Positions 1 through 64,000 of a stretch of 64,000 nucleotides of DNA are shown here, piece by piece. The notes under the pieces are model-generated. The model was not told where the DNA came from and ran no database searches. It was given only the letters and a program-made list of their open reading frames with translations. Source of the DNA: an uncultured Methanosarcinales archaeon (GTDB taxonomy: Archaea > Nanobdellota > Nanobdellia > Woesearchaeales > CAXGTL01). Each line of letters starts with the position of its first letter. The first letter of the stretch is position 1. Location: positions 70,068-134,067 of the forward strand of contig CAZYAB010000003.1 in NCBI GenBank assembly GCA_964645705.1, read 5' to 3'. Position numbers and translations under genes: made by a program.

Positions 1-99
1 TTTTGAATCTATTATCTGGCTCAAGTACCATAGATCATCCATGTTTTCTATTTTTATTTTTAATATTCCTTTTTTCAGGTTTTTGTGGATTATTTTCAT
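1..99 (-). CDS. Pelota/Dom34-like mRNA surveillance factor, first 33 codons only (gene runs off the left edge)
   Basis: A minus-strand ATG at 97-99 opens a frame reaching base 1: MKIIHKNLKKGILKIKIENMDDLWYLSQIIDSK. The DDLWxLxxII N-terminal pattern matches my recollection of archaeal Pelota. It is too short for the 60-aa ORF track. Confidence 0.5.
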   Translation of the reverse strand, partial: MKIIHKNLKKGILKIKIENMDDLWYLSQIIDSK

Positions 100-108
100 T
101 TTATTTAG

Positions 109-153
109 CCCACCAAGCCTTTCCCCCGGCCACCCGCCCTTGTTATGGTGGGG
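109..153 (+). repeat. C-rich intergenic repeat, copy E1
   Basis: CCCACCAAGCCTTTCCCCCGGCCACCCGCCCTTGTTATGGTGGGG. Four C3+ tracts with loops of 11, 5 and 1 nt. CCCACCA (109-115) and TGGTGGG (146-152) can close a 7-bp stem. It lies 10 nt upstream of the Pelota ATG. Confidence 0.7.
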
Positions 154-291
154 ATCATATAATTAAGGGACAGACTATCTCTATATATAAAAAAGGATAA
201 CATTTATATATAAATCTATTTATAATGAATTATGTAGACAAGGGTCTAGCATATATATAGTTATTTAAAAAAAGAAACAGGTGGTATTAAA

Positions 292-1998
292 ATGTTAAGA
301 AAAAAATTTTCAAAAAAATCTCAAGAAGCAGGTGGAGGAAGTGCAGCTGTGTTTGTTGCTGTTATTGCTTTTATGATTATTCTATATATTTTGTTCTTGC
401 CTCCAGATGAAAGAGCACAAATATTGGGTGGAGACGGCAGTAGTTCTAGTGATGATTATGTTCCTGATTATGATGATATAGATGAAGATGATGATGATGC
501 AGATGAAGATGAGGATATATTGTTATTGGAAAATCCAGGTATGCTAAGCGTGCATGGTGATGATAGGATTTATCATTTTATTCAAAAAGTAAGGCTTTTT
601 GATGAATGGTCTGGGACTGTTTTAGAAGAACACAGGGCAGTGTCTGTGAAAAGAAGCTTGTTTGATAATGAACCAGAATTATTGATCTTAAGATTAGATG
701 ATTTTGAGAATACAAAAAGTCTTTTGATTGATTTTGTTATTAAAAAATCTGTAGGTGATCTAATGATTAAGTTTAATGAAGAAGCTGTTTTTGATGGTTA
801 TCTTACAGAAGGAACTATTGAGCCAATATCTATTAGAAATGATTTATTAAAAAAGAATAATCTTATTGAGTTCATTGTTTCATCACCTGGGCTAAGATTT
901 TGGAGAACAAATCAATATTATTTGGAAAATATTAAAGCGATTGGAACTATAAGAGATGTTTCACACATGATTACTAAGGAAAAATTCTTTATATCAGATG
1001 ACGAGTATGATTCTGCTGAAAAGATAGAGCTCAAGTATTATCCTTATTGTGATTCTAAGAAAATAGGACCACTAACAATAAAAGTAAATGATCAAGAAAT
1101 TTATTCTGGAACACCTTATTGTAATGCTGAAAGAACTGTTGAGTTTGGACCAGAGATAATTAATAAAGGAGACAATAATATTGAGTTCTCAACAACAAAA
1201 GGTAGTTATGAAATAAATAAAATTACAATAGAAGCAGAAGTAGACAAAAAAGAAGATTATTCATATTACTTTGACTTGGATGAAGACTATTTTATGGAAG
1301 TTGCAGAAGGAAGGTGCGGTGATGTTGATGATATTTGTCCTGCAGGTTGTTCAGAAGACGAAGACATAGATTGCTGCTTTGGAGCAGGTTCTGATAATTA
1401 TTGGTGTGACCTTGAACCAAGCAATGTCGACAATAGATGTGTTACAGATGTTGAAGATAATGAATGCGGATTGTGTTTAACAGGGTATGAAGATGAGTAT
1501 GGTTATCCTCATGATTCTTGTGAAGGATTGTGTGGTGATGATACTGATGATTTGTGTCATTCTGGCTGTAATAAGAATTATGATAAGGATTGTTGTTATG
1601 TAGATGATTCTGATAATTATTGGTGTGATTATGTGCCGGATGCTGGTTTAAGCAGTGTATGTGAAGATTCAATATCTTCTGGCGAGTGTGATGACTGTCT
1701 TACAAATTACAAGAATGAAAATAAAGACATTCCAATTATATGTGACAGGTATCCGTCAGGAAAATATAAACTAAAGAAAGGATATAAAGTTTTGTTAGAC
1801 TTTAAATTCTTAGACGATGATAAGGAAAAGAAATTTGAATTAAACATCAATGGAAGAAAAGATATGATAAGAACTGATGATGACACAGAATCAAAAGATA
1901 TATCTTCAAAAGTAAGAAGAAATTATAATTCATTGCTTATCAAGCCAGAAAAATCATTTGAAATTGCAGAAATAAAAGTAACTTTGGAGAAAAATTGA
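292..1998 (+). CDS. Membrane-anchored acidic, Cys-rich surface protein (function unknown)
   Basis: 568-aa ORF with AGGTGGT 8 nt upstream of the ATG. It has an N-terminal TM helix (AAVFVAVIAFMIILYILFL) and a poly-Asp/Glu stretch. Two tandem ~70-aa Cys-rich modules follow (CGDxxDDxC..GC..D.DCC...SDNYWCD...EC..CLT.Y). Confidence 0.8.
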   Translation: MLRKKFSKKSQEAGGGSAAVFVAVIAFMIILYILFLPPDERAQILGGDGSSSSDDYVPDYDDIDEDDDDADEDEDILLLENPGMLSVHGDDRIYHFIQKVRLFDEWSGTVLEEHRAVSVKRSLFDNEPELLILRLDDFENTKSLLIDFVIKKSVGDLMIKFNEEAVFDGYLTEGTIEPISIRNDLLKKNNLIEFIVSSPGLRFWRTNQYYLENIKAIGTIRDVSHMITKEKFFISDDEYDSAEKIELKYYPYCDSKKIGPLTIKVNDQEIYSGTPYCNAERTVEFGPEIINKGDNNIEFSTTKGSYEINKITIEAEVDKKEDYSYYFDLDEDYFMEVAEGRCGDVDDICPAGCSEDEDIDCCFGAGSDNYWCDLEPSNVDNRCVTDVEDNECGLCLTGYEDEYGYPHDSCEGLCGDDTDDLCHSGCNKNYDKDCCYVDDSDNYWCDYVPDAGLSSVCEDSISSGECDDCLTNYKNENKDIPIICDRYPSGKYKLKKGYKVLLDFKFLDDDKEKKFELNINGRKDMIRTDDDTESKDISSKVRRNYNSLLIKPEKSFEIAEIKVTLEKN

Positions 1999-2019
1999 TT
2001 TTTTTATTTTTTTATTTTG
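1999..2019 (+). terminator. Oligo-T tract directly after the stop codon (archaeal-type terminator candidate)
   Basis: TTTTTTTATTTTTTTATTTTG starts immediately after the TGA at 1996-1998. Confidence 0.35.
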
Positions 2020-2079
2020 CATGTTTTAAAAAAAGAGGAGTGGTTGAATGAAAACATTAAAATTTAACAGGGTGGAAAA

Positions 2080-5000
2080 TTGGTCTGGCCTGCTTTAGCT
2101 CTTAAGTTAATGAAAGACAAGATTAAAGATGTTTATGATAAATTAAAGAGTGAAGAAACTAATAAGAAAACTAAAAAATTATTTGTAGGACCTTCTAGTT
2201 CTGATCCTAGTTTTGAAAAGATGTCTGTATTTAAAGGTCCAAGTGTTATATTTTGGATTATTTTTGCAATGCTTGCTATTGCTGCTTATCTGCAAAGAGA
2301 AAATTTATATATTGGAATAATTGTGATGGTTGTTTTATTTTCAATGTTGATGTATAAACCAAGACTTCTTCATTTTATAGAAGTTCAAGTATTCGGTGTA
2401 GAGGGAGAAGAGCCACCTTTTTTAAAAATTATTAAGTTTATTATCATAGGATTGTTTATTTGGATAGGATTTTGGACAGGAAGCATCTTCTCTCTTGCAA
2501 TCATTATCTTGGTTTTCCTGGTTTTTGAATTATTTGCTCCGCTTATTAGAGATGGATATTTAAAATTAGAAGATATTGCACAAAGAAAAAGAGAAGCAGT
2601 CGGTTTATCAGGAAGTGGATGGGGGAGAAAATTGTTATTTTCTTTTCTTTTTCAAGCAGCTGTTACTGCATTTACTTTTTGGATGCCTGCATTTAATATT
2701 GTTTCTAGGATAGTAATAGGAATTGTAAGCGGATTCTTTTTAGGAGGCTTTGGATTATTAGCAGGAATATCTTCTTTAATATTATTGTACTTAGGTTTTC
2801 CTTACATGTATATTCCCTGTTTCTTAATTTTTGGTTTGATCTCAATATTTACAAAAGGTAGTACTAGATCATTAACACCTTTAGAAAGAAATGTTGCATC
2901 ATCGATCGCTAATGTAGGCGGAAGAGTGTTTTTTGTTATTTTTATCTCATTATTATTAATATTCTTGCCTGTTGCAGGATGGGCTTATTATGAAGAAGGA
3001 ACAATTGCAAATCTTCCTGCGTTTATATTTGTAAAAGGTCAGGAAACAGCAGAATACATTGATGTTGCTGAACTTGAAGCAGCTGATATTTGGAATAAAA
3101 CAATTACAGGGTTTCAATCTTGGATGGCAAAACAACTCAAGATTGCGACAGGTGGTTATTATGTTAGCAAGGTTGATAAATATTCAAAAGGAAAGTTAGG
3201 AGTTTTTATTAAGAAAGCAACGTCATATGAAAAAAAGTTTTATTTAGATGATACTGAAAGAAAAGCCATAATTGGAATAGACATTCAGGGCGGTTCTCTT
3301 GAGATGGATGATTGTGAAAATTATCCTAAAGAAAATCAATTATCTATCAAAAAACAAGAAAGAACTGAAGAATCTGGTCATAGGAATTTATTTGAAGAGC
3401 TCACGCAGAGCACTAACCTAAATAAAAATGAATTAAAAATAATTGAATCTGTTTTTAAATATTGGGTATCTGGAGAACCTGTAAATCTCGATCTTGATTT
3501 AACAGACTGGGATGGTAAGGATGAAGAACAGGAACCATTGTCGGCGCCTAGTGGATCTCCTAGAACTACATATAAAAGTTATACAAGTGGTAATTATGCA
3601 ACTTATGAACAATGTATAGAACAACAAACAATAAGTTTATCATGCGATATAAAACATAAAGAATATGAAGTAATAGGCGATGTTGACCCGCCGATTGTTT
3701 CTATGTTTGATATATCTGGTGGTGGTGAAGGTTTTGAATGTTATCTTGATAAAAACGGACTTAATAGGGATAGGAATAGTGATTCTGTTAATATAAAAGC
3801 AAGTTTTCCTTTTTCAACAAGAGCATACCTTAAGACTTATCTAATGGATGAACAAAAGAAACATGATCTGAAAAGGTCTAATCAGGATATATTGAGATTT
3901 TATGGTATAACTGATAAAAATCCTAGACCTGTTTATACTTCTGGCCCAATCATGATTGGAATAGAAACACCACAATATCTGCCATTGTCAGTTGCAGTTG
4001 ATGATGAAAAAACAACAAGAATGGGGATAACGCTTGAAAACTTATGGGATGGTGTGATTAAAAAAATATATGGTTTATACATAATCGTTCCAAAAGGCAT
4101 TAATGTAAGATGCAACCCGCCTCTGATTGATAATCCTGTTAATCTTGATGATTCTTTTGCTTATTCAATGAATAGTTCTTATCTAAAAAGAGATTTTAAT
4201 GTTGAAGATGTAAAAACATTTTATTGTAGAATTTCTCCTACTTATGAAGTTTTAGATCCAACACCTATAACTACTAAATATATAAAAGTTGTTGCAGAGT
4301 ATGAGTATGAGATAAGTAAAAAAGCTTACATTACTTATAAGAAAGGAGATGGATTAGAAGGAGAGTTATATAATTGTACTGATGTTTGTGATGATGATGA
4401 TGGATGTTTTTGCATGGCAAATTGTAAAAATGTTAAAGCTGATGAAGGAGAAAATTGTGATGCACAAACAAGAGAAGAATTAGAAAAGTTAAGAGAACAA
4501 GATGAGATTGCTTCACAATCATCTGAATGTGGACATGTTACTAATTGTAATCAATATACTTTAGAAGATCTTTGTATGAGAGACGTTTGCCAAATAAGTG
4601 GAAAATGTTTTCCAAAATATGAATTAATATCTATAGGTGAATTATTTGGACATCCTGCTTTTAATTATTGTGAAAATTGTATTGGTAAATCATGCAGTGA
4701 TTATCATGAAAAAATATGTAACCAAGATCCTTGTGATTTTGGTTGTGGATGGGAAGTTGACGAATGTATAAGAACAGAGGGTCAGGATCCTGATCAATAT
4801 ACTGTTGGTGGTTTATCAAGTTATATATTTGATTCTGCAATATGCGACAGAGTAGATGAATGTTTTGATTATGTTGATGAAGGCATGGCTTCTTGTTCAT
4901 ATGATTATTGCGGTTTAAATTGTTATCCTGTTTATGCTGGAAACACATTTACTAATTGTAAAAGTTGTAGTTCTTTCCCTGTTCCTAATTGCAATTTTTA

Positions 5001-5586
5001 TCCAAACAGAGTTAGTTGTGAAAAGAATTTGTGCAGATTAACTGCTTGTGAATGGGAAGATGGCGAGTGTCAAGAAAAATTTACTGGTTTATCATCTGGT
5101 TCAGGTTCTTCTGGGCATTCTTTATTAGATTATAATTTGTTTTGTCCTAAAAAATATTATACGAGTTCATTAAGAATTGAAAATATTAAATCTTATTTAC
5201 CTTTGTTGCCTAAGTATTATGATTATATTAAATCAGCTGCACTGGCTTATAATGTTCCGCCTTCATTAATTGCAGGAGTTATAACACAAGAAAGCAGTTT
5301 TGGAAAGAATATTGGTGATGATGGTATCACAGGATGTAAAGTAGGTAATCAAGGTGACAGAGAGGAGATTATTTGTGCAGCAAGAACATTAAGAAATGGT
5401 TATGAAGGAAAGATCCACGATATTTATGATGATTGTTTAACAAAAACAACTGAACCGCAAAGATGGATCTGTGTGTTAGGGCATTATAATGCGGGTAAGA
5501 TAGGTAACCAAGCATATGCATCAAAAGTGTGGAGATTTAATCTTGAATGGAATAAGTATTTTTGTGAACAATATTTTACTCAATGA
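2080..5586 (+). CDS. Giant polytopic membrane/surface protein with a C-terminal lytic transglycosylase (SLT/goose-lysozyme-like) domain
   Basis: 1168-aa ORF; the track start is TTG at 2080 and the first in-frame ATG is at 2110. The N-terminal ~300 aa contain many hydrophobic helices. The centre shares motifs with the three downstream lipoproteins. A Cys-rich block lies at ~4375-5075, followed by a GLSSGSGSSG linker. The C-terminus reads YNVPPSLIAGVITQESSFG...GHYNAG...YASKV, which matches the SLT catalytic E-S and AYNAG motifs. Confidence 0.85.
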   Translation: MVWPALALKLMKDKIKDVYDKLKSEETNKKTKKLFVGPSSSDPSFEKMSVFKGPSVIFWIIFAMLAIAAYLQRENLYIGIIVMVVLFSMLMYKPRLLHFIEVQVFGVEGEEPPFLKIIKFIIIGLFIWIGFWTGSIFSLAIIILVFLVFELFAPLIRDGYLKLEDIAQRKREAVGLSGSGWGRKLLFSFLFQAAVTAFTFWMPAFNIVSRIVIGIVSGFFLGGFGLLAGISSLILLYLGFPYMYIPCFLIFGLISIFTKGSTRSLTPLERNVASSIANVGGRVFFVIFISLLLIFLPVAGWAYYEEGTIANLPAFIFVKGQETAEYIDVAELEAADIWNKTITGFQSWMAKQLKIATGGYYVSKVDKYSKGKLGVFIKKATSYEKKFYLDDTERKAIIGIDIQGGSLEMDDCENYPKENQLSIKKQERTEESGHRNLFEELTQSTNLNKNELKIIESVFKYWVSGEPVNLDLDLTDWDGKDEEQEPLSAPSGSPRTTYKSYTSGNYATYEQCIEQQTISLSCDIKHKEYEVIGDVDPPIVSMFDISGGGEGFECYLDKNGLNRDRNSDSVNIKASFPFSTRAYLKTYLMDEQKKHDLKRSNQDILRFYGITDKNPRPVYTSGPIMIGIETPQYLPLSVAVDDEKTTRMGITLENLWDGVIKKIYGLYIIVPKGINVRCNPPLIDNPVNLDDSFAYSMNSSYLKRDFNVEDVKTFYCRISPTYEVLDPTPITTKYIKVVAEYEYEISKKAYITYKKGDGLEGELYNCTDVCDDDDGCFCMANCKNVKADEGENCDAQTREELEKLREQDEIASQSSECGHVTNCNQYTLEDLCMRDVCQISGKCFPKYELISIGELFGHPAFNYCENCIGKSCSDYHEKICNQDPCDFGCGWEVDECIRTEGQDPDQYTVGGLSSYIFDSAICDRVDECFDYVDEGMASCSYDYCGLNCYPVYAGNTFTNCKSCSSFPVPNCNFYPNRVSCEKNLCRLTACEWEDGECQEKFTGLSSGSGSSGHSLLDYNLFCPKKYYTSSLRIENIKSYLPLLPKYYDYIKSAALAYNVPPSLIAGVITQESSFGKNIGDDGITGCKVGNQGDREEIICAARTLRNGYEGKIHDIYDDCLTKTTEPQRWICVLGHYNAGKIGNQAYASKVWRFNLEWNKYFCEQYFTQ

Positions 5587-5609
5587 ACAATTAATAAAAA
5601 TTAATAAAA

Positions 5610-6596
5610 ATGAAAACAAAAATAAAAAAAAATAGAACTGTATTTATTAATTTGTTTTTATTATTAAGTCTAGTTATTATTATATTCTCTTTAACAGGGT
5701 GCCAAGATTCTTCTTCAACTCAATTAACAGAAGAGCGTCTAAGAACAGGAACAAAAGGTCTTGTAATTAAATTTATTAAAGATAGTCCTCCAAAAATTGT
5801 TTTTGAAAATGATCCTGCTGTTTTTATTAGCCTTTCTGTTGAAAATTTAGGCGTAACAGATGTTAAAAAAGGAGTAATTGCTTTTGGAAGAGAAGAAGAT
5901 TATTTAGCATTTGATGAAATAAGATTGAATGGGGATAAAGTTAATGAGCCTGTTGTTTTTGATATAGAAGGGAAATCTCTTAACAATCCTTTTGGTGGAA
6001 AAGTGTTTTTAGAAATAGAAGCACATTCTAAAGATATTACTTTGAGCAAATATCAAGATACTTCGATACAAGTTAATACTTGTTATGATTATCAAACAAT
6101 ATTGCAAGAAGAAGTTTGCATTGATCCTATTCAAAACATGAACCAGTTAGGTTCAAGAGCATGTGTTGCAAAAAATTTAAACCCAGGTACCAGAGGAGGA
6201 CCTGTGAATGTTAAGGCAGTAGAAGTCATGTCAACAAAAATAGGGAGTAATATTGTAAGAAATGTGTTTAGAATAAAAGTTAATAATGATGGCAAGGGAA
6301 AAGTCATTACAAAAGGTATAGCAGAGCTAATGTGTTCTCATGAAAGTATTAGAGGGATTGAAGGAGTAGATTATAGAAAAGCATGGGACTTTGTTCAAAT
6401 AACTGCAAGATTAGGTAAAGAAGAAATGAGTTGTAAAAATAATGGTGTAATTAAATTAGAAAAAGGAAAAACAGGTGAAACTATTTGTGAAATCGAAACT
6501 CTTTTAAGAGAAGCTTATGTGACTCCGTTATATTTACAATTAGATTATGGCTATACTTATTCAATATATAAAAATTTTCAGATAGAGAATATATAG
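5610..6596 (+). CDS. Secreted lipobox protein, paralog 1 of 3 (unknown family)
   Basis: Signal peptide plus LTGC lipobox. Shared motifs are GTKGLVIKF..SPP, CYDYQT....VCIDP, GGPVNVKAVEV and a terminal LDYGYTYSIY. Confidence 0.85.
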   Translation: MKTKIKKNRTVFINLFLLLSLVIIIFSLTGCQDSSSTQLTEERLRTGTKGLVIKFIKDSPPKIVFENDPAVFISLSVENLGVTDVKKGVIAFGREEDYLAFDEIRLNGDKVNEPVVFDIEGKSLNNPFGGKVFLEIEAHSKDITLSKYQDTSIQVNTCYDYQTILQEEVCIDPIQNMNQLGSRACVAKNLNPGTRGGPVNVKAVEVMSTKIGSNIVRNVFRIKVNNDGKGKVITKGIAELMCSHESIRGIEGVDYRKAWDFVQITARLGKEEMSCKNNGVIKLEKGKTGETICEIETLLREAYVTPLYLQLDYGYTYSIYKNFQIENI

Positions 6597-6601
6597 GTAT
6601 T

Positions 6602-6729
6602 GTTTAGCGATACATTTATACAACAAAAGTTCAAAAAAACTTTTGAGCATAAAGGTTTTTCCAAAACCTTTATACAACAAAAATCCAAGATTTTTGAGCA
6701 TAAATGTATCGTTTAGCGATACATTTATA
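6602..6729. repeat. Nested direct/inverted repeat element (MITE-like or operator array) between lipoprotein paralogs 1 and 2
   Basis: The 19-bp direct repeat GTTTAGCGATACATTTATA occurs at 6602-6620 and 6711-6729. CGATACATTTAT (6608-6619 and 6717-6728) is the reverse complement of ATAAATGTATCG (6700-6711). Two internal units read TTTATACAACAAAA-N-TTTTGAGCATAAA (6615-6653 and 6669-6704). A central palindrome AAAGGTTTTtccAAAACCTTT lies at 6651-6671. Confidence 0.7.
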
Positions 6730-6758
6730 TATATAAAAGGAATAAAATACTATATAAA

Positions 6759-7949
6759 ATGGAAAAAAGAGCAATGATAAGATATGTTTCAGTATTCTTA
6801 ATAGTTTTTTTACTAGTTTTCTTGTCTGGATGTAAGCCAAGAGAAGGAGACATTCCTAAAAATATTCATAAAGGAACAAAAGGTTTAGAAATGAAGTTCT
6901 TGCCAAATAATCCTCCTAATGAAATAACAACCTCAACTGGAAGTGATTTTTATGTTTCAGTCGAATTACATAATGAGGGTACGTCTCCTGCAAAAGGTTA
7001 CTTGTTTTTGTCTGGCTATGATACTAATATTATAGATATGCCTGACAGTTATTGGTTCCCTGATCCTTATAATTGTGGTGGTGAATATATTATGGGCAAA
7101 TCGCAATATAATCCTACAGGAGAAATTTGTGTTGAAGAAATGAAAGGAAGATTAAACTTAAATCCTGTTGTTAATTATATTCCTCTTAAAATACCTCTGA
7201 TGGTAAAAGCTATTTATGAATATTCAACAGACACTAGTATTTCTGTTTGTGTTGATCCTAATTATCATCAGATAAGTAAAAAAGCATGTGAGATGAGACC
7301 TGTTACTGTTTCTGGTGGTCAGGGTGCACCTGTGGCTGTTACTAAAATTGTTCCAATACCAGTTGGAAATGGACTTGTTCAATTTAATATTCATGTAAAA
7401 AATGTTGGCGGCGGTAAAGTTGTTAATGTAGGTATACCACCTCATGAATTAAGACCAAGAGATTATAATAATATTCTTTATGTAATATCTGTTCCGTCGG
7501 ATATTTTTCCAACAGCATATGCAATAGAAGGAGTATCGCTTGGTTATGATGATTATAGATTTGGTTATGGTGATTATGGATATCAATTTTCAGTAGGTGG
7601 TAATTTTAATGATGCTGCTCAAGGAATGTTAAGACTTCATAATGATCAAACTGTTATTACTGAAACAGTTAATTTTGGTGATAAGGCTTTTGAATATATG
7701 ACTCCATTAAGAGTTACTTTGTTTTATGGGTATATGCAAGACATAACAAAGAATATTGTTATTAATAAAGTTCCTAATGCAGAAATGGATGATATGTATC
7801 CTAGCCATGGTTTTGGAGATTTTGGACTTTATCGTATGGGGTCAGATGGAAGAAAGTATGTTGGACATCATGAAGATAGATATGGGCATGATGTATGGCG
7901 TTATACTGATAGAGAAAAAGGAATAGACATATCATTTAAAACTACTTAA
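6759..7949 (+). CDS. Secreted lipobox protein, paralog 2 of 3 (unknown family)
   Basis: Signal peptide plus LSGC lipobox. Shared motifs are GTKGLEMKF..NPP, YEYSTDTSISVCVDP, GGQGAPVAVTKIVP and FYGYMQDITKNIVI. It has an extra Gly/Tyr/Asp-rich C-terminal tail. Confidence 0.85.
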   Translation: MEKRAMIRYVSVFLIVFLLVFLSGCKPREGDIPKNIHKGTKGLEMKFLPNNPPNEITTSTGSDFYVSVELHNEGTSPAKGYLFLSGYDTNIIDMPDSYWFPDPYNCGGEYIMGKSQYNPTGEICVEEMKGRLNLNPVVNYIPLKIPLMVKAIYEYSTDTSISVCVDPNYHQISKKACEMRPVTVSGGQGAPVAVTKIVPIPVGNGLVQFNIHVKNVGGGKVVNVGIPPHELRPRDYNNILYVISVPSDIFPTAYAIEGVSLGYDDYRFGYGDYGYQFSVGGNFNDAAQGMLRLHNDQTVITETVNFGDKAFEYMTPLRVTLFYGYMQDITKNIVINKVPNAEMDDMYPSHGFGDFGLYRMGSDGRKYVGHHEDRYGHDVWRYTDREKGIDISFKTT

Positions 7950-7970
7950 AATAAAAAAAGGTGATTAAGC

Positions 7971-8960
7971 ATGAAAATAAAAACAATATTTGCTATTAGC
8001 ATGATTTTGTTGCTAATTTTGGTTATATCTGGTTGTGATGAAGAAGTAAGCAATACATCTCCTGGTGATGCATTCTTAGGTGGACAAGCAGGATTAAAAG
8101 TTGAGTTTCAAAAAGGAATGCCGCCTCCTGAAGTGCTTGATGATAATAAACAAAGATTTGGAATAGCTGTCAAACTTCATAATATTGGTGAATCAGATGT
8201 TATTGCAAATGGTGGTTATGTGGAAATAGTAGGTATCAATGCAAAACAGTTTGGTAAAAATAATCAAGATGATTTGAAAAAAGAAATAGATGATGAATTA
8301 AAAGGAGCGAAAAAGAGTTTAAGAGGAGGAGAAAGGATTGATGGAGGACAAACTATTGTTGAGTTCTCTGATTTAAAATATAAACCAGATCTTCCAGGTG
8401 ATAATAAATTTAACATTGTTGCTGATGTTTGCTATAACTATAAAACAACTAGCGTTGTAAATGTTTGTGTTAAAAAAGACTTGTTAAAAGATTTGTCAGA
8501 TGAAAAGATTTGTCAAGTAACAGGTGACAAAGATGTTCAAAATTCAGGAGGACCAATACATATAACAAAAGTGTCACAAAATCCGATAGGCGATAGTAAG
8601 ATACAGTTATTGTTTACTATTGCTCATGTAGGTGATCCTGAAGATAGTTTTTTCAAAAGAGGAACTGATTGTGATGATAGTACTGTAAATGATGATAGGT
8701 ATAGAGTGTATTTTAAGATATTAAGTGATATAGACGGTGCAAAACCTCAATGTAATAGGCTAGAAACAGCTTCTGGTGATAATGTGGATAGGTCAGAAGG
8801 TTATATTACTTTATATGATAGAGAAGAACAACCTATGTCATGTACAATTGATCTTAGCGGTGTTTCAAGCAAAGCTTTTGAAACTGTTCTTAAACTTGAG
8901 ATGGAATACAGATATTTACAAAGCTTGGGTAAAGAATTGATTGTCAAGGATGTGAGTTAG
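7971..8960 (+). CDS. Secreted lipobox protein, paralog 3 of 3 (unknown family)
   Basis: AGGTGAT lies 6 nt upstream of the ATG. Signal peptide plus ISGC lipobox. Shared motifs are GQAGLKVEF..MPPP, CYNYKTTSVVNVCV, SGGPIHITKV and MEYRYLQSLGKELIV. Confidence 0.85.
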   Translation: MKIKTIFAISMILLLILVISGCDEEVSNTSPGDAFLGGQAGLKVEFQKGMPPPEVLDDNKQRFGIAVKLHNIGESDVIANGGYVEIVGINAKQFGKNNQDDLKKEIDDELKGAKKSLRGGERIDGGQTIVEFSDLKYKPDLPGDNKFNIVADVCYNYKTTSVVNVCVKKDLLKDLSDEKICQVTGDKDVQNSGGPIHITKVSQNPIGDSKIQLLFTIAHVGDPEDSFFKRGTDCDDSTVNDDRYRVYFKILSDIDGAKPQCNRLETASGDNVDRSEGYITLYDREEQPMSCTIDLSGVSSKAFETVLKLEMEYRYLQSLGKELIVKDVS

Positions 8961-9010
8961 ACCTGCCAAGCCTTTCCCCCGACCACCCGCCCCAGGGTAA
9001 GTAGTAGGGA
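8961..9010 (+). repeat. C-rich intergenic repeat, copy E2
   Basis: ACCTGCCAAGCCTTTCCCCCGACCACCCGCCCCAGGGTAAGTAGTAGGGA begins immediately after the TAG stop of the preceding gene. Confidence 0.7.
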
Positions 9011-9012
9011 CA

Positions 9013-9030
9013 TTTTTTATTTCTTTTTTA
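9013..9030. terminator. T-rich tract between convergent genes (terminator candidate)
   Basis: TTTTTTATTTCTTTTTTA lies between the 7971-8960 (+) and 9037-9291 (-) gene ends. Confidence 0.3.
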
Positions 9031-9036
9031 TTTATT

Positions 9037-9291
9037 TTATTTATATTTAATTTTAAGGACTAGAATTGATAGAGATAATGAGAATATTATTGCATTTGCT
9101 ATTGCAAGAGGCCATGAATGAATAAGAATTCCATAAATAAGCCATAAAACTTGGCTTGTTGTAAATATGAGATACATATGCAAACTTACATCTTTTGTTG
9201 ATTTAGTTTTCCATGATTTTATGACTTGTGGCATAAATGAAATTACAGACAATATTGTTGCTATATAACCAATGAGTTCTATGTATATCAT
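9037..9291 (-). CDS. SemiSWEET / PQ-loop (MtN3-like) 3-TM sugar transporter
   Basis: 84 aa with three hydrophobic helices and the PQ motif (SFMPQVIKSWKTKST). Confidence 0.8.
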   Translation of the reverse strand: MIYIELIGYIATILSVISFMPQVIKSWKTKSTKDVSLHMYLIFTTSQVLWLIYGILIHSWPLAIANAIIFSLSLSILVLKIKYK

Positions 9292-9317
9292 GATTTATAT
9301 TAAAATTAGATTATTAT

Positions 9318-10298
9318 TTAAACTTTGCTCTCTTTTTCACCTAACAAAGTAAGATAAGCTAATAATGCTTCTAATTGTAAGAATTCATCAGAACCCTCGA
9401 CCAATCTAAATTCTATGTCACCTGTTTTGTCTAAGATCATTACTTTGCCTCTGTCTGATATGTGTTCTTTATCTAGTTTCCACACTTCTCTTGATATTTG
9501 TTTTATTACATCAAGACCAGACAGACCATAGTTAAGCATTGTGTCAAGTAACATGTTTCTTGATTCTATAAATTTGTTTTTTAGTGCTAGTTCTAATATT
9601 TGTTTTATTTCTTGTGGTTGTGCCATTGATGCCATTGAAAAGATTATGTCAGTTGTTATGTTTTTTGATATTGCTGCACAGCTTTGCATAATATTTTCTA
9701 GTTTTCTACAATCACCATTGCTTGCTTTGAATAAAGCTAGTTTTGTTTCATCTGATAATTCTAGTGATTCATTATTTGCAATCTGATCTATTAATTCAAA
9801 TATGTTTTCTTTAGGCAATGGTTTGAATTTAAATATTGCACACCTTGATTGTATTGGATCCAAGATCTTTGACATATAATTACAGCTTAGTATGAATCTG
9901 CATGTTGATGTATAATTTTCCATTGTTCTTCTCAAAGCTTGCTGTGCTTCTTTTGTCAATGCATCTGCTTCATCTAAAAGAATTATTTTAAATGGAACAT
10001 CACCTAATGCTTTTGTCCTTGCAAAGTCTTTTACTTTGACTCTTATTATATCTATGCCTCTTTCGTCTGATGCATTTAATTCTAAGAAATTCTGTCTCCA
10101 AGATTCACCAAATAATTGTCTTGCCATTACTAATGCAATCGTTGATTTTCCTATTCCTGCCGGGCCTGCGAACAATAAGTGAGGCATGTTATTTTGCTCA
10201 ACAAATGCTTTAACTTTGTTGATTACGTGTTGCTGACCTTTTACTTGTTCAAATGTCTTTGGCCTGTATTTTTCTGTCCAGATTGCTGATTCTGTCAT
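9318..10298 (-). CDS. rfcS: Replication factor C small subunit
   Basis: Walker [19 protein letters not shown], the SRC motif ([10 protein letters not shown]), and an N-terminal [10 protein letters not shown] box. Confidence 0.95.
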
Positions 10299-10423
10299 GT
10301 TGTTGGGAAGAATTAGGTGTTTATAAAGATGTTTGTTTTATAATATAGATATGGAGATAATAACTAAAAATATATAGAATATTAATAAATAACAAATGGA
10401 ATAATAAAAATAAATTAAAAAAC

Positions 10424-10687
10424 TTAAATAATATCTTCTTCAGCTATAACCAGAAAGTCTCCAATAGCCATTACAGCGCTGAATGGAATAAGAATCTTGT
10501 TTTCTTTGTCTTTTTCTAGTTCTAGTTTGTCTGTGTAAGAAGTTGGACTAGCAAGTACAATATGAATTAATTCACCTGATCTTGTTTCAAATATAAGATC
10601 ACCTACTTCACCAAATCTTTTGCCTGTTTTTGATACTACTGTTTTACCAATCAGGTCTTTTGAGAATTTTTTTTCATCATCAGCCAT
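10424..10687 (-). CDS. PRC-barrel domain protein
   Basis: 87 aa; LIGKTVVSKTGKRFGEVGDLIFETRSGELIHIVL resembles PRC barrels. Confidence 0.6.
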   Translation of the reverse strand: MADDEKKFSKDLIGKTVVSKTGKRFGEVGDLIFETRSGELIHIVLASPTSYTDKLELEKDKENKILIPFSAVMAIGDFLVIAEEDII

Positions 10688-10813
10688 ATTTATTCACCTA
10701 TTTTATGTTTTTATATATTAATTGTTTAGTATTTGTTATATATATACTTATCTAATACACTGAATACTAATTTCATATTTAAAGTTTATGGTTGTATAGT
10801 GAATATTTGTGTA

Positions 10814-11623
10814 TTATTCATAACTGTAACATATAGGTTTAAGACTACACGCATTGCATTTGTTTTTATTTTGGCAAACATTAGGCATGTTTTTTGATTT
10901 TAATAAATGCTTTACTTTGTCTTTTATTTCAACTACTTCTTGTGATAAGAATGGGTTTAATATTAGCTCTCGTTTTTCATTATGATCAATATAATGAATA
11001 AATCCTGATTTGATTGTTTTTATGTATTTTTCTTGAAGCATCAATAAGTATGCTGCTAATTGTATCTTGTGGCCCGGCCATATGCCTTTATTAGGCATTT
11101 TGCCTGACTTCATCTCAATTGGAATGATTCTTGTACCGTGTATTTCTAGTTTATCTATTATGCCTCTTAATTCTAGTTGTTTTGATTGAATCCTTATTTC
11201 TGATTTAATCTTTGGCGTCAATAATTCCCATAACTTATCACCAAGAACATTATTAGTTGTTATGAATTCATGTATGTGTCTTGTGATAAATTCTGATTCT
11301 TGTTTGAATAATGGCCAGATTTGTTTGAATGCGTCTATTAATGGCAATTGAGCTTTTCTTAATTGTGATTTATTGTTTATTATTGCTGTTCTTAGTGCTT
11401 GTGAATAATTTGCAGTATAAATCTTGAATATATCATTGATATCTTTTGATCTTATGTTTTTTACAATGTTTTCTTGTATTTTGTTTATCTGGTCAAATGT
11501 GTGATGTTTGATTGTTCCTTTGATTATTGCTTTTTTAGGTGGTTTTATTATTTTTAGAACTTGTGTTAAGTAAATAGATCTAGGACAATATAAGTATGAA
11601 GATAAGGTTGTTACGGAGATCAT
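10814..11623 (-). CDS. Cas4/RecB-like PD-(D/E)XK exonuclease with a 4-Cys cluster (stand-alone)
   Basis: N-terminal YLYCPRSIYL, a central IIDKL...IPIEMKSGK (D..ExK) motif, and C-terminal CQNKNKCNACSLKPIC. Confidence 0.75.
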   Translation of the reverse strand: MISVTTLSSYLYCPRSIYLTQVLKIIKPPKKAIIKGTIKHHTFDQINKIQENIVKNIRSKDINDIFKIYTANYSQALRTAIINNKSQLRKAQLPLIDAFKQIWPLFKQESEFITRHIHEFITTNNVLGDKLWELLTPKIKSEIRIQSKQLELRGIIDKLEIHGTRIIPIEMKSGKMPNKGIWPGHKIQLAAYLLMLQEKYIKTIKSGFIHYIDHNEKRELILNPFLSQEVVEIKDKVKHLLKSKNMPNVCQNKNKCNACSLKPICYSYE

Positions 11624-11666
11624 GGTCTTGGGTGTAGGAAGATATATTTATGTGTTTTGTTAGGTT

Positions 11667-12362
11667 TTACCAAAATCTTTGCCTTGGTTTTTCATCTTCT
11701 GTTTTATATTTGGTTTTTGAATTATCATATTTTATTGGATTTCTAAGTAATACTAAGATTGGTGTTAAATCAACATTTTCTTTTAATACATCATAATATG
11801 ATTCAAATCTTCCAATTACATAATGAAAATATACTGCGTTATTTAGTTGTACATTTTTGGTTACTTGTTTTTGTTTTACTTTCCCGTGATGTATGAATTT
11901 TTCTATATGCTTTTTATTAGCGAAAACCCTATGAAAAACTAATTTTTGTTGTGTAATTCCATTAAACTCTGGATCTTTGTGCATATGGTATAAATAACTA
12001 ATCCAATCACCTGGAACGTGATTGCATAAATAAGATATTTTATGAATTCGATCTATGCATGGATTGTGGAAATCTCTCATTGCATTTATGTTTGTTATAA
12101 GATATAGATCAATATCAGGATTTTGTTCATTTTTAGGCACGTATTTTTTGTATTCTTCATTAGAATTAATGTCAAAAAACATGCTGATAAATGCTTTTTT
12201 TGGTGATACTAATGTGTATTCATCTATGATATCAGAACATTGTTCAAATAAGTATTGGGCTTGATCATCTATAATATTGACTAAACTATCAATTATGTGT
12301 TTTTCTTGTTTGAGAAATATTTTTATGTGTCCTGTTGGTCTTGTATCATGAAGAGAATCCAA
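11667..12362 (-). CDS. Hypothetical protein upstream of the Cas4-like gene
   Basis: 231-aa ORF on the same strand, 43 nt upstream of 10814-11623. No motif was confidently recognised. Confidence 0.6.
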   Translation of the reverse strand: MDSLHDTRPTGHIKIFLKQEKHIIDSLVNIIDDQAQYLFEQCSDIIDEYTLVSPKKAFISMFFDINSNEEYKKYVPKNEQNPDIDLYLITNINAMRDFHNPCIDRIHKISYLCNHVPGDWISYLYHMHKDPEFNGITQQKLVFHRVFANKKHIEKFIHHGKVKQKQVTKNVQLNNAVYFHYVIGRFESYYDVLKENVDLTPILVLLRNPIKYDNSKTKYKTEDEKPRQRFW

Positions 12363-12476
12363 TATCTATCACCTTAGAATTTTGGTTTTTTCGGAATATT
12401 TTTAAAGATTTATATACTTAAAAATAGGTAATAGAAAATAAAATCATATATATATTATTGCTTTTAAAGAGGTTTT

Positions 12477-14918
12477 ATGAAGAGATTGGGGGTTTTTGTG
12501 GTGGTTTTTGTGGTTTTTTTTAGTGTGTTTTGCATTGGTGATGATTTTTCTGTTGTTGTGAAATTAAGTGATGAAATTTATACAAATGTTGAATATGATA
12601 AGTTATACACTGTAAAGAATCATGATTGGAGAAGTAATAGAATTATGTCTGATATAGTTGTCAATTATTATTTATTAGATGAATTTGATGAAATTTTACT
12701 AGATGAAGAGCTTGAAATAACTAGTTTAAAAAGTTCAAAAACGTCAAAAACAGGTCTTATCCATCTACAAGAACCTGGTGATTATTATTTTTGTGCTGAA
12801 ATAATTGAAACTTCTTTAGAAGATAATAATCAAGATAATGATCTAGATTGTAAGGAAATAAGTGTTATTGGTTTTGATGATGGTGATGTATTTAATGATT
12901 TTCAAGTAACTGTTGTTTTGAATGATGTTATATTTTCTGAATTAGAATATTATGATCTGTTTAAAATAGAGAATTTAGGTTGGGGTGATTTCAAAATTGA
13001 AACTAATCTCACTATTAATTATTATATATTTGATGAGAATAATGATCTTGTATTCGAAGATGAAACTTTTGTAGAAGGTTTGAAGAGTTCAAAAAAGTCT
13101 AAAACAGGAATTATTTACATAGAGGATGAAGGGAATTATACTTTTTGTGCTGAAATTATTCAAACTTCTTTTGATGATGATAATGAAGAAAATAATCTTA
13201 ATTGTAAAAATATATTAGCAATTGATTCTTCTAATGTTCCTTGTAATATGAGTATTGGCATTGATTCAAAAGATTATTTTTATTCAAATGAGACTAGTTT
13301 CAGATTTGATTTTGTTGTATCTAATGAAGAGTTTTATCCTGATGTTGAGTTTTGGGTTGAAGATATGTTTGGTTATATTGTACAAGATATTGATGAATAT
13401 GAAGTAGATGATAATTATTATGGAAGAATGTATAAATCAAATATTGGTGAAGTGTATGATTATCAAAATATTGTTGTTAAAGCGAATATTACAAAACCTT
13501 GGTGTTATGATTCTGATTATAGTGATAATTTGGCTGAAAAGATGATAGTTGTAAAAAATCCAACATATTATACTTTCCAAGAATATGAAATAAATCCTTA
13601 TATTATAGTTGAAGCAAAAAATAAAGGAACTATTAATTTTGGTGATAGGTTTTATGTTGAAATAGAGGAAGCATGGTCAGGAGATATGTCTGGCAGGATC
13701 AAGATATGGGTTGAGGATAATAAAACTAAGAAAAAAATAAGTGAATCAATTGTTAGCATTGGAATGCCTAAGATGTCTTATATTGAAGATCTTAAGATAC
13801 CTATTGAATTAAAAGATAATTGTGATAGGAAATTTGACGATGGAAATTATTCAATAGTTTATGAAGGGTTTGGGTTTAAGGATAATATTTTTGTAGATGT
13901 TGGAGGAATTGATAATAGAATCTGTAGAAGTGATAATTCTAAAAAGGATTCTTCAATAAGCATTGATAAAGTTAAATATAAATCAGGAGATTATGCAAAA
14001 TTAGGAGAATCAATAAGAGCAGAAGTTAATGTGTATAAAGGTGATACCGGGAAGAGTAGTCTTCGTGCTTATGTTGTTGATGATAGAAATAAAAGAATAA
14101 GTTCTTATGATTCTAAATTCTTGTTAAAAACAAAGTATCAAAAATATGATTTAACAATTCCTATTCAATTAAAACCATTATGCGATGAAAAAACAGATGA
14201 AAGAGATTATACTTTAATTGTTAGAGGTCTTGATCTTGAGACAAAAGAACTAATTGAAATTGATGGCAATTTGCCTACTCTTTGTAAATATCATGACAAG
14301 GATGATGAATCTAATAAAAAGGTGAAAAAAAGAAAAGGCAGTTTTGATGCAGAGTTTGCTTCTTATCCATCTAAGGTAAGAGTTGGTGAATTGTTTTATG
14401 TTGAGGTTAAATTAGAAAATAATAAAGATGAGGATATTGGTGTTGATATTTGGTCAAATATTGTAAAAGGTAGGAAAAAATTTGGTGAAAATAATAAAAA
14501 GAATGTCCAAGTTAAAGAAGGGGAAAGTGTTAATGTTAAATTACTTGGTTCTGTTGATGAAATTGATCCTGGTGAGTATGAACTAAAGGTTGGCATGGAT
14601 AGAAGCGATATAAAAACAAATAAATATTTGAGGGAAAGTATTTTGGTTGAGAGTAGTGAGAAGAATGATACTTGTGTTATTTATCAGGGATTTGCGGCTG
14701 TTTCTGATGTTAATGAAACTTTTGAAACTAAAGTTTTTGAATCAGCTACAACTGATAAATATTCTTATAAATATGATAAAGATATTGAGCAAGTTAAGCC
14801 TGTAACTGGTACTGTTATTTATGAATCATCGACTGTTCGTGCTTCTAAGTTAGTACCTTATATTATTATATTTATGTTGTTAGTGCTTTGTGTTGTGTTG
14901 GTTGTTTGGAAGGTTTAG
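12477..14918 (+). CDS. Large repeat-containing surface protein with signal peptide and C-terminal TM anchor
   Basis: 813 aa with an N-terminal hydrophobic signal. Two ~110-aa repeats share NYY(L/I)(L/F)DE..., LKSSK(T/K)SKTG(L/I)I..., and (Y/T)FCAEII(E/Q)TS. Further beta-sandwich-like repeats follow. The C-terminal helix is LVPYIIIFMLLVLCVVLVVW. Confidence 0.8.
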   Translation: MKRLGVFVVVFVVFFSVFCIGDDFSVVVKLSDEIYTNVEYDKLYTVKNHDWRSNRIMSDIVVNYYLLDEFDEILLDEELEITSLKSSKTSKTGLIHLQEPGDYYFCAEIIETSLEDNNQDNDLDCKEISVIGFDDGDVFNDFQVTVVLNDVIFSELEYYDLFKIENLGWGDFKIETNLTINYYIFDENNDLVFEDETFVEGLKSSKKSKTGIIYIEDEGNYTFCAEIIQTSFDDDNEENNLNCKNILAIDSSNVPCNMSIGIDSKDYFYSNETSFRFDFVVSNEEFYPDVEFWVEDMFGYIVQDIDEYEVDDNYYGRMYKSNIGEVYDYQNIVVKANITKPWCYDSDYSDNLAEKMIVVKNPTYYTFQEYEINPYIIVEAKNKGTINFGDRFYVEIEEAWSGDMSGRIKIWVEDNKTKKKISESIVSIGMPKMSYIEDLKIPIELKDNCDRKFDDGNYSIVYEGFGFKDNIFVDVGGIDNRICRSDNSKKDSSISIDKVKYKSGDYAKLGESIRAEVNVYKGDTGKSSLRAYVVDDRNKRISSYDSKFLLKTKYQKYDLTIPIQLKPLCDEKTDERDYTLIVRGLDLETKELIEIDGNLPTLCKYHDKDDESNKKVKKRKGSFDAEFASYPSKVRVGELFYVEVKLENNKDEDIGVDIWSNIVKGRKKFGENNKKNVQVKEGESVNVKLLGSVDEIDPGEYELKVGMDRSDIKTNKYLRESILVESSEKNDTCVIYQGFAAVSDVNETFETKVFESATTDKYSYKYDKDIEQVKPVTGTVIYESSTVRASKLVPYIIIFMLLVLCVVLVVWKV

Positions 14919-16690
14919 TAAACCTTAAAATCAACACAAACCCTATACACATGAGGTGAGAATTGTCCGCACTTATTGTAATGTATAATTTTGTATTTCT
15001 TTTTTGCTTTTTTGCATGCTTTTTTAATCTTTTTGATAGCTGCATCTGGAATGTCCTTTTCGTTAAGAAAATCATAGAAGTGGATTATTCCTTTTTTCTT
15101 TATTGATTTTAGAGCTAGGTGAAGAAAATCTTCTGCACTTTTTGGCAATGGCATTAAGATTCTGTCAAACTTCCTATGCTTATGCTCAACCTTTACATAG
15201 CTTCTTAACATTTCTGCTGGGTGTGCTTCATCTCTTGATCTTATCTCTGTAACACCCTGGTTTACATAAGGCAATATTCTGTTAAAATCAATATACCCTT
15301 TACCAATTTCTAAAGAATGATGAAAAAGGTCTGAATCATTTAAGTGGAAGTAGGTATTGAAATGTTTTCTCATTACTTTTATGTGATTTTCTATCTTATT
15401 ATTATCTTTGTATGTTTCATATAAATGGCATGTGTCAATGCAAACATTCTTGATTTTAGCTTTTTTATTTACATATAGAACGTCTGGTGTTTTTGAATAA
15501 ACGTCTTTGCTTGAGTTTTCAAAATAAAAATAATCATAATATTGTTTGAACCTTTTTAAGTTGTGTGCAATCACATCTCTTGTCTTTTTTGTTGATTTTT
15601 GATCTTCAAACGGAATATATGGGTGAACAATTGCTTTTATATGGTACTTTTTGCATAATTCACCTAATTTACCAAATACTTTTATCTCAGCAAAGATATC
15701 TTTTTTATGCAATGATAAATATTTGCCTTTGTATTTAAAAGGCATGTGTAATCTTACTGTAATATGTTTTCTCTGTAGATATTGGATTGTTTTTTCTAAT
15801 TTCTTTATACCACTAAACAAATCTGTTTCAAATAAATGCAATTCAACTATCTTAGGATTTAATTTCAATCGAGTTTCTAGTTCTTTTCTTATGTCAGATG
15901 CTTTTAACCCGATTATATGATGATATATGTTTGGAATCACTTTTTTAACATCACCTTTTAGTGCAATGATATTATGTATCTTATTCAATTTTATGTTTTC
16001 TAGAGCATATTTATGAGCAATTGGATTAATTTCTATTGCTGTTATTTCTTTTGCTTTTGTATTCTTTGCAATTGTTAATGGATATGGACAACAGCCTGAA
16101 AACATTACTAGTATTTCTTCATCTGGCTTTATCTGTTTGATGATTCTTTTTCTTTCTGTTGCAAGTCTTACTGAAAAATAGACTTTTTCTACGTCGAACT
16201 TTATGGTCGTATTATTTTCCTTATGTATTGCTTCCTTAGTATTCTTTCCTCCTAGATATTTCAACTTTTGCGTCCTAAATATTCCTTTGTGTTCTCCTGA
16301 TTTCTTAAGAACTGTTTTTATGTTTTTGTTTATTCTTAATAATGTTTTTGCAATTAACTTTTGTTTTTTTACTAATTCTTTATCGATTTCTAGTATTGCT
16401 ATGTTTCCTATTGTGTCATAAGCTGTTTTTAGATGTTGTAATTGTTTTTGTGTTAATTTCTTGTTTAATGCATTTCTCAGGTTTGTCTGTGTTTTTGATT
16501 TTCTTTCTAGTTTTTTGTTTGACTTTTGTATGAACTTGAATTTTGTTTTTATTTTTTTTAAATCTTTTACAGGCAAATACATATATTTCTTATCTTTTGA
16601 AAACTTATAATTAAAATCAAGAAGTTTGTTCTTTACTAAATATCTTTTTACAGATTCTGTTTTTTTAATAGGAATCTTTATTGTGATCAT
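14915..16690 (-). CDS. trm5: tRNA (m1G37) methyltransferase Trm5-like, interrupted by a ~250-aa xylose-isomerase/endonuclease-IV-like TIM-barrel insert
   Basis: Trm5/Met-10 motifs are present (FSVRLATERKR, LVMFSGCCPYPL, AIEINP, then FDRILMPLPKSAEDFL ... IIHFYDF ... YRVCVDF). Between them lies an insert with HMPF, IVHP, YFEN, CIDTCH, FHLNDS and EIGKGYIDF. The start is placed at the ATG at 16688-16690, which overlaps (ATGA) the upstream gene's stop. Confidence 0.8.
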   Translation of the reverse strand: MITIKIPIKKTESVKRYLVKNKLLDFNYKFSKDKKYMYLPVKDLKKIKTKFKFIQKSNKKLERKSKTQTNLRNALNKKLTQKQLQHLKTAYDTIGNIAILEIDKELVKKQKLIAKTLLRINKNIKTVLKKSGEHKGIFRTQKLKYLGGKNTKEAIHKENNTTIKFDVEKVYFSVRLATERKRIIKQIKPDEEILVMFSGCCPYPLTIAKNTKAKEITAIEINPIAHKYALENIKLNKIHNIIALKGDVKKVIPNIYHHIIGLKASDIRKELETRLKLNPKIVELHLFETDLFSGIKKLEKTIQYLQRKHITVRLHMPFKYKGKYLSLHKKDIFAEIKVFGKLGELCKKYHIKAIVHPYIPFEDQKSTKKTRDVIAHNLKRFKQYYDYFYFENSSKDVYSKTPDVLYVNKKAKIKNVCIDTCHLYETYKDNNKIENHIKVMRKHFNTYFHLNDSDLFHHSLEIGKGYIDFNRILPYVNQGVTEIRSRDEAHPAEMLRSYVKVEHKHRKFDRILMPLPKSAEDFLHLALKSIKKKGIIHFYDFLNEKDIPDAAIKKIKKACKKAKKKYKIIHYNKCGQFSPHVYRVCVDFKVY

Positions 16691-17556
16691 ATTGCAACAC
16701 ATACTGCTCCTGCAATCATTATAGCACAACCAATTGCTTTATGAGCTAGGTTATGTTCATGGAATATTTCTCCTCCTGCAATTGTGCTTATTAATGTAGA
16801 CATTCTTTTTATTGGAATTACTAAACTAACATATGCAATGTTAATGGCTTGATAATAAAAATAAGTTGATCCTATGCCGAGCAATGCAATGAATGCTAAT
16901 GAAACACCTGATTGTTTTATTCCATGTTTTATGTCTTTAAACCCTTTATAGAATACAAATGTTATGGATGTGAAAATTATTGCAAAAAATACTTTATATA
17001 TAATTAGAAGCGTATACACATTAACTCCTTGAGTAAGAAGATATTTTTCTAATACTGCACTAACAGCATAGATCATCAATGCAAGTATAACGAATATTGT
17101 ATATTTTGATTTTATTATTTCTTTTAATGGATCTAATAAACTTTTTGCATGATGTTTTAATTCAAGAAAATATGTTCCAAATATTAATAGCAATATTCCA
17201 AACATTTGCAATCCTGTAAGTTTTTCACCTAAGAAGATAAATCCAAGAACTATCAAGAATAAAGGTGATAGGTTTTGTAAAGGAGCAACATTTGATAATT
17301 CCATGTGTTTTAGTGCTTTTACCGATAATATTCCTCCTATTGCACAAATAAGTGCTGCTCCAAATATCATAAAATAATATTTTAAAGCAAAATCAAAATT
17401 AGTTTTTTGAATAAATGCTAATGAAAATATTGCGCCAAATATTGACATCACTGTTAAAAATTCTGCAGCGTGTTCTTTTAATAAGGCTTTTTTTGCATAA
17501 ATCTGTTCAAGTGAAACTAAAATTGCTGATATTATGACAAGTATTATCCAATTCAT
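16687..17556 (-). CDS. EamA/DMT-family permease
   Basis: 289 aa, about 10 hydrophobic helices in two similar halves. Confidence 0.75.
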   Translation of the reverse strand: MNWIILVIISAILVSLEQIYAKKALLKEHAAEFLTVMSIFGAIFSLAFIQKTNFDFALKYYFMIFGAALICAIGGILSVKALKHMELSNVAPLQNLSPLFLIVLGFIFLGEKLTGLQMFGILLLIFGTYFLELKHHAKSLLDPLKEIIKSKYTIFVILALMIYAVSAVLEKYLLTQGVNVYTLLIIYKVFFAIIFTSITFVFYKGFKDIKHGIKQSGVSLAFIALLGIGSTYFYYQAINIAYVSLVIPIKRMSTLISTIAGGEIFHEHNLAHKAIGCAIMIAGAVCVAI

Positions 17557-17675
17557 TTTTTCTCTTTTTTTTGTTTATGGTTGTATATATATAATTATTA
17601 AAGCATTTCCAGTTTTTAAAGCTTTTTATGATAACAAGATTTATATATTATATTATTTAAGTAATTAGTATAGAA

Positions 17676-17930
17676 ATGAATATAACAAAGAAAATTGTAA
17701 TAGGAGTTAGCATTATTGTGTTTATTATTCTTATTGTTTATTTAGTAAAGATGAGTGTTTTTACGTATGATACTGTGAATACAGGACATGTTAAGGTTGA
17801 TTGTAAATTTAGGCAAGGAGTTTGTTTAACACCAATAAATGGAGAATGTCCTCCTTTTGATTTTTCTTATAAAACAATAGAAAATACTGATTGTGAAGCA
17901 CAAGATAAGGTATGTTGTGTTAAAAATTAA
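17676..17930 (+). CDS. Small membrane-anchored/secreted six-cysteine protein
   Basis: 84 aa with an N-terminal hydrophobic helix. The C-terminal half has the pattern C-x6-C-x7-C-x14-C-x6-CC. Confidence 0.55.
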   Translation: MNITKKIVIGVSIIVFIILIVYLVKMSVFTYDTVNTGHVKVDCKFRQGVCLTPINGECPPFDFSYKTIENTDCEAQDKVCCVKN

Positions 17931-18961
17931 AAGAATTTATTTAATCCTTGTTGTTTTTTGTCTTTTTCTTTTGTTTTTAGCTTTTTTAAAGTATTGTTGA
18001 TTCTCTCTTCTGTAAAATCATGTTTACTATGAAGTATGTGTTTAATTGCTTCTAAGTCTACTTCTTTCCATTCTAGTGTGTAGTCATCTGTAGTTGGCAT
18101 GTTTTTGATTAAGTCAAATATTATTTTCCATCCAATATCAAAAAATTCATTCCACTTAGCTTGTTCAAAAACTTTGTCAAAGTCTTTGCCGTGTTCTTTG
18201 ATTAATTTTAATGCTTTTTTTGGACCAATGCCTTTTATACCGCCATAATTATAATCTGTTCCTACTAAAATTGCAATTACTATCAATTGATCTTGGTCAA
18301 TTCCTAATAAATTTAATATCTTGGATATTTCTATTAATTCTGGTTTAACTGTTTTGTATGCTAATTGGCCTGGCTTTTTTCTTTTACCAGAAACTGATAA
18401 ATTTTTTATTAGTTTTGGTACTCCAAACAATAAAGCGTCTGCATCATTTGTTGATAATGCATAAACATCTCCTTTCTTAACCATATAAGCTGCTTGTGCT
18501 TCGCCCTCAGAAGGTGCTTGTATAACTGGCAATCCTAATGCTTTGATAAGTTCTTTTGCTTCTTGTATCATTTCTGTTGTTAATCTTGTTGTCATTGATG
18601 CATATTTTTTCATAGCATCAATGTCTTCATCCTTCATTGCTTTGTCATATTTTTTAGCTGCTTGGATCTTTATTTCTTTTCTTCTTTGTCTTTCTTTTGT
18701 CTTTAGTTCTGGTGGTTTGCCGTCAAAAACAAAGCATGGTTTAATATTATGTTCTAGCATCTTTGCTGTTCTGCTGAATAAACCTACCAAATGACTAGTT
18801 ACTTGGCCTTTTGAATCTTTTAATAAAGTGCCATCTCTTTGTCTTATTGTTGTCAAGAATTGGTATAAATACATGTGTGCGTCTATTGCAATCTTTTTTC
18901 CAGCTAAATCTTTTAAATTGATTTCTTTTGATTCTATTAATTGAAAGATTTTTGTGCCCAT
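17927..18961 (-). CDS. fen1: Flap endonuclease 1
   Basis: MGTKIFQLIE...IAIDAHMYLYQFL..., plus H3TH and C-terminal PIP-like QQGLNKFF. The start is moved to the ATG at 18959-18961, because the track's 22-aa extension runs into repeat E3. Confidence 0.95.
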   Translation of the reverse strand: MGTKIFQLIESKEINLKDLAGKKIAIDAHMYLYQFLTTIRQRDGTLLKDSKGQVTSHLVGLFSRTAKMLEHNIKPCFVFDGKPPELKTKERQRRKEIKIQAAKKYDKAMKDEDIDAMKKYASMTTRLTTEMIQEAKELIKALGLPVIQAPSEGEAQAAYMVKKGDVYALSTNDADALLFGVPKLIKNLSVSGKRKKPGQLAYKTVKPELIEISKILNLLGIDQDQLIVIAILVGTDYNYGGIKGIGPKKALKLIKEHGKDFDKVFEQAKWNEFFDIGWKIIFDLIKNMPTTDDYTLEWKEVDLEAIKHILHSKHDFTEERINNTLKKLKTKEKDKKQQGLNKFF

Positions 18962-19002
18962 TGTGTTTGGGTTGGTGGGGTGATATTTAAAGGTTATTAT
19001 GT

Positions 19003-19050
19003 CCCACCATCCTAGACCCCCAACCACCCGCCCTTGGTTAGGTAGTTGAG
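19003..19050 (+). repeat. C-rich intergenic repeat, copy E3
   Basis: CCCACCATCCTAGACCCCCAACCACCCGCCCTTGGTTAGGTAGTTGAG, with four C3+ tracts (loops 11, 5, 1). An upstream TGGTGGG (18973-18979) is complementary to CCCACCA (19003-19009). Confidence 0.7.
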
Positions 19051-19077
19051 CTATGTTTTTTGAATTTTTTATTAGAA

Positions 19078-20277
19078 TTATTCTTTACTTTCTTTTACCA
19101 ACCAATAACATATAATCCCTGGTATGAGTAATACAGAAGATAACATTATTACATATCTTGGGCCTATTGTATCAACTAAAAAACCTGCTATTGGCATTGA
19201 GATTATTGCTGCTAATGAGTGAAGCATTGATTTAATAGAACCAATTGTTGCTCTAAGTTTTTTTATTATAAATCTATGAAAGTACACATTTTCAACAGGT
19301 GTTTTTATTTCAAGAAAGAATTCTCCTAATAGCATAATACCTAAGGCAATTGCCCAGGTTTTTGCAAAGTATACTAAGAAATTGAATAATCCTGCTATTA
19401 TGATAATTCTGATGATAAATGATTTTTCTTTGTTTTTTGGTAATAATCTTTTTGATAATAATGGTGAAATGATTGTCACTCCCCACATTGCTGACCACAT
19501 ATAACCAAATGCATGATCTGGAAAATTTAGTTCTTGTAAAAATGGAATCCAACTTAATCCTTCGCCAAATGCTCCTGCAAATGCAAGAAAAAACATTCCC
19601 AGTAATATATAAAATAATGCTGGATGTGTTGAACTGTATTTTACTGATGTTTTTGTCTGGTTTACTAGTTCTTTGTATGATTGTTTAATATGTATCTTCT
19701 TTTTTTTGTAATTTTCTGGTATAAATAATAAGATAAAGATGCTAACTAAGAATGCTATGCCTGATGTTGGGAACACTATCCATAAACCAAAGTTCTTTAC
19801 AAGAAATGCTCCTAATAATCCAGATATAACCAAGCCAATGCTTAACAAACTTCTGCTTTTCATAAAATAATCATGTAATAATGATGGTTTTTTTGCTTTT
19901 ATCCAGTCTGTTACCCATGCTTCTTTTGCACCTGATGCAAATGTGACTGCTATTCCTGTTAAAATGAATACTAATAATGCAGAAGGAAATGTTTTTGCAA
20001 ATAATAAAGCCACAATCAAGATTGCTTCAAGAGAATGTCCTAATATGACTGAGAACTTTCTTCCATATATGTCTGCAACTGCACCTGTTGGTATTTCAAA
20101 TATTAATACTGATAAAGCTGTTGCAGCTATTAGTGTTCCTATCTGCGTTAGTGAGAAGTTAAGGTCTCTGAACCAGACTATAATAAAGACTGGTGCTACT
20201 TGAAGCATGAATGCTAGTACATGTTCTAGGTAGAATAATCCGCATATTTCTAGTTCTCTTTTTTCAAATATTTGCAT
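19078..20277 (-). CDS. MFS transporter
   Basis: 399 aa, polytopic, with MFS motif A (GAVADIYGRKF). It is the last gene of the rSAM operon. Confidence 0.85.
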   Translation of the reverse strand: MQIFEKRELEICGLFYLEHVLAFMLQVAPVFIIVWFRDLNFSLTQIGTLIAATALSVLIFEIPTGAVADIYGRKFSVILGHSLEAILIVALLFAKTFPSALLVFILTGIAVTFASGAKEAWVTDWIKAKKPSLLHDYFMKSRSLLSIGLVISGLLGAFLVKNFGLWIVFPTSGIAFLVSIFILLFIPENYKKKKIHIKQSYKELVNQTKTSVKYSSTHPALFYILLGMFFLAFAGAFGEGLSWIPFLQELNFPDHAFGYMWSAMWGVTIISPLLSKRLLPKNKEKSFIIRIIIIAGLFNFLVYFAKTWAIALGIMLLGEFFLEIKTPVENVYFHRFIIKKLRATIGSIKSMLHSLAAIISMPIAGFLVDTIGPRYVIMLSSVLLIPGIICYWLVKESKE

Positions 20278-20293
20278 AGAATTATTTTATGTT

Positions 20294-21073
20294 TTATAAT
20301 ATATAAATCATTCTATCTTCTTGGGTCTGATGAACTATAGGTTCTATTAATCTATTTACCACAAATTCTAATTCTCTTAATTTTCTTTCATTTAACATTG
20401 TTTTTGGGTTTGTAGATCCTGGAGTAAAACCTTTATTATTAATCCCAAAACTCTCAGCAACATTATAAAAGAATATTCTAGACACATCCATATATTCTGG
20501 AAAAAATCTTTTCCATTCATCATAAGTAAAACTACTTCTTAAAGAATTTTCAAACAATCTTTTATTTTGCTCATCATAATGTCCTGCTAAATATCCTAAA
20601 AACAATCTTTGTAAAATATCTTCACTTGCAGGCCTAATCAAATCCCTAATAAAAATTCCTCCGTCTGGTTTAACAACTCTCAAAATTTCATTAATTGTTT
20701 TTCTTGGATCTTCTAAATGATGTAGTAATGAATGACACATGACCAAATCAAAACTTTCAGACTCGTAGGGCAGATTATTAGAATCACCAACCTCATACAT
20801 GGTTTGAGGATCTTGTTTCTTAGCATATTCAATTAACCTTTCATCAATATCTAAACCATACAATTCATAACCTTGTATTTGATCCTCATCTTCCCTTATT
20901 TGTCTTAACATTTTTCCAGTTCCACATCCAATATCTAATATTTTACCAAATGAACACAATTCTAAAGCTCTATTCAAGAAATAATCATTTACTAAATCAA
21001 GAGTTTTTAAATTATCATAAGCTAACATTATGTCTACATCTCCCATATCATCCATTTCTAGTATTCTTTTCAT
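20294..21073 (-). CDS. Class I SAM-dependent methyltransferase
   Basis: ILDIGCGTGKM (motif I), GLDIDE, FDLVMCHSLLHHL and VKPDGGIF. It overlaps the rSAM gene by 4 nt. Confidence 0.85.
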   Translation of the reverse strand: MKRILEMDDMGDVDIMLAYDNLKTLDLVNDYFLNRALELCSFGKILDIGCGTGKMLRQIREDEDQIQGYELYGLDIDERLIEYAKKQDPQTMYEVGDSNNLPYESESFDLVMCHSLLHHLEDPRKTINEILRVVKPDGGIFIRDLIRPASEDILQRLFLGYLAGHYDEQNKRLFENSLRSSFTYDEWKRFFPEYMDVSRIFFYNVAESFGINNKGFTPGSTNPKTMLNERKLRELEFVVNRLIEPIVHQTQEDRMIYIL

Positions 21074-22128
21074 GATGCAATACCCTCTTTGTTAATTCTT
21101 TCAACACAATATGGATCATTATTTGTTGATCCAGTAAGTGCTTCACTTATTATTGGACAACCACCCCTGCAAATTTCACCAAATTCACATTCAGAACAAA
21201 ACCCTTTTAGGCAAGATTTAGTAAATTTTCTATTATAAGGAAAAGCATTTTTGTTATTCCAAATGTCTTTTAATGATTTATCATTTAAATTGCCTTCAAT
21301 AAATTTATCTTTCATAGCAAGACAACCTTTTATAGAACCATTACTCATTATTCCTATCTCAAAAATCCCAGAATAACAACCAGTCCAAAATGGTAAAGAA
21401 TTTTCTTCTTTTTGGATTCTATATTTTTCTTCAAATCCACCAAAATATCCTACATTACACCCTGGATAGATTCTAACTTTCTTTTCCTTATTCTTCTCAA
21501 TAATAAATTCTATAAGTTTTCTCAAATCCTTTTTAGGGATCATAAAATCAGAACTCATTCTTCCAACAGGCATTGCTAATTGTATTTGCCAGACTTCAAC
21601 ACATAATTTTACAATTATATTATAAATTTCATCTAATTCCAGAAAATTAAATTTAGAAACAGTTGTCGCAATGCTTATTTTGATTCCATTTGACTTTAAT
21701 CTTTTAATAGTATTAATTATCTTATCAAAAACTCCTTTTCCTCTTATAGAGTCATTTGTTTCTTTTTTACCATCAATGCTTATTCCAAAATTATTTATTT
21801 TTGCTTTTTTTAGTTTACTAATAACTTCATCATTCATAATAGTTCCATTTGAAACAAAATTAACTTTTATTCCTAATTCATTCAATCTTTTAGAAACAGG
21901 AAACCACCTATCAGAAATCAAGGGTTCACCACCTATTAAAGTTACTTCTTTAGTTCCCAGTTCTTTTAGTTCATCACATAATTTCAGAGACCTATCTAAT
22001 GAAAGTTCATTTTTTCTACACTTTCCTGCAGATGAGCCACAATGTTTACAATTTAAATTACATGCTAATGTTAGTTCCCATGTAATATTGATAGGCTGCA
22101 ATCTAGAAGAATCTATTATTTCTTTCAT
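21070..22128 (-). CDS. Radical SAM enzyme with a C-terminal SPASM-type auxiliary Fe-S domain
   Basis: CNLNCKHC (CX3CX2C) at residues 23-30, and GGEPL. The C-terminus reads GCYSG...GSIKGC...GNL...IW...CSECEFGEICRGGCP...DPYC. Confidence 0.9.
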   Translation of the reverse strand: MKEIIDSSRLQPINITWELTLACNLNCKHCGSSAGKCRKNELSLDRSLKLCDELKELGTKEVTLIGGEPLISDRWFPVSKRLNELGIKVNFVSNGTIMNDEVISKLKKAKINNFGISIDGKKETNDSIRGKGVFDKIINTIKRLKSNGIKISIATTVSKFNFLELDEIYNIIVKLCVEVWQIQLAMPVGRMSSDFMIPKKDLRKLIEFIIEKNKEKKVRIYPGCNVGYFGGFEEKYRIQKEENSLPFWTGCYSGIFEIGIMSNGSIKGCLAMKDKFIEGNLNDKSLKDIWNNKNAFPYNRKFTKSCLKGFCSECEFGEICRGGCPIISEALTGSTNNDPYCVERINKEGIAS

Positions 22129-22141
22129 GTTTTCTAGATCT

Positions 22142-22264
22142 CTATATTCTCAAATCACTTCTGCATGAATAGATGCTTGAAAAACCAGCCAAAACTAAGC
22201 TTGCTCCACATTTTCCTTTAGCTAGCTTTTCAGCTACTCTTTGTTTTATTTGTTTGGCTTTCAT
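22142..22264 (-). CDS. Unannotated 40-aa peptide, candidate precursor/substrate of the downstream rSAM/SPASM enzyme
   Basis: Hand translation gives MKAKQIKQRVAEKLAKGKCGASLVLAGFSSIYSCRSDLRI*. The stop lies 13 nt before the rSAM ATG, and a TATA-like box lies ~26 nt upstream of its ATG. It is below the 60-aa threshold of the track. Confidence 0.45.
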   Translation of the reverse strand: MKAKQIKQRVAEKLAKGKCGASLVLAGFSSIYSCRSDLRI

Positions 22265-22286
22265 ACATAATAGGATAGTAATTTAA

Positions 22287-22295
22287 ATATATAAA
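22287..22295 (-). promoter_or_regulatory. TATA-box candidate for the peptide-rSAM operon (leaderless or short-leader mRNA)
   Basis: The minus strand reads TTTATATAT, centred ~26 nt upstream of the ATG at 22264. Confidence 0.35.
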
Positions 22296-22331
22296 CAATT
22301 GTTGTGGAAATTCTACTACAATATAGAAATA

Positions 22332-22340
22332 TTTATATAT
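22332..22340 (+). promoter_or_regulatory. TATA-box candidate for the divergent TrmB-family regulator
   Basis: TTTATATAT centred ~28 nt upstream of the ATG at 22364. Confidence 0.35.
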
Positions 22341-22363
22341 AATAATCAACTATAATATTCAAT

Positions 22364-23089
22364 ATGATCTCAAAACAAGAAGTATTAAAAGAATTAGGTT
22401 TGAATAACAAAGAAGTTTCAGTCTATGTATCATTACTTATGCTAGGCCAATCACCTGTTAATATAATAGCTAAAAAATCCAAATTAAATAGAGTAACTAC
22501 TTATGATATCTTAAAATCATTATTAGATAAAGGCTATGTATCATATGTAATAAAATCGGGTGTCAAATATTTTGAGGCAACAAATCCATCAATATTCATG
22601 CATAATCTTAAAGAAAAACAGAGTAAATTAAGGAAAGTTCTCCCTGAATTGAAAGCAATAAAAAGATCAATTAGAAGAAAGCCAAGTATTGAGATGTATG
22701 AAGAAATAAAGGGTTTAAAGTCTATATTTAATGATATTCTTAAGGAAAATAAAGAAACATGGTTTATTGGTGCCCCCAAGATGATAGGTAAGTTAAAATT
22801 TTATTTTCCTCATTTTATTAAACAAAAAAGAAAACAAAACATGTTTTCAAGAGTTATAACAACTGATTGCAGATCAATGAGAAAATATAAAAGAAAAGCT
22901 CCTAAAAAATATATTGGTATGAGATTTATTAACGATAAAATTAATACAACCAAAATTATTTATGAAAATAAGATTGCTTATTTAACGTTTAAAGATAAGA
23001 ATTCAATAGGAATAATAATTGATAATAAAGAGATTGCTAAACAAGAAAAAGCATTGTTTAATATATTATGGAAAAATTCTAAGAAATAA
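22364..23089 (+). CDS. TrmB-family winged-helix transcriptional regulator
   Basis: The N-terminus LGLNNKEVSVYVSLLMLGQSPVNIIAKKSKLNRVTTYDILKSLLDKGYV is typical of the TrmB HTH. Confidence 0.8.
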   Translation: MISKQEVLKELGLNNKEVSVYVSLLMLGQSPVNIIAKKSKLNRVTTYDILKSLLDKGYVSYVIKSGVKYFEATNPSIFMHNLKEKQSKLRKVLPELKAIKRSIRRKPSIEMYEEIKGLKSIFNDILKENKETWFIGAPKMIGKLKFYFPHFIKQKRKQNMFSRVITTDCRSMRKYKRKAPKKYIGMRFINDKINTTKIIYENKIAYLTFKDKNSIGIIIDNKEIAKQEKALFNILWKNSKK

Positions 23090-23091
23090 AA

Positions 23092-24237
23092 TCATTCTAT
23101 CTTCTTAACAACCAAACCTTTAAACTCTTTGTTAAGCATTTGTTCAGCTTTTTTAGTAACTTTACCAAGAGATAAATAAATTACAGGAAGTTTTTTGTTC
23201 TGACCTTTAATATATGCAGTTGAAAGATCACCTTCATTAGATCTCTTTTTCTTCTTAGCACAACAATAATAATCAACTGAACCAATTGCTGCAGGCACAG
23301 AAACAACTAAATCAATTTCACCTTTTTTAATTATTTCATAGTCTTTTATCTTCATTCCATTTGATTTCATGTATTCTCTTACTTGTACAAAGAATGCATC
23401 TTTTTCTTTTTCTACTCTTTCAGAGATAGGGACAATCTTTTTCTGAACTGCGGGTTTTATAGGTTCTTTACCTGTTTTTAATCTTTCTAGTTTTACTCTT
23501 TCCTGTCTAATCTCTTCCATCATTTGCATTAGTTCATTTCTTTGCTTTTTCATTTCTCTTTGTTGTTCTGAGAACAATTTTCTTTGCTTTTCTAGTTCTT
23601 TGTGTTCTTGTTCAATCTTTAGATGAAGCTCTTTTTCTAATTCCTTTTTCTCTTTTAATAACTCTTTTTCTTTTTTTTCTATTTCTTTCTTTTTTTCTAA
23701 GATGTCTTGTTTTTTACCAGGTTCTTCAATTTCTCTTTTAACAGGTTCTTTTTTCTTTTCTATTTTGAGTTTTTCCACTTTTCTCTTTGGTTTTGGAGCT
23801 AACATTTCTTTTATCAAACTTTGCGCTTGATTATTATCAAGCATATAAAATTTCCAGAAAATATGTTTTTGATTCTTAAAATTAACAACAAGTGAAACTG
23901 CAAAATCTTTTAAATTTCTAAGAGTTGCTTTTGTCATATTGTCTAATTTACTTTCTCTTAATATTCTTTTTTGTTTTAATAAATCAAATATTCTTTTTTC
24001 ATTATTATTCAGTTTGTCAGAGAATTCTTGCAATTTCTCTTTTTGAGAATCAACATAATATAATGGTGAACTACCTATTTTTAAATGGCTAAATTTGATC
24101 TTTTTCTTAGAAACTAATTCTGATAAATATGCGCCTGCATATGTAGTATTTATTTTGAAATGTTTTGCTACTTTAATTGATAACAAAGGGCCATTTTTTT
24201 GTACAAAATCCAAAACATCGTCTGGTGTCAATACCAT
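23092..24237 (-). CDS. Hypothetical protein: two winged-helix-like modules, a K/E coiled coil and a C-terminal PD-(D/E)XK-like module
   Basis: 381 aa. It contains ~120 aa of EKK/KEL heptad-like low complexity. The C-terminus reads GEIDLVVSV...YYCCAKKKK. Domain calls are tentative. Confidence 0.6.
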   Translation of the reverse strand: MVLTPDDVLDFVQKNGPLLSIKVAKHFKINTTYAGAYLSELVSKKKIKFSHLKIGSSPLYYVDSQKEKLQEFSDKLNNNEKRIFDLLKQKRILRESKLDNMTKATLRNLKDFAVSLVVNFKNQKHIFWKFYMLDNNQAQSLIKEMLAPKPKRKVEKLKIEKKKEPVKREIEEPGKKQDILEKKKEIEKKEKELLKEKKELEKELHLKIEQEHKELEKQRKLFSEQQREMKKQRNELMQMMEEIRQERVKLERLKTGKEPIKPAVQKKIVPISERVEKEKDAFFVQVREYMKSNGMKIKDYEIIKKGEIDLVVSVPAAIGSVDYYCCAKKKKRSNEGDLSTAYIKGQNKKLPVIYLSLGKVTKKAEQMLNKEFKGLVVKKIE

Positions 24238-24285
24238 GATTCGGTAGAAAGAAAAGGGTTTTATAAAGATTTCTATACTAAAAAC

Positions 24286-24903
24286 CTAAGGTCTTTTCCA
24301 AGCAACTTCCCAGTAAGTAACATCGCCTTCTTCGTCAACTACGCCAATAAGAAGTCTTTTCTTTGTACTGTGTGCTACTCTGTTTTTAGCTGAGAAATCA
24401 TGCCATGTTAATGTAGAACCCTCATGAACAGGGAATACAACCCATTTGGCATGGTCTTCGCCAGGTTTAATACCTCTATCATAAACTCTGAAATCTGCAC
24501 CAAACTTAAGAGCAGTTTTGATTATATAGCCTCTGTTTCTGAAATCTCTGAATACGCAATATCTGATCCAAAAATTAGGTTCTGTTTTTTGTGCTTTTTT
24601 TATGAATTTTTCACCTGATATTGGTTTGTTTCTCCCATCTAAGATAACCATCTTACCTTTTTCTGATAAATATAATGCTTCACAAAGTGATAATTGTACT
24701 TTTTTATCGTCAAGAATCTTTCCATAGCAACTTTTATTATAAAGTTCTCTTGCTTCATCAGTGTCTTCTGATATAACTCTTTCTTTTGCAAAAATTGATC
24801 TAATAGGTTCTTTTTTTGGTTTGTTTTCTAGATCTTTGTCTTTTTTGTCCTGTTTTGCTATTTTTTCTTCTTTTGATTTCTTTTCTTTTTTCTTTTTAGC
24901 CAT
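24286..24903 (-). CDS. endA: tRNA-splicing endonuclease
   Basis: LSLCEALYL...FWIRYCVFRDFRNRGYIIKTALKFGADFRVY...HAKWVV, with a Lys-rich N-terminal extension. Confidence 0.85.
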   Translation of the reverse strand: MAKKKKEKKSKEEKIAKQDKKDKDLENKPKKEPIRSIFAKERVISEDTDEARELYNKSCYGKILDDKKVQLSLCEALYLSEKGKMVILDGRNKPISGEKFIKKAQKTEPNFWIRYCVFRDFRNRGYIIKTALKFGADFRVYDRGIKPGEDHAKWVVFPVHEGSTLTWHDFSAKNRVAHSTKKRLLIGVVDEEGDVTYWEVAWKRP

Positions 24904-24958
24904 ATTAGTAGTAAAAAAGGGGGATAAATTTAAAAAGCTTTCTATAGTAATATACTAT

Positions 24959-25858
24959 ATGCAATTAACATTTTTAGGAACATCGTGTATGGTGCCAACT
25001 AAAGAAAGAAATGTACCAGGAGTTTTTCTTAAATATAAGTCTGAAGGAATATTATTTGATTGTGGTGAAGGAACACAAAGACAGATGAATATTACAGGAA
25101 TCAATAGAAACAAAGTTACAATGATTCTTTTAACGCATTGGCATGGTGATCATGTTGCAGGTATAATTGGTTTGTTGCAAACAATGGGTAATAGAGAGTT
25201 TAATCCTAAAGTTGAGATCTTTGGACCAAAAGGCACAAAAAAAAGATTGTGTTTGTTAATGGATGCTATACATTTTGACGTCATGATTAGGTTGAAGGTT
25301 CATGATATTGATGCTAAAAAGCCTGAAGCAATATTTAATTGTAAAGATTTTAAGATAATAGCAGCTAATATGAAGCACAATGTTCCATGCGTAGCTTATT
25401 CATTTATTGAAAAAGACAGAAAAAATATTGATAAATCATTTTTAGAAAAAAATAAAATAAAAGACGGGCCGCATCTTAAGAAATTAAGTGCTGGAAAAGA
25501 TATTGTGTACAAAGGTAAGAAGTATAAAGCACAAGATGCTACTTATATTATCAAAGGTAAAAAGATTAGTTATGTTGTAGATACAGAAGTTTGTAATAAT
25601 GCAATTGAATTAGCAAGAGATTCTGATATATTGATATGTGAATCAACATATTCATCTAAGTTAAGAGATAAAGCAGAACAAAGAAAGCACATGACATCAA
25701 AAGATGCAGCAATGATTGCTAATCAAGCTAATGTCAAAAAGTTAATATTGACACATTTTTCTCAAAGATATAAAAACACTTTAGAATTACAAGAGGATGC
25801 ACAAACTTATTTTGATAATGTTATTTGTGCTGAAGATTTTATGAAGATTAGTTTGTGA
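24959..25858 (+). CDS. rnz: Ribonuclease Z (tRNA 3' processing, metallo-beta-lactamase)
   Basis: MQLTFLGTS..., and the LTHWHGDHVAG (HxHxDH) motif. The start is moved to the ATG at 24959, because the track's extension is antisense to endA. Confidence 0.9.
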   Translation: MQLTFLGTSCMVPTKERNVPGVFLKYKSEGILFDCGEGTQRQMNITGINRNKVTMILLTHWHGDHVAGIIGLLQTMGNREFNPKVEIFGPKGTKKRLCLLMDAIHFDVMIRLKVHDIDAKKPEAIFNCKDFKIIAANMKHNVPCVAYSFIEKDRKNIDKSFLEKNKIKDGPHLKKLSAGKDIVYKGKKYKAQDATYIIKGKKISYVVDTEVCNNAIELARDSDILICESTYSSKLRDKAEQRKHMTSKDAAMIANQANVKKLILTHFSQRYKNTLELQEDAQTYFDNVICAEDFMKISL

Positions 25859-25888
25859 GAAAAATAAAAAAAAATAAAATTAATTCAA

Positions 25889-26518
25889 TTATTTACTATA
25901 TTTCTTTTCTGCTTTGCCTAAGAAAGCTTTTAGTCTCTCAGTTGATGGTAATTCTCTATGTGATGGCATTTTAACAAATCCTTCATTATACATTTTTTCA
26001 ATAGATTTCTTGTTGACATAATTAAGTTTACTAACTTCTTTTACAAATCTTATTTTTTTCAATGCTTTGTTTGCAGCCTCTTTTATTGATTCTAGTGTAA
26101 TACTGTATTTTTCTATCAATTCTTCTGCTTTTTCAAAGTTTGGTCCTATTAATCCATCTATGTTATTCCAATGTCCCATTAAATAGGATGTTAATGCAAT
26201 TACTATATCCCTTTCCATTCCTTTATACTTTATTCCAAATTTTTCTGCACTTTCTATAGTTCTTGCAATTTTTCTTTCATAAAAACCATATGTACATTCA
26301 TCAAATCCAATTATTTCATCATTTTCATTGTATCGTGGATTTATAATAACTTCTTGTCCTAATTTCTTTTTTCCTTCTTTTGATATTAGTTCAAATGCAG
26401 ATTTAACTTGTTCTTCAGGATACTTTTCTTTAATTTCCTTTATTTCATACTGCCAATCGTTCCTTTTAAGGAACATCTTTGTTAGTTCTTCTAAATCTTT
26501 TTTAAGTTCTTCTTTCAT
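25889..26518 (-). CDS. Hypothetical protein (second gene of a two-gene cassette)
   Basis: 209-aa charged protein. Its upstream context GGAGGAAAATAAAAATG is identical to that of the neighbouring gene. Confidence 0.7.
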   Translation of the reverse strand: MKEELKKDLEELTKMFLKRNDWQYEIKEIKEKYPEEQVKSAFELISKEGKKKLGQEVIINPRYNENDEIIGFDECTYGFYERKIARTIESAEKFGIKYKGMERDIVIALTSYLMGHWNNIDGLIGPNFEKAEELIEKYSITLESIKEAANKALKKIRFVKEVSKLNYVNKKSIEKMYNEGFVKMPSHRELPSTERLKAFLGKAEKKYSK

Positions 26519-26562
26519 TTTTATTTTCCTCCATTCATTTCATAATTAAAAAATAAAAAAAA

Positions 26563-27360
26563 CTATTCAAGGTATTTCTTAGCTTGTTCCTTGAATTGTT
26601 CTATGTATTCTGGTTCTATTTCTGCATATTCCATGATTGCTGGAAGTTCTCTCATTACTCCTATTGCTTCCTTTTTTTCATTTTGAAGTGCTTTAATCAT
26701 GCTGTCATCTATTTCTCCTCTACCAACCCAACCAGGCCTTAAGAGCCTACTTGGCCCAATATGTCCTTTTTCTTTTACTTTCTCTATTTCAGTTACTTTA
26801 TCAAGAGTATATATTGAAACTGCTTTGATGTAATCACGCATTATTGCTAAACTTTCTTCAAATAAGTCTGATTTAAAACCTTCCTCTTCCAATATTTTAC
26901 TCCTATCTTCAAGACTTATTACTCCTGCTTCACTAAAATCTTTTACAGTAATTAGTGGGCTTATTCTGTAAATCATATTACCAATAAAATGATTTAGTTG
27001 ATAACCTGAATCATAATGCATTCTTAAATCATCACCACCTATTTCACTACCATCTACTGCACGCCCATACCAATGTAATGACTTAATTCTATTTTCAAAT
27101 TCTTGTGTAAATTCACCATCTTCATTTACTCTGTCTGGGTATGCTTGTTTTATTTTTTCTATATCTTGGTCTATCTTTTTCCTTTTTTCTAAACGTACTT
27201 TGTAATCCTCAAGTATCTCTTTTGCATGTCTTATAGCACCATATACTAGGCCTCTCCAACTAAAGAAAACACCAACCCCTCTTGTATCTACACTTTGAAG
27301 TAGTTTGATACTTTTTTCATCAATTCCAATTATTTTTTCTAATTTTTGTTTTTCATTCAT
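26563..27360 (-). CDS. Hypothetical protein (first gene of a two-gene cassette)
   Basis: 265 aa, with the same GGAGGAAAATAAAAATG initiation context. IEKIKQAYPDRV resembles IKEIKEKYPEEQV in the partner. Confidence 0.7.
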   Translation of the reverse strand: MNEKQKLEKIIGIDEKSIKLLQSVDTRGVGVFFSWRGLVYGAIRHAKEILEDYKVRLEKRKKIDQDIEKIKQAYPDRVNEDGEFTQEFENRIKSLHWYGRAVDGSEIGGDDLRMHYDSGYQLNHFIGNMIYRISPLITVKDFSEAGVISLEDRSKILEEEGFKSDLFEESLAIMRDYIKAVSIYTLDKVTEIEKVKEKGHIGPSRLLRPGWVGRGEIDDSMIKALQNEKKEAIGVMRELPAIMEYAEIEPEYIEQFKEQAKKYLE

Positions 27361-27541
27361 TTTTATTTTCCTCCTTTTTTAGTGTTTTTTTATACAGGAA
27401 AAGAAGTAGAATCTCTGCCTCTTTCCTAACACTATTTGTTATTATGTAATAATAGTAACAAATTAACATATATTAAAGTTCTCATCAAAAGTTGAGCAAA
27501 AATAACAATATTTATATACAAATACTCATTTATGCAAATAT

Positions 27542-28549
27542 ATGGTTGAATTTACTAAGTATAAGCTTGATAAGTCAGATAGAAAGATACTAACTGAACT
27601 AGACAAAAACTGTAGAATTCCTACTACAAAACTAGCAAAAATAGTGAGAAAGTCAAGGCAAGCTGTTGAATATAGAATAAGTCAATTAGTTAAAAAAGGC
27701 ATTATAACTAGCTTTAATGCTGCTATTAATCCACATAAAATGGGTTATAAAATATATAAAATCTATCTAAAGCTTAGAAACATACCTGAAGAAAAAGATA
27801 AACTATTTACGTACCTAAAATCATCAGGAATTATATATTGGATGGGTGAATGTTCTGGTACTTGGGACCTAATATTTGGAGTTTTTGCAAAAACAGATTA
27901 TGAATTTTTTGAATTAAAGAATGATCTTACTTCTAAATTTAATAAAATAATAGTTCAAGAAAAAGGTGGAATATTAGTTGATGTAAAACAATATGCAAAA
28001 ATGTATTTCACCAATAATATTGTTCCACCAACAATGTTTGCTGGAGAAATAATAAACAATGAATTAGATGAACTTGATTATGCAATATTGACAGAGATTG
28101 TAAACAATGCAAGGATACCAATAAATCATCTAGCACATAATGTTAATTCAACTGCAACTATTGTAAGAACTAAATTAAAAAAACTAGAAAAAAAAGGAGT
28201 AATAATACAATATAGAATAGGAATCAACTTAAACAAATTAGGTTTAGAACTGTATAAAGCAATTATTAGATTAGACAGATATACAAAACAAGATGAAAAA
28301 AAATTATTAGAATATTTGTCCAGATTACCAAATATACATTATTATATTAGAAATATTTGGCAAATAGAGCCAGAGCTTGTTGTGTCAAGTTACCAAGAAT
28401 ATTATGAAATAATAGAAAATTTAAAAAAAGAGTTTCCATATGTAATAAGAACAGTTGATCATGTTCTTATGATTACAGATGAATGGACACCCGGGTTTAA
28501 GAATTTATTGAAAATAAAAAATGAAAAACAAAAAACAAAAAGGTTCTAA
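27542..28549 (+). CDS. Tandem (duplicated) Lrp/AsnC-family transcriptional regulator
   Basis: There are two HTH_AsnC-like modules. One is LDKSDRKILTELDKNCRIPTTKLAKIV.... The other is LDELDYAILTEIVNNARIPINHLAH.... Each is followed by a ligand-domain-like segment. Confidence 0.8.
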   Translation: MVEFTKYKLDKSDRKILTELDKNCRIPTTKLAKIVRKSRQAVEYRISQLVKKGIITSFNAAINPHKMGYKIYKIYLKLRNIPEEKDKLFTYLKSSGIIYWMGECSGTWDLIFGVFAKTDYEFFELKNDLTSKFNKIIVQEKGGILVDVKQYAKMYFTNNIVPPTMFAGEIINNELDELDYAILTEIVNNARIPINHLAHNVNSTATIVRTKLKKLEKKGVIIQYRIGINLNKLGLELYKAIIRLDRYTKQDEKKLLEYLSRLPNIHYYIRNIWQIEPELVVSSYQEYYEIIENLKKEFPYVIRTVDHVLMITDEWTPGFKNLLKIKNEKQKTKRF

Positions 28550-28934
28550 TGCAGAAAGAGAATTAGTCCACTTATTCTGGAAATATGATTGGGCTGCCTG
28601 CCGTGTTGCCGGATCCGGATCTATGGCTTATCCTTCTCCGGACATTCTTGCCAGCAACAACATAAGAAAACTAGCAATAGAATGCAAAGCAACAAAAGAT
28701 AATAAAGTTTATTTATCAAAAAGAGAAGTTGATGAACTTCAGCTATTCTCAAACAAGTTCGGAGCAGAACCTTGGATAGGTGTTAGGTTTGATAATGATA
28801 AATGGTATTTCTTTAATATTGAAGACATGAAGATTAGCAGAGGAAAAAACTATCTAATAGATTTTAAAACTTCTAAATTAAAAGGATTAGAATTTAAAGA
28901 ATTAATTGGTGTTTTTAAACAACAAAGATTGTAA
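28521..28934 (+). CDS. hjc: Holliday junction resolvase Hjc
   Basis: KGSNAERELVHLFWKYDWAACRVAGSGS...PDILA...LAIECKAT. Confidence 0.85.
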   Translation: MKNKKQKGSNAERELVHLFWKYDWAACRVAGSGSMAYPSPDILASNNIRKLAIECKATKDNKVYLSKREVDELQLFSNKFGAEPWIGVRFDNDKWYFFNIEDMKISRGKNYLIDFKTSKLKGLEFKELIGVFKQQRL

Positions 28935-29037
28935 TTCTGTTTATACCGTATATGTGCTGTATAAAAATAAAAAAAATAAAATAAAAATAGAAAGCTTTAT
29001 ATACTTAAATTAGTCACCGTAGTAGTTAAGCTAAAAA

Positions 29038-29541
29038 ATGAGGTTGACAAAGAACGTAATTTTTGATGTTGTTGGTGAAGTAGTGGGTGACGATGTAATA
29101 CCATTAGTTAAATTATTAGATACAAAGAGAGATGTTTCTGAAATAAAGTTAGCAAAAAAAATAGGATCAGAAGTAAATATTGTTCGAAGCATGTTGTATA
29201 GATTATATTATAATAATCTTGTTTGTTGTTCTAAAAGAAAAGATATTAAAACCGGCTGGTATGTTTATCACTGGTTTTTGAATGCAAGAAGATTAAAGTA
29301 TATGTTTAAGAATGTAAGGTTGAAGAAAATAAATAAATTAAAAGAAAGATTATTAAGAGAACAAGAAGAGCAGTTTTTTAATTGTATTGAAAGTTGCATA
29401 AGATTGAATTTTGACCAAGCAATTGATTTCAAGTTCCAATGTCCTGAATGCGGTGCTTTGCTGGAAATGGAAAACAATGGACATTGTATAGAAAGATTAA
29501 AAGAGAAAATACTTGTTCTAGAAAAAGAACTAAAGAAATAA
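29038..29541 (+). CDS. tfe: Transcription factor E (TFE alpha)
   Basis: N-terminal winged helix (EIKLAKKIGSEVNIVRSMLYRLYYNNLV...GWYVYHWFLN) and a zinc ribbon (FQCPECGALL). Confidence 0.8.
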   Translation: MRLTKNVIFDVVGEVVGDDVIPLVKLLDTKRDVSEIKLAKKIGSEVNIVRSMLYRLYYNNLVCCSKRKDIKTGWYVYHWFLNARRLKYMFKNVRLKKINKLKERLLREQEEQFFNCIESCIRLNFDQAIDFKFQCPECGALLEMENNGHCIERLKEKILVLEKELKK

Positions 29542-29545
29542 ATTT

Positions 29546-30400
29546 CTATTTTTCGATTATTAATGAAATTAATTGACAGCTTTTGCAAATTTGTGTTTTA
29601 CATGGTTCATTACAATATTTACAATTGTTTATTTTCTTTATTGTTTTATATTTTTGTTTTAGTTTCGGCAGTATTTTTAGAAAATTATCTACAATATTTA
29701 ATTTAATGTCTTTATTCTGTTTTTCTAGTTTGTTAAGCAGTTTTTTAACTGATCTTCTGTATGAATCAGATGAACAAGGGCATTCTCCATAAACCACGGG
29801 GAAATTCGTCTCTTTAGAATATTCAGTTATTTCTTTTTCAGATATAAAGTATAGTGGTTTAATCCTAGGAATGAATAATTTGCTTTTAATCAAACCCGTG
29901 ATTGGACCCAATCTTGCACAAATCTCTAAATTTCCTCTAAAAAAATTCATCATTATTGATTGTGCTTCATCATCAAGATTGTGCCCCATTATTACTTTTT
30001 TTGCATTTAATCTTTTACAATGTTTATTTATTAAATATCTTCTTAAAACACCACATATAGTGCATGATTTTATTTTGTAACCTTTTGAATTAATTAAGTT
30101 CCTTAAGTAACATAAGGAATAACCAAATTCATCTCTAAATGAAACTTGGTGTAATTTAATATTTTGTTTTTTACAGAAATTAATTGCGTTATTTAGATTA
30201 GATTTACTGTAATTGCCGATAAATGCATTTATTGTTAAAGCTTCTACATTATAGCCTAACTTTTTAAGTATATATAAAATAACTGTTGAATCTTTTCCAC
30301 CAGAATATGCCACAAATATTTTTTCCTTTTTATTGATTAGTCTATAATCTTCTATTGTTTTTTTAACTTTTGATTCTACTTGCTTAATTGTATTAGTCAT
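29546..30400 (-). CDS. PP-loop tRNA 2-thiolation ATPase (TtuA/NcsA/TtcA family)
   Basis: SGGKDS PP-loop, CTICGVLRR, HNLDDEAQSIMMNF, GECPCS, and a C-terminal CxxC...CxxC zinc finger. Confidence 0.8.
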   Translation of the reverse strand: MTNTIKQVESKVKKTIEDYRLINKKEKIFVAYSGGKDSTVILYILKKLGYNVEALTINAFIGNYSKSNLNNAINFCKKQNIKLHQVSFRDEFGYSLCYLRNLINSKGYKIKSCTICGVLRRYLINKHCKRLNAKKVIMGHNLDDEAQSIMMNFFRGNLEICARLGPITGLIKSKLFIPRIKPLYFISEKEITEYSKETNFPVVYGECPCSSDSYRRSVKKLLNKLEKQNKDIKLNIVDNFLKILPKLKQKYKTIKKINNCKYCNEPCKTQICKSCQLISLIIEK

Positions 30401-30402
30401 AA

Positions 30403-30600
30403 TCAGAACTTCTTGAATTGTGCAACAGTGTCTATTAAGTCAATGTGTCCCATTATTATTGCTCTGCAGCAATATCTTTTTAATCCTAATGAATCTAAAA
30501 TTTTTTTTTGTGATTCGCCTTTTTTAATCTTTTCTTGAAATTCTTCCCATAAATGGCCAATTGGTTTTCCGCATGACCAACATCTGACAGGTATAATCAT
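30403..30600 (-). CDS. rpoN: RNA polymerase subunit N (Rpb10)
   Basis: MIIPVRCWSCGKPIGHLWEEF...RYCCR. The start is taken at the second Met. Confidence 0.9.
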   Translation of the reverse strand: MIIPVRCWSCGKPIGHLWEEFQEKIKKGESQKKILDSLGLKRYCCRAIIMGHIDLIDTVAQFKKF

Positions 30601-30608
30601 TTTTATTC

Positions 30609-31013
30609 TCACCTATATGATTTTTGCCTTTTAGCTCTTGCTTTAGATATATTAGGCTTACATTGTTCTTTTCTTCTTACATCAGCAATCAAAAGATGTC
30701 TATCATAATCTAAAAACACTTTTTCTAATTTTTTATTATATTTGACTAATGCTCTTGCTAATGCCAATCTTGCAGCTTCTGTTTGAGACATTATTCCGCC
30801 GCCCCTAACATTGATGCTTACGTTGACTTCATTTGATATATTTCCTGCAAGTATTAAAGGTTCTCTTAATTTTAATCTAGCCATCTTAGGCTCAAATATG
30901 CCTATTGGTTTCTTATTAATTTTTATTAATCCTGTACCTTGTCTAAGTGTTGCTCTAGCAACTGATCTTTTTCTTTTTCCTGATGTGTGTATGATTTTAC
31001 TCAACTTTACCAC
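30609..31013 (-). CDS. rps9: 30S ribosomal protein S9 (uS9)
   Basis: GKRKRSVARATL...GGG.MSQTEAARLALARAL...KRQKSYR. Confidence 0.95.
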   Translation of the reverse strand: MVKLSKIIHTSGKRKRSVARATLRQGTGLIKINKKPIGIFEPKMARLKLREPLILAGNISNEVNVSINVRGGGIMSQTEAARLALARALVKYNKKLEKVFLDYDRHLLIADVRRKEQCKPNISKARAKRQKSYR

Positions 31014-31416
31014 CCAAATGTTTACATAGTTCTTTAATAGTTATATATTTAAAATTTGGTAATTTTTTAATATGTGCTTTTTTTATTTCTTCAGATTTTT
31101 TTTCTTTGAATTTGTCTGGAACACCTATGTAGCACATAATTCTTTGGAATGCTTTTTTGCCTCTAGGGTTTTTGTATTTTAGCATTCTTTTAATAACTTT
31201 TCTTACGAACCTGTCCGGCATCTTTGGTAAGAAAGGTCCTTTGTAAGGATCCCCTTTATCATCTATGTCTTTATATTTTTTAAATATATTTTTTTTATTG
31301 CCTGTTATTGCGATTTTTTCACAATTAATTACATTAACTTTCTCGCCAAGTAATGCTTTTTTGGCTGCAAAACTTGCAACCCTTCCAAGTATTAAGTCTG
31401 TTCCATCGATTATCAT
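30997..31416 (-). CDS. rpl13: 50S ribosomal protein L13 (uL13)
   Basis: IIDGTDLILGRVASFAAKKALLGEKV. Confidence 0.95.
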   Translation of the reverse strand: MIIDGTDLILGRVASFAAKKALLGEKVNVINCEKIAITGNKKNIFKKYKDIDDKGDPYKGPFLPKMPDRFVRKVIKRMLKYKNPRGKKAFQRIMCYIGVPDKFKEKKSEEIKKAHIKKLPNFKYITIKELCKHLGGKVE

Positions 31417-31422
31417 TGTTAA

Positions 31423-31785
31423 TTAACCTATTATTCTTACTTTTGATCCTTTTGGATTAATTTTTATTAATTCATTTATTGTTATGGCTTTTCCCCCATT
31501 TTGTTCTATTTTTTCTTTTGCTGTCTTTGAGAAATTAAAAGCTGAAATTGTTATTTTTCTGTTTAGTTCGCCATTGCCTAGAACTTTTCCTGGAACAATC
31601 GCTGTTTCATTCTCTTTTACTAATTTATTTATCTTGAATAAGTTTACTATTATCCTTCTTCTTGTAGGTTTACTAAGATTATTTGCAACTGCTTTCCATA
31701 TCTTTACTTTATTTTCAGAGGATAATCTATTTAATTCTTTGATAAGATTTCTTAGATACTGATTTGTTGGTCCTGTTCTTTTCAT
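31423..31785 (-). CDS. rpl18e: 50S ribosomal protein L18e (eL18)
   Basis: MKRTGPTNQYLRNLI.... The start is moved to 31785, because the upstream extension overlaps repeat E8. Confidence 0.9.
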   Translation of the reverse strand: MKRTGPTNQYLRNLIKELNRLSSENKVKIWKAVANNLSKPTRRRIIVNLFKINKLVKENETAIVPGKVLGNGELNRKITISAFNFSKTAKEKIEQNGGKAITINELIKINPKGSKVRIIG

Positions 31786-31804
31786 TTTGTTTATTGACCT
31801 TATA

Positions 31805-31855
31805 ACCTGCCTGACCCACATCCCAATCCATGGGCAGTAAGTTGTGATTCTTAGG
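31805..31855 (+). repeat. Degenerate copy (E8) of the C-rich intergenic repeat
   Basis: CCTGCCTGACCCACATCCCAATCCATGGGCAGTAAGTTGTGATTCTTAGGC. It shares GTAAGTTGT with E6 and TGATTCTTAGGC with E7. CTGCC and GGCAG are complementary. Confidence 0.4.
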
Positions 31856-31865
31856 CATTTATTAT

Positions 31866-32657
31866 TTACTTTACTTTACCAATAACCTCAATAAATTCAT
31901 CACATTTTTCGGCTAATATGTTAGCAGCTTCCTTTGCTATGTTCTTGCTTGGTATTGAACCCCATGATTCTATGTTAAATATGAATTTTGATTTGTCTTC
32001 TGAAACATTTACAGCACCTTCGCTATAGTCTTGGCATGCTTCGCATATTAAACAGTCTTTTTTATAGTCTTTTTTAAGATTTAATTTTCCAGACTTTAAT
32101 TCGAATAACTTTTTTGGACACATCTTAGCTACAAGTTCAGGATTTTTTGGTTGTTTTTTTATTTCAACTATTGGTTCGTATTTGTAATAGCTTAATCCTG
32201 GTGAGAATTTTGCGTGATCTTTGCCTTTTCCTAATATTGCAGTTGCAACAAACTCTAATTCCTGACCACTCAATAATTTTACAATGATTGTTTTAGGATA
32301 AATAGGAGTAACTTTTGAATCTTTTGACTTTATTGATGATGCATAAACTGTTTTTGCTCCTCTTTCTTTTAAAGTTAATTTTAATTGACATTTTGCACAG
32401 CCTTCGCCTTTACAAGTGCATTTTTTAGGTAGATTATACGTTTTTAAATCTGATTTTAAAACAACCAATCCTAATCTGTGTGCAACTGTTTCATCATATA
32501 GAACAGAACTGTTTTTCTTTAGTTCTACTTCTTCTATAGCCATTGTTGGCACTTCTGAAAGCATGAATCTTCTAAGTGCATTTGCGAATGGTGTTGTAAC
32601 ATCTTCCAAAATAAAAGATGTTTCTTCATTTGATTTGTTAATAAGTTTGATCTTCAT
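31866..32657 (-). CDS. rpoD: RNA polymerase subunit D (Rpb3-like) with a Cys-rich (Fe-S type) insertion
   Basis: [19 protein letters not shown]..., and a Cys cluster CPKK...CLICEAC. Confidence 0.9.
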
Positions 32658-33118
32658 ACTCTTCTACCTCTTCTTCCGCCTTTTTTCCTGCAACCATCGT
32701 GAGGAACAGGGGTTACATCTTCAATAATGCCTATTTTCAGACCCATTCTTGATAATGCCCGAACTGCTGCTTGTGCACCTGGCCCAGGATTACTGGGTCC
32801 GTTATGGCCCCCTGGCGCTTTTATTTTAACATGTATTGCATCAATACCTTTTTCTTTAGCTGTTTGTGCTGCTTTTTTTGCAGCAGTCATTGCAGCTGTA
32901 GGACTTGGTTCTAATCTGTGTGCTTTTACTACTTGTCCTCCTGAAGTTCTTGCAATAGATTCTGAACCAGTAATATCTGTTATATGAATTATAGTGTTAT
33001 TATATGAAGAGTATATGTGACAGATTCCCCAAGTTTGATCTCTTCTCCTTGATTTAAAATCTGGTCTTTCTCTGTTGTATGTTCTTCTTGGATTTCTTCT
33101 TTGTTTTTCTTTTATCAT
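32654..33118 (-). CDS. rps11: 30S ribosomal protein S11 (uS11)
   Basis: [18 protein letters not shown]...IKAPGG...[11 protein letters not shown]. Confidence 0.95.
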
Positions 33119-33738
33119 TTTTTATTTCCTTTTTTAACAGGCCTTTTTGTTCGAGTATTTCTTCTCTTTTTGATTGGTTTTTTTTCTTTAGGTTTCTTCT
33201 TTTCTTTTGGTTTAGCTTCAATTACTCTTTCAGCATGATTTGAGTCTGACAGATTTGAGGAATTTGAAAATGTTATAAGGTCTTCTTCTTTTTTTGTAAC
33301 TATATAAGATGGGGATGTTATTTTTTTACCAGAAACACTAATGTGGTGGTGAGTTATAAATTGTCTTGCTTGTTTCATTGATTTTGCTAGTTTTTTTCTA
33401 AATACTATTGTTTGTAACCTTCTTTCAAGTAAATCTCTTATCGTAATACTTAGAACATTGCTTAGCTCAGAACCAGGGGGTAAAAGACCGAGGTTTGATA
33501 ATCTTTTAAGCAGTTGTTCTTTTTCTATTTTTGACTGCTCTGTTCTTCCTGTAATATGTTTTTTGGATTGTGAAAAATATTTTCTTAATAAAGAATGCGC
33601 TTTATATATCTCTGTCTTGTTCTTTAGTCCGTACTCTCTAACTAATACTTTTTCTTGCTCAATTCTTTCTTTGTTCCAAGGGATTACTGGATTTGAATAT
33701 TTTTTTCTATGTTTTTTTGGATCTCCCATATTTTTCAC
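33115..33738 (-). CDS. rps4: 30S ribosomal protein S4 (uS4), with a Lys-rich C-terminal tail
   Basis: [20 protein letters not shown]... and an S4 RNA-binding domain. Confidence 0.95.
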
Positions 33739-33793
33739 CTGAAAAATTGGGGCTCAAAAATCTTTGATTTTTTTTGTCCCATTTTTTGTTACC

Positions 33794-34267
33794 TTATTTA
33801 CCTTTCTTACCTTTTCTTTTTACGCCCATTCCTTTTCCTTTATTCTTTCTGAAATTTGATCTTGTGCATTGTCCTCTTACAGGAAGTCTAAACATGTGTC
33901 TAATGCCTTTGTAACTCTTGATCTTTTTCATCATCTTAATATCATTATCTTGTATAAATCTTAGATCAGATGTAAGAATGTGTTTATCTTTGAATTCTTG
34001 TGGATCTTTTCTTCTATTAAGCATCCATTTAGGAATTCCATATTTTAATGGATTTCTAACTATCTCTGTTATTTTTTCAACGTCTTTGTCTGTTAAGTCG
34101 CCTATTTTCTTTGTTTTTTTGATTTTAGAAATATTACAAACAGCATTTGCAAATCTTGGGCCAATGCCTCTTACTTTTGTTAAACCATGATAAAGAGGTT
34201 TGTTTCCATCTATATCTGTATCTATTAATCTTAGTATTAATCTGAATTCATGTTTTTCTTCTGCCAT
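33794..34267 (-). CDS. rps13: 30S ribosomal protein S13 (uS13)
   Basis: LTKVRGIGPRFANAV.... The start is taken at MAEEKHEF. Confidence 0.95.
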   Translation of the reverse strand: MAEEKHEFRLILRLIDTDIDGNKPLYHGLTKVRGIGPRFANAVCNISKIKKTKKIGDLTDKDVEKITEIVRNPLKYGIPKWMLNRRKDPQEFKDKHILTSDLRFIQDNDIKMMKKIKSYKGIRHMFRLPVRGQCTRSNFRKNKGKGMGVKRKGKKGK

Positions 34268-34397
34268 ATTATTTTCACCAAAAAACCCAATAGAATTAAT
34301 CATATAGATTAACCCTATATATCGCCTATATTAGACTCGGGTTGTTTATACTTGGAAATGCTATTTTATTTATAAATGTGATGGTTTTTTAAGGTTT

Positions 34398-35459
34398 TTA
34401 TTCTTTGCCTTTTTCAATAGCTTTGACGATCAATTTAACTGTATTTTCCATGTCATTTAGATTAATCATTTCATTATTAGTATGAATGTATTTACATGGA
34501 ATACCAATGCTAATACTTGGGATGCCTGATTTTACTAACTGAATCTCTGTTGCGTCTGTTGCACCTGGCTGTCCTGCATTTGCAGCATCTAGTTGTAATG
34601 GTATCTTGTTTTTTTGTGCTATTGTTATTATCCATTTGTTTAGTTTTCTATCAGCTATCATGCCTCTGCCGCGATATTGTAAATATTCTATGCTAGGTCC
34701 TTTTCCTAATTGTGTTGTAACTTCCCAATCTTTTGCATATAGACTGTGAGCACCGCCTACGTCAAGTGCAATTGCATAGTCTGGATCAAGTTCAAATGCA
34801 GAGGTTTTTGCTCCTTTTAATCCTACTTCTTCTTGAGCTGTAAACACTCCGTAAACAGTTCCTTTGAATTTTTTCAAATTCTTCATTATTTGTACTAGTG
34901 CTGCGCATCCTGCTCTGTCATCAAAAGCTGTTGCCATTACATTATCTCCTGCTAATTCTCTGAAATTGTTTTCAATAGTAATCATGTCACTGATCTTTAT
35001 ACCTAGTTTTTCTACTTGTTTTTTTGATGTTGCACCAATGTCAATGAATAGTTCTTGCCACTTTGGTTGTCTTTTTATTTCTTCATCATCCATTAGCCAT
35101 AGATCTTTTGTTAAGATTGCTCCTTTGTATTGGTTTTTCTTTGTGTCAATGATTACATTTTGATTAGGCAGTGTTCTGTTTCTAAAACCACCTATTGGTA
35201 TAAATCTTATGTATCCATTATCGTCAATGTGTTTAACAATAAAACCTATTTGGTCCATGTGAGCGCATATCATGTAAACAGGTTTTCCTTTGCCTTTTTT
35301 TACAATAAGATTGCCCATTGTATCTGTTTCCATAGAATTCACATGTGCTTTTAGTTCTTGTTTTATTATTGGTATTATTCTTTTTTCATATGCTGAGATT
35401 GCATATGTGTCTGTTAGTTTTTTTAATAGTCTTTTTAATTCTTGTTTTTGATTTTTCAT
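34398..35459 (-). CDS. M42-family (TET/FrvX-like) aminopeptidase
   Basis: AHMDQIGFIV, AFDDRAGCAAL, FTAQEEVGLKGA and ALDVG motifs. Confidence 0.85.
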   Translation of the reverse strand: MKNQKQELKRLLKKLTDTYAISAYEKRIIPIIKQELKAHVNSMETDTMGNLIVKKGKGKPVYMICAHMDQIGFIVKHIDDNGYIRFIPIGGFRNRTLPNQNVIIDTKKNQYKGAILTKDLWLMDDEEIKRQPKWQELFIDIGATSKKQVEKLGIKISDMITIENNFRELAGDNVMATAFDDRAGCAALVQIMKNLKKFKGTVYGVFTAQEEVGLKGAKTSAFELDPDYAIALDVGGAHSLYAKDWEVTTQLGKGPSIEYLQYRGRGMIADRKLNKWIITIAQKNKIPLQLDAANAGQPGATDATEIQLVKSGIPSISIGIPCKYIHTNNEMINLNDMENTVKLIVKAIEKGKE

Positions 35460-35575
35460 TATTAATCCCTCCGAATATATACTGTAATATATATGTGCTT
35501 AATAAAGATTTCTGATTTTTTTTAGTAAAAACCAATGTAAAACTTTATAAATAATGCACACCTATATATCTAAAT

Positions 35576-37108
35576 ATGGACATAAAAAAGCTAGGTAGAT
35601 CATTGTCACCTTTAGAAAGGAAAGTATTGCCCTATTTAAAAGATTATTCTAATTTTGATGATATTGTTAAGGTTTCTGGATTAAAAGATGTTGAAGTGAT
35701 GAGAGCTTTGCAATGGTTGTCTAATAAAGATGTTCTTAAGATAAAAGAAGACGTTAAACAATTTGTTGATCTTGATAAAAATGGTGTTCTGTATTTTAAA
35801 CTTGGTTTGCCTGAAAAAAGGTTCCTCTTATCAATAAAAGAAAAATCTTTGTCATCTTTGGACATTATGATAAGAGCAGAATTAACTAAAGAAGAGATTA
35901 ATGTTTGTATTGGTTTGCTTAAGAAAAAAGGAATTATTGATATAAAAAAAGCTGATGATAAATTATTCTTTGAAATAACTAATTTTGGTAGACAGTTCTT
36001 AGAAAAAACCTCTTTTGAAGAACAGTTCTTGAATAAAAAGTTTCCTGTTGAGTTAAAATTATTAAAACCAGAAGAGAAATTCGCATTTAATGAGCTTAAG
36101 AAAAGAAAAAATATTGTTAAAATAGAGATTAAAAAGATAAAAACTATAGAGCTTACTAGTTTGGGTAATAAATTAAGCAAATTAAAGATTGATACTGATG
36201 TTATTGAAAGACTAACTCCAGATATTATTAAATCTGGTAAATGGAAAAAGAAAGAGTTTAGAATGTATGATGTTGAGATAAATGTGCCTAAGATTAATGG
36301 TGGTAAAAGACATTTTGTTAAACAATCAATTGAGTATGCAAAAAAGGTATGGATGGAACTTGGTTTTAAAGAAATGACTGGTAACATGCTTAGCACTTCT
36401 TTTTGGAATTTTGATGCATTGTTTACTGCACAAAATCATCCTGTTCGTGATCTTCAGGATACTTTTTTTATAAAAGAACCTAGTAAAGGACATCTTCCTG
36501 ATAAAAAATTAGTTAATGCTGTTAAAAAAGCACATGAGACAGGAACAAAAGGAAGCATTGGTTGGCAGTATAAGTGGGATCCTGAAGAAGCAAAGAAAAA
36601 TGTGATGAGACCACACACTACAGTATTGAGTTCAAAGACAATTGCAAGCCTTAGTAAAAAAGATCTTCCTGCTAAATTCTTTGCAGTAGGCAGGTGTTTT
36701 AGAAATGAAGCTGTTGATTGGTGTCATTTGTTTGAATTTAATCAATTTGAAGGAATTGTTATTGATCCTGATGCTAATTTTAGACATTTATTGGGTTATT
36801 TGAAATCATTTTTTAAAAAAGTAGGTTTTGATAAAGCTAGGTTTAGGCCTGCGCATTTTCCTTATACAGAACCTTCAGTAGAAATTGATGTATATCACCC
36901 TGTGCATAAAAAATGGATAGAACTAGGCGGTGCAGGTTTGTTTAGACCTGAGTTGACTGTTCCATTACTTGGGTTTGAATGTCCTATACTTGCATGGGGA
37001 CCTGGTTTAGATAGAATAATGATGGAATATTATAATATCAAGGATTTGCGTGATCTATATAAAAATGATCTTAAACAATTAAGAAATATGAAGATGTGGA
37101 TGAAATAG
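35576..37108 (+). CDS. pheS: Phenylalanine-tRNA ligase alpha subunit
   Basis: Archaeal/eukaryotic-type long N-terminus. Class II motifs are present (HPVRDLQDTFF, FAVGRCFRNE, GAGLFRPE). Confidence 0.95.
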   Translation: MDIKKLGRSLSPLERKVLPYLKDYSNFDDIVKVSGLKDVEVMRALQWLSNKDVLKIKEDVKQFVDLDKNGVLYFKLGLPEKRFLLSIKEKSLSSLDIMIRAELTKEEINVCIGLLKKKGIIDIKKADDKLFFEITNFGRQFLEKTSFEEQFLNKKFPVELKLLKPEEKFAFNELKKRKNIVKIEIKKIKTIELTSLGNKLSKLKIDTDVIERLTPDIIKSGKWKKKEFRMYDVEINVPKINGGKRHFVKQSIEYAKKVWMELGFKEMTGNMLSTSFWNFDALFTAQNHPVRDLQDTFFIKEPSKGHLPDKKLVNAVKKAHETGTKGSIGWQYKWDPEEAKKNVMRPHTTVLSSKTIASLSKKDLPAKFFAVGRCFRNEAVDWCHLFEFNQFEGIVIDPDANFRHLLGYLKSFFKKVGFDKARFRPAHFPYTEPSVEIDVYHPVHKKWIELGGAGLFRPELTVPLLGFECPILAWGPGLDRIMMEYYNIKDLRDLYKNDLKQLRNMKMWMK

Positions 37109-37118
37109 GCAAGATAGG

Positions 37119-37166
37119 CCCGCCATCCAATGCCCCCGATCACCCACTCCTGGGAAAGTAAGTGGC
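37119..37166 (+). repeat. C-rich intergenic repeat, copy E4
   Basis: CCCGCCATCCAATGCCCCCGATCACCCACTCCTGGGAAAGTAAGTGGC, between pheS and pheT. Confidence 0.65.
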
Positions 37167-37210
37167 AATGTATTAAAAAATAAAAAAATAAAGAAAAATA
37201 AAATAAGAAA

Positions 37211-38863
37211 ATGCCAACTGTAACATTAAATAAAAAAATATTTGAACAACTTGTTGGAAAGAAATTGCCTATTGAGAAATTGAAAGATAGGATTAGTATG
37301 CTTGGTACTGATCTTGAATCAATAGAAGGTGATGAGATCAAGGTAGAAATATTTCCTAATAGGCCAGATATGTTGTCTGAGCAAGGATTTGCGCGTGCTT
37401 TTAGTTCTTTTATTGGTGTAAAGACTGGGTTGAGAAAGTATAATGTTAAGAAAAGTAATGCAAAAATCATTGTTGAAGAGTCTGTTGCTGAATACAGGCC
37501 TTGTTCTGCAGCTGCAATTGTTAAAGGTATTAAGTTTACAGATGAATTAATCAGGGAAATTATGCAAAATCAAGAAAAAATACATAAAACACTTGGAAGG
37601 GATAGAACAAAAGTTGCTTTAGGTTACTATATTCTTGATAAAGTAAAGTTTCCTGTTAAGTATAAAGCAGAAGATCCTAAAAAAATAAAATTCCAACCAT
37701 TACACTTTCCAAAAGAAATTAATGGAATGCAAATATTAAGCCAGCATCCAATGGGCAGAGAGTTTGGTAATCAATTAGAAGGATTTGATAAATTCCCTGT
37801 TTACTATGATTCTTTTGGAAAAGTGCTTAGCATGCCACCAATAATAAATTCTGATGAAGCAGGAAATGTTGTTCCAGGTGCCTGTGATGTTTTAGTTGAA
37901 TGTTCTGGATTTGATCAAAGAACTCTTAATATTGCACTAAATATTAGTGTTACAACATTAGCAGACATGGGCGGGGAAATTTATTCTGTTGAAATAAAAT
38001 ATCCTGATAAAAAGATTGTTACTCCTGATCTTAGTCCTAAAAAATGGAAAATAAATCTTGATTTTATCAATAAGTGGTTAGGTTTAGAGCTGAAAGAGAA
38101 GGATCTTAAGAAATTATTAGAAAAAATGGGTTTTGGTTATGAAAAAGGCCATGTTTTGGTTCCTGCTTATAGAGCCGATATTATGCATGAAGTTGATTTT
38201 GCAGAAGATATTGCAATTTCATATGGTTATGAAAATTTTAAAGAAGAAATACCTAATGTTGCCACAACTGGCGAAGAAGACCCACTAGAAATATTCAAGA
38301 GAAAGGTTGTAGAGACATTGGTCGGGTTGGGCTTGCTTGAATTAAATACTTATAATCTAACTAGTGAAGATATTCAGAATAAATTAATGAATGTTAATTT
38401 TGATTTGATTGAAATGGCAAATGCTGTTTCAACAGAGTATGATGTTGTAAGGGCTTGGATGATTCCTGGTCTGCTTGAAGTTTTTAAAAATAATAAACAT
38501 CATGAATATCCTCAAAGAATATTTGATATGGGTGTTGTGTTTAAAAAAGATAAAAAAGGTATAACAGAGACAGGAGCTGTTGAGATGACTAGGTTGGCAG
38601 TGGGTCTTTGTGAAGAAAAAGCTGATTTTACAAAGATAAAGCAGATTTTTGATTATTTAATGAGAATGTTGGATGTTGAATATAAGATGAGAGAAGTAGA
38701 ACATCCGTCATTTATTACAGGAAGAGTTGCAAGGGTGAGTGTTAAAGGTAAAGATGTTGCTTATATAGGAGAAATACATCCGCAGGTATTGGTTAATTTT
38801 GATTTAGATGTTCCTGTTACTGTTTTTGAATTGAATTTGACAGAGTTGTTTGAGTTATTATAA
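37211..38863 (+). CDS. pheT: Phenylalanine-tRNA ligase beta subunit
   Basis: MPTVTLNKK...LGTDLESIEGDEIKVEIFPNRPDMLS, typical of the archaeal B3/B4 N-terminus. Confidence 0.95.
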   Translation: MPTVTLNKKIFEQLVGKKLPIEKLKDRISMLGTDLESIEGDEIKVEIFPNRPDMLSEQGFARAFSSFIGVKTGLRKYNVKKSNAKIIVEESVAEYRPCSAAAIVKGIKFTDELIREIMQNQEKIHKTLGRDRTKVALGYYILDKVKFPVKYKAEDPKKIKFQPLHFPKEINGMQILSQHPMGREFGNQLEGFDKFPVYYDSFGKVLSMPPIINSDEAGNVVPGACDVLVECSGFDQRTLNIALNISVTTLADMGGEIYSVEIKYPDKKIVTPDLSPKKWKINLDFINKWLGLELKEKDLKKLLEKMGFGYEKGHVLVPAYRADIMHEVDFAEDIAISYGYENFKEEIPNVATTGEEDPLEIFKRKVVETLVGLGLLELNTYNLTSEDIQNKLMNVNFDLIEMANAVSTEYDVVRAWMIPGLLEVFKNNKHHEYPQRIFDMGVVFKKDKKGITETGAVEMTRLAVGLCEEKADFTKIKQIFDYLMRMLDVEYKMREVEHPSFITGRVARVSVKGKDVAYIGEIHPQVLVNFDLDVPVTVFELNLTELFELL

Positions 38864-38865
38864 TT

Positions 38866-38914
38866 CCCACCATCCAAACCTCCCGGCCACCCACCCAGGG
38901 TTTGATAAGAGGAC
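38866..38914 (+). repeat. C-rich intergenic repeat, copy E5
   Basis: CCCACCATCCAAACCTCCCGGCCACCCACCCAGGGTTTGATAAGAGGAC, with four C3 tracts (loops 13, 5, 1). It starts 3 nt after the pheT stop. Confidence 0.7.
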
Positions 38915-38932
38915 AAAAAAAGAGGTATAATT

Positions 38933-39466
38933 ATGGTACATTTATGGCATGAGATTAAATCTGGTAATAAGAAACTTGGTGTTGTTAATGTCATAATTGA
39001 GATACCAATGGGTTCTAGATGTAAATATGAATTAGATAAAATATCTGGGGTTATTAAATTGGATAGGATAATACCAAGCGCTGTATCATATCCTGCTAAT
39101 TATGGTTTTATACCACAAACATTGGCAAATGATGGTGATCCATTAGATGTGTTACTTATTTCTTCATCACGTTTTTATCCTGGTATACTTGTCAAAGCAA
39201 AGCCAATAGGTGTTATGATTATGATTGATGGTGGTATTAAGGATGAAAAGATTATATGCGTGCCATTAGGTGATCCTGATTATAAGAATGACAGGTCTAT
39301 AAAGGATCTTTCTGCCTATAAAAAAACTGTTATAGAGGAGTTTTTCAGGGTTTATAAGAATTTAGAAGGAAAAAAAGTTAAAGTAAAGGGCATGAGGCAT
39401 AGGAAAATTGCTCTTAATTTGATAAAAAAAGCTTCTAATGATTATAATAAAAGGTTCAATAAATAA
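38933..39466 (+). CDS. ppa: Inorganic pyrophosphatase (family I)
   Basis: VIIEIPMGSRCKYELD..., YPANYGFIPQTL..DGDPLDVL. Confidence 0.95.
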   Translation: MVHLWHEIKSGNKKLGVVNVIIEIPMGSRCKYELDKISGVIKLDRIIPSAVSYPANYGFIPQTLANDGDPLDVLLISSSRFYPGILVKAKPIGVMIMIDGGIKDEKIICVPLGDPDYKNDRSIKDLSAYKKTVIEEFFRVYKNLEGKKVKVKGMRHRKIALNLIKKASNDYNKRFNK

Positions 39467-39502
39467 GTTAGTTTTATAAACTATATTTTCTTTCTTATTG
39501 TT

Positions 39503-40675
39503 ATGGCTATTAATATTAAGAGAAAAAGTCAAGAAACCAATATAGATGAAGTTGAAAGAGTTATGTTTTCATATGCTAGTTCTTCTAATTATTTAGAAGA
39601 AGAAAACAAATTATTAAAAGAAACAATTAATCAATTAAAAAAGGAAATAGAGAATTATAGAAAAACACCTTTAATGGTTTCTGAAGTAAATGATCTTAAT
39701 AATGATGGATCAGCAATCATAAGGATTCCTAATGGAAATAAGTTTTGTGTAGAAATATCTAATGATATTGATAATATTAAGGTAGGTGATACTGTTCTTG
39801 TTGAACAAAAGAATCTTACCATTATTAGAAAGATTGATTCTAATAAGAGTTTTGATGTTGAGAAATTCGTCATAATTGAAAAACCAAAGATTGATTGGAA
39901 AGAAGTTGGAGGATTAGATGAACAGATAAATGAAATAAAAGAAGTTGTTGAATTACCATTAAAAAAACCACATTTATTTAAAAAAGTTGGAATAGAGCCT
40001 CCTAAAGGCGTTCTTTTGCATGGACCTCCTGGTACTGGTAAAACTATCCTTGCAAAAGCTGTTGCAAATTCAACACATTCAACTTTTATTGAAATAGTTG
40101 GAAGTGAACTAGTTCAAAAGTTTATAGGAGAAGGCGCTAAGTTGGTTAAAGAGGTGTTTCAGTTAGCAAAAGAAAAAGCTCCAAGCATTATATTTATTGA
40201 TGAATTAGATGCAATTGCTGCTACTAGGGTTGATGTTGGTACTTCTGGTGAACGAGAAGTGCAGAGAACATTTATGCAGCTGCTTTCTGAGATAGATGGG
40301 TTTGATAATCTTGGTAATGTAAAGATAATAGGAGCAACAAATAGAAAAGATATTCTAGATAAGGCTGTTATCAGGCCTGGTCGTCTTGATAGATTGATAC
40401 ACATAGATCTGCCTAATGACGATGCAAAGAGAGATATTCTAAAGATTCATACCAATAAAATGAATCTGAGTGATGATATTAGTTTTAAATCAATTATAAA
40501 GCACATGTCTGGGTTTTCAGGTGCAGAGATAAAAGCTGTTTGTACAGAAGCTGGTTATTTTGCTATTCGTAGAGACGAAACAAGTGTTAATAAAAAAGAT
40601 TTCTTAGATGCAATTGAGAAAGTTAAACAAAAAGAAGAATCAGAAAGTAATGATTATATGAGCATGTTTGGTTGA
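39503..40675 (+). CDS. pan: Proteasome-activating nucleotidase (AAA+ ATPase)
   Basis: N-terminal coiled coil, OB domain, GPPGTGKT, IIFIDELD, and a C-terminal hydrophobic-Tyr-X-like end (MSMFG). Confidence 0.95.
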   Translation: MAINIKRKSQETNIDEVERVMFSYASSSNYLEEENKLLKETINQLKKEIENYRKTPLMVSEVNDLNNDGSAIIRIPNGNKFCVEISNDIDNIKVGDTVLVEQKNLTIIRKIDSNKSFDVEKFVIIEKPKIDWKEVGGLDEQINEIKEVVELPLKKPHLFKKVGIEPPKGVLLHGPPGTGKTILAKAVANSTHSTFIEIVGSELVQKFIGEGAKLVKEVFQLAKEKAPSIIFIDELDAIAATRVDVGTSGEREVQRTFMQLLSEIDGFDNLGNVKIIGATNRKDILDKAVIRPGRLDRLIHIDLPNDDAKRDILKIHTNKMNLSDDISFKSIIKHMSGFSGAEIKAVCTEAGYFAIRRDETSVNKKDFLDAIEKVKQKEESESNDYMSMFG

Positions 40676-40678
40676 AAA

Positions 40679-40724
40679 CCCACCTTCCAGCCCCCAACCG
40701 CCCACCCTGGTTTGGTAAGTTGTC
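40679..40724 (+). repeat. C-rich intergenic repeat, copy E6
   Basis: CCCACCTTCCAGCCCCCAACCGCCCACCCTGGTTTGGTAAGTTGTC, with four C3+ tracts (loops 9, 5, 1). It starts 4 nt after the pan stop. Confidence 0.7.
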
Positions 40725-40776
40725 TATTCTGGGGTTGTATTCTGATATTATTAATTCTATTATAGAAAATAAATAT

Positions 40777-40851
40777 GTGTGTGTTCATTAGTTACTTCCG
40801 TTCATCATCACCCGAAGGTTCAGAGGGTGTTCACCAAATCATCACACACAG
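40777..40851 (-). ncRNA. Candidate C/D box sRNA
   Basis: The minus strand reads cUGUGU-GUGAUGA-15nt-CUGA-ACCUUCGGG(A)UGAUGA-13nt-AUGA-ACACACAC. C, D' and C' boxes are recognisable and the termini form a GUGUG/CACAC stem. The D box is a non-canonical AUGA, and one guide spacer is longer than the usual ~12 nt. Confidence 0.4.
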
Positions 40852-40948
40852 TGTTGAGAATGTTTATTTGTTTTTAAAGGTTATTGCATGTTTATGTATT
40901 TTTTAGAGAATATAAGTGTTTATAAATATTATATTGATTCTTTATATT

Positions 40949-41710
40949 ATGATGAAGATTGTTCCAGAATTTATCCCCGCGGGCTTTGATTTAGAAACAA
41001 TGTTAATTAATTATAAGTATGTGTTTGAAAATAATTCTGCGGTTGTTTTAGATACTAATGCTTTTAATCCCCATATTTGGTTTGGTTATTATAGTAAAAA
41101 AAGTTCCGAAGCTTGTTTAGCTCGTTTAGCTCAAGATATAGATTTTAAACATTCTGTTTATCCTCTTGAAGATTTTCTTAAAAAAGTTAGTATTTTATAT
41201 GGTGGTTTGATGGGTCTTATTATAAGCAACAACAATAAAACTCATGTTTTGCCTAATATAAGAAATGAATGTGCAAATAAAATTGAAGCTTACAGAAATT
41301 TTATGAAACACTTTTTAAAAACTGGTTATCTTAAAGATTGTAGAAGGAAAAATCAAAGAAGTATTATTAACCTTTATAATCATATTGCTTACGTGATTGA
41401 AGAAATATTAGAAATAGTTCCCTTTTATGAATTCAATCCCGCCCCTTTTAGATTAAATGTTGATAAGGAGTTAGTACATTATTCATACAGTCTACTAAAA
41501 AAATTAGATAGTGTAACAATCATTTCTTCGGATTATGGGATTTCTAGAATTTTAGAAAAAGAAACTAAGATAACTCCCATTATGAGCACAAAAAAATTAT
41601 CTGTAGTAGGAATTAGACTAATAAGAAGTATGAATTTTATTAACTTAAGAAAATTTTGGGAATCAGGTAATAAAAAACAAAAAGAATATAGAGATGATTT
41701 ATTAAGATAG
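40949..41710 (+). CDS. Hypothetical protein, possibly PIN-like
   Basis: ORF with VVLDTNAF near the N-terminus (PIN-like first acidic motif). The start is placed at the first ATG, whereas the track starts at GTG 40916. Function is uncertain. Confidence 0.5.
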   Translation: MMKIVPEFIPAGFDLETMLINYKYVFENNSAVVLDTNAFNPHIWFGYYSKKSSEACLARLAQDIDFKHSVYPLEDFLKKVSILYGGLMGLIISNNNKTHVLPNIRNECANKIEAYRNFMKHFLKTGYLKDCRRKNQRSIINLYNHIAYVIEEILEIVPFYEFNPAPFRLNVDKELVHYSYSLLKKLDSVTIISSDYGISRILEKETKITPIMSTKKLSVVGIRLIRSMNFINLRKFWESGNKKQKEYRDDLLR

Positions 41711-41712
41711 AA

Positions 41713-42087
41713 TTATTTCTTAACTTTCTCTTTTTCTACTGGCTTTGCTTTTTTCTCTTCTACTTTTACTTGTTTTGTTTCTGTCGCTGCTTTCTTCTTA
41801 CCTTTCCTTTTCTTAACAGGTTTTGCTGTTTTTGGTTTGTCTTTTTTCTTTTTTACTTTGATTTCTATTTCTAAGTCTTTAAAAGTGTCAATTACGTCTT
41901 GGTGAGAAGCATTTTTCTTAATCTTAACTACTTTGTCTAAAGGTTCAATGTGTTTTATATTGCATTTTCTTCTACGAGTTTGACCATCAATAAGAACAAA
42001 ATTATCATCTATTATGTCAATGACTATTGCTTTTTTCTTTGCATCGCGTCCAGCGATCTTTATAACTAATCTTCCTATCTCGATCAT
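41713..42087 (-). CDS. rpl14e: 50S ribosomal protein L14e (eL14), with a Lys-rich C-terminal tail
   Basis: IEIGRLVIKIAGRDAKKKAIVIDIID.NFVLIDG (KOW). Confidence 0.9.
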   Translation of the reverse strand: MIEIGRLVIKIAGRDAKKKAIVIDIIDDNFVLIDGQTRRRKCNIKHIEPLDKVVKIKKNASHQDVIDTFKDLEIEIKVKKKKDKPKTAKPVKKRKGKKKAATETKQVKVEEKKAKPVEKEKVKK

Positions 42088-42347
42088 ATTTTGGCCTCTT
42101 GCTTAATCTTTTGCCTCATACATCTACTGCATAAAACTCCGCCATAAGGTCTTTCAGGTCTTTTCTTGCTTTTACACATTCTTTTAAGCTTAAAAGCACG
42201 AATATTAGGAACTCCTTTTAAAACAGCTCCACATTTACCACATTTAGCCTTACCAGGCTTTCTTTTTCTATAATGAATCTTTGTTTTAGTTGCTGTTTTA
42301 ACAAAAACTCTTCTTCTGCTTCTTGACTTATGTTTTCCACTTACCAT
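42084..42347 (-). CDS. rpl34e: 50S ribosomal protein L34e (eL34)
   Basis: KSRSRRRVFVKT...CGKCGAVLKGVP...RPYGG.LC..C. Confidence 0.9.
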   Translation of the reverse strand: MVSGKHKSRSRRRVFVKTATKTKIHYRKRKPGKAKCGKCGAVLKGVPNIRAFKLKRMCKSKKRPERPYGGVLCSRCMRQKIKQEAKI

Positions 42348-42381
42348 GTTTATCCTTTGAAATAATCTTTTATTTATAAAC

Positions 42382-43167
42382 TTAGTGTATCTTTAATACT
42401 TTTTTAAGTGTTATGTTTGTTACGATTGAAAATAGGATATAAGTCCATATCCAGCCTAATCTTATTCCATTAAAGCTTAATGGTTTCATCTTTTCATTAT
42501 TAATGCTAATGCTATTTACAAAGTCATCATTTATTGGTTTGCTTATTTCAGCATAATTCTTTTCATTAGTTACTAGAACATCTTTTTTATAAATATTGTC
42601 TTCATATTTATATTCTAAAAGATATTCATTTTCTGTCTCTGATTTTAGTTTCCATTCAGCAACATTCTTTTCTTTGTCCCACAACCAGCCTTCTTGTTTT
42701 ATTTTTTTTATTTCTTGTTCTTTATCACCAACTATTTTAATGTTTTCAGGGACAGTTATTGTTGCGCTTCCTGTAATTTCATCTTTAAATTCAATTGTGG
42801 TTGTGAATTCTTGTCCAGGTATAATAGGTACAAAAGCTAGGTGAGCATTTAACCAGCCAAAGACTAAAATAATAGGTATAAATGTAAATATCATTGGTTT
42901 AAATGATTGCATCATATATTTCATATTAACTTCCATTGATTTTTTCTGTATCTCCATCATCTTTTCAGGATTACTTTTGTGCTCTTTCATTTGTTTTTGA
43001 TAACCTTTTAGCTCTTCTCTTAAACTCTTCATAAGATTTTGATCTGTTAAATATTTGTAAAGAATAGTAATTATGGCTGATAAACTAACTGAAATTATAA
43101 TTATTGAAACCAAAGGACTTAATCTTAGCAATGGACTAAGTATTGGGTCTAATATTGATTGCATCAT
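42382..43167 (-). CDS. DUF106 / EMC3-Oxa1-superfamily membrane protein (archaeal YidC-like insertase) with a C-terminal extension
   Basis: A TM helix, then an amphipathic KSLREELKGYQKQMKEHK...EKMMEIQKKSMEVNMKYM coiled region, then a second TM. It sits in the conserved position downstream of secY. Confidence 0.7.
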   Translation of the reverse strand: MMQSILDPILSPLLRLSPLVSIIIISVSLSAIITILYKYLTDQNLMKSLREELKGYQKQMKEHKSNPEKMMEIQKKSMEVNMKYMMQSFKPMIFTFIPIILVFGWLNAHLAFVPIIPGQEFTTTIEFKDEITGSATITVPENIKIVGDKEQEIKKIKQEGWLWDKEKNVAEWKLKSETENEYLLEYKYEDNIYKKDVLVTNEKNYAEISKPINDDFVNSISINNEKMKPLSFNGIRLGWIWTYILFSIVTNITLKKVLKIH

Positions 43168-43180
43168 GATAAATCACCTA

Positions 43181-43320
43181 TTCCATAAACCTCCTCATTG
43201 CAGGATGCGTATCGCATGCACCCTTATCAGGCTGCACCGGGATGGTGCGGCATGCACTCGCTATCGCTCGCTTAGCCCCACATTTCATTCCATAAACCTC
43301 CTCATTGCAGGATGCATATC
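43181..43320. repeat. 33-bp direct duplication of the secY 3' end flanking a 74-bp GC-rich hairpin-containing insert
   Basis: TTCCATAAACCTCCTCATTGCAGGATGC(G/A)TATC occurs at 43181-43213 and at 43288-43320. The sequence at 43214-43287 is GC-rich. It has GCATGC twice (43214-43219 and 43250-43255) and an 8-bp stem at 43231-43238/43244-43251. Confidence 0.8.
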
Positions 43321-44724
43321 CATCATGTGTTGTTTTGCTATTTCTTCATATAATTTATAGATAATCATAACAGCTAGTAATATTCCTGTTCCACGTGACA
43401 ATGCACCTACTAGGTCAGCAAATGCAGCTAAAAATCCTACTGTTATTCCACCCATTATTGTTAAAGGCCAAATGTATCTGTTTAAAATATATTCAAGCAC
43501 TCTAGGGTCTCTTCTAAATCCAGGCACTTGTAAACCTGTATTAAGAATTTGGTTTGCTTGTGACTTTGCATCCATTCCAGATGTTTGCACCCAGAAAACT
43601 GCGAATATCACAGAACCGATTATCATAAATAACATATAACTTAAACCTTGTACATAATGGTCTATTGGAACACCTGTGAAACCATTTATTATTATTTCTC
43701 CTACTAATCCTAGCCTGCCGCCTGGTATTGAAACCCATTTAACAAGACCACTTACAGGATTATTACCTTGATATTGTCCAACAAGGTATTGAGAAATAAA
43801 CATCATAATATTTCCTGCACCTTTTGCAGTCCAATTTTGTAATAATCTGGCTAATAATTGCAGATTTGCCATTAGAGCTGCAACTAAAATAACAGGAATA
43901 TTGCTCGTATAAATAAAAGCAAGAGGCCATCTTATGCCGTGTCCTCTTATTCTACCAAAACTTAATGGTATTTCTACTTTCATTGCTTGTGCATAAACAG
44001 CAATTGCAAATACAAGAACAGTACCAATTACTGCTGCTAATTTTAAACCAACAGTTGTTGTTTCTCCTAATGGTAATGCTCTTATTAGTTCTGGCAGCGC
44101 CCCTATGAATTCTTCTCCTGCTTGTCCGCCTGGTCCAATTACATGGAACCAGCTAAATCCTTGAACAAAGATTTCTTCAGAAACACCTGCTGCAATAAAT
44201 AAACTTATACCATGGCCAAAACCCCATTTAGTTATAACTTCATCTAAGAACATAATCATGATTCCGCCCAAGATTAGTTGAAATATTATTATTGAAGGTG
44301 ATATTCCTACTTCTGGTGGAAGAGCATTCATATAAACATAGATGAAAGCTTCGAATACAACAAAGAAAAACGATGTTAGTTTTTGAATACCTTGATATCT
44401 TTTTCTTCCTTCTGGTGTTTTTGTATCAAATTTAACAAGGCCAGATCCTTGCAACAATTGTAAAACAATTGAACCTGTTACAATCGGACCAATTCCTAAT
44501 GATATGATGCTTCCAAATTTCGCACCCAAAATAATAGAAATAAATTCAAATTGTTCTTTCGCAGCTTGTCCCAATCCGAATAATGGAATAGAACCCATGA
44601 CAAAATAAAGTACTAAAACCATCAATGTCCACTTAAGTTTTTCTTTGAAAGAAACACGTTTTTGTTGTGGACCTTGAACTTCAGGAAGATTGTTTAATAT
44701 TGCGTCATAAAATGCCATTTTCAA
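43285..44724 (-). CDS. secY: Preprotein translocase subunit SecY
   Basis: 479 aa with 10 TM helices and a typical archaeal SecY N-terminus (LPEVQGP...VSFKEKLKWT). Confidence 0.97.
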   Translation of the reverse strand: MKMAFYDAILNNLPEVQGPQQKRVSFKEKLKWTLMVLVLYFVMGSIPLFGLGQAAKEQFEFISIILGAKFGSIISLGIGPIVTGSIVLQLLQGSGLVKFDTKTPEGRKRYQGIQKLTSFFFVVFEAFIYVYMNALPPEVGISPSIIIFQLILGGIMIMFLDEVITKWGFGHGISLFIAAGVSEEIFVQGFSWFHVIGPGGQAGEEFIGALPELIRALPLGETTTVGLKLAAVIGTVLVFAIAVYAQAMKVEIPLSFGRIRGHGIRWPLAFIYTSNIPVILVAALMANLQLLARLLQNWTAKGAGNIMMFISQYLVGQYQGNNPVSGLVKWVSIPGGRLGLVGEIIINGFTGVPIDHYVQGLSYMLFMIIGSVIFAVFWVQTSGMDAKSQANQILNTGLQVPGFRRDPRVLEYILNRYIWPLTIMGGITVGFLAAFADLVGALSRGTGILLAVMIIYKLYEEIAKQHMMDMHPAMRRFME

Positions 44725-44731
44725 TTAAATT

Positions 44732-45271
44732 TTATTTGTTTTGTGTTTTATTTTTTTGATTTCTTTCAGTTTGATTTTTATCTTGCTTTTCTTCTTTTTC
44801 AGTATTTTTTTCCTTTTCAGGCGCTTTTGTTAGAATTATTTTTCCGCCTGCTTTTTCTACTTTTTCTTTTACTTTATTTGAACATTTCTTCACACTAATT
44901 TCAAGTTTTGATTTAATAATTCCTTTACTTAATAATTTATCATATCCTAATTTATCAAGATCAATTATATAATTATTATTCTTTTTTTGGATCTTTTCAT
45001 TTTTTAACCATTTATTTAATTTAATTTCAATTGTTTGCGTATTTATTGTTCTGTCTTTCTTTGATTTAGGTTTCATAATTGGTCCACTAAAATATTTCTT
45101 TTTTGAACCCCATAATTGTGTTTTTTTTGTATCTGCTCTTTTTCCTGTACCTGCTCTTCCTCTTCCGCCTCTGCTTCCAGCTCCTCTGTGCTTTTTCATA
45201 CTTCCCCAGCCATGAGTTTTTGATCCACGCTGTCTACTGTTTTTTTTTCTTTTGTTTATTGTCATGATCAC
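44732..45271 (-). CDS. rpl15: 50S ribosomal protein L15 (uL15), with a K/E-rich tail
   Basis: RGSKTHGWGSMKKHRGAGSRGGRG.AG. Confidence 0.93.
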   Translation of the reverse strand: MIMTINKRKKNSRQRGSKTHGWGSMKKHRGAGSRGGRGRAGTGKRADTKKTQLWGSKKKYFSGPIMKPKSKKDRTINTQTIEIKLNKWLKNEKIQKKNNNYIIDLDKLGYDKLLSKGIIKSKLEISVKKCSNKVKEKVEKAGGKIILTKAPEKEKNTEKEEKQDKNQTERNQKNKTQNK

Positions 45272-45744
45272 AACATCCTCTTTATAAGATCATTGATCTT
45301 CTTACCACGATAACCTAAAACACCACCAATTTGGTAAGACTTTTTAATACCTTTTCTTTCAAATCCTCCTTTTGGCGGACTCAATCTGAAGTAAGGTTTT
45401 AGTTTTTTACCATTATATTCTAAATATTTTTTATAATTTATCTTGCCTTTTGAATCTTTGACTCTACCTTTATATTCTTCTCCCCTTTTTTCAATAAGTA
45501 GTTTATATGTTTCATTGTCTATTTCACCATAAGTAACATAATCTTTGCATTTAACAACCATTCCTATTATACTAGGGTTTTTATCTAGGACAACACAGTG
45601 ATTTTTTCTTAATAGTCTTAACATCTTTAATGTATCTTTAGTTTGTCTTTTTATTCCTACAAGTCCTCTAATTAAAATTACTGCAATCTTTTCATTTTTA
45701 GTATTACTAACTTTCTTTTGTTTATTCTTGTTTTCTTCCATCAA
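45268..45744 (-). CDS. rpl30: 50S ribosomal protein L30 (uL30)
   Basis: IAVILIRGLVGIKRQTKDTLKMLRLLRKNHCV. Confidence 0.93.
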   Translation of the reverse strand: MMEENKNKQKKVSNTKNEKIAVILIRGLVGIKRQTKDTLKMLRLLRKNHCVVLDKNPSIIGMVVKCKDYVTYGEIDNETYKLLIEKRGEEYKGRVKDSKGKINYKKYLEYNGKKLKPYFRLSPPKGGFERKGIKKSYQIGGVLGYRGKKINDLIKRML

Positions 45745-46588
45745 TACGTCCCTCTACAATTTTTAGTTCTTTTATGTGTTTAGGCTTGATCATTTGTTTA
45801 TTTAATTCTTTTAATGCAGTAATACAAGCTTTTATAAGATTGATCTTTGTCTTTGTCATGCCATTGCTTTTTGACCATATATCACTTATTCCTGCCATTT
45901 TTAGGATCTTTGCGCATTCTTTTTCAATTTTTAGGCCTGTTCCTTTTGGTGCAGGCATTAAAGTAATTTGAACTCCTGTACATTTTCCGCTAACTTTGAA
46001 TGGTATACTATGCGGTTCATCACAAGTGCATTCCCATGAACCACAGCCCCTTCTAATCTTAAAAATGTCTAGTTTTGCTTTTCTAAATGCTTTTTCTCTT
46101 GCAGGCACTGTATCTTTTGATTTACCAAATCCTATTCCAATATAACCATTATTATTGCCCACAACTGCAACTGTTGAGAATTTAGGTTTATTTCCGTCTT
46201 TTGTCTTTTTTTGTGTTTGTCTAAATACTCTTCTCTGACCTCCGCCAAATTTACCTTTTGCTTGACCAATAAGTAATAGCTCTGTTTGTAGGTCGGGTAT
46301 AAGAACATCAACTATCTCTGGTTCCAATATTTTTAATCCATTATCTAATATATTATCAATGTTTGTGATTTCTTCTGTTTTAATTGCTTTTCCTAATCTT
46401 GTTTTAGGACTCCAACCTTCTTTATTAAATTCTTCTAATTTTAATTTTCTTGCTTTTATACCTTCTGCTTCTTTATCAATTTCTTCTATCTCTTCTTCTG
46501 AGATTTCTGTTACTTTTTCTATTTCTATTTGTTCATTATCTTCTTCATTTACTACTTCTTGTTTTTTTGGTTTTTTCCCTTTATTCAT
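45722..46588 (-). CDS. rps5: 30S ribosomal protein S5 (uS5), with an acidic N-terminal extension
   Basis: GGGQRRVFRQTQKKTKDGN...VVGNNNGYIGIGFGK. Confidence 0.95.
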   Translation of the reverse strand: MNKGKKPKKQEVVNEEDNEQIEIEKVTEISEEEIEEIDKEAEGIKARKLKLEEFNKEGWSPKTRLGKAIKTEEITNIDNILDNGLKILEPEIVDVLIPDLQTELLLIGQAKGKFGGGQRRVFRQTQKKTKDGNKPKFSTVAVVGNNNGYIGIGFGKSKDTVPAREKAFRKAKLDIFKIRRGCGSWECTCDEPHSIPFKVSGKCTGVQITLMPAPKGTGLKIEKECAKILKMAGISDIWSKSNGMTKTKINLIKACITALKELNKQMIKPKHIKELKIVEGRIDGRKQE

Positions 46589-46589
46589 T

Positions 46590-47156
46590 TTATTTACCTA
46601 TCTTAGTTTTAATCTCATTAATTGATTTATCAATATTTTGGAGATTCAAGTTAGATTTTAAGTATTTATTAAATTGATTTGGTGTCTTTTCTTTTTTCAC
46701 TTTTTCATAATAATTCTTTATATGTTCGCCGCTTATTCTTTTTTCATCAGGTAATATTTCTTCTTTATGTGTTATATTTAATCCAGCATCTATTACGCCT
46801 TTTAGTGAAGCATAGATCCTTGAACCTTTTGTAGATGTATTCAGACCAATATCTAAGATTGCTTCATTAATATTTTTCTTCTTAGCTTTTATTCCTAATA
46901 AATATCCTGTTAAATATGCGCAAGGTATGTTTGAGGTATTAAATTTCCAACCTAATTTTTTTATTTCACCGGAATGTGCTGAAACCAATACTTTATCTCC
47001 TTTTTTGTTATAATCCACGATCTGTATGATAGTATTATTTAGTGATTTTCTGATAACTAGTCTGTGTTTTTTAGACTTTAAAATAGATAAACGTTTTTTG
47101 TAATTTGTTTTACCTGTTCTTTTTCTTTTATATTTTATTACTTTTCTTCTTCTCAT
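46590..47156 (-). CDS. rpl18: 50S ribosomal protein L18 (uL18)
   Basis: [22 protein letters not shown]...[10 protein letters not shown]. Confidence 0.95.
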
Positions 47157-47158
47157 TT

Positions 47159-47611
47159 TTATTTCTTCTTAATTAAGTCGTGCTCATTAATATACAATTT
47201 AATGTGTCTTTTATTTCTGAAAAATCCGCCTTTTGCTTTTAGATAAAGTGATCTGTATGTTCTATTGTTAAGGATTCCTTTATCCTTGAGTTGCTTTAAA
47301 AATTTCCTTTGCGGTCTTATCTTGTTTATCCATCTCTTTTTTTTCTTTATTCTTGCATTTATCTTAGATTTTACTCTTCCAGGACCCTTTCTCCTGCCTT
47401 TTCTTCTTTGATTTTGTTTTTTCTTAGCCCTTACTCTTGAAATACCTTTTTTTTGTTTTACTTTTATTACTCCATCCTTTATTAAGCCCCTTATATCTGC
47501 TTTTGTGATTGACTCTTTTATTTCGTCTAATTTAGTATAATCTAGTTTTACTCTTTTCTTGGATGAATTAGTTATTTGTGCTGCCAATCTTTTTTGCGAT
47601 TTTAATTTCAT
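47159..47611 (-). CDS. rpl19e: 50S ribosomal protein L19e (eL19)
   Basis: [13 protein letters not shown]...GRRKGPG. Confidence 0.93.
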
Positions 47612-47640
47612 TACATTTCACCAATGGTTTTATCAATTTT

Positions 47641-48282
47641 TTATTTTTTCTTTGTGAGTATTTTGTCCTTTTCTTGTTTTTCTTTTTTCTTTTTCTCTTC
47701 TTCTTTTTCGATCTTATCCGCCAAATCTTCTTCACTCTCTTTCTTAGCATCTGTTTTTTCTTCTTTCTTTTCTTTTTCTTCCTTTTCTTTTGCTTTCTTT
47801 TCTCTGTCCTTTTTCTTTGTGTCTTTTTCTTTCTTTTTCTTTGCTTTACTCTCTTTTCTTTTCTTTATTTCAGCTTCAATCTTTTTGATGAATTTATCAA
47901 CATCCTTTATATTTAGCACTTCAATCTTTAGATCTTTACATTTATTTAGTATTTGTATTTTCTTTTTCTTTCCAATGCTTGAGCTAAGTACTACGCCAAC
48001 TTCTTTGTTGTCTTTGATATTCTCAATGTCATTAATGCTTTTTATTATGATTTGTTTTAAGCCTGATTTGTGTAAATGCCTTACTTTTTTAGGAGATCTA
48101 TACCCTTGGCTTGGCATTCTTCTGTATCCTTTTAATCGATTTTTCATCTTTGAATGTAGCCCTTTGGGTTTTCTCCATCTCTTAGAGATTTTCTTTTTCT
48201 TATGAGCATCTTGTCTAATGAATTTAGGTTTTTTATTCTTTATTTTCTTTCTCAGTTCTAATAAGTTTTTTTTATCTTGCAT
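47641..48282 (-). CDS. rpl32e: 50S ribosomal protein L32e (eL32), with a ~85-aa K/E-rich C-terminal extension
   Basis: KPKFIRQDAHKKKKISKRWRKPKGLHSKMK. Confidence 0.9.
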   Translation of the reverse strand: MQDKKNLLELRKKIKNKKPKFIRQDAHKKKKISKRWRKPKGLHSKMKNRLKGYRRMPSQGYRSPKKVRHLHKSGLKQIIIKSINDIENIKDNKEVGVVLSSSIGKKKKIQILNKCKDLKIEVLNIKDVDKFIKKIEAEIKKRKESKAKKKKEKDTKKKDREKKAKEKEEKEKKEEKTDAKKESEEDLADKIEKEEEKKKKEKQEKDKILTKKK

Positions 48283-48284
48283 TT

Positions 48285-48833
48285 TTATTCTATTTCTTTT
48301 CCTGATTTGTTTATTATGTATATTCCGTCTTGAAAGATTCTATTGTCTCTGTTTTTTATTTTTGTTAGTATTTCTAGGTCTCCTGCAACTTGTCCTGCAA
48401 TCTCTTTATCACAACTTTCAACAGTCATTATGTCCCCGTCTATCTTGACTTCTGCGCCTTGCTTAATCTTAAGCACTCTTGGGACTTTTTCACCTAAAAA
48501 ATTCTTTATTATTACTTCACCTTTATTAATTGACACGTTCATAGGAAAATGACCTGAACAAATTTTTAGTTTGTAAACAAATGCTTCTTGAACACCTTTT
48601 ATCATGTTTTTGATATGTGGTTTAAATGAGTAAATTATTTTTTTCTCTCTTTTTGTCATAATTGGTGTATAAATAATGATTTTATTTTCTTCTATCTTTA
48701 GTTTTACTTTTTTGTTTTTTAATTCTTTTTTAACTTCACCTTTAGGACCTTTAATAGTCAAAATGTAGTCTTTTATATTTGCCTGAATTCCTTCAGGCAT
48801 TTCAATTTCCTCTTTATAATCTTTGATTTTCAT
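48285..48833 (-). CDS. rpl6: 50S ribosomal protein L6 (uL6)
   Basis: Two-domain L6 pattern, MPEGIQANIKDYILTIKGPKGEV. Confidence 0.95.
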   Translation of the reverse strand: MKIKDYKEEIEMPEGIQANIKDYILTIKGPKGEVKKELKNKKVKLKIEENKIIIYTPIMTKREKKIIYSFKPHIKNMIKGVQEAFVYKLKICSGHFPMNVSINKGEVIIKNFLGEKVPRVLKIKQGAEVKIDGDIMTVESCDKEIAGQVAGDLEILTKIKNRDNRIFQDGIYIINKSGKEIE

Positions 48834-48840
48834 ACTCTAA

Positions 48841-49233
48841 TTAGTAAAAATATGCAATTAATTTTCCTCCTGTGTTTTTCTTTATTGCTTCCTCTTGAGT
48901 TATTATCCCTTTTGGTGTTGATATTATTATATACCCAAACCCTTTTGCAGGAAGGAATCTTTTCTCAAACTTCTCTATGTCTCCAACTTTAACAGGGAAT
49001 CTTGGTTTGATTGCTCCGCACCTGTTTAACCCGCCTATAAGATTTACCTTAATACTTCCTCCTTTTGAATTTTTTATCTCTTCACATTCACCAATATAAT
49101 GATTCTCTCTCATAATCTTTAATATTTCTTTTATTACTTTTGAAACTGGATTGATTAAGCAAATCTTCTTTTTTACTTTGATGCTATTTTCAATTTTTGA
49201 TAATGCGTTAGCCAATATATCATTTGAGCTCAT
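48841..49233 (-). CDS. rps8: 30S ribosomal protein S8 (uS8)
   Basis: DILANALSKIENS...GYIIISTPKGIITQEEA. Confidence 0.95.
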   Translation of the reverse strand: MSSNDILANALSKIENSIKVKKKICLINPVSKVIKEILKIMRENHYIGECEEIKNSKGGSIKVNLIGGLNRCGAIKPRFPVKVGDIEKFEKRFLPAKGFGYIIISTPKGIITQEEAIKKNTGGKLIAYFY

Positions 49234-49246
49234 TTATTTCACCATT

Positions 49247-49477
49247 TTAATTGTATTTTTTGAATCCTATTTTTTTAGCAACTTCTCTAAAACATTGTCT
49301 ACATAGATCAAGTCCATATTTGTCTATATGCCCTCTTATTCTACCGCACCTTCTGCAGCTCTTTTTGTTGATGCCGCATTTTCTATCTTTAGGCGCATTA
49401 TGCTTTTCATATTTTTTAAGCACTTTTGGTTTTGCTTTCAATTGTTTGTATACTTTTTTATAATTGCTATAACTCAT
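49247..49477 (-). CDS. rps14: 30S ribosomal protein S14 (uS14, zinc-type)
   Basis: [25 protein letters not shown]. Confidence 0.93.
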
Positions 49478-49485
49478 TTTTTCAC

Positions 49486-50001
49486 CTATTCTTCATTTGT
49501 TAGTTTAACTTGAAATTCTTTTTTCATAAATTCTATTGCATCATTTCTAGTGATTTTGTGTTTTTTTGATATTTTCTTTTTCATGTTTTTTCTTCTTTTT
49601 ATTCTAAATCCCGGTCTTTCTAATGTGACACAGATTTGAAGACCCATGATGCCAATTTCTGGGTCATATTTTATTCCTGGAATATCTATATATTCGTGTA
49701 TTCCGAATGCTAAATTGCCATTTTCATCAAATTGGTCTTCACTTAATTCATTTCCTTTTGCTCCTAATAGTTTTATTAGGATTTCTTTTGCTTTTTTACC
49801 CCTTATAGTAATCTTACATCCAATTGGCAATCCTGGTCTAAGTTGCCACCCGGGTATTCTTTTATTTGTTTTTGTTTTTACAGGAGGTATACCTGTTATT
49901 GTTTTAAGCAGCCTTATTCCTTTATCTAATTTAACTTGATCTTTGCCTGCTCCTACATTTAGAGTAATCTTTTCTATTTTTATGTTTCTCATGATATTCA
50001 T
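49486..50001 (-). CDS. rpl5: 50S ribosomal protein L5 (uL5)
   Basis: [16 protein letters not shown]...[11 protein letters not shown]. Confidence 0.95.
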
Positions 50002-50006
50002 GTTTA

Positions 50007-50705
50007 TCAGTTTTTAGTTATATTTACTATTGGTTTGTCTTTTCCTACAACAAAAGCATAATCTTTTGATGTTTTGATACTTTTCTTATTCTTTACTTTT
50101 ACAATTATTTGATTTCCTTTTATTTCTTCAATTTTTCCAACTTCACCTATCTTTTTACCGCCAGTAATGTATACTAAAGATCCTTTTTCAAATCTTAATG
50201 AATCTTTGATTTTATTAGTGGCAGTGTCAATAACTATTGTTTCACCTACTTTGTAGTCTTTCTTATTAACTAACATGTTTTCTCCGTTTTGGAAATTAAG
50301 TTGGACCAAATTATTTTTTGACATTTTTTTGTTCTTTATTTTACATAATTTGATTTTTGATTCATTTTCTTTAATATCAAGCAAAAAGAACTTTCCCTTT
50401 TTATCAATTAACATTCTATAATACTCTTCTGTAAGAGGAATAGCTATTGTATCCATAAATCCAACAAAGAATTTAGAATCTCTTCTTATTTTATTGTTTA
50501 TAAATATCTCTTTATTATTTAGAACATATTTTACTTCTTTTGTTGTTTTAACACATTTCATTAGATTTTTTAATACTAAGTTAAGCGGGATTGCAGTTTT
50601 AAAACTATGTTGGCCTGGTTTTCCTCTAATTATGAATTTCTCTTTCTTTCTTTTTATTGTCCATGATTTAGGTGCTGAAAGCCTTTTTTGGTGTACTTTT
50701 GTCAT
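50007..50705 (-). CDS. rps4e: 30S ribosomal protein S4e (eS4)
   Basis: MTKVHQKRLSAPKSW.I.RK... Confidence 0.95.
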   Translation of the reverse strand: MTKVHQKRLSAPKSWTIKRKKEKFIIRGKPGQHSFKTAIPLNLVLKNLMKCVKTTKEVKYVLNNKEIFINNKIRRDSKFFVGFMDTIAIPLTEEYYRMLIDKKGKFFLLDIKENESKIKLCKIKNKKMSKNNLVQLNFQNGENMLVNKKDYKVGETIVIDTATNKIKDSLRFEKGSLVYITGGKKIGEVGKIEEIKGNQIIVKVKNKKSIKTSKDYAFVVGKDKPIVNITKN

Positions 50706-51118
50706 TTTTTCACCTTTTGTTCTTTTTGTTTTGTTATTTTCCCTTTTCTTTCAATTATTTTCTTTCTTTTTTTGTCATCTAAATTATATTCTATTAACAT
50801 AATATTTGAAGGATCAATAGGTATCAATGATTTGTTTCCATCTTTTTTTACAGCTTCTATACCTTCAACAAAGATCTTTGATTTCTTTAGATCAACTTTG
50901 CTTACTTTAGCATTCTTTCCTTTATGTTCGCCTCTCATGATCTTTACTTTATCACCTTTCTTAGGTGCTAATGATCTAGTATTATATTTTTGTCTAAGAT
51001 CTTTTGATAAATGAATATGAACTAATTTTTGTTTTATGTGTAAAGGAGCGTTTGCTCTATATTTTCTTTGTTTCTTTGGTTTTTTACTTGATTTCCAACT
51101 TCTAGCAAATTTTTTCAT
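50702..51118 (-). CDS. rpl24: 50S ribosomal protein L24 (uL24), with a K-rich tail
   Basis: KKGDKVKIMRGEHKGKNAKVSKVD (KOW). The start is placed at the ATG at 51116-51118, which overlaps the rpl14 stop (TAATG). Confidence 0.9.
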   Translation of the reverse strand: MKKFARSWKSSKKPKKQRKYRANAPLHIKQKLVHIHLSKDLRQKYNTRSLAPKKGDKVKIMRGEHKGKNAKVSKVDLKKSKIFVEGIEAVKKDGNKSLIPIDPSNIMLIEYNLDDKKRKKIIERKGKITKQKEQKVKK

Positions 51119-51519
51119 TATACAATTATCCTCGCAATCTTTGCAATAGCAGGCCACCTGTCACATGCTTCTTTTGCAATTGGCCCTTTGAATATTGTTC
51201 CTTTTGGATTGCCTTTTTCATCTTTTAGTACGACAGCAGAGTTGTCTTCAAACTTAATTCTCATTCCATTAGGTCTTCTGTATTCCTTTCTTTGTCTAAC
51301 TATTATAGCAAACACAACTTCTTTCTTCATTCCTGGTTTACCTCTGATAACTGAAGCATAAACAAAATCTCCCACTCCTGCTGCTGCTCTTCTGCCTTTT
51401 ACTGTTTTGTGCCCTTTTACATTAAAAACTCTAATAATCTTTGCACCTGAATTGTCACATGTTTCTATAACCGTTCCAACAGGTATTCCTCTGGTTATTT
51501 TAGCTTTTATTGCTTTCAT
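51118..51519 (-). CDS. rpl14: 50S ribosomal protein L14 (uL14)
   Basis: DNSGAKIIRVFNVKG...GDFVYASV. Confidence 0.95.
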   Translation of the reverse strand: MKAIKAKITRGIPVGTVIETCDNSGAKIIRVFNVKGHKTVKGRRAAAGVGDFVYASVIRGKPGMKKEVVFAIIVRQRKEYRRPNGMRIKFEDNSAVVLKDEKGNPKGTIFKGPIAKEACDRWPAIAKIARIIV

Positions 51520-51574
51520 AAAAACCACCTTTGTTGGTTTTTATGAATTTCAAAATCCTTTGTATTTTGAATCT

Positions 51575-52000
51575 TCATTGTTTTTCCTCTTTATTTGGCA
51601 TTTTTTTCGGACTTTGTTCTTTTTTCATTTCTTGTTTTTGTTGAACAAGATCTTCATTTCTTTCATGAAATACATCACCTTTACCATATTTTTCAACAAT
51701 AACATAATTAATTGTTTTGCTTATGGGTCTGCATTCAACAGCTTTAACAAGATCGCCTTTTCTTGCATTGATACAAGGCGGATTGTGAACTTTTATTTTT
51801 GTTCTTTTTTTGTCATATCTTTCATACTTAGGAATTTTAATTATTCGATCAAAAGCAATAGTTGCATTCTTTTGCATTTTATCGCTAATGACAGTTCCAA
51901 CAAATGAACTTTTTTTAGTTTTTAAATTACCATGAATAGGACACTTTTTGTCTCCACATTTTGTTTTTGGTTTTTCTTTTTTTGCCATGTACTTCACCAT
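51575..52000 (-). CDS. rps17: 30S ribosomal protein S17 (uS17), with a charged C-terminal tail
   Basis: CPIHGNLKTKKSSFVGTVISDKMQKNATI...HNPPCI.A..GD.V. Confidence 0.93.
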   Translation of the reverse strand: MVKYMAKKEKPKTKCGDKKCPIHGNLKTKKSSFVGTVISDKMQKNATIAFDRIIKIPKYERYDKKRTKIKVHNPPCINARKGDLVKAVECRPISKTINYVIVEKYGKGDVFHERNEDLVQQKQEMKKEQSPKKMPNKEEKQ

Positions 52001-52015
52001 TTTGTTTTGATTAAG

Positions 52016-52282
52016 TTATCTTAGTTTCAATCTTTCTTCTGGCCTTTTTCTTATTTTGTCACAATCAATTTTGTATTGATTATTTTTGATCTTAACTATG
52101 ATTTTGATGTTTTTTTTTATTAATCTCTTTTTTTTGTTTTTTTGTGATATTGTTATTGTGTTTTTTGTTTCGTCTATTATTTTTCCCTTGATTCCTGTGT
52201 TTCTTTTGTTTTTAGATTCTACTACTTCGGCGCTTAAGCCAATTAATTCATGCTTAAGCACGTTTTTTGCCTTTTTTTTCAT
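52016..52282 (-). CDS. rnp1: RNase P protein component 1 (Rpp29/Pop4)
   Basis: LKHELIGLSAEVVESKNKRNTGIKGKIIDETKNTITI. It sits in the conserved position between L29/SUI1 and S17. Confidence 0.85.
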   Translation of the reverse strand: MKKKAKNVLKHELIGLSAEVVESKNKRNTGIKGKIIDETKNTITISQKNKKKRLIKKNIKIIVKIKNNQYKIDCDKIRKRPEERLKLR

Positions 52283-52290
52283 TTCAGCTC

Positions 52291-52599
52291 TTACTTGATA
52301 TTTATTGTTTCTGGGGCAAATCCCATTTCAACTAAAAACTTTTTTACTTTTTCTTTGTGGTCCCCTTGTAGTTCCACTGCTCCGTTTTTACTTGTTCCAC
52401 CGCATGCTAATTTGTTTTTTAGCTTCTTTGTCACTTCTTTTAAATTGATGTCTTTGTCTTCAATGCCTTCAACAATAGTATATTTCTTTCCAAATTTCTT
52501 TTTAATTGTTTTTATGTTTATTGTTTGGTCTTCTTTTGCGATTGTTTCACAAACGCAAAGTTCTTTGGGTAAGCCACATTGTGTGCATACTTCAGTCAT
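52291..52599 (-). CDS. sui1: Translation initiation factor SUI1 (aIF1)
   Basis: CxxC..CxC N-terminus, KKFGKKYTIVEGI, and LKNKLACGGT...ELQGDH. Confidence 0.9.
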   Translation of the reverse strand: MTEVCTQCGLPKELCVCETIAKEDQTINIKTIKKKFGKKYTIVEGIEDKDINLKEVTKKLKNKLACGGTSKNGAVELQGDHKEKVKKFLVEMGFAPETINIK

Positions 52600-52807
52600 G
52601 TGTTCCTCCTTCCATATTCTTTTTTATTAAACTATTTATGAGCGCGATATTTTTTTTGATTATTTTTATGTTACCCGGATTTTTGGGAACTGTTCCAATT
52701 GCTATTTGGGTATTCTCTTTCATAAGTTCTTTTTTTAGCTCGAACAGTTTAGATCTTAGTTCATTAAGACTCATTTTTTTTAGTTCTTTGCTTTTTATTT
52801 TTGCCAT
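52592..52807 (-). CDS. rpl29: 50S ribosomal protein L29 (uL29)
   Basis: LKKMSLNELRSKLFELKKELMKE. Confidence 0.92.
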   Translation of the reverse strand: MAKIKSKELKKMSLNELRSKLFELKKELMKENTQIAIGTVPKNPGNIKIIKKNIALINSLIKKNMEGGTHD

Positions 52808-53538
52808 TATTTTTCCTCTTTCTTTTCTTCTTTTTTACTTTCATTACTTTTCTTTTCAGCTGATTCTTTTTCTTTTTCCTCGTTTTGCTTTTTCTCTTCT
52901 TCTAATTTCTTTTTTTCTAATTTCTCTTTTTCTTCAGTAGTCAATATGTTATCAGGTAATTTTAAATCAGGAGGCATGATTCTTACTTTAACGCCTATTG
53001 CACCTGTCTTAAGATTTGCAGTTCTTTCTGCTTTTCTAACTCCTGTCATAGCAAGGTTACCGCATTTCTTTAGATAACCACTGTAAAATCTCCATGATTT
53101 TGCTCTTTCTCCTGGAACTCCCCTACCGCCTATAATGATTTCAACACCTAGTGCTCCTGCTTTCATAACATCTGCCATTGTTTTATGGCCAACACCTTTG
53201 AATCTTGAAGCACCAAATCTTTCTAGAGATGTAGCAATTCTTTCAGCAACTATGTTTGCATCTAAATTAGGATTATTAACTTCACTAATTTCAATTTGGG
53301 GATTGTCTAATTTGAATTTCTTTTTTAGAGTACTTGTCATTTTTATGATGTTTGCGCCTTTTCTTCCTACAACGAGTCCTGGACGTGAAGCATGTATTAC
53401 TATTTTTTCACCCAAAGGCGTTCTTTGAACTTTTGTGTGTGAATGGCCCACTCCCTTGGTCTTATCAGTAATTAATTCTTCTATTTCAAATTCTTTCATT
53501 TTTTCAGCAAGTATTTTTCTTTCTATCATTTGCTCCAC
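52807..53538 (-). CDS. rps3: 30S ribosomal protein S3 (uS3), with a K/E-rich C-terminal tail
   Basis: KH domain (RPGLVVGRKGANI) and GVEIIIGGRG. Confidence 0.95.
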   Translation of the reverse strand: MEQMIERKILAEKMKEFEIEELITDKTKGVGHSHTKVQRTPLGEKIVIHASRPGLVVGRKGANIIKMTSTLKKKFKLDNPQIEISEVNNPNLDANIVAERIATSLERFGASRFKGVGHKTMADVMKAGALGVEIIIGGRGVPGERAKSWRFYSGYLKKCGNLAMTGVRKAERTANLKTGAIGVKVRIMPPDLKLPDNILTTEEKEKLEKKKLEEEKKQNEEKEKESAEKKSNESKKEEKKEEK

Positions 53539-53542
53539 CGAT

Positions 53543-54052
53543 TTATTTTTTGTCCTCTTGTTTTTTATCTTGTTTTACTTTTTGTTTGTCTTCTTTGATT
53601 TTTTTCTTTTCTGTTTCTGGTCTCTCTTCAACTATAACTTCAACATGAGATCTTTTTGTGTTAACGCCGCCTTTTCTTCCATATCTTTTCGGAGTAGATG
53701 CTCTATGTGAATTAATGTGGACAATTTGTAATAATGACGTGTTTAAACCTTTGAATTGTGCATTTGATTCTGCGTTTTCTAGCATTCTTAGTATTGCTTT
53801 GCATGTTTTTATTGGATATCTTCCAGGACCAATCTTTTTTTTATGCCCTCGATCAAAGTTGAATCTTGTGTATGGTATTGCTTGTCTTTTTTCAATCACT
53901 CTTTGAAGTAATTCTTTTGCTTTAATCAAATTCTTTCTTCTTAATTGATTACAAACCATTGCAGCGTGTTTGTATGAGATGTTCAGGTCTCTACCAACTG
54001 CTCTTGCACTGTGTTCATTTTCAATTTTTGATGAGTATTTGTGTTTTGACAT
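53543..54052 (-). CDS. rpl22: 50S ribosomal protein L22 (uL22), with a K/E-rich tail
   Basis: ARAVGRDLNISYKHAAMVCNQLR. Confidence 0.95.
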   Translation of the reverse strand: MSKHKYSSKIENEHSARAVGRDLNISYKHAAMVCNQLRRKNLIKAKELLQRVIEKRQAIPYTRFNFDRGHKKKIGPGRYPIKTCKAILRMLENAESNAQFKGLNTSLLQIVHINSHRASTPKRYGRKGGVNTKRSHVEVIVEERPETEKKKIKEDKQKVKQDKKQEDKK

Positions 54053-54067
54053 TTTGTTTTATTGCTT

Positions 54068-54113
54068 ACCAATTCCATTCCCCGACTACCTGCCCCATGG
54101 CAGATATGTTGAG
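54068..54113 (+). repeat. Degenerate copy (E9) of the C-rich intergenic repeat
   Basis: ACCAATTCCATTCCCCGACTACCTGCCCCATGGCAGATATGTTGAG lies between rps19 and rpl22. CTGCC and GGCAG are complementary, as in E8. Confidence 0.4.
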
Positions 54114-54139
54114 TTACTTTATTGGTGGTTATTTTATCT

Positions 54140-54523
54140 TTACCTTACACTTACACTTGCGCTTGATCTTGTTGCGCCTATACCAGGTGCACTGTGTGAT
54201 ACTTTTCTCCTTGTCATGACGAATTCGCCTAGATAATGACCAATCATTTCTGGTTGAATTGTTACTGGAACGAATTCTTTACCACTATAAACTCTTATTG
54301 TTAATCCAAGCATTTTTGGAAGTATGATCATATCTCTACAATGTGTTTTAATGTTTTTTTCACCTTTGTCTATTTTTTTAAGTAATTTTTTTTGCAAATC
54401 AGTAAAGCCTCTTTTAAGACTTCTTCTTGTTCTGGAATTAGCAATTTCCATGAATTCTTTTAAACTTAGTTTTTTTAATTCATTTTCACTTATTCCTTTA
54501 AACATTATTGTTTTTTTAGCCAA
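54140..54523 (-). CDS. rps19: 30S ribosomal protein S19 (uS19)
   Basis: [27 protein letters not shown]. Confidence 0.95.
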
Positions 54524-54533
54524 TTTGATTCAC

Positions 54534-55262
54534 CTATGATCTCTTCCTTTTCTTTTTACCTGTTCTCTTTGAAGCTAACATGCCTACTTTTCTTCCAGGA
54601 GGAGCCCCTCTTGGTGCAGGTCTTGCTTTTGACTTTCTAGATGAACGTGAAGTTCCAAATGGATGGTCAACTGCATTTTGTGCACCGCCTGATACTTTAG
54701 GCCATAATTTGTTCTTAGCTCTCATTTTATAATATTTAACACCCGCCTTTAGAAGTGGTTTTTCTAATCTTCCACCGCCTGCAATTGTTCCAATGCAAGC
54801 TCTGCAGTTAGGGTTAAATCTTTTTTGTTTTTTTGAAGGAAATTGAACAATTGCATATTTGTCTAGTTTGCTTACTATTTTTGCAAATGATCCTGATGAT
54901 CTGACGAATTTTCCTCCGTCTCCAGGTTGTGATTCAATATTAAATATTAGTGTTCCTTCTGGAATATCTTTTAAAGGCATTATGTATCCTTTTTTTGCTT
55001 CTTCAATACTTGCTCCTGATAATATTTCATCTCCTATCTTTACACCTTCTGGAGCAATCATTAGGCAACGTTCATTATTTTCAAACTTGATCTCAATTAG
55101 AGGCGCTGAATGCCCTTTGCAATGTATTATGTCTGTGATAATCCCTTTTACAACTTGTTTTTTCACGTTATTGAAACTAGCTCTGCCTTTGTACTTGAAA
55201 CTAGGCGCCCTATATCTTGGGCCTCCTTTTCCACGTGCTTGTTGAATTAATCTTTTTCCCAT
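54534..55262 (-). CDS. rpl2: 50S ribosomal protein L2 (uL2)
   Basis: MGKRLIQQARGKGGPRYRAPS...GGAQNAVDHPFG. Confidence 0.97.
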   Translation of the reverse strand: MGKRLIQQARGKGGPRYRAPSFKYKGRASFNNVKKQVVKGIITDIIHCKGHSAPLIEIKFENNERCLMIAPEGVKIGDEILSGASIEEAKKGYIMPLKDIPEGTLIFNIESQPGDGGKFVRSSGSFAKIVSKLDKYAIVQFPSKKQKRFNPNCRACIGTIAGGGRLEKPLLKAGVKYYKMRAKNKLWPKVSGGAQNAVDHPFGTSRSSRKSKARPAPRGAPPGRKVGMLASKRTGKKKRKRS

Positions 55263-55275
55263 ATTATTCCACCAA

Positions 55276-55647
55276 TTACATCATTCCTAGCTGTGTTGCA
55301 ATATCTATTGCAGGTGTTTCATCACTGAATTTTACGTATGCTCTTTTATGCCCCTTTTGTGTTATCAAAGTTTTTACATTGATTACTTTTACTTTGAATA
55401 AATCTTCTATTGCTTTTTTTATTTGTGATTTTTTTGATTTTAATGATACTCTAAATATTAGTTTGTTTTGTGCTTCCATCAGTCTAATTGATTTTTCAGT
55501 TGATACTGGATAAATAATAATTTTATAAGGATCATTAAGTTCTTTGATCTGTTTTTTTACTTTTTCAACTACTTTAACTTGTTTTTCTGTTTTTTTCTTA
55601 GTTTCTTCAGTTTTTTCTTGTTTTTTTGTTTGTTTTTTCTTTGCCAT
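55276..55647 (-). CDS. rpl23: 50S ribosomal protein L23 (uL23), with a K-rich N-terminal extension
   Basis: IIYPVSTEKSIRLMEAQNKLIFRV. Confidence 0.93.
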   Translation of the reverse strand: MAKKKQTKKQEKTEETKKKTEKQVKVVEKVKKQIKELNDPYKIIIYPVSTEKSIRLMEAQNKLIFRVSLKSKKSQIKKAIEDLFKVKVINVKTLITQKGHKRAYVKFSDETPAIDIATQLGMM

Positions 55648-55656
55648 AAGTCACCA

Positions 55657-56463
55657 TCACATAAACAATTTATCCTTTTCCAATTTTTCAATTGCTCCTT
55701 TTGTGAATAAAGTTAGTCTACCAATGCTGCATCCTGGTGCTAGTAATTCTGCATTGATATTCTTTATTTTAACAATGTCAATTCCTTGGATGTTTTTTGC
55801 GCTTTTTAGCAATGCACAATCATCTCCAACCACTAATAATGGTCCTTTTTTTCTTCTATATCTTCTACCTCTTAACTTGCCTTTTCCTGCTCTTATTTTT
55901 TTAACACTGCACCTTTTTAATTCATTTTTTAGTCCAATAGAAACAAGAGCTTTTTTAACATCTTTTGTCTTTGATAGGTTTTCAAAATCATTGTCAATTA
56001 TAAATGGATAATTATTAGGCATTTTATGTCCTCTTTTTTCTACAAATTCTTTGTTTAAGCAAGCTGATAATGCGCATCTTATTGCTTTTCTTCTCTCTTT
56101 TTTATTTATCTTCTTTGATACATTTTTTTCAGCTTTTGGCGGGTGTGCTCTTCTTCCGCCTATTGTGCCTGGTACAAAAGCACCTACCCAATTAAATCTT
56201 GTTCCTCTTCTTGACATAATCTTTCTAGGAACTCTTGATATGCCGTGTCCATATGATCCTCTGTATTTTCTTCTTCTTCTGCTTAGTTCTGCAGAGGATT
56301 TCATTCCTGCATAAGGATCAGATCCGTATGGTTGATAATTATGACTTTGTATTGCTAATACACATCTCTTTACTATATCTTTTCTAATCTTTTCAGAAAA
56401 TTGTTTAGGCAGATCTATTTTTCCTGTTTCTTTGTTTTCCTTATTAATTATGTTTAGTTTCAT
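55657..56463 (-). CDS. rpl4: 50S ribosomal protein L4 (uL4)
   Basis: GSYGHGISRVPR...GGRRAHPPK. Confidence 0.95.
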   Translation of the reverse strand: MKLNIINKENKETGKIDLPKQFSEKIRKDIVKRCVLAIQSHNYQPYGSDPYAGMKSSAELSRRRRKYRGSYGHGISRVPRKIMSRRGTRFNWVGAFVPGTIGGRRAHPPKAEKNVSKKINKKERRKAIRCALSACLNKEFVEKRGHKMPNNYPFIIDNDFENLSKTKDVKKALVSIGLKNELKRCSVKKIRAGKGKLRGRRYRRKKGPLLVVGDDCALLKSAKNIQGIDIVKIKNINAELLAPGCSIGRLTLFTKGAIEKLEKDKLFM

Positions 56464-56467
56464 TTTT

Positions 56468-57448
56468 TTATCTACCTTGTTTTGAATCTAGGCTAATGTG
56501 TGTAATGTCAGGAGCATTGCTAGGAATTAGTTTGTTTGATCTCATTGGATCTGTTAGTATTATTAATCTTTTCTTAGGACCGGGTATTGAACCTTTTATT
56601 AGAATATAATTGTTTTTTACAATGCCGTAGTTGATAAATCCGCCTTTTGGATTAATTTCTTTTGCATTGTCTGCTATCTTTATAATCCATTTATTGAATT
56701 CTGTTCTAAGATGGTAACCCATTCTTCCTGCCATTGGAGCAGTGAATTTGATCTTTGCAATTCCTTCTGATGATTTTACTGATTCTCTTCTAGATTTTTC
56801 TGATTTATGGCTTCTTAGACCTACACCATATCTTTTTACAACTCCTTGATATCCTTTGCCTTTTGTTACAGAATGAGCATCTATTTGTTGGCCTGGTTTG
56901 AATATGTCTGATACACTGATTTCTTTGCCAAGATTTTCTTTTGCATATTTTAATTGGTCTTCTTTATTTCCACCAATCCTTAGTTCGAATAATTCTGGTT
57001 TTTTCTTGCCAATACCTGTTAATTTAGGCTGTGTGTAGATGTTTACTCTTATTTCGTCAAAATCTTTGAAATCATCTACCTTTTTCTTGCTTTTGTTTAT
57101 TTTTATTTTTCTGCTTAGTTCTTTATCAAGTTTATCTGCAAATACTTCACCAATTAATCTTATACCATAAGTAGAAGGAGAATTTTTGTAAAAACGTATA
57201 GAAGCAATTTTGATGTTTGGGCATTCAATGACTGTTACTGGGCAGCTTATTTGATTGCCTTTTGTTAATGATGTTTTTCTGTTATCAACATAAAGAACAT
57301 GTGTCATGCCTACTTTATAACCAGGAAACCCTAAGAGTTTGTTTTCTTTTGATTTTTTATAAGACCTTACTCTAGCTGTTTCTTTTTTAGCCCTTTTTCT
57401 AGGCCAAAACTGCAAACTTCCTGCTCTTGGTTTTCTAGTTGTTGGCAT
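56468..57448 (-). CDS. rpl3: 50S ribosomal protein L3 (uL3)
   Basis: PRAGSLQFWPRKRA...GYKVGMTHV. Confidence 0.97.
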   Translation of the reverse strand: MPTTRKPRAGSLQFWPRKRAKKETARVRSYKKSKENKLLGFPGYKVGMTHVLYVDNRKTSLTKGNQISCPVTVIECPNIKIASIRFYKNSPSTYGIRLIGEVFADKLDKELSRKIKINKSKKKVDDFKDFDEIRVNIYTQPKLTGIGKKKPELFELRIGGNKEDQLKYAKENLGKEISVSDIFKPGQQIDAHSVTKGKGYQGVVKRYGVGLRSHKSEKSRRESVKSSEGIAKIKFTAPMAGRMGYHLRTEFNKWIIKIADNAKEINPKGGFINYGIVKNNYILIKGSIPGPKKRLIILTDPMRSNKLIPSNAPDITHISLDSKQGR

Positions 57449-57727
57449 TGTATTTTATAGTTAGCTTTAAACACCCCAGTATGAGTTAATAATGCTTTTG
57501 TTCAGCATTAAACCCGTCATAAAAACCATAATTGTTATTTATCAGACAGAATAAGCTTTGTTTGCCTCATCTGTACTGAAAAATTTGCTTTTTCAGGCTT
57601 AAAGACAGTTAGTCTGTGTTTAATTATTATATGTAGAGTTTAAACACACCTTCACTTTATGTTGTTGAAAATTTAATTCATTTATAAAGGTTACTAATTT
57701 TCACCTAGGAATTGTATACTAGCAGAA

Positions 57728-59059
57728 TTATGCAGTCTTTTGCTTTTTTTGTTGTTTTTTAGTTTTTTTCTTATTATTAAAGTTCATATACTTAACTTTT
57801 CTAATAGAATAATTAACAGGGTTCTTTATTTTATTACATAAATTGTCTGGTTGACACACGTGTAAGTCCTTATAATACATTTGATTTTCGCAGTTTGGCG
57901 GAAGTATTTTGTCTTTATTATGTTTTTGATATCTTAATTGGCCAACAATGTAGTTTTCTCTTAGTGTTTCTTTGTTAACTTTGTTCCATTCTTGAATTCT
58001 TTTTTCAATCTTGTCATAAGGCCAGTTAACAGATTTTAAAAAATTGATCAGAATGAATAATGATCTTTTTTTGCCATCTTCCAGACCTTTTAGAATAAAT
58101 TTTATACATGGTGGAAAGAATTGTTCAGGGACAGCTTCTTGGAATTCTTCAAAATCTTTTTTCCATTTGCCTTTTTCTTGTTCACTAATCTGTTTATATT
58201 TTTCTTTTTCTAACTTTTTACTGTCAAAGTCAAATGCTTGTACAAATAATTGTTTTGCTTCATTTTCTTTACACTTTGATCTGTCTAAGAATTTGTATCT
58301 CTCATCAACAAGAACGTCTTTAGAAATAGCTGTTTTTTTATCAAAATCTAATACTCTGTTTGGATCAATTGGCACTGAAATTAAACCAGATTTTTCATTG
58401 AATGAATATGGGGCTCTGTACAAGTGTCTAGATGAGATTAGGATTGTGTCTATTTCTAGTATTGAGAATGGATCAAAATCATCCCCTCCAACAGTGTTAT
58501 CAATTTTTAATATTTCTTGTTTTAAATGATCTCTTATCATTGCTTTTAGATAATTAGCAATTGTTCTTGGTGCTTCTGGAAATAATAATCTTGTATCTAC
58601 CAATTTTCCTTTATCTATTATCATCTTTGGAAATGATTCATATGGAACACCAATATGAAAACCATGGTTTCCTGAGAATTTTATACTTATTGCTTGTATA
58701 TTATGATATTTTAATGCTTGTATTATTAAGTGAGCAGCTATTTTTGAATATTCAAGATTGTCGCAGTCAATATCTAAAACAAGGTTCCAGCTTTTTCTTA
58801 GTTGGTCTAATTGTTTTCTGTTTAAATTAGGACTTAGTTGTAATGTGTTATTCCATAGTTCTTCTGAGCAGTGGAAGCTTGTAATGCCTTGTTTAACAGC
58901 TTCTAAGATTTCTGCAGGATATTGTATTATGTCTGGCCTTTTTCCAAAACCACTTCCACCGAAACTTCCTACTACTTCTTTATCTTTAGAATGCTCTACA
59001 ATAGCTTGCTGAATAGGTTTTCTTTTATAATATAATAAGAGTTCTGATTTTGAGATCAT
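57728..59059 (-). CDS. Fused DNA primase: PriS catalytic domain plus PriL-CTD-like Fe-S domain
   Basis: PriS motifs are LVLDIDCD, FSGNHGFHIGVPY and SSRHLYRAPYSFNEKSG. The C-terminal part has FFPPCIKFILKGLEDGKKRSLF and the Cys set PPNCENQ...HVCQPDNLC. Confidence 0.85.
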   Translation of the reverse strand: MISKSELLLYYKRKPIQQAIVEHSKDKEVVGSFGGSGFGKRPDIIQYPAEILEAVKQGITSFHCSEELWNNTLQLSPNLNRKQLDQLRKSWNLVLDIDCDNLEYSKIAAHLIIQALKYHNIQAISIKFSGNHGFHIGVPYESFPKMIIDKGKLVDTRLLFPEAPRTIANYLKAMIRDHLKQEILKIDNTVGGDDFDPFSILEIDTILISSRHLYRAPYSFNEKSGLISVPIDPNRVLDFDKKTAISKDVLVDERYKFLDRSKCKENEAKQLFVQAFDFDSKKLEKEKYKQISEQEKGKWKKDFEEFQEAVPEQFFPPCIKFILKGLEDGKKRSLFILINFLKSVNWPYDKIEKRIQEWNKVNKETLRENYIVGQLRYQKHNKDKILPPNCENQMYYKDLHVCQPDNLCNKIKNPVNYSIRKVKYMNFNNKKKTKKQQKKQKTA

Positions 59060-59139
59060 ATATTTGGGAGGTTTTTGGGGTTTATATGTTTTGTTGTTTT
59101 TGGTAATGTTTATATATTCTTAAAAGTATATTTGTTAAT

Positions 59140-59517
59140 ATGATAAATAATTCAGACCAAATCCTTGAACACCTAGAGAAAATCAAGAAAAATAAAATCT
59201 TAGTAATAGTCGAAGGAAAAAACGATAAAAAAGCTCTTGCACATTTTGGCATAACAAATGTAATGGTATTATATGGAAAAGCTTTGTATCAAGTAATAGA
59301 AGAAGTGGTTGCAAGAACTAAGGAATGCATTATCTTAACAGACTTAGATAAAAAGGGAAAACAATTATATGGTATGTTGAATTCTAAACTTAGTCAGATG
59401 GGTGTTAAAGTTGATAATAGGTTTAGACATTTCTTGTTCAAAGAAACTAAGCTAAGACAGATAGAGGGTCTTGTAACTTATGTTAATAAATTAAGTGAAA
59501 AAGGCTTACAAAAATAA
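59140..59517 (+). CDS. Small stand-alone Toprim-domain protein
   Basis: ILVIVEGKNDKKAL (Toprim Glu) and CIILTDLDKKGKQL (DxD). Confidence 0.75.
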   Translation: MINNSDQILEHLEKIKKNKILVIVEGKNDKKALAHFGITNVMVLYGKALYQVIEEVVARTKECIILTDLDKKGKQLYGMLNSKLSQMGVKVDNRFRHFLFKETKLRQIEGLVTYVNKLSEKGLQK

Positions 59518-60033
59518 ATTAATCAGAATCATCAAACCACCAGAAATACAACAACCAATCAAAATATAAGTTCCTACTTTTAGTGCGTCTAATTGTTTTC
59601 TTATGACTTGTTCTAATTCAAATATTTCTTGTGCATATTCTTCAACAATGCCTTTGTCATTCTTAACTAATTTTAATAATTCTTTTTCATAATTTTTCTC
59701 ATTTAATCTCCCTGTTTCGTGTGTATGGAAGAATATGTTTAATCGTTTTCTGCTCTTTTTTGTTGTTAGTTCTGCTGCGCTTAAGCTAAATAATATTGCA
59801 AGCATTGTTCCTGCCATTATAATAATAACACCAGACCTGAATAATAATATTTCTTCTAAAAATGATTTTTTGAATATTTCATTTATTACAAAGCTTAAAA
59901 TTACACCAGATATAACAATTAGATAATGTGTTTTTGTAATTCCCTGTTTGTATAGCTCAATGTGAAGCTTTAGAATATCACTTAGTAGCATGCTTTTGCT
60001 AAAATTTAAGTCAGGGAACCTCTTTTTTGTCAT
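59506..60033 (-). CDS. Hypothetical membrane protein (3 predicted TM helices)
   Basis: 175-aa ORF with hydrophobic segments HYLIVISGVILSFVI, GVIIIMAGTMLAILF and TYILIGCCISGGLMILINLF. Confidence 0.6.
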   Translation of the reverse strand: MTKKRFPDLNFSKSMLLSDILKLHIELYKQGITKTHYLIVISGVILSFVINEIFKKSFLEEILLFRSGVIIIMAGTMLAILFSLSAAELTTKKSRKRLNIFFHTHETGRLNEKNYEKELLKLVKNDKGIVEEYAQEIFELEQVIRKQLDALKVGTYILIGCCISGGLMILINLFL

Positions 60034-60068
60034 AATATGTTGTTTTTAGGTAAAGAAGTTTATAAAGT

Positions 60069-62267
60069 TTACTCTTCATACTTCTTGTCAACAACATCCT
60101 TAATCTTTTTTGCTTTTTTTTCACCAATCAGTTCAACTTGTTTAAGTTCATTTTCATCAGCATTGATTATACTCTTTACAGATTTGAAATGTTTTAGTAA
60201 AGGTTTTGAAAGAGTAGCACCAATACCTGGCAAAGCGCTTATCAAATATTCTTGTTGTTCTTTTAATGTTAAAGGTTTCTTATCTCCGTGTAATGAAAAT
60301 TCTTTTGTTGTTTTATCTTGTTCTCTTTTTGCAATCAATTTCATTAATTCTGCAGTGTCTTTGTAATTCTTTGTGTATAAGATAGGAATTCCGTAGCTGA
60401 TTGAAATAGTTGCAAGCATTCCCCTTATTGCATTTGGGTTGATGTTTCTAACAGAATAAATGTCTTGATCACCCTCTATGATTATAATTGGTAGTTCAAA
60501 ATTTCTTTTTAATTCTTTTAATTGTTGTAATAGTCTGCCATCTATAATAGAATTGACAAAGTCTTCTGTTGTTTTATACTCAACACCAACTCTGCTTGAT
60601 AGTATGAAATCTCCTGTATTAAGTTTATCTAATCTTATGTTGACATCATTATCAATTAGTTCTTTTATTACACCAGAACCTTTTTCTCTATAATCTGCAA
60701 ATATCTTTATTTCGGGTTCTGTTTTTTTCACATAATTGGTGAGTGGAATTTCTCTTTTCATTATTTTGAACTTCTTTTTTAATTCTTTTAAAGACCTAAA
60801 CATCTTTTTTTCTTTATGAAAAGCACTCCATCTGTACGCAACGTCTCTTGTACCTTCTGTAACTAAAACAATTATTTCACCTTGTTTATGTCTTGCTGTT
60901 CTGCCTCTTCTTTGAATGCTTCTGATTGCACTTGGAACAGGTTCATAAAATATTACTTGATCTACCTTAGGAATGTCAAGACCTTCTTCTCCTACACTTG
61001 ATGATACTAAGATATTGAATTCGTTTCTTCTAAAAGAATCTAAGATTGCGATTTGTTCTTTTTGTGTTAAACCAGAATTTCTTTTTTTTGCTTGGCCAAC
61101 AAATAATCTACTCTTAATTCCCGTTTCCTCAAGTTCTTTTACAATTCTAACACCACAATCTCTGAATTGATTAAAAACAATTATTTTTATGTCTTTGTTT
61201 TCATTTACTTGTTTTTTTAATATGCTTATTAACTCATTTAGTTTTGGATGTTCTATACCTTTTTCATGTAATTTTCTTGTCTTTATAAAAGCTGATCTAA
61301 AGTTTATATCTCTGACTAAGTTCTTTGTTGCTTTTGTTTTTGTTTTTTGTGCTCTGGACATTAGATCATTCATGTATAAATATAAAGGCGTTATTCCTTG
61401 TGATTCTATTAGTTCCAAAGCGTGATGTATCTTCATTGCTTGTGCTAATAATGATATTGATTGAAACAATTCCATTGTTTTTTCTGTTCTTACTTGGCCT
61501 TGTAATATTGCTTGTAGTTTTAATAAATCTCTTCTTGATAAATTAGAAATTTGTGATGAATCAATATAACCATTATTTTTTACTTCTGTTAATTTATCTT
61601 TTAATGCATTTTCTAAGAATTTCTTTATTGACTTAAATTCTTCTGGCAATTGGACAGTGACCCATTTAATGTCTGATTTTTGTACATATTGTTTTACATC
61701 AGGATCATCATCTGTTCTTATCTCTAGTTCTTCTATCAATAGATTATCACAAACTTCTTTTATTTTTTCTGATTTTGAACCAGGTGATGCTGTTAATGCT
61801 AATATTCTTGAATACTTTGCTGTTTTGTCATATTGTTTTGCAATCCAGACATATGAATAATCACCAGTTGCTCTGTGCGCTTCATCTATTATTAATAAGG
61901 AAACTTCTTTTAAATCAATTTTATTATTTATTATGTCATTTTCTAATCCTTGCGGTGTTGATATAATTACTTTTGCATGTTTCCAATATTCTGCTCTTTT
62001 GTCAGGCTTTACATAACCAGTAAACATTACTATGCTTTTTTCATCTATGTGTTGGGAAAATGTTTGGAAATGTTGTTCAACCAGTGGTTTTGTTGGAGCT
62101 AACATTAATATCTTTTTATCAGGATGTTGGTTTAGTCTGAAGTCTGACATCATCATTGCTATTCCTGTTTTGCCCAAACCTGTTGGAAGTACAACTAAAG
62201 TGTTGTGAGTTGTGCATGTTGAGAATATTGTTTCTTGGTATAGTCTGGGTGTGAAGTTTATGAGCAT
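60069..62267 (-). CDS. hef: Hef-type helicase/nuclease (SF2 DEAH helicase + ERCC4/XPF nuclease + HhH2)
   Basis: PTGLGKT, IIDEAHRA and QRRGRTAR. The C-terminus has ADYREKGSGV...GDF..., IIIEGD and HhH (ALPGIGATLSKPLL). Confidence 0.93.
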   Translation of the reverse strand: MLINFTPRLYQETIFSTCTTHNTLVVLPTGLGKTGIAMMMSDFRLNQHPDKKILMLAPTKPLVEQHFQTFSQHIDEKSIVMFTGYVKPDKRAEYWKHAKVIISTPQGLENDIINNKIDLKEVSLLIIDEAHRATGDYSYVWIAKQYDKTAKYSRILALTASPGSKSEKIKEVCDNLLIEELEIRTDDDPDVKQYVQKSDIKWVTVQLPEEFKSIKKFLENALKDKLTEVKNNGYIDSSQISNLSRRDLLKLQAILQGQVRTEKTMELFQSISLLAQAMKIHHALELIESQGITPLYLYMNDLMSRAQKTKTKATKNLVRDINFRSAFIKTRKLHEKGIEHPKLNELISILKKQVNENKDIKIIVFNQFRDCGVRIVKELEETGIKSRLFVGQAKKRNSGLTQKEQIAILDSFRRNEFNILVSSSVGEEGLDIPKVDQVIFYEPVPSAIRSIQRRGRTARHKQGEIIVLVTEGTRDVAYRWSAFHKEKKMFRSLKELKKKFKIMKREIPLTNYVKKTEPEIKIFADYREKGSGVIKELIDNDVNIRLDKLNTGDFILSSRVGVEYKTTEDFVNSIIDGRLLQQLKELKRNFELPIIIIEGDQDIYSVRNINPNAIRGMLATISISYGIPILYTKNYKDTAELMKLIAKREQDKTTKEFSLHGDKKPLTLKEQQEYLISALPGIGATLSKPLLKHFKSVKSIINADENELKQVELIGEKKAKKIKDVVDKKYEE

Positions 62268-62298
62268 GAATTTGTGAGAAGTTTAAGGTTTATATAGA

Positions 62299-62769
62299 TT
62301 ATTGTGTTTGAGCAATAATATTGTCTAGATCTTGTGCAGGGATAGTAATTATATAATGCGCTGGTGTAGTTGTTCTACTACCTAGGTAAAGTGTTGGTGT
62401 GTGTTTTTTTACATGTCTTACAGAAAAATTATCTCTTTCAGAGATAAAAAATGTATAACCTATGTCTTCTACTTTTTCATTATACCCATACACTTCTTTT
62501 AGATATGACATAACTTCGCCAAGTTCCATGACATTGTTGTTGTTTGCATCGTATGGGGCTAATTGCCGCATTAGAACTTGTTTTCTTCTTGCATTTAATT
62601 GTCTTGCTGGTTCAAGTGCCCATTTATCAATAAAATGTCCAGAGGTAGCAAATGTTGCTACACAAAAAAGAAGTATTGCACTTGCTTTTAATGGAAACCA
62701 TTTTCTTGCAGCTATTTTAACAGCTTTTTCATATAAATTTCCTTGTTCTTGATCTATACTTTGTTCCAT
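62299..62769 (-). CDS. Hypothetical single-pass membrane protein
   Basis: 156-aa ORF with one TM helix (ASAILLFCVATFATSG). Confidence 0.6.
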   Translation of the reverse strand: MEQSIDQEQGNLYEKAVKIAARKWFPLKASAILLFCVATFATSGHFIDKWALEPARQLNARRKQVLMRQLAPYDANNNNVMELGEVMSYLKEVYGYNEKVEDIGYTFFISERDNFSVRHVKKHTPTLYLGSRTTTPAHYIITIPAQDLDNIIAQTQ

Positions 62770-62822
62770 TGTAATTATATTTAATAAGAATTGAATTTAA
62801 ATAATTTTGTATTGTAGAGAAT

Positions 62823-63041
62823 CTACTTCTTAACTTCCATATACCCGCACTTACCACATGTTTTTCTGTCTTTGTGTTCTGCCATGAATACGCTAGGGCC
62901 GCATTTTGGGCAAGTTGTGTTCTTTCTTGCTAATTTGTTGCCTTCTATTTTATAGTTTTTGTACTTAGAACTAGTTTTTTTTGGTTTTCTTTTGATCTTG
63001 CCTTTTTTCTTAACTGGTTTGTGTGCTCTTTTCTTTCCCAT
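62823..63041 (-). CDS. rps27ae: 30S ribosomal protein S27ae (eS31)
   Basis: Zinc ribbon [24 protein letters not shown]. Confidence 0.9.
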
Positions 63042-63057
63042 TCATTTCACCAATTTG

Positions 63058-63116
63058 CCCACCGCAGGTTCCCCCGGCCACCCGCCCCTATGTCTTCTAG
63101 GAACTGATTCTTAGGC
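63058..63116 (+). repeat. C-rich intergenic repeat, copy E7
   Basis: CCCACCGCAGGTTCCCCCGGCCACCCGCCCCTATGTCTTCTAGGAACTGATTCTTAGGC, with four C3+ tracts (loops 10, 5, 1). It lies between the rps24e stop and the rps27ae start. Confidence 0.7.
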
Positions 63117-63119
63117 TTA

Positions 63120-63560
63120 TTACTCTTTCTTTGCTTCCTCTTTTTTATTTTCTTTGGGTGCTTTCTCTTTCTTTGGCTCTTCCTTTTTTTCTTTTACTGG
63201 TTCAGCTGGTTTTTCTTCTTTTTTGGGTTCTTCTTTCTTTGCTTCTTTTTTAGCTGGTTCTGCAGGTTTTGCTTCCTCTTTCTTGGCTTCTTTAACTTTC
63301 TTTTTTTTTACTAGAGATTTCATTACTTTTTCATTTTCGTAAACATGTGCAATTACTTTTGCAGTTTCCTCACCAAACTTGCCATAAATATGTCTTATCT
63401 CTATTAGATCTTCTTTTGATTTTAATTTACTAGCTAACTCCTTTTTCAAATTTGCTTTGCTTGGAGTTGTACCTTTGAATGTAACTTCGGCAGTTATTCT
63501 TTTACGTGATAATAAAGATGATTCTTTTTGTTTAAGTATTTTTAAGTTCATTTTCTTCAC
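63120..63560 (-). CDS. rps24e: 30S ribosomal protein S24e (eS24), with a K/E/P-rich C-terminal extension
   Basis: LLSRKRITAEVTFKGTTPS...IRHIYGKFG. Confidence 0.9.
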   Translation of the reverse strand: MKKMNLKILKQKESSLLSRKRITAEVTFKGTTPSKANLKKELASKLKSKEDLIEIRHIYGKFGEETAKVIAHVYENEKVMKSLVKKKKVKEAKKEEAKPAEPAKKEAKKEEPKKEEKPAEPVKEKKEEPKKEKAPKENKKEEAKKE

Positions 63561-63745
63561 TTTTTCTTAATTGCATATTCTCCTTTTACTGTTTTGCCTA
63601 TTTTTTGAGCAATCAATGATTTTTTAGGGTCAACAATGTAAATCCTGCCTCTCCAAGATGTTGTAAATTGATTTCCTTTACAAATAGGGCATGTAGGCCC
63701 AGTGACAAACAAATCACATTTTTTACATATTTTTTTTTGTGCCAT
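63557..63745 (-). CDS. spt4: Transcription elongation factor Spt4 (RpoE'')
   Basis: CKKCDLFV..PTCPICKGNQFTTSWRGRIYIVDP. Confidence 0.88.
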   Translation of the reverse strand: MAQKKICKKCDLFVTGPTCPICKGNQFTTSWRGRIYIVDPKKSLIAQKIGKTVKGEYAIKKK

Positions 63746-63757
63746 TTTCTAATAACC

Positions 63758-64000
63758 TTATTTTTTCTTTTTCTTTTCTTCTTTAGGTTTTTCTTCTTTT
63801 TTAGGCTTTTTTTCTTCTTCTAACCATTCTAATTTACCTAGTCCTTCTTGTCTCATTGTTAAACCTATTTTTGGATTTGCAATATCTTTAAAACTTGCTG
63901 CTATTAACCTAGCTTTGCACTTGTCGCCTATTTTTAATGTTCTTTTGCTTTCTTTACCTGTTAATACTTTTTCTTTTGAAAATGATACATAATCATCCAT
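63758..64000 (-). CDS. rpoE: RNA polymerase subunit E' (Rpb7-like), C-terminal S1-domain part only (N-terminus lies beyond the right edge), with a K/E tail
   Basis: The call rests on its position upstream of spt4-rps24e-rps27ae and on an S1-like end (LKIGDKCKARLIAAS). The frame is open to the window edge. Confidence 0.65.
   Translation of the reverse strand: MDDYVSFSKEKVLTGKESKRTLKIGDKCKARLIAASFKDIANPKIGLTMRQEGLGKLEWLEEEKKPKKEEKPKEEKKKKK

Follow-up and report, generated by a model that had tools for sequence, protein, structure and literature searches.

A strand-polar, C-rich interspersed repeat that is gained and lost among Woesearchaeota and Pacearchaeota, and its probable selfish character

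A family of short C-rich sequences is scattered through the 30% GC genome of an AT-rich DPANN archaeon (Woesearchaeota/Nanoarchaeota). Copies enter genomes as discrete units, undergo gain and loss among genomes at ~85% protein identity, and drift in sequence once they are shared. Their orientation is polar, with the C-rich strand lying on the DNA strand that is enriched in T and G at synonymous sites. On balance, we favor the interpretation that the family is a non-autonomous, replication-polar interspersed repeat of Woesearchaeota and Pacearchaeota that is functionally selfish, in the manner of GC clusters or MITE-like elements.

The copies were described within a 64,000-nt stretch of one contig, hereafter the window. 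All seven clear copies of the original prediction were found where it had placed them, each with its C-rich strand on the plus strand. A sequence model built from 13 copies, run on both strands with filters off and a cut-off of E<0.01, returned eight matches in the window, every one on the plus strand, while the best minus-strand match had E=2.1; a single orientation had been predicted. The model recovered one of the two degenerate copies that had been proposed, at 54068, and missed the other, at 31805. An additional copy in the same orientation, the ninth, lies ~6 kb beyond the end of the window. The copies in the window are as follows.

109 to 153, plus strand (E1): divergent spacer, 10 nt upstream of the minus-strand pelota start; model match 106-159, 43.2 bits
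8961 to 9010, plus strand (E2): convergent spacer, beginning 1 nt past the stop at 8960; model match 8959-9011, 41.7 bits
19003 to 19050, plus strand (E3): flanked by two minus-strand genes, upstream of fen1; model match 19000-19052, 45.2 bits
31805 to 31855, plus strand (D1, degenerate): rpoD/L18e spacer; missed by the model
37119 to 37166, plus strand (E4): pheS-pheT spacer; model match
38864 to 38914, plus strand (E5): between the pheT stop TAA and the A-run and Shine-Dalgarno sequence of a pyrophosphatase gene; model match
40679 to 40724, plus strand (E6): beginning 4 nt past the PAN stop; model match
54065 to 54128, plus strand (D2, full extent): S19/L22 spacer; model match 54068-54111, E=0.009
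63058 to 63116, plus strand (E7): S24e/S27ae spacer; model match

The core motif CCACCCGCCC, with at most one mismatch, occurs six times in the window, always on the plus strand, against 0.04 occurrences expected. Family copies are ~45-75 nt long and consist of a ~30-nt core, CCCACCAnCCAnnCCCCCRACCACCCRCCC, followed by a variable 3' part that in the window clade has the form ..GG-N3-4-GTAAGTGG.. and is partly complementary to the core; the 3' module of D1 (GTAAGTTGTGATTCTTAGGC) is common to E6 and E7. In some other genomes the core is bracketed by perfect 9-15 bp terminal inverted repeats (two copies in locus L035, and those in L147 and L140), whose sequences differ between copies, and short terminal inverted repeats are present in E1 (CCCACCA...TGGTGGG) and in D2 (CTTACCAAT...ATTGGTGG, with TTATT on either side).

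The core was found again in other Woesearchaeota and Pacearchaeota, among MAGs and metagenome contigs of AT-rich archaea, and the genomes in which it is conserved span 24-46% GC; homologs of pheT, Hef and deoxyhypusine synthase (DHS) carried the names Woesearchaeota, Nanoarchaeota or Pacearchaeota. A pattern scan of a genome collection yielded at least 8-9 usable archaeal loci, with GC-rich bacteria dominating among the matches listed, and the pattern used for metagenomes had a run of eight W appended after the core. The core is highly conserved even in distant genomes, a result that was partly forced by the search pattern and that could also mean a host function. A scan of a viral collection gave no matches. 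The family had not been recognized when it was first described, and it proved to be a genuine repeat family that is absent from Rfam: at gathering score, covariance models matched nowhere in the window and at none of the copies in 20 loci, and at E-values up to 10 they returned only generic hairpin and miRNA noise. According to ARAGORN, the window is free of tRNAs and no tRNA adjoins any copy in 35 loci, and the literature that we searched contained no description of the C-rich repeat family. Integron attC sites were considered and rejected (there are no RYYYAAC/GTTRRRY boxes, and the neighbors are housekeeping genes on both strands), and tRNA halves and DGR IMH sequences found no support.

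Comparison with relatives at 85-87% protein identity, which retain only 2 of the ~9 sites, revealed the discrete nature of the copies. The 87% relative (L126/L161) has kept E4 and a hydrogenase-operon copy and no others. Sites E5, E6, D1, E7 and D2 are empty in that relative and, where comparable, in a second relative (L129/L162) as well. In filled/empty alignments against L126 and L127, E5 is a clean 52-nt indel with one ambiguous flanking A, while E6 falls within a ~93-nt insertion relative to L126. D1 is an insertion relative to both L126 and L129, in which its site is empty, and L161 and L162 likewise lack E7 and D2. With two empty outgroups for each of these three copies, their absence is unlikely to be due to precise deletion, which may nevertheless have occurred at other sites. 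Homologous stretches contain seven copies in the window genome, two in the 87% relative and none in a Tara relative, and copy density ranges from 0 to 9 per ~80 kb. E4 is an old copy that the 87% relative also has (ortholog at L126:9817-9870), and orthologous copy pairs differ at ~8 of 50 positions, core C-to-T changes among them. The available 80 kb contained no near-identical copy pairs, the signature of recent copying, and lineage-specific copies have entirely different variable parts, which calls for many source lineages or for recombination among copies. Candidate target-site duplications amount to no more than a single A at E5 and a TTATT at D2, and the surrounding sequence is AT-rich in both cases. 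Classical MITEs have such duplications, terminal inverted repeats common to the family and a related autonomous IS; the accessible sequence showed no IS that has the ends of the repeat.

The copies are intergenic throughout the window, as had been described, but the restriction does not extend to the family. In other genomes, copies lie in frame and always in the sense orientation within three unrelated genes, encoding DHS, TYW3 (L132) and a PMT_2 glycosyltransferase (L135), the identities of which were confirmed by Pfam, and they are translated as ..PPTT(H/R)P... The DHS gene (L035:5566-6555) carries a 75-nt insert that comprises the whole palindrome; the close homologs P0123 and P0124 have no insert, and P/T/H-rich inserts occur at the same DHS site in ~17 of 120 homologs. 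Copies are tolerated where they do the least harm, i.e., just past stop codons, ahead of the next Shine-Dalgarno sequence or promoter, and in frame in protein surface loops. At the junctions of archaeal bulge-helix-bulge introns a 4-bp helix lies between two 3-nt bulges, and the reading frame need not be retained. Such an intron was ruled out for the DHS copy, whose 12-14 bp stem is perfect and bulge-free and whose counterparts in many homologs preserve the frame. A readthrough or coding module was likewise rejected for the window: E2 and E4 are in frame after TAG, the L126 ortholog of E4 follows TAA with a 2-nt shift, and E5 and E6 are in other frames.

The location of the copies could instead reflect a cis-acting mRNA element, such as a 3'-end or processing signal or a mimic of the Shine-Dalgarno or anti-Shine-Dalgarno sequence, that modulates termination or translation of its neighbors. 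As originally reported, window copies lie 1-12 nt past stops or 10-45 nt ahead of starts, and the two next to the stops of rps24e and rpoD share TGATTCTTAGGC. GGUGG occurs on the G-rich strand, and E1 puts one such motif 10 nt before the AUG of pelota; the C-rich strand is similar to GAUCACC, the 3' tail of 16S RNA. Moreover, the complementarity between core and 3' module, which is limited to the window clade, exceeds that of random windows (percentiles at or below 0.12), and hairpins in the minus-strand RNA use G-U pairs. Against these points, the same DNA strand is C-rich for plus- and minus-strand flanking genes alike, independently of gene strand, and the RNA would therefore be C-rich or G-rich depending on the operon. 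Folding z-scores of single copies are ordinary relative to shuffles (-2.3 to +0.7). A general hairpin with the core in its loop was rejected in stem tests against swapped partners, in which neither the duplex energy of own versus swapped flanks (p=0.41 for the plus strand, 0.69 for the minus strand) nor the longest helix (p=0.56 over all copies) was significant. Orthologous genes in relatives manage without the repeat, and no Rfam family matches it. The conserved processing or termination signal offered in the original prediction is also at odds with sites that are mostly empty in ~85% relatives, with shared copies that have drifted within the core, and with copies that lie indifferently on the sense or antisense side and are translated within genes elsewhere. 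We therefore consider a cis-acting RNA element quite improbable.

Clearly long stems are confined to four copies outside the window, and those of L035:4453 and L147:293 differ by three compensatory double substitutions. Stems of this kind would suit independent small-RNA genes of ~50-70 nt, transcribed from one strand and pairing with targets through a C- or G-rich single-stranded region, and noncoding RNAs are a frequent source of GC-rich islands in AT-rich archaeal genomes. The copies, however, have no consistent promoter and terminator layout and abut stops or sit within ORFs; a single orientation over 80 kb is not expected of such genes, and the sites are not kept between relatives. We give this explanation very little credence.

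A polar orientation relative to the chromosome, one of the possibilities raised at the outset, was borne out by strand asymmetry at four-fold degenerate sites. The plus strand of the window has an AT skew of -0.22 and a GC skew of +0.20, with the same sign in plus- and minus-strand genes, and all nine copies of the window genome have their C-rich strand on this T>A, G>C strand. Among loci with clear skew, the T>A strand bears the C-rich side of ~18 copies and the G-rich side of 3; outside the window genome the ratio is 9 to 3 only (12 copies). The four other loci that have two copies (L035, L113, L150 and L156) are all orientation-concordant. Fifty-five of the 74 window genes, ribosomal-protein operons included, are on the minus strand, which is unexpected if the plus strand is leading, and the assignment of leading and lagging strands is therefore one that we infer.

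This polarity, which is strict in the window genome and a tendency in other genomes, could belong to a chromosome-polar DNA element that serves the host, acting through a G-quadruplex (G4), an i-motif or protein binding and having a role in replication, repair or segregation like that of Chi, KOPS or a pause site. Such a function would fit the conservation of the core in genomes of widely differing GC content, the spacing of ~7-8 kb between copies in the window, and the G4Hunter scores (1.1-2.2) and two-tetrad G4s predicted for most copies. The repeat resembles Chi and KOPS in that its orientation is skewed relative to a replication-type strand asymmetry; those sequences, however, are 5-8-mers that are G-rich on the leading strand and mostly genic, whereas the repeat is ~50 nt long, behaves as an indel and is not positionally conserved. 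Its G-rich side coincides with the strand on which G is scarce at neutral sites, and in Chi and KOPS the reverse holds. In addition, sites are not kept between close relatives, density falls to zero in some ~80-kb stretches, core substitutions accumulate in shared copies, copies within coding sequences are translated, and polarity is reversed in those 3 of the 12 copies outside the window genome. A host-functional polar element is, in our view, unlikely.

We return to the selfish repeat, for which a replication-coupled route of insertion can be proposed. If, as skew suggests, the T- and G-enriched strand serves as the exposed template for lagging-strand synthesis, then polarity could arise from insertion via single-stranded DNA at the fork, the route taken by IS200/IS605 elements. 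Selection against copies with the G4-prone G-rich strand on the exposed template may be an added or alternative cause. The repeat would be mobilized in trans by a putative enzyme that recognizes the core; ~150 kb of accessible sequence contained no transposase, other mobilizing gene or autonomous relative, and the genes between the two L156 copies are housekeeping genes with no mobile genes among them. Like IS200/IS605 and PATE/REP-type elements, the repeat has no obvious target-site duplication and consists of hairpin-forming DNA, and it has the orientation bias of IS200/IS605 elements, with replication direction read from skew only. It differs from IS200/IS605 in being much shorter and in having neither conserved left- and right-end hairpins nor GTAG or another fixed target tetranucleotide; the left flanks of the copies share no common target, the two-hairpin ends are absent, and no TnpA/RAYT gene was seen in the accessible sequence. 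REP/RAYT systems have a 20-40 nt imperfect palindrome with a conserved 5' GTAG, often arranged in inverted pairs (BIMEs), and a RAYT gene, whereas the repeat has no GTAG and its copies share one orientation, without inverted pairs. A more far-reaching reading, which we regard as rather doubtful, is that this is the first archaeal strand-specific interspersed element, probably inserted via single-stranded DNA and reporting replication direction by its orientation, that it is moved by an enzyme of a kind not previously linked with repeats of this sort in DPANN, and that its G4-prone core may have acquired a secondary role as a polar chromosomal signal.

Two known systems come closest in behavior. 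Rickettsia palindromic elements (RPEs) insert in frame into genes (PMC10969869), and mitochondrial GC clusters of yeast are 30-80 bp long, polymorphic as indels and present in the protein gene VAR1 too (PMC4464245). Both marks of such elements were found here, i.e., presence or absence in close relatives with clean boundaries, and in-frame copies in unrelated genes. RPEs and the repeat are short interspersed sequences in the reduced, AT-rich genomes of host-dependent organisms, and both occupy spacers and lie in frame in housekeeping genes, adding a peptide. RPEs, however, are ~100-150 bp, bacterial and without sequence similarity to the repeat, which is 45-75 nt with a C-rich core, and we know of no replication-polar orientation of RPEs. 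Yeast GC clusters share with the repeat a GC-rich composition, a scattered and mostly noncoding distribution in an AT-rich genome, strong presence/absence variation and few conserved positions; they are organellar, often palindromic and unrelated in sequence, whereas the repeat is strand-asymmetric and archaeal.

To our knowledge, DPANN archaea, most of them uncultured, have tiny, streamlined genomes whose mobile DNA is poorly known. The repeat indicates that such genomes still bear an active-looking interspersed element, and one that remodels conserved proteins, such as DHS and TYW3. Its polarity suggests an archaeal mechanism of insertion that uses single strands or is coupled to the fork, and its orientation could mark replication direction in MAGs without known origins.

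The tract architecture of the copies was also as predicted: the pattern C3-N9-13-C3-5-N5-C3-N1-C3 matches exactly five copies on the plus strand (at 109, 19003, 38866, 40679 and 63058), none on the minus strand and nothing in 100 Markov simulations. Conservation, which the prediction had placed in the tracts, extends to the A in CCACCC and a CC in the "loop". Five of the seven clear window copies contain four C3+/G3+ tracts, and in this the repeat resembles a canonical G4/i-motif, but it differs from a compositional G4 motif in being a homologous family with conserved non-tract positions and a long first loop (9-13 nt). Taking four G-runs and a G4Hunter value of more than about 1.2 as the yardstick, we predict the G-rich strand to be quadruplex-prone (1.28-1.92 in the window), and in most copies ViennaRNA with its gquad option places the two-tetrad G4 within GGGYGGGUGGYYGGGGG. 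On paper, then, the quadruplex potential of the G-rich strand appears real. The copies are natural, dispersed, predicted G4-prone sequences in a 30% GC background and would be useful in tests of the archaeal replisome; the candidate G4 sequence is GGGTGGGTGGTTGGGGG, with or without the distal GGG.

Nearly all of the intergenic islands with a GC content of at least 60% in the window, whose overall GC content is 26-33%, correspond to the following copies of the repeat, given by start position and by the strand carrying the C-rich sequence.

E1, 109, +, clear copy
E2, 8961, +, clear copy
E3, 19003, +, clear copy
E4, 37119, +, clear copy, pheS-pheT
E5, 38864, +, clear copy, after the pheT stop codon
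E6, 40679, +, clear copy
E7, 63058, +, clear copy
D1, 31805, +, degenerate copy, rpoD/L18e spacer
D2, 54068, +, degenerate copy, S19/L22 spacer

The core decamer CCACCCGCCC occurs six times in the window with at most one mismatch, always on the + strand (0.04 expected), and R1, a sequence-only covariance model trained on six window and seven external copies and run on both strands with filters off, returned eight matches at E<0.01, every one on the + strand (top - strand match, E=2.1), indicating that the C-rich, one-orientation family of the original prediction is real. The four-tract architecture described for five copies (C3-N9-13-C3-5-N5-C3-N1-C3) was found exactly five times on the + strand, never on the - strand and in none of 100 simulated sequences. 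D2 was found by R1; D1 was not recovered by R1 in the window scan, yet it has a 3' module in common with E6 and E7 and is an insertion when compared with two relatives. The gene contexts are as originally described, with three copies between + genes, four between - genes, and one each in a convergent and a divergent spacer. Immediately left of E3, upstream of fen1, a G-rich + strand stretch at 18951-18994 (..GGGTTGGTGGGG..) is the reverse complement of the core start CCCCACCAACCC and makes up, with E3, an inverted repeat flanking a TTTAAA box; the stretch may represent part of an oppositely oriented copy (R1 match, E=9.2).

Syntenic loci from two relatives of the window genome were compared with it.

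Relative 1 (L126, L127 and L161, from the window's own JGI sample), protein identity to the window 85-87%
Relative 2 (Tara; L129 and L162), identity to the window 68% for pheT and 85% for Hef

Across homologous stretches of ~44 kb, the window genome has seven copies, relative 1 has two and relative 2 has none in its syntenic loci; relative 1 retains only E4 and the copy that precedes the hydrogenase operon. A clean 52-nt block, E5 separates the pheT stop codon from the A-run and Shine-Dalgarno sequence of the next gene, and E6 is part of a ~93-nt insertion. D1, E7 and D2 are each missing from two relatives, which makes insertion in the window lineage the parsimonious reading. D2 and E1 carry a terminal inverted repeat (CCCACCA...TGGTGGG), and TTATT lies on either side of D2, which in such AT-rich DNA does not prove target duplication. 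The Shine-Dalgarno sequence of the following gene is intact at E5, E7 and D2, and placement right behind stop codons arises because the spacers are compact. The two older copies common to the window and relative 1 differ at ~8 of 50 positions, some of them C-to-T changes within the core, so the core is not tightly constrained in place.

Copies also reside inside genes. At locus L035, a single 329-codon ORF encoding deoxyhypusine synthase (DHS) contains a 75-nt insert that is exactly one palindromic unit, GATTTTGGTTCAG-core-...CTGAACCAAAATT, in which the core reads as SHRRPPTTHPG; the closest homologs without the insert (P0123 and P0124; 76% and 73% identity) are 304-305 aa long. Among the top 120 DHS homologs, ~17 have P/T/H/S-rich inserts of 22-75 aa at this site, and degraded cores were present in the two insert-bearing homologs examined at the DNA level. 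Some homologs (P0122, P0141, P0144 and P0139) have much longer inserts there, up to ~75 aa; the multiple P/T/H-rich stretches in them suggest that copies are nested or in tandem. Two more genes, for a TYW3 methyltransferase (L132; ..IPPTNPPTTHPK..) and for a PMT_2 glycosyltransferase (L135; ..KSHRQKPPTTRP..), contain in-frame copies read in the same frame, and the C-rich strand is the sense strand in all three genes.

A processing or termination signal had been among the options originally proposed. Comparison with related genomes argues against any fixed regulatory, termination or processing signal, since sites are gained and lost between close relatives and shared copies drift; indifference to gene orientation and the in-frame copies, read as translated, argue against it as well. 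We favor a non-autonomous interspersed element that would persist where tolerated. Variable parts differ among lineage-specific copies, and mosaic similarities (a 5' half common to E1 and E2; 3' modules common to E6, D1 and E7) suggest recombination among copies. The repeat belongs to a known kind, short selfish interspersed repeats. Rickettsia palindromic elements likewise insert in frame in genes (PMC10969869), and yeast mitochondrial GC clusters, which are 30-80 bp long, mostly non-coding and have few conserved positions, also reside in a protein gene, VAR1 (PMC4464245). The family is unusual in that its C-rich core is strand-asymmetric, its polarity is of the replication type and copies reside in frame within conserved archaeal genes.

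Folds of single copies were no more stable than shuffled controls (z-scores -2.3 to +0.7). In four non-window copies the core is enclosed by perfect stems of 9-15 bp, and three compensatory double changes distinguish the homologous copies L035:4453 and L147:293; across all copies, own-flank pairing was no better than swapped-flank pairing. Complementarity of the 3' module (..GTAAGTGG..) to CCACCCAC of the core exceeds, in the window clade, that of random windows of the same locus (percentiles <=0.12 in 13 of 14 copies), and G-U pairs improve this pairing on the - strand. G4Hunter scores of the G-rich strand are 1.1-2.2, and for most copies ViennaRNA, run with G-quadruplex energies, predicts a two-tetrad G4 within GGGYGGGUGGYYGGGGG, making the predicted G4 potential originally proposed robust as a computed property. 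Non-tract positions are conserved, so the family is held together by homology and not by tract composition alone.

The orientation of the copies follows strand composition, computed as skews at four-fold degenerate sites for each gene set.

+ genes: coding-strand AT skew -0.19, GC skew +0.18; same values on the + strand
Genes on the - strand: coding-strand AT skew +0.23, GC skew -0.21; + strand equivalents AT -0.23, GC +0.21

T thus exceeds A and G exceeds C on the + strand for genes of either orientation, with a replication-type component of +0.19 for GC (95% CI 0.11 to 0.27) and -0.21 for AT (95% CI -0.26 to -0.17). All 9-10 copies in the window genome have the C-rich strand on the T>A, G>C strand, as do those at other clear-skew loci (L106, L113 with two copies, L011, L117, L035 with two, L132/L142 and L147); L007, L095 and, weakly, L091 have the opposite polarity. 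The totals, ~18 versus 3 (9 versus 3 without the window genome), bear out the chromosome-polar orientation suggested originally. The usual rule is that enrichment in G and T marks the strand with the leading-strand sequence, which as parental strand is exposed as the lagging-strand template. We infer the leading/lagging assignment in the window from skew, with the caveat that the strand enriched in A and C at four-fold sites carries 55 of the 74 called genes, among them the large ribosomal-protein operons; by that rule they are on the lagging strand, which is unusual for highly expressed genes. With direction so assigned, the C-rich strand lies on the lagging-strand template, similar to IS200/IS605 insertions, reported on the strand exposed as that template (PMC5027513). 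Most simply, the polarity would reflect either strand-specific insertion at the replication fork or selection against copies oriented so that the G4-prone strand lies on the exposed template. Gene by gene, the T>A skew is visible except at ~20300-29500, where AT skew is ~0 to +0.14; this segment, which contains no repeat copy, could be inverted or recently acquired.

Homologs of pheT, Hef and DHS bear Woesearchaeota, Nanoarchaeota or Pacearchaeota names. Exact-protein look-ups placed the window strain in several metagenomes and provided sequence beyond the window ends: no copy occurs in the 10 kb upstream, and one with the same orientation (L123:2302-2354) lies ~6 kb downstream. Among the matches listed by a pattern scan of GTDB genomes, which were mostly in GC-rich bacteria, were multiple ones in AT-rich archaeal MAGs (CAXGTL01, CAZHVK01 and CAYXNP01). 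A metagenome scan with the pattern plus an AT-rich tail yielded 26 loci, the majority convincing. Copies share a ~30-nt core, CCCACCAnCCAnnCCCCCRACCACCCRCCC; the search pattern itself accounts for part of its apparent invariance among copies found by scanning. Consistent with the original statement that this is not a recognized family, the repeat had no Rfam match, whether at gathering score or with E relaxed to 10, and no description in the searched literature; no copy adjoins a tRNA, and the viral collection gave no match. Perfect or near-perfect cores occur in contigs far GC-richer than the window (L108:102-136, labelled Methanosarcinales, 50% GC; L156, an archaeon, 42% GC; L138; L136/L153), and the family may extend beyond AT-rich Woesearchaeota or have been transferred.

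Directly 3' of the E4 ortholog in relative 1, L126:9877-9975 is a perfect tandem array, (AAAAATAAAG) x 9.9, of which the window has only about two units there; L127 has an N-gap at this position, and a second sample's assembly breaks here. Near E6, the - strand of 40777-40851 is conserved between the window and L126/L127 beyond its flanks. It has no Rfam match at E up to 10 and reads like a candidate C/D-box sRNA, with a terminal stem (GUGUGUG...CACACAC), a C box (GUGAUGA), a D' box (CUGA), a C' box (GUGAUGA) and a weak D box.

What the first reader, a model, noticed from the sequence alone, without database searches (positions are those of the whole stretch)
292..8960. Five-gene co-directional secreted/membrane module (possible cell-surface or host-interaction apparatus)
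Seen: five consecutive plus-strand genes all encode exported or membrane proteins. The first (292-1998) has an N-terminal TM anchor, a poly-acidic stretch and two Cys-rich modules. The second (2080-5586) is a 1168-aa protein with a polytopic N-terminus, a large ectodomain, a Cys-rich block and a C-terminal SLT domain. The other three are tandem paralogous lipobox proteins (5610-6596, 6759-7949, 7971-8960). Spacers between them are short, except for one structured 162-bp spacer. I recognised no ATPase, pilin or S-layer hallmark. Inference: this is a dedicated envelope module. Combining a membrane-embedded giant protein with a glycan-strand-cleaving domain and accessory lipoproteins fits an attachment or penetration device of an episymbiont. 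I do not recognise it as any described system.
Basis: inference. Interest (0 to 1): 0.75.

Follow-up and report, generated by a model that had tools for sequence, protein, structure and literature searches.

The report
Conserved five-gene archaeal surface-protein operon
Five neighbouring genes of a tiny Woesearchaeota-type archaeon form a strictly conserved, previously undescribed operon for a membrane-anchored surface complex, whose central protein often carries enzymes that cut bacterial cell walls, so it is a concrete candidate for how these archaea engage bacteria.

Summary
Five co-directional genes (292-8960) all encode envelope proteins, and the three lipobox proteins are true paralogs. 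The block is a fixed operon. In about 35 species-level Woesearchaeota/Nanoarchaeota MAGs the order is Pelota(-) | P1 | P2 | LIP1 | LIP2 | LIP3 | RFC(-), with tight spacing and position-specific orthology of the three lipoproteins.

None of the three protein families matches Pfam, NCBIfam, PHROGs, PADLOC or PDB sequences. The P2 core family has 982 clusters at 50% identity.

AlphaFold models show each lipoprotein as two Ig-like beta-sandwiches on a lipid anchor. The conserved P2 ectodomain has the same fold class, with marginal sequence similarity to the lipoproteins.

The Cys-rich blocks and the SLT tail are lineage-specific add-ons, not part of the core. Across the P2 family the C-terminus repeatedly carries different murein hydrolases (SLT, amidases, M23, NlpC/P60, glucosaminidase, 3D). 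The window's own SLT call is sub-threshold.

Best reading: a lineage-defining surface platform that displays bacterial-wall-degrading modules. The complex itself, its core role and any host contact are inferred, not shown. Large SLT proteins in these archaea were already reported; the operon and its conserved core were not, as far as my searches reach.

The parts
1..99 (-). 5' end of the Pelota gene (runs off the window). This is the conserved upstream flank of the operon.
   Evidence: Translation MKIIHKNLKKGILKIKIENMDDLWYLSQIIDS nearly equals the L001 Pelota N-terminus. Pelota(-) precedes P1 in most loci.
100..291 (.). Divergent intergenic region between Pelota and P1. It is AT-rich with TATA-like runs and presumably holds the operon promoter.
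   Evidence: Sequence read. The promoter assignment is inference.
292..1998 (+). P1: bitopic membrane protein (N-in signal anchor, beta-rich ectodomain). Conserved core is about 400 aa.
   Evidence: ORF. One TM helix. 53-member family alignment with invariant C253 and C277. First gene of the operon in all loci.
292..405 (+). P1 N-terminus: [K/R]-[G/A/S]-Q motif followed by the conserved helix ...LYILFLPP. It is a signal anchor, possibly a processed class III-like signal.
   Evidence: Q11, A18, Y32, P37 invariant in 22 orthologs. Motif present in 31/38. No Pfam or PDB support for pilin type.
1315..1743 (+). P1 insertion: two tandem 10-Cys acidic modules. Lineage-specific.
   Evidence: Absent from L004/L005. 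Present in 5/38 species loci and in P0011-P0026. Internal duplication scores 164 vs 42 +/- 7.
2080..5586 (+). P2: hub protein. Cytoplasmic tail, polytopic TM bundle, conserved ectodomain, Cys-rich stalk, SLT-like tail. The likely true start is ATG 2110.
   Evidence: ORF. Database copy is 1158 aa. Family of 982 clusters.
2236..2994 (+). P2 transmembrane region (aa 53-305, 6-9 helices), weakly conserved.
   Evidence: Hydropathy. AF2 helices with pLDDT 55-70. Few conserved columns. The presenilin hit was rejected as an artefact.
3145..4350 (+). P2 conserved ectodomain core (aa 356-757). It includes a clade-specific helical/disordered insert (aa about 408-505) and the double Ig-like unit (aa about 510-757) with four invariant Cys.
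   Evidence: Conservation. AF2 pLDDT above 90 for aa 510-810. Foldseek gives the same hit classes as the lipoprotein. hhalign vs lipoproteins E 0.013 over 184 co-linear columns.
4375..5070 (+). P2 Cys-rich block (aa 766-997, 30 Cys). Variable region, presumed disulfide-rich spacer.
   Evidence: Cys positions. Absent in L005/L009-type short P2. The last module, C-x-YPNR-x-SC...C-x-W-x-DG-x-CQ, is shared with P0033 immediately before its SLT domain.
5152..5583 (+). P2 C-terminal divergent lysozyme-like (SLT/GH23-like) domain. Sub-threshold.
   Evidence: Pfam SLT/SLT_2 E about 2e-3, below cut-off. NCBIfam MltB E 2.7e-3. PDB Slt35 alignment over the catalytic Glu motif. No relatives by jackhmmer. 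AF2 pLDDT below 40.
5610..6596 (+). LIP1: lipobox lipoprotein (Cys31) with two Ig-like beta-sandwich domains.
   Evidence: AF2 pLDDT 83, pTM 0.76. Foldseek. Paralogy. Positional orthology 94%.
6597..6758 (+). Structured spacer: three palindromes about 54 nt apart inside a 40-nt inverted repeat, followed by TATA-like TTTATATATATA (6724-6735) upstream of LIP2.
   Evidence: z = -9.0. Repeats. Unique in the window. L001 has only 47 bp here; long spacers of 125-220 bp occur in a subset of loci. Function not resolved.
6759..7949 (+). LIP2: lipobox lipoprotein (Cys25), paralog with an internal insert and a C-terminal extension.
   Evidence: Positional orthology 93%.
7971..8960 (+). LIP3: lipobox lipoprotein (Cys22), the most divergent paralog (GG-x-x-G-L motif).
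   Evidence: Positional orthology 98%.
9318..10298 (-). RFC small subunit. This is the conserved downstream flank of the operon, not part of the module.
   Evidence: Pfam families on orthologs. phmmer synteny.

Best explanation
The five genes are one operon encoding a lineage-specific, membrane-anchored cell-surface complex of Woesearchaeota-type DPANN archaea.

Proposed architecture:
- P2 is the hub. A polytopic TM bundle anchors a conserved ectodomain made of two Ig-like beta-sandwiches.
- LIP1, LIP2 and LIP3 are three ancient, non-redundant, lipid-anchored paralogs, each with two Ig-like domains. They have the same fold class as the P2 ectodomain and are probably distantly related to it.
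- P1 is a fifth, bitopic subunit.
- I infer that the four double-Ig units plus P1 assemble into a hetero-oligomeric platform on the outer face of the membrane.
- The C-terminus of P2 projects from this platform and is an evolutionary docking site for 'tool' domains, most often murein hydrolases.

In this window the tool is a 30-Cys, presumably disulfide-rigid, spacer followed by a divergent SLT-like domain. These archaea have no murein (established knowledge), so the substrate must be bacterial peptidoglycan. The platform would hold the enzyme against a bacterial host, prey or cell debris, to attach, breach the wall or harvest wall fragments.

Shown: operon conservation, protein architectures, folds, and hydrolase fusions across the family.
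Inferred: physical assembly, surface exposure, lipidation, enzymatic activity of the window's domain, and the biological target.
For: Operon and synteny:
- The order Pelota(-)|P1|P2|LIPx3|RFC(-) holds in about 35 species-level loci plus the window.
- Median gaps are P1-P2 16.5 bp and P2-LIP1 -4 bp.

Non-redundant subunits:
- 93-98% of best cross-genome hits of each lipoprotein fall on the same operon position.

Envelope location:
- 99 of 101 lipoproteins have an h-region plus [G/A/S]-Cys.
- Lipoproteins and AliA are prevalent in DPANN (PMC12462473).
- The P2 ectodomain has four invariant Cys.

Folds:
- LIP1 AF2 model: pLDDT 83, two beta-sandwiches.
- P2 aa 510-810: pLDDT above 90.
- Both models hit integrin calf/thigh, RspB, BspA, RbmA, VesC and Gram-positive pilins.
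- Co-linear hhalign over 184 columns, E 0.013.

Payload:
- Of 58 representative P2 proteins: 16 SLT (best E 1.9e-31), 2 Amidase_2, 1 Amidase_3, 1 M23, 1 glucosaminidase, 2 3D, 1 lysozyme-like.
- Of 40 species-level P2 proteins: 7 SLT, 1 NlpC/P60, 1 glucosaminidase.
- In all six SLT-positive proteins checked individually, the domain lies C-terminal to the core.

Other:
- Module proteins diverge 2-4 times faster than the adjacent RFC (42-61% vs 88%; 27-40% vs 59-70%), as surface proteins do.
- The literature independently proposes that large SLT proteins of Woese-/Pacearchaeota act on bacterial walls (PMC8204110, PMC9723730).
Against: - No recognised hydrolase was found in 31 of 40 species-level P2 orthologs, so wall degradation cannot be the core function.
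- The window's own SLT-like domain is below every curated threshold, has no detectable relatives and is not modelled (pLDDT below 40).
- Physical association of the five proteins is untested. The mirror-tree signal (partial r 0.44-0.73 among P1/P2/LIP1/LIP2) is not clearly above the RFC-Pelota control of 0.49, and LIP3 is lower.
- P2-lipoprotein homology is statistically marginal.
- The number of TM helices, and therefore the topology, is unresolved.
- No host is known for this lineage.
Confidence: 0.5

Rival explanations
1. The module is a structural envelope scaffold of the lineage: an S-layer-like or sub-S-layer lattice or anchor built from lipid- and TM-anchored Ig-like subunits. Its core job is cell-envelope integrity or shape. 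The hydrolase tails are secondary decorations in some lineages.
For: - The operon is universal, single-locus and vertically inherited, embedded among housekeeping genes.
- Tandem Ig-like domains on a lipid anchor recall lipid-anchored, Ig-domain archaeal S-layer glycoproteins (my knowledge of Haloferax and Nitrosopumilus S-layers; not tested).
- Most P2 orthologs lack any enzyme domain.
Against: - No S-layer family match in Pfam or NCBIfam.
- No archaeal S-layer chains appear among the top 50 Foldseek hits.
- Woesearchaeota MAGs have separately annotated, highly expressed S-layer genes (PMC11606122).
- S-layers are normally built from one or two proteins (PMC5744192 abstract), not five with a polytopic hub.
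Confidence: 0.25
2. The module is a pilus-like or secretion apparatus. P1 would be a type IV pilin-like protein with a class III signal peptide, P2 the membrane platform or a VirB6-like channel with a VirB1-like hydrolase, and the lipoproteins accessory parts.
For: - A [K/R]-[G/A/S]-Q motif with invariant Q sits before a conserved hydrophobic helix in P1.
- Woesearchaeota express archaellins, so a prepilin peptidase should exist (PMC11606122).
- A polytopic protein with a murein hydrolase resembles monoderm conjugation parts (my knowledge).
Against: - No ATPase, PilC/FlaJ, VirB4 or VirD4 gene lies in or next to the operon in any locus.
- No Pfam Class_IIIsignal, pilin or T2SSF/VirB6 match even at E up to 10 or 1.
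- No pilin match in PDB sequences.
- Residues +2 to +8 after the putative cleavage site are small or polar rather than hydrophobic.
Confidence: 0.08
3. The module is a nutrient-uptake system: substrate-binding lipoproteins feeding a permease (P2), for example for muropeptides released by the hydrolase tail.
For: Lipoproteins next to a polytopic membrane protein is the classic importer layout. A SemiSWEET gene lies just downstream in this window.
Against: - The lipoproteins are all-beta Ig-like, not the alpha/beta periplasmic-binding fold.
- No ATPase gene is present.
- The P2 TM region is the least conserved part and matches no transporter.
- The SemiSWEET is absent at this position in the closest relative.
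Confidence: 0.04
4. The five genes are a chance adjacency of unrelated envelope genes, or a mobile, viral or defence island.
For: None beyond the lack of annotation.
Against: - Invariant order and flanks across genomes in which RFC identity falls to about 60%.
- No PHROGs or PADLOC matches.
- No tRNA, integrase or repeats at the borders.
- GC content is the same as the surroundings.
Confidence: 0.02

Closest known systems
[quoted passage not shown] 2021, PMC8204110; also Vigneron et al. 2022, PMC9723730)
   Same: Same organisms. Large exported proteins with an SLT/GH23 domain, proposed to bind or degrade bacterial walls. P2 family members with bona fide SLT very likely overlap this set.
   Different: Those reports describe a domain on large proteins. 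They do not describe a conserved 7-TM plus double-Ig core, the interchangeable hydrolase types, the five-gene operon, the three lipoprotein paralogs or the fixed Pelota-RFC locus. Whether P2 belongs to fam00969 could not be tested.
Monoderm conjugation/T4SS envelope parts: VirB6-like polytopic proteins (ConG/TcpH) plus membrane-anchored murein hydrolases (CwlT, PrgK, TcpG). From my knowledge.
   Same: A polytopic membrane protein with a large extracellular part, combined with SLT, amidase, NlpC/P60 or M23-type wall hydrolases used to breach peptidoglycan locally.
   Different: No VirB4/VirD4 ATPases, no sequence or profile match. Here the hydrolase attacks a foreign wall rather than the cell's own, and the locus is a chromosomal core locus rather than a mobile element.
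FtsEX-type control of extracellular murein hydrolases. From my knowledge.
   Same: A membrane protein with an extracytoplasmic domain that positions or regulates wall hydrolases.
   Different: No FtsE ATPase, no FtsX homology, and the hydrolase is covalently fused.
Lipid-anchored Ig-domain archaeal S-layer glycoproteins (e.g. Haloferax volcanii csg). From my knowledge.
   Same: Archaeal surface proteins built of tandem Ig-like beta-sandwiches and tethered by a lipid.
   Different: There the anchor is C-terminal (PGF-CTERM/archaeosortase) and a single protein forms the lattice. Here there are N-terminal lipoboxes, three paralogs, a polytopic hub, and no sequence or top-50 structural match.
Integrin alpha 'leg' (thigh/calf) domains and Gram-positive adhesin/pilin stalks (AgI/II C-domains, Cna/RspB, GBS pilins)
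   Same: Best Foldseek matches for both LIP1 and the P2 ectodomain: tandem Ig-like sandwiches that act as rigid stalks or adhesion modules.
   Different: TM-scores of only about 0.2 and identity of 7-10%. This is fold-class resemblance, not family membership.

Membership tests
SLT / GH23 lytic transglycosylase (Pfam PF01464), window P2 aa 1025-1168 | Score at or above the curated gathering threshold | tested here: not met
   17.9 bits vs 21.3 (SLT) and 17.6 vs 24.3 (SLT_2). NCBIfam MltB 16.9 vs 281.
SLT / GH23 lytic transglycosylase (Pfam PF01464), window P2 aa 1025-1168 | Catalytic Glu(-Ser) motif and downstream YN-x-G motif | tested here: met
   The query's ...GVITQESSFG... aligns with Slt35 ...GIIGVETRWG... 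at the catalytic-Glu motif. ...GHYNAGK... is present. These are motifs only; activity is untested.
SLT / GH23 lytic transglycosylase (Pfam PF01464), window P2 aa 1025-1168 | Lysozyme-like alpha-helical fold | tested here: inconclusive
   AF2 pLDDT is below 40 over aa 1002-1168, because few alignment rows cover it.
SLT / GH23 lytic transglycosylase (Pfam PF01464), window P2 aa 1025-1168 | Homology to bona fide SLT domains at the same position in orthologs | tested here: not met
   Relatives carry true SLT C-terminal to the core. The window's domain does not align with them: only the preceding Cys module matches P0033, and jackhmmer finds no relatives.
Lipobox lipoproteins (bacterial-type motif, archaeal AliA pathway) | h-region followed by [LVI][ASTVI][GAS]-Cys within about the first 35 residues | tested here: met
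   LTGC31, LSGC25, ISGC22. 87/101 orthologs match strictly and 99/101 have [G/A/S]-Cys. Cys is invariant in A3.
Lipobox lipoproteins (bacterial-type motif, archaeal AliA pathway) | Actual lipidation, and presence of AliA/AliB in this genome | not tested
   AliA is reported in DPANN generally (PMC12462473). I did not search for it in this window or genome.
Archaeal class III signal peptide / type IV pilin-like proteins (P1) | [K/R]-[G/A] cleavage motif directly followed by a hydrophobic stretch | tested here: inconclusive
   [K/R]-[G/A/S]-Q in 31/38 with invariant Q. However, 5-10 small or polar residues precede the hydrophobic helix.
Archaeal class III signal peptide / type IV pilin-like proteins (P1) | Profile match to pilin/archaellin N-termini | tested here: not met
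   No Class_IIIsignal or pilin family at E up to 10 in 22 N-termini. No pilin in PDB.
Archaeal class III signal peptide / type IV pilin-like proteins (P1) | Neighbouring assembly ATPase and platform protein | tested here: not met
   None in any locus, nor among the window's annotated neighbours.
Archaeal S-layer proteins | Match to a known S-layer family or structure | tested here: not met
   No Pfam, NCBIfam or PDB sequence match. No S-layer chain in the top 50 Foldseek hits.
Archaeal S-layer proteins | Forms a two-dimensional lattice and is very abundant | not testable with these tools
   Needs cryo-ET or proteomics.
ABC-type importer (binding lipoprotein + permease + ATPase) | Alpha/beta periplasmic-binding fold in the lipoprotein, and an ATPase gene | tested here: not met
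   The lipoprotein is all-beta. No ATPase gene in the operon.
Type IV secretion (VirB6/VirB1-like) | VirB4-type ATPase nearby and a TrbL/VirB6 profile match | tested here: not met
   No such genes or matches.
GxGD intramembrane proteases (presenilin / prepilin peptidase), P2 TM region | Two catalytic Asp motifs (YD, GxGD) aligned | tested here: not met
   The presenilin hit at E 2.8e-5 has accuracy 0.54, many gaps and no catalytic motif aligned. The conserved Asp column is Tyr in the window.

The most novel reading that the evidence does not exclude
The operon encodes a previously unrecognised archaeal cell-surface machine. It would be a hetero-oligomer of four paralogous double-Ig units (the P2 ectodomain plus LIP1-3) together with P1. 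This machine would be the host-contact organelle of Woesearchaeota and the molecular basis of cross-domain (archaeon-on-bacterium) episymbiosis or predation. The P2 C-terminus would serve as a plug-in site that tunes which bacterial wall chemistry is attacked.
Probability: 0.3. Interest if true: 0.85.

Novelty: new variant of a known kind. Interest (0 to 1): 0.66.

Why it matters
Woesearchaeota and their relatives are among the most widespread uncultured archaea, yet their hosts and the way they attach are unknown. The field has only noted that some encode large SLT-domain proteins.

This analysis places those domains on a defined, universally conserved five-gene operon with a fixed chromosomal address. 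That gives:
- a genetic marker that can be read in any MAG;
- a set of five proteins to model together, express, raise antibodies against and look for by cryo-ET;
- a variable hydrolase 'payload' whose type (glycan-cutting or peptide-cutting) could predict the kind of bacterial wall each lineage targets.

It also defines three large protein families (P1, the P2 core with 982 clusters, and the lipoprotein triplet) that currently have no annotation. If the module turns out to be purely structural, it would still be the first described envelope scaffold of this lineage.

Tried and rejected
1. Presenilin/GxGD protease in the P2 TM region. The PDB profile hit at E 2.8e-5 was rejected after reading the alignment.
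2. P2 ectodomain homologous to the lipoproteins. There was no signal with 4-sequence profiles. With deep profiles there is only a marginal co-linear match, E 0.013. I keep this as 'probable, not shown'.
3. P1 related to the lipoproteins or to P2. No.
4. P1 as a pilin. No profile support.
5. Viral or defence origin. PHROGs and PADLOC are negative, and the viral Foldseek hits are generic.
6. PDB sequence searches with profiles of all three families. Nothing.
7. Rescuing the window's SLT call through relatives. Failed.
8. Spacer as a repeated mobile element. It is unique in the window.
9. Mirror-tree co-evolution. Not discriminating against the RFC-Pelota control.
10. The search for related loci with broad alignments A3 and A7.
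11. Organism names from cluster look-up. None returned.
12. Rfam and tRNA scans of the window. Empty.

Full report

Yes. The five plus-strand ORFs are at the stated coordinates.

- P1 (292-1998, 568 aa) has one N-terminal hydrophobic helix. It also has an acidic run with 18 D/E in aa 47-80, and two tandem 10-Cys modules with identical spacing. The internal alignment scores 164 against 42 +/- 7 for shuffles.
- P2 (2080-5586) has 6-9 hydrophobic helices within aa 53-305, a large ectodomain and 30 Cys between aa 760 and 1000.
- Its 'SLT domain' is only a sub-threshold match. Pfam SLT gives E 2.3e-3 at 17.9 bits against a cut-off of 21.3. NCBIfam MltB gives E 2.7e-3. PDB Slt35 gives E 0.18, with the window's QESS aligned on the catalytic-Glu motif.
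- P2 probably starts at ATG 2110 rather than TTG 2080, because the database copy is 1158 aa.
- The three lipobox proteins are full-length paralogs, E 3e-14 to 7e-11.
- The 162-bp spacer is strongly structured, with z = -9.0.

The window is a 30% GC archaeal housekeeping region with an RFC small subunit, FEN1, SecY and ribosomal proteins. Its first 99 nt encode the N-terminus of Pelota on the minus strand.

**2. It is a fixed operon, not a chance cluster.**

- Relatives of LIP1, P2 and P1 all led to the same layout.
- A scan of species-representative genomes with the P2 alignment returned 39 loci. All are from MAGs titled Woesearchaeota, Nanoarchaeota, Nanoarchaeia or 'archaeon', or from TPA MAGs titled 'uncultured Methanosarcinales'.
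- That last label is probably wrong. One such MAG has an RFC 88% identical to the window's and an identical operon.
- Local HMMs for P1, P2, the lipoproteins, Pelota and RFC gave the same result in nearly every locus with enough flank: Pelota(-) | P1 | P2 | three lipoproteins | RFC(-).
- Median intergenic gaps are 16.5 bp (P1-P2), -4 bp (P2-LIP1), 44 bp and 55 bp.
- Each lipoprotein's best hit in another genome falls on the same operon position in 94%, 93% and 98% of comparisons across 28 genomes. The triplication is therefore ancient and the three copies are distinct subunits.
- Module proteins diverge two to four times faster than the neighbouring RFC, as exposed proteins do.

**3. What the proteins are.**

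None of the five has a significant hit in Pfam, NCBIfam, PHROGs or PADLOC. Profiles of the three families find nothing in PDB sequences.

P1:
- 53 orthologs were aligned.
- The usual form is about 400 aa with two invariant Cys. The double Cys-rich module is an insertion found in 5 of 38 species-level loci and in a further set of metagenomic orthologs.
- The N-terminus carries [K/R]-[G/A/S]-Q with an invariant Q, then a conserved helix ending in LFLPP.
- This looks like an archaeal class III signal. However, no pilin or class III profile matches, and no assembly ATPase or platform gene is nearby. I leave the question open.

Lipoproteins:
- 99 of 101 orthologs have a hydrophobic leader ending in [G/A/S]-Cys.
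- Lipoproteins and the AliA lipidation enzyme are reported as prevalent in DPANN (PMC12462473).
- The AF2 model of LIP1 (pLDDT 83, pTM 0.76) shows an N-terminal helix and two all-beta domains.
- Foldseek finds tandem Ig-like stalks: integrin calf/thigh, AgI/II, Cna/RspB and Gram-positive pilins. TM-scores are only about 0.2. The viral library gives equally generic hits.

P2:
- The conserved core is the TM region plus an ectodomain ending near aa 757.
- The Cys-rich block and SLT tail occur only in the window's clade. L004 has a different tail, and L005/L009-type proteins (about 580-590 aa) have none.
- An exhaustive profile search with the core found 982 representative clusters at E up to 1e-3 and 328 at E up to 1e-30. 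The C-terminal half of the ectodomain is the best conserved part.
- The TM region is poorly conserved. Its weak presenilin hit is a composition artefact.
- The AF2 model of full P2 is confident only for aa about 510-810, where pLDDT exceeds 90.
- That beta-rich unit hits the same PDB classes as LIP1.
- With deep profiles it aligns co-linearly with the lipoprotein family over 184 columns, and the signature motifs pair up. The E-value is only 0.013.
- I conclude that the fold class is shared and distant paralogy is probable.

**4. The functional clue.**

- Scanning 58 representative P2 proteins against Pfam gave 16 SLT (best E 1.9e-31), two Amidase_2, one Amidase_3, one M23, one glucosaminidase, two 3D and one lysozyme-like.
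- Among 40 species-level P2 proteins there are seven SLT, one NlpC/P60 and one glucosaminidase.
- In the six SLT-positive proteins checked individually, the domain lies C-terminal to the core.
- One conserved surface scaffold has therefore repeatedly acquired different enzymes with a single common substrate, bacterial murein. These archaea do not make murein (established knowledge).
- The window's own tail shares with P0033 the Cys module that immediately precedes P0033's true SLT. The domain itself has no detectable relatives. Its assignment as a divergent lysozyme-like domain is probable, not shown.

**5. Mechanism proposed.**

P2 anchors in the membrane and presents a double-Ig ectodomain. 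LIP1-3 are lipid-tethered double-Ig paralogs and P1 is a bitopic subunit. Together they would form a hetero-oligomeric platform. The P2 C-terminus, here a disulfide-rich spacer plus an SLT-like domain, reaches outward to a bacterial wall.

- Shown: the operon, the architectures, the folds and the payload pattern.
- Inferred: assembly, exposure, lipidation, activity and target.

A mirror-tree test gave partial correlations of 0.44-0.73 among P1, P2, LIP1 and LIP2. The RFC-Pelota control gave 0.49, so this test decides nothing.

The main rival is a structural, S-layer-like scaffold. Universality and housekeeping synteny favour it. Against it are the five-part design and the existence of separately annotated, highly expressed S-layer genes in Woesearchaeota. 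The pilus/secretion, importer and mobile-element readings fail specific tests (see the membership table).

**6. Comparison with what is known.**

Castelle et al. 2021 (PMC8204110) and Vigneron et al. 2022 (PMC9723730) reported large extracellular SLT-domain proteins in Woese-/Pacearchaeota and proposed action on bacterial walls. A 2025 survey found peptidoglycan hydrolases to be especially prominent in Nanoarchaeota (PMC12352652).

None of the papers I found describes the conserved core, the interchangeable payloads, the lipoprotein triplet or the fixed Pelota-RFC operon. I therefore rate it a new variant of a known kind (DPANN surface murein hydrolases). It has a 0.3 chance of being a distinct new surface machine.

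**7. The spacer.**

Nucleotides 6597-6758 contain three palindromes about 54 nt apart within a 40-nt inverted repeat. A TATA-like run follows, about 25 nt before the LIP2 start. The sequence is unique in the window and absent from the closest relative, which has 47 bp here. Several other lineages also have a long LIP1-LIP2 spacer of 125-220 bp. It may hold a terminator or operator plus an internal promoter. This was not resolved.

Noticed in passing
window 1-99 (-) and 3-200 (+): The window begins inside the Pelota gene on the minus strand: its first 33 codons are present and nearly identical to the L001 ortholog. The mechanically listed ORF at 3..200(+) overlaps it and is spurious.
   Followed up: yes
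window 9037-9291 (-): An 84-aa SemiSWEET (PQ-loop E 2.5e-14) sits between LIP3 and RFC. It is absent at this junction in the closest relative, where the gap is 80 bp. Other lineages carry different insertions at the same junction (a 304-aa gene in L005, a Fic protein in L009), so the junction looks like an insertion hot spot.
   Followed up: partly
window 6597-6758: The spacer has three palindromes (ATAAA-N-GT...AC-N-TTTAT type) at 54-55 nt spacing nested in a 40-nt inverted repeat, with RNA fold z = -9.0. It is unique in the window and missing from the nearest relative. It could be a regulator binding array, a terminator or a small inserted element.
   Followed up: partly
window 2080 vs 2110: P2 is listed from TTG 2080, but the database copy (P0001, 1158 aa) and family alignments start at the ATG ten codons downstream (2110).
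   Followed up: partly
window 12477-14918 (+): An 813-aa protein has an N-terminal signal-like leader and no Pfam match. It is conserved at the same relative position in L001-L003 (814-826 aa). It is another unannotated exported protein near the module.
   Followed up: no
L011, L015, L019, L022, L027, L028, L030, L031, L038, L040, L042, L046, L048: Thirteen of the 39 species-representative loci are titled 'uncultured Methanosarcinales archaeon' (TPA MAGs). They carry the Woesearchaeota-type operon, and L011 has an RFC 88% identical to the window's. The taxonomic label in those records looks wrong.
   Followed up: partly
L005 17038-20915 (-): A protein of more than 1782 aa combining Peptidase_M23 and GDSL lipase domains lies a few kb from the operon in a relative. 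It is a second giant candidate wall- or membrane-attacking surface protein in this lineage.
   Followed up: no
window 59506-60033 (-): A 175-aa, 3-TM protein has a weak, sub-threshold match to the Pycsar effector TM domain (PycTM, E 1.2e-3, 19.6 bits vs a cut-off of 27.2).
   Followed up: no
P2 family (P0027-P0174) and A8: Three of 40 species-level P2 proteins and one representative carry a Pur_ac_phosph_N/fn3-like domain in place of a hydrolase, so the C-terminal 'payload' is not limited to murein hydrolases.
   Followed up: no

Follow-up and report, generated by a model that had tools for sequence, protein, structure and literature searches.

Among described radical SAM (rSAM) enzymes that act on peptides, SuiB forms the Lys-Trp cross-link of streptide, CteB and SkfB form thioethers, and PqqE forms a Glu-Tyr C-C bond. 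Related rSAM/SPASM enzymes include anSME, the anaerobic sulfatase-maturing enzyme, and AhbD and NirJ of the heme pathways. In streptococci, RaS-RiPP operons controlled by shp/rgg usually carry a transporter gene as well, and the enzymes they encode contain RRE domains. As for methylation, LahSB methylates the C-terminal carboxyl of lanthipeptides, and BamL/BpumL carry out the N-terminal dimethylation of plantazolicin. The TIGR04103 and TIGR03913 families have, to our knowledge, not been characterised biochemically, and full-text searches of the literature for TIGR04103 returned nothing.

Genome-mining surveys have already listed RiPP clusters in Nanoarchaeota/DPANN (PMC12144867), and biosynthetic clusters are few in DPANN overall (bioRxiv 10.64898/2026.04.17.719132). 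The original prediction for the locus described here regarded a RiPP system as unexpected in DPANN, a degree of surprise that the clusters listed in these surveys (PMC12144867) reduce.

Organization and Conservation of the Locus

The locus lies in a 64-kb stretch of DNA, hereafter the window, and the window copy of each gene is the reference for all identities. The minus strand carries, in gene order, a 40-codon ORF, an rSAM/SPASM gene, a methyltransferase gene and an MFS gene, with a TrmB-like gene running divergently (Table 1). On re-inspection of the sequence, every feature listed by the original prediction was found in its place. The proposed peptide/rSAM/methyltransferase/TrmB layout is also that of the relatives: the peptide gene is real and coupled to the other three in every orthologous locus, and the order TrmB, small ORF, rSAM, methyltransferase is identical across all of them, while the flanks vary. 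The conserved unit is composed of the TrmB-like regulator, a palindrome between two mirror TATA boxes, the peptide, the rSAM/SPASM enzyme and the methyltransferase, and orthologous cassettes are confined to a small group of DPANN (Nanoarchaeota-type) archaea. Comparison of these loci shows that, as judged from their sequences, the genes for the peptide, the rSAM/SPASM enzyme and the dedicated class I methyltransferase are packed closely together and inherited as one unit.

Table 1. Features of the locus, with positions in the window
Feature	Position	Strand	Evidence or remark
MFS transporter, 399 aa	20277-19078	minus	MFS_1 1.6e-28 (Pfam)
Class I SAM methyltransferase, 259 aa	21073-20294	minus	Methyltransf_11 3e-24 (Pfam)
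rSAM/SPASM enzyme, 352 aa	22128-21070	minus	PF04055 2.4e-25, PF13186 2.3e-6 (Pfam)
Precursor peptide gene, 40 aa	22264-22142	minus	MKAKQIKQRVAEKLAKGKCGASLVLAGFSSIYSCRSDLRI; comparative conservation, codon pattern, SD-like sites
Invariant core motif A-G-F-S-S-I-Y-S-C-R, residues 26-35	22160-22189	minus	Codon-position pattern, orthologue alignment
TATA-like box TTTATATA, peptide operon	22295->22288	minus	Ends 24 nt before peptide ATG
Imperfect palindrome TTGTAGTAG-N5-CCACAACA	22300-22321		Between the two TATA boxes
TATA-like box TTTATATA, TrmB-like gene	22332-22339	plus	Ends 24 nt before ATG
TrmB-family winged-helix regulator, 241 aa	22364-23089	plus	PF01978 4.9e-14 on residues 8-75

A Small Peptide Gene Is Conserved Upstream of the rSAM Gene

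The peptide ORF, which stops 13 nt ahead of the rSAM gene ATG, encodes a product whose charged, helical N-terminal part is a putative leader, followed by a hydrophobic core and a C-terminal tail that varies. A lone 40-codon ORF is not beyond chance in the window, where spurious 30-60-codon ORFs are common, since 8.5 kb of it contain 64 ORFs of 30 aa or longer, mostly spurious. This small ORF is lifted above chance by comparative evidence, namely conservation, codon-position pattern and ribosome-binding sites. A Cys-containing small ORF, which the original prediction had suggested looking for in relatives, precedes the rSAM gene in 11/11 distinct orthologous loci having upstream sequence, with its reading frame, length and start kept. 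The gene was called independently by the gene callers of public assemblies, and an SD-like GGAGGT/AGGTGA site lies ahead of its ATG in 7/10 orthologues. Over the whole ORF, differences between orthologues at codon positions 1/2/3 number 467/258/864. In a 12-codon block over the core motif, 10 orthologues display 245 third-position vs 9 second-position differences, codon pairs in the same block being 235 synonymous vs 35 non-synonymous. On this comparative evidence, the peptide is translated and its amino-acid sequence is under purifying selection. That the ORF arose by chance in an AT-rich intergenic region is already refuted by the 245:9 core ratio, the conserved frame, length and start, the SD-like sites and the independent gene calls, which leave this explanation with practically no probability.

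The core motif, presumed to be the site of modification, has the family consensus F-[SA]-S-[IV]-Y-[AS]-C-[RK] and is retained even in the most divergent members (P0248-P0252). The description of a two-Cys peptide fits the window copy and not the whole family: because L083/P0251, P0248 and P0250 have another residue in place of Cys19, Cys34 is the sole invariant Cys. The sulfatase motif C/S-x-P/A-x-R is absent from the peptide. The family is seen solely alongside enzymes of this clade: 5.8 billion proteins yielded 7 clusters of it, and 1.84 billion yielded 5 representative clusters. No peptide belonging to the family was found beside enzyme homologues at 45% identity or less.

The rSAM/SPASM Enzyme Resembles Peptide Maturases

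The 352-aa protein displays both domains expected of it (Table 1), with the rSAM cluster motif C23-x3-C27-x2-C30 and a complete SPASM motif of seven Cys (C251, C269, C311, C314, C320, C324 and C341), and both sets of Cys are invariant among 47 homologues. Position 224 is probably an eighth cluster ligand since it is Cys in 16/16 close-clade members and Asp/His/Cys elsewhere. It probably completes auxiliary-cluster ligation, which does not point to the open-site mechanism described for sactisynthases. The original prediction saw no obvious RRE domain, and this is borne out by the absence of a PqqD-type Pfam match in the enzyme and by an AF2 model (pLDDT 92) that opens directly with the barrel, at residue 14; nor was a separate RRE protein found.

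In profile searches, the best matches were TIGR04103 (241 bits) and TIGR03913 (220 bits), both predicted peptide maturases, then AhbD (182 bits vs a cut-off of 500), and none of the curated family cut-offs was reached. The closest solved structures by sequence are SkfB (4.7e-22), CteB (8.6e-14), SuiB (3.8e-11) and PqqE (7e-11), while the top Foldseek ranks are SuiB, SkfB, PqqE and anSME, with TM of 0.67-0.75 for the RiPP maturases. All of these nearest structures (SkfB, CteB, SuiB, PqqE and anSME) belong to enzymes whose substrates are peptides or proteins. Small ORFs are likewise found beside sister clades at 38-45% identity, one of them encoding a Nif11-like leader peptide.

The enzyme could instead act on a cofactor intermediate, like AhbD/NirJ, or on another protein, like anSME, with the small ORF encoding an unrelated small protein or serving as a regulatory upstream ORF. 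Consistent with this are significant partial scores for the AhbD, NirJ and tungsten-cofactor maturase models, the place of anSME among the top fold matches and the missing RRE, a trait of AhbD and anSME as well. However, these scores fall far short of their cut-offs and are lower than those of the peptide-maturase models, and the orthologous loci show no genes for heme, sulfatases or cofactors linked to the cassette. Moreover, the peptide lacks the sulfatase motif, shares a narrow distribution with the enzyme clade, to which it is always adjacent, and is most conserved in its C-terminal core, which is not the typical pattern of a regulatory upstream ORF. The original prediction would have failed with a cofactor-clade enzyme whose orthologues lack an upstream peptide; instead, the enzyme lies outside the cofactor-biosynthesis families, with AhbD far under its cut-off and NirJ scoring lower still, and the peptide is found in every orthologue having upstream sequence. 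We judge a substrate other than the small ORF product to be very improbable.

A Dedicated Methyltransferase and a Probably Incidental MFS Gene

As originally described, the class I methyltransferase gene (Table 1) starts within the end of the rSAM gene, the two sharing 4 nt (ATGA), and orthologues retain this overlap. Identity to the window protein is 48-75% in ~28 orthologue clusters and drops to 41% or less, over partial alignments, in the next relatives. The two outgroup relatives with inspected loci have contexts unrelated to the cassette. By these comparisons, the methyltransferase clade is exclusive to the cassette. The closest solved structures are natural-product and RiPP methyltransferases, LahSB by sequence (1.4e-14) and BpumL/BamL by fold (BpumL 8.6e-13), with fold matches that do not distinguish a peptide substrate from a lipid or a small molecule. 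Specific to the cassette is the C-terminal half of the protein (RDLxRP...YDExNKRLFENSLRSSF...FFYN).

The MFS protein had been proposed as the exporter of the system. The gene is indeed present 16 nt after the methyltransferase gene, with no T-run terminator in between, but it is absent from this position in 6/6 orthologous cassettes with known downstream genes (L081, L082, L083, L164, L165 and L166), and a TTTATATA-like box of its own lies within the methyltransferase gene 3' end, some 25-32 nt ahead of the MFS ATG. The MFS gene adjoins the cassette in this genome alone and is probably incidental and outside the system. This bears on the originally proposed sactipeptide/ranthipeptide-type antimicrobial, with two Cys-derived thioethers, methylation and export by the adjacent pump. 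The tight MFS spacing, the two Cys of the window peptide and the thioether-forming SkfB and CteB among the closest solved relatives would agree with it. Nevertheless, we consider it unlikely, and membership in this class is not established: Cys19 and the pump are not conserved, there is neither an RRE nor a conserved leader protease, and the sactipeptide maturase models score low (StsB 109 bits vs a cut-off of 625; SkfB model 98 vs 300).

A Conserved Regulator and a Candidate Operator

The TrmB-like regulator, of 236-241 aa in every orthologous locus, is 58-68% identical to the window copy, has a mean column identity of 79% and is never apart from the cassette, to which it belongs by this comparative measure. 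PDB TrmB 3qph matches it at 2.5e-6 in its N-terminal 115 residues only. Both TATA-like boxes of the original prediction are in place (Table 1), and the distance from the TrmB-side box to the ATG implies a leaderless transcript or a very short leader. Orthologous intergenic regions have CTATATAAAT at the position matching this box and GTTTAAAT immediately after the palindrome on the peptide side. The palindrome, in most orthologues CTACAACA, occupies the same intergenic position in orthologous loci and was found nowhere else in 176 fetched loci; in the window, there is a single match vs 0.01 expected. It is a candidate operator of the TrmB-like protein.

Proposed Function

The four-gene unit, maintained whole across a small DPANN group, is very probably machinery for a chemically modified peptide, and we think it likely that the locus is a self-contained, lineage-restricted, rSAM-dependent RiPP-like cassette. 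Its chemistry is putative, all of it being deduced from sequence and models. The TrmB-like protein would bind the palindrome and gate both promoters. Once translated, the charged helical N-terminal half of the peptide would be the recognition handle, and recognition would have to be direct because the enzyme is without an RRE domain. Reductive SAM cleavage at the C23/C27/C30 cluster would produce a 5'-deoxyadenosyl radical taking hydrogen from within the invariant F-S-S-I-Y-A-C-R core, with the two auxiliary SPASM clusters accepting the electron as the new bond forms. The likeliest single outcome would be a cross-link at the invariant Cys34 (thioether to a nearby carbon) or the likewise invariant Tyr32/Phe28 (aromatic cross-link), and the methyltransferase would then methylate the modified peptide.

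No conserved RRE, protease or exporter was found among the orthologous cassettes, which lie on small, fragmentary MAG contigs, so the product may act inside the cell or use general machinery. The absence of protease and exporter contrasts with classical bacteriocin-type RiPP loci and counts against a RiPP-like reading, as do the missing RRE, the single invariant Cys and the enzyme scores below all curated family cut-offs.

The peptide might alternatively be the scaffold of an intracellular product, either a PQQ/mycofactocin-like redox cofactor or a modified-peptide ligand of the TrmB-like regulator in an autoregulatory signalling loop. We hold this to be possible though doubtful. A conserved cassette without exporter or protease would suit such a product, as would the unusual conservation of the regulator and the invariant Tyr of the core, Tyr being also invariant in PQQ and mycofactocin precursors. 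PqqE is one of the best matches by fold, and the mycofactocin and PqqE models give clear but sub-threshold scores (141 and 90 bits). Yet none of the partner oxidoreductases, peptidase or RRE chaperone of PQQ/mycofactocin loci is conserved nearby, an argument from absence on small, fragmentary contigs, and the residues presumed to be modified are not C-terminal, the C-terminal tail being variable.

Comparison with Known Systems

The RiPP-like cassette has partial counterparts in several systems. For its methyltransferase, the similarity to LahSB (best sequence match) and BpumL (best fold match) comes largely from the shared Rossmann core, at 17-22% identity and a TM of about 0.5-0.6, many small-molecule methyltransferases (RebM, Coq5 and CouO) score almost equally, and the C-terminal half is particular to the cassette. 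Like anSME and AhbD/NirJ, which are of the same size, the enzyme has a complete SPASM domain and lacks an RRE; anSME matches its fold well (TM 0.69), and AhbD is its third-best profile match. In contrast to these systems, it falls far under the AhbD/NirJ cut-offs (500 and above), and the cassette has a dedicated conserved peptide gene rather than a peptide with a sulfatase motif or linked sulfatase/heme genes. RaS-RiPP operons share the divergent helix-turn-helix regulator beside a short precursor gene and an rSAM enzyme, but their regulator is Rgg instead of TrmB, they belong to a different domain of life, and no signalling peptide gene is evident at the cassette.

SuiB, CteB, SkfB and PqqE likewise combine a partial TIM barrel with a C-terminal auxiliary-cluster domain and act on a short peptide encoded beside the enzyme. 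They are 19-25% identical to the cassette enzyme, and the core F-S-S-I-Y-A-C-R is unlike any of their substrates. SuiB, CteB and SkfB have an N-terminal RRE domain of ~100 residues that the cassette enzyme lacks, while PqqE relies on a separate PqqD, which has no cassette counterpart.

TIGR04103 (nif11-class maturase 3) and TIGR03913 (GDL-motif peptide-associated maturase) differ in that the enzyme scores only about one third of their cut-offs (725 and 592), and the cassette has an unrelated precursor, with no Nif11 leader or GDL motif, and its own methyltransferase and TrmB regulator. Both nevertheless align nearly full length (residues 16-345 and 6-345), with the same size, the same SPASM motif and an enzyme encoded beside a short peptide, and a Nif11-like leader peptide is encoded upstream of L087, a homologue with 38% identity.

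Gene organization in the window

The coordinates that the original prediction gave for a RiPP-type operon with a divergent TrmB gene were all confirmed when checked against the raw sequence and its ORFs, and are compiled below with those of neighbouring features. Two identical TTTATATA boxes lie on opposite strands, one 24 nt before the ATG of the peptide ORF and the other 24 nt before that of the TrmB-like gene. The window has a G+C content of ~29-30%, Rfam and tRNA scans of it returned no match, and the genes nearby have archaeal housekeeping functions (FEN1, tRNA-splicing endonuclease, RNase Z, and Trm5/Taw2). As for the phylogenetic setting, the nearest relatives were found in MAGs that carry a Nanoarchaeota or Micrarchaeota label, which, together with the housekeeping neighbours, shows that the DPANN setting is right.

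Coordinates of the cassette and of neighbouring features (window positions)
Feature	Position	Strand	Length	Annotation and spacing
Putative precursor peptide ORF	22264-22142	minus	40 codons	no Pfam match; ends 13 nt ahead of the 352-aa ORF
rSAM/SPASM enzyme	22128-21070	minus	352 aa	Pfam Radical_SAM and SPASM
Methyltransferase	21073-20294	minus	259 aa	Pfam class I methyltransferase families; start overlaps the stop of the 352-aa ORF by 4 nt
MFS gene	20277-19078	minus	399 aa	Pfam MFS_1; 16-nt gap after the methyltransferase gene
TrmB-like regulator	22364-23089	plus, divergent	241 aa	Pfam TrmB
Palindrome TTGTAGTAG-N5-CTACAACA	22300-22321			flanked by the two TATA boxes; differs from the search pattern at two positions
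ORF	12477-14918	plus	813 aa	no Pfam match
Trm5/Taw2 ORF	14915-16729	minus	604 aa	Pfam Trm5_N, TYW2_N_2, TRM5-TYW2_MTfase and C-terminal AP_endonuc_2
ORF adjoining FEN1	17676-17930	plus	84 aa	no Pfam match
ORF	23092-24237	minus	381 aa	long Lys/Glu-rich central region; no Pfam match
tRNA-splicing endonuclease	24286-24903	minus
RNase Z ORF	24761-25858	plus		GTG start

Three of these neighbours have features of their own. The 604-aa ORF, in which Trm5/Taw2 domains are combined with a xylose-isomerase-like TIM barrel, looks like an unusual fusion. The 84-aa ORF, with a hydrophobic N-terminal segment and six Cys in its C-terminal half, may encode a small secreted Cys-rich protein. The start of the RNase Z ORF overlaps the opposite-strand tRNA-splicing endonuclease gene. 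Its Pfam match starts only near residue 77, so that translation probably begins at an internal Met (about MQLTFLGTS).

The 40-codon ORF is a gene

Length alone does not make the 40-codon ORF unusual, the ORF list containing dozens of spurious ORFs of around this size. Orthologues of the enzyme fall into ~20 close clusters with 60-81% identity, below which identity drops sharply to 46% or less. We compared the DNA around part of these close orthologues, which gave 11 distinct loci with upstream sequence. The original prediction had asked for a small ORF 5′ of the orthologues, and one of the same family, 39-48 residues long, is present in 11/11, separated from the enzyme gene by 7-43 nt across the orthologous loci or overlapping it (locus L179). 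Over the whole peptide ORF, ten orthologues show 467/258/864 differences at first/second/third codon positions, with 550/602 synonymous/non-synonymous codon pairs, while a 12-codon block over the core motif shows 49/9/245 differences and 235/35 pairs. This pattern indicates selection on the amino-acid sequence. A GGAGGT or AGGTGA site lies 6-10 nt ahead of the peptide ATG in 7/10 orthologues; the window copy has neither and shows a TATA box at leaderless distance instead. The ORF was also called independently by the gene callers of several public pipelines. Together, these findings show that the 40-codon ORF is a gene, with the arrangement expected of a RiPP locus, i.e., a precursor gene adjacent to the enzyme gene, co-conserved with it and under purifying selection.

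The peptide family has the consensus M-x-A-K-x-I-K-x-x-V-A-E-K-L-A-x-G-K-C-G-A-S-L-V-L-A-G-F-S-S-I-Y-A-C-R-x-x-L-R plus a variable tail 0-9 residues long, and an invariant core, F-[SA]-S-[IV]-Y-[AS]-C-[RK]. No wider family emerged: 1.84 billion representative proteins, searched with a profile, gave only five clusters, and a search of 5.8 billion proteins gave only 7. Cys34 is invariant across the family, and Cys19 is lost in the homologous peptides P0248, P0250 and P0251 (locus L083). The most divergent forms among the five clusters (...GKSGASLVLASFSSIYACR..., ...GKSIEGLVLPSFSSIYACR..., ...NRSVSGIVLAGFSSIYACR... and ...NCGANLVLSGFASIYSCK...) thus show that Cys19 is dispensable. The description of a two-Cys peptide is therefore true of the window copy but not of the family, in which only Cys34 is invariant.

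All fetched loci were translated in six frames and searched with a regular expression; the peptide motif lay beside no rSAM homologue outside the close clade. A degenerate DNA pattern encoding the core motif, run against GTDB genomes, matched only the contig of locus L001 and one "Methanosarcinales" contig. The latter is of the same DPANN clade as locus L167 and therefore probably mis-binned. Locus L176 (CAYZMD010000062.1, 8.4 kb, labelled uncultured Methanosarcinales) carries a full cassette, its peptide being identical to those of L167 and L168 and its TrmB-like protein to that of L168. Most likely, this contig is of DPANN origin and was binned into a Methanosarcinales MAG by mistake.

A lipoprotein signal was considered for the peptide, which has a charged N-region, a hydrophobic stretch and an I-Y-A-C resembling a lipobox. 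We set it aside, as the N-region is both acidic and basic, and helical, and the mature part would be just 5-6 residues.

A four-gene unit amid changing flanks

Gene order is the same in every orthologous locus: a divergent TrmB-like gene, then the peptide, rSAM/SPASM and methyltransferase genes. The flanks vary from locus to locus and include an opposite-strand M3 peptidase, diphthamide synthase, HAD hydrolase, arginase, and toxin-antitoxin genes. The core idea of the original prediction, a peptide-modification system, held up. The comparison indicates a real, conserved and probably peptide-modifying unit that is restricted to a small DPANN clade. At positions 1-2113, locus L083 also contains a gene for a DNA gyrase/topoisomerase A subunit that is split by two inteins, one of them with a LAGLIDADG domain.

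The methyltransferase is cassette-specific. Its gene overlaps or abuts the rSAM gene in the orthologous loci, and its orthologues form ~28 clusters with 48-75% identity to the window protein, the next relatives being partial matches at 41% or less. In two inspected loci, such outgroup relatives had no rSAM neighbour and lay in unrelated contexts. The closest structures are those of RiPP/natural-product enzymes, LahSB by sequence and BpumL/BamL by fold. However, many small-molecule methyltransferases score nearly equally, the fold search does not discriminate substrate class, and the RiPP-like matches therefore only fit peptide tailoring.

The MFS exporter is not supported as a part of the system. 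Among the loci compared, an MFS gene follows the methyltransferase gene only in the window, where a TTTATATA-like box lies within the 3′ end of the methyltransferase gene, ~25-32 nt before the MFS ATG. The simplest view of the MFS gene is that of a neighbour driven by its own promoter, although read-through is possible, as no T-run separates the two genes.

The divergently encoded protein has a TrmB-type winged helix (PF01978, 52 bits; cut-off 25.6), matches the TrmB structure 3qph at 2.5e-6 and is highly conserved, with a mean column identity of 79%; the sugar-binding C-terminal domain of TrmB proper was not detected in it. The palindrome in the intergenic region is the sole match to its pattern in the 64-kb window, where chance would give 0.01. 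It recurs in the orthologous loci at the equivalent position, and the 176 fetched loci contain no further copy. Because of this position and conservation, we consider it a candidate operator from which the TrmB-like protein could control both promoters.

A radical SAM/SPASM enzyme without an RRE

HMM searches place the 352-aa protein in the radical SAM superfamily (PF04055, 90 bits against a cut-off of 29.5) and in its SPASM subfamily (PF13186 / TIGR04085; PF13186, 28.2 bits against 21.5). When the enzyme is aligned with 47 homologues, the three Cys of the SAM-cleaving [4Fe-4S] cluster (C23, C27 and C30, CX3CX2C) are invariant, as are the seven SPASM Cys (C251, C269, C311, C314, C320, C324 and C341). 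The SPASM motif, CX9-15GX4C ... CX2CX5CX3C ... C, supplies seven Cys for two auxiliary clusters. The first spacing is 17 residues in the window enzyme, slightly above the textbook range, with the GX4C part intact. Position 224 is Cys in 16/16 close orthologues, and the other 31 homologues have Asp, His or Cys there; this restriction to metal-ligating residues suggests an eighth auxiliary-cluster ligand. Consequently, the auxiliary clusters may be fully ligated, leaving no open site. An open site is known for CteB, among some thioether-forming enzymes.

Sactipeptide and ranthipeptide maturase systems use a PqqD-like peptide-recognition domain, the RRE, and its absence here, already noted in the original prediction, is borne out. 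The AF2 model (pLDDT 92, barrel above 90) opens with the first barrel strand at residue 14, leaving no RRE ahead of the rSAM motif that begins at residue 23, and no cassette protein has a PqqD-type Pfam match.

The enzyme belongs to an uncurated superfamily with 2,944 matches. Right after the SAM-cluster Cys, C-x-H-C-G-S-S-A-G (residues 29-35 of the window enzyme) is kept in all 47 homologues, with H29, S32, A34 and G35 invariant and G31 nearly so, and may be a signature of this superfamily. Metagenomes commonly contain pairs of rSAM and peptide genes. Sister clades at 38-45% identity adjoin small ORFs, too. On a high-GC metagenome contig (L087), a 62-aa ORF (170-358) with a Nif11-like leader and a Gly-rich end (…VVYGDGGGGGNVGVA) is directly followed by an rSAM/SPASM enzyme gene (548-1615; 38% identical to the window enzyme), a further uncurated peptide-maturase pair. 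At locus L171, a homologue has beside it a 60-codon ORF, an ABC transporter and an O-methyltransferase. Finally, in L169 (3080-6107) and L173 (2399-6107), homologues with 42-44% identity overlap and directly follow a Band_7 (SPFH)-rSAM-SPASM fusion of 649-884 aa, and two conserved ORFs with no Pfam match come next. This arrangement is a separate, recurrent two-rSAM cassette.

Proposed pathway and significance

The mechanism that we propose builds on what was observed: the four genes are co-inherited, the peptide is conserved at the level of translation, the catalytic motifs are intact, and an operator-like site is conserved. The TrmB-like regulator would gate transcription of the cassette. The enzyme would recognise the N-terminal helical part of the peptide directly and abstract a hydrogen within its invariant core, a cross-link would form as the auxiliary clusters take up an electron, and methylation would come last. 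Cys34, Tyr32 and Phe28 are the obvious candidates for the cross-linked residues.

As for the fate of the product, no protease or exporter is conserved with the cassette across the orthologous loci. An intracellular role, as a cofactor-like or regulatory peptide, is therefore a serious alternative to a secreted antimicrobial. More speculatively, and we regard this as possible yet rather unlikely, the cassette might define a novel RiPP class of one DPANN (Nanoarchaeota-type) clade. An RRE-less rSAM/SPASM enzyme would install an undescribed cross-link on F-S-S-I-Y-A-C-R, capped by the methyltransferase, to yield a cofactor-like or signalling peptide that stays inside the cell and is sensed by the TrmB-like regulator or, alternatively, a host-interaction factor of reduced-genome symbionts.

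DPANN archaea have very small genomes, and a unit that stays intact across divergent clade members amid changing flanks must serve them usefully. Biosynthetic clusters are very few in DPANN (bioRxiv 10.64898/2026.04.17.719132), although a genome-mining survey lists 221 RiPP clusters, rSAM types included, in DPANN/Nanoarchaeota, and very few archaeal RiPP products are characterised (PMC12144867). Our literature search, limited in scope, found no paper describing the peptide family or cassette, no characterised archaeal example of an rSAM-modified peptide, and no paper on DVU_1556 or TIGR04103. Small as it is, with two enzymes and a peptide of 40 residues, the cassette readily lends itself to direct tests, which could yield a new peptide cross-link, RRE-less peptide recognition by an rSAM/SPASM enzyme, and the first TrmB-family regulator tied to peptide modification; an ordinary thioether peptide would add one further family to a large, growing catalogue. 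The cassette possibly carries new chemistry, with nothing at odds with current understanding.

Comparison with known systems

We placed the enzyme by ranking its profile scores against NCBIfam models, and it reaches no curated cut-off. The top models are TIGR04103 (nif11-class peptide maturase 3; 241 bits, cut-off 725) and TIGR03913 (GDL-motif peptide maturase; 220, cut-off 592), followed by AhbD (182, cut-off 500). Lower scores were obtained with NirJ2 (153, cut-off 500), MftC (141, cut-off 265), NirJ (136, cut-off 515) and PqqE (90, cut-off 381), and with StsB (NF045574; 109, cut-off 625) and SkfB (TIGR04403; 98, cut-off 300), which match the rSAM core only. For ten further homologues, including the orthologue P0012, TIGR04103 and TIGR03913 are again on top and no cut-off is reached. 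The nearest solved structures are SkfB, CteB, SuiB and PqqE by sequence, and SuiB, SkfB, PqqE and anSME by fold of the AF2 model. Relatives and genomic context both point to peptide substrates. The original prediction had named two outcomes that would count against it, a cofactor-clade enzyme and a non-conserved peptide; neither was seen in the profile scores and orthologous loci.

A defence-system reading was rejected, PADLOC matches being generic only (viperin models on the rSAM core, CasR on the HTH).

The cassette differs from each known system compared. Besides the sub-cut-off scores, its peptide lacks the Nif11 leader and the GDL motif of TIGR04103 and TIGR03913 systems. AhbD/NirJ systems also score under cut-off, and the cassette neighbourhoods have no heme genes. 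Whereas anSME acts on a C/S-x-P/A-x-R motif in a sulfatase, the cassette peptide has Y-[AS]-C-R-x-x-[LI]-R, with no Pro/Ala at +2, and no linked sulfatase was found among the called neighbours of cassette loci. Mycofactocin and PQQ precursors have a C-terminal Val-Tyr or Glu...Tyr and an MftB/PqqD chaperone; the cassette precursor is different and no PqqD-like protein accompanies it. By these criteria, the cassette is not a member of the AhbD/NirJ, anSME, PQQ or mycofactocin systems. Sactipeptide and ranthipeptide maturases usually act on cores in which several donor Cys form Cys-S-to-carbon thioethers, and these systems have an N-terminal RRE or a separate RRE protein. The cassette has neither, only one Cys of its peptide is invariant, and maturase-model scores are low, so that the sactipeptide/ranthipeptide assignment first made is not supported; a single thioether at Cys34 is possible. 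The cassette would nevertheless work like an rSAM-dependent RiPP pathway.
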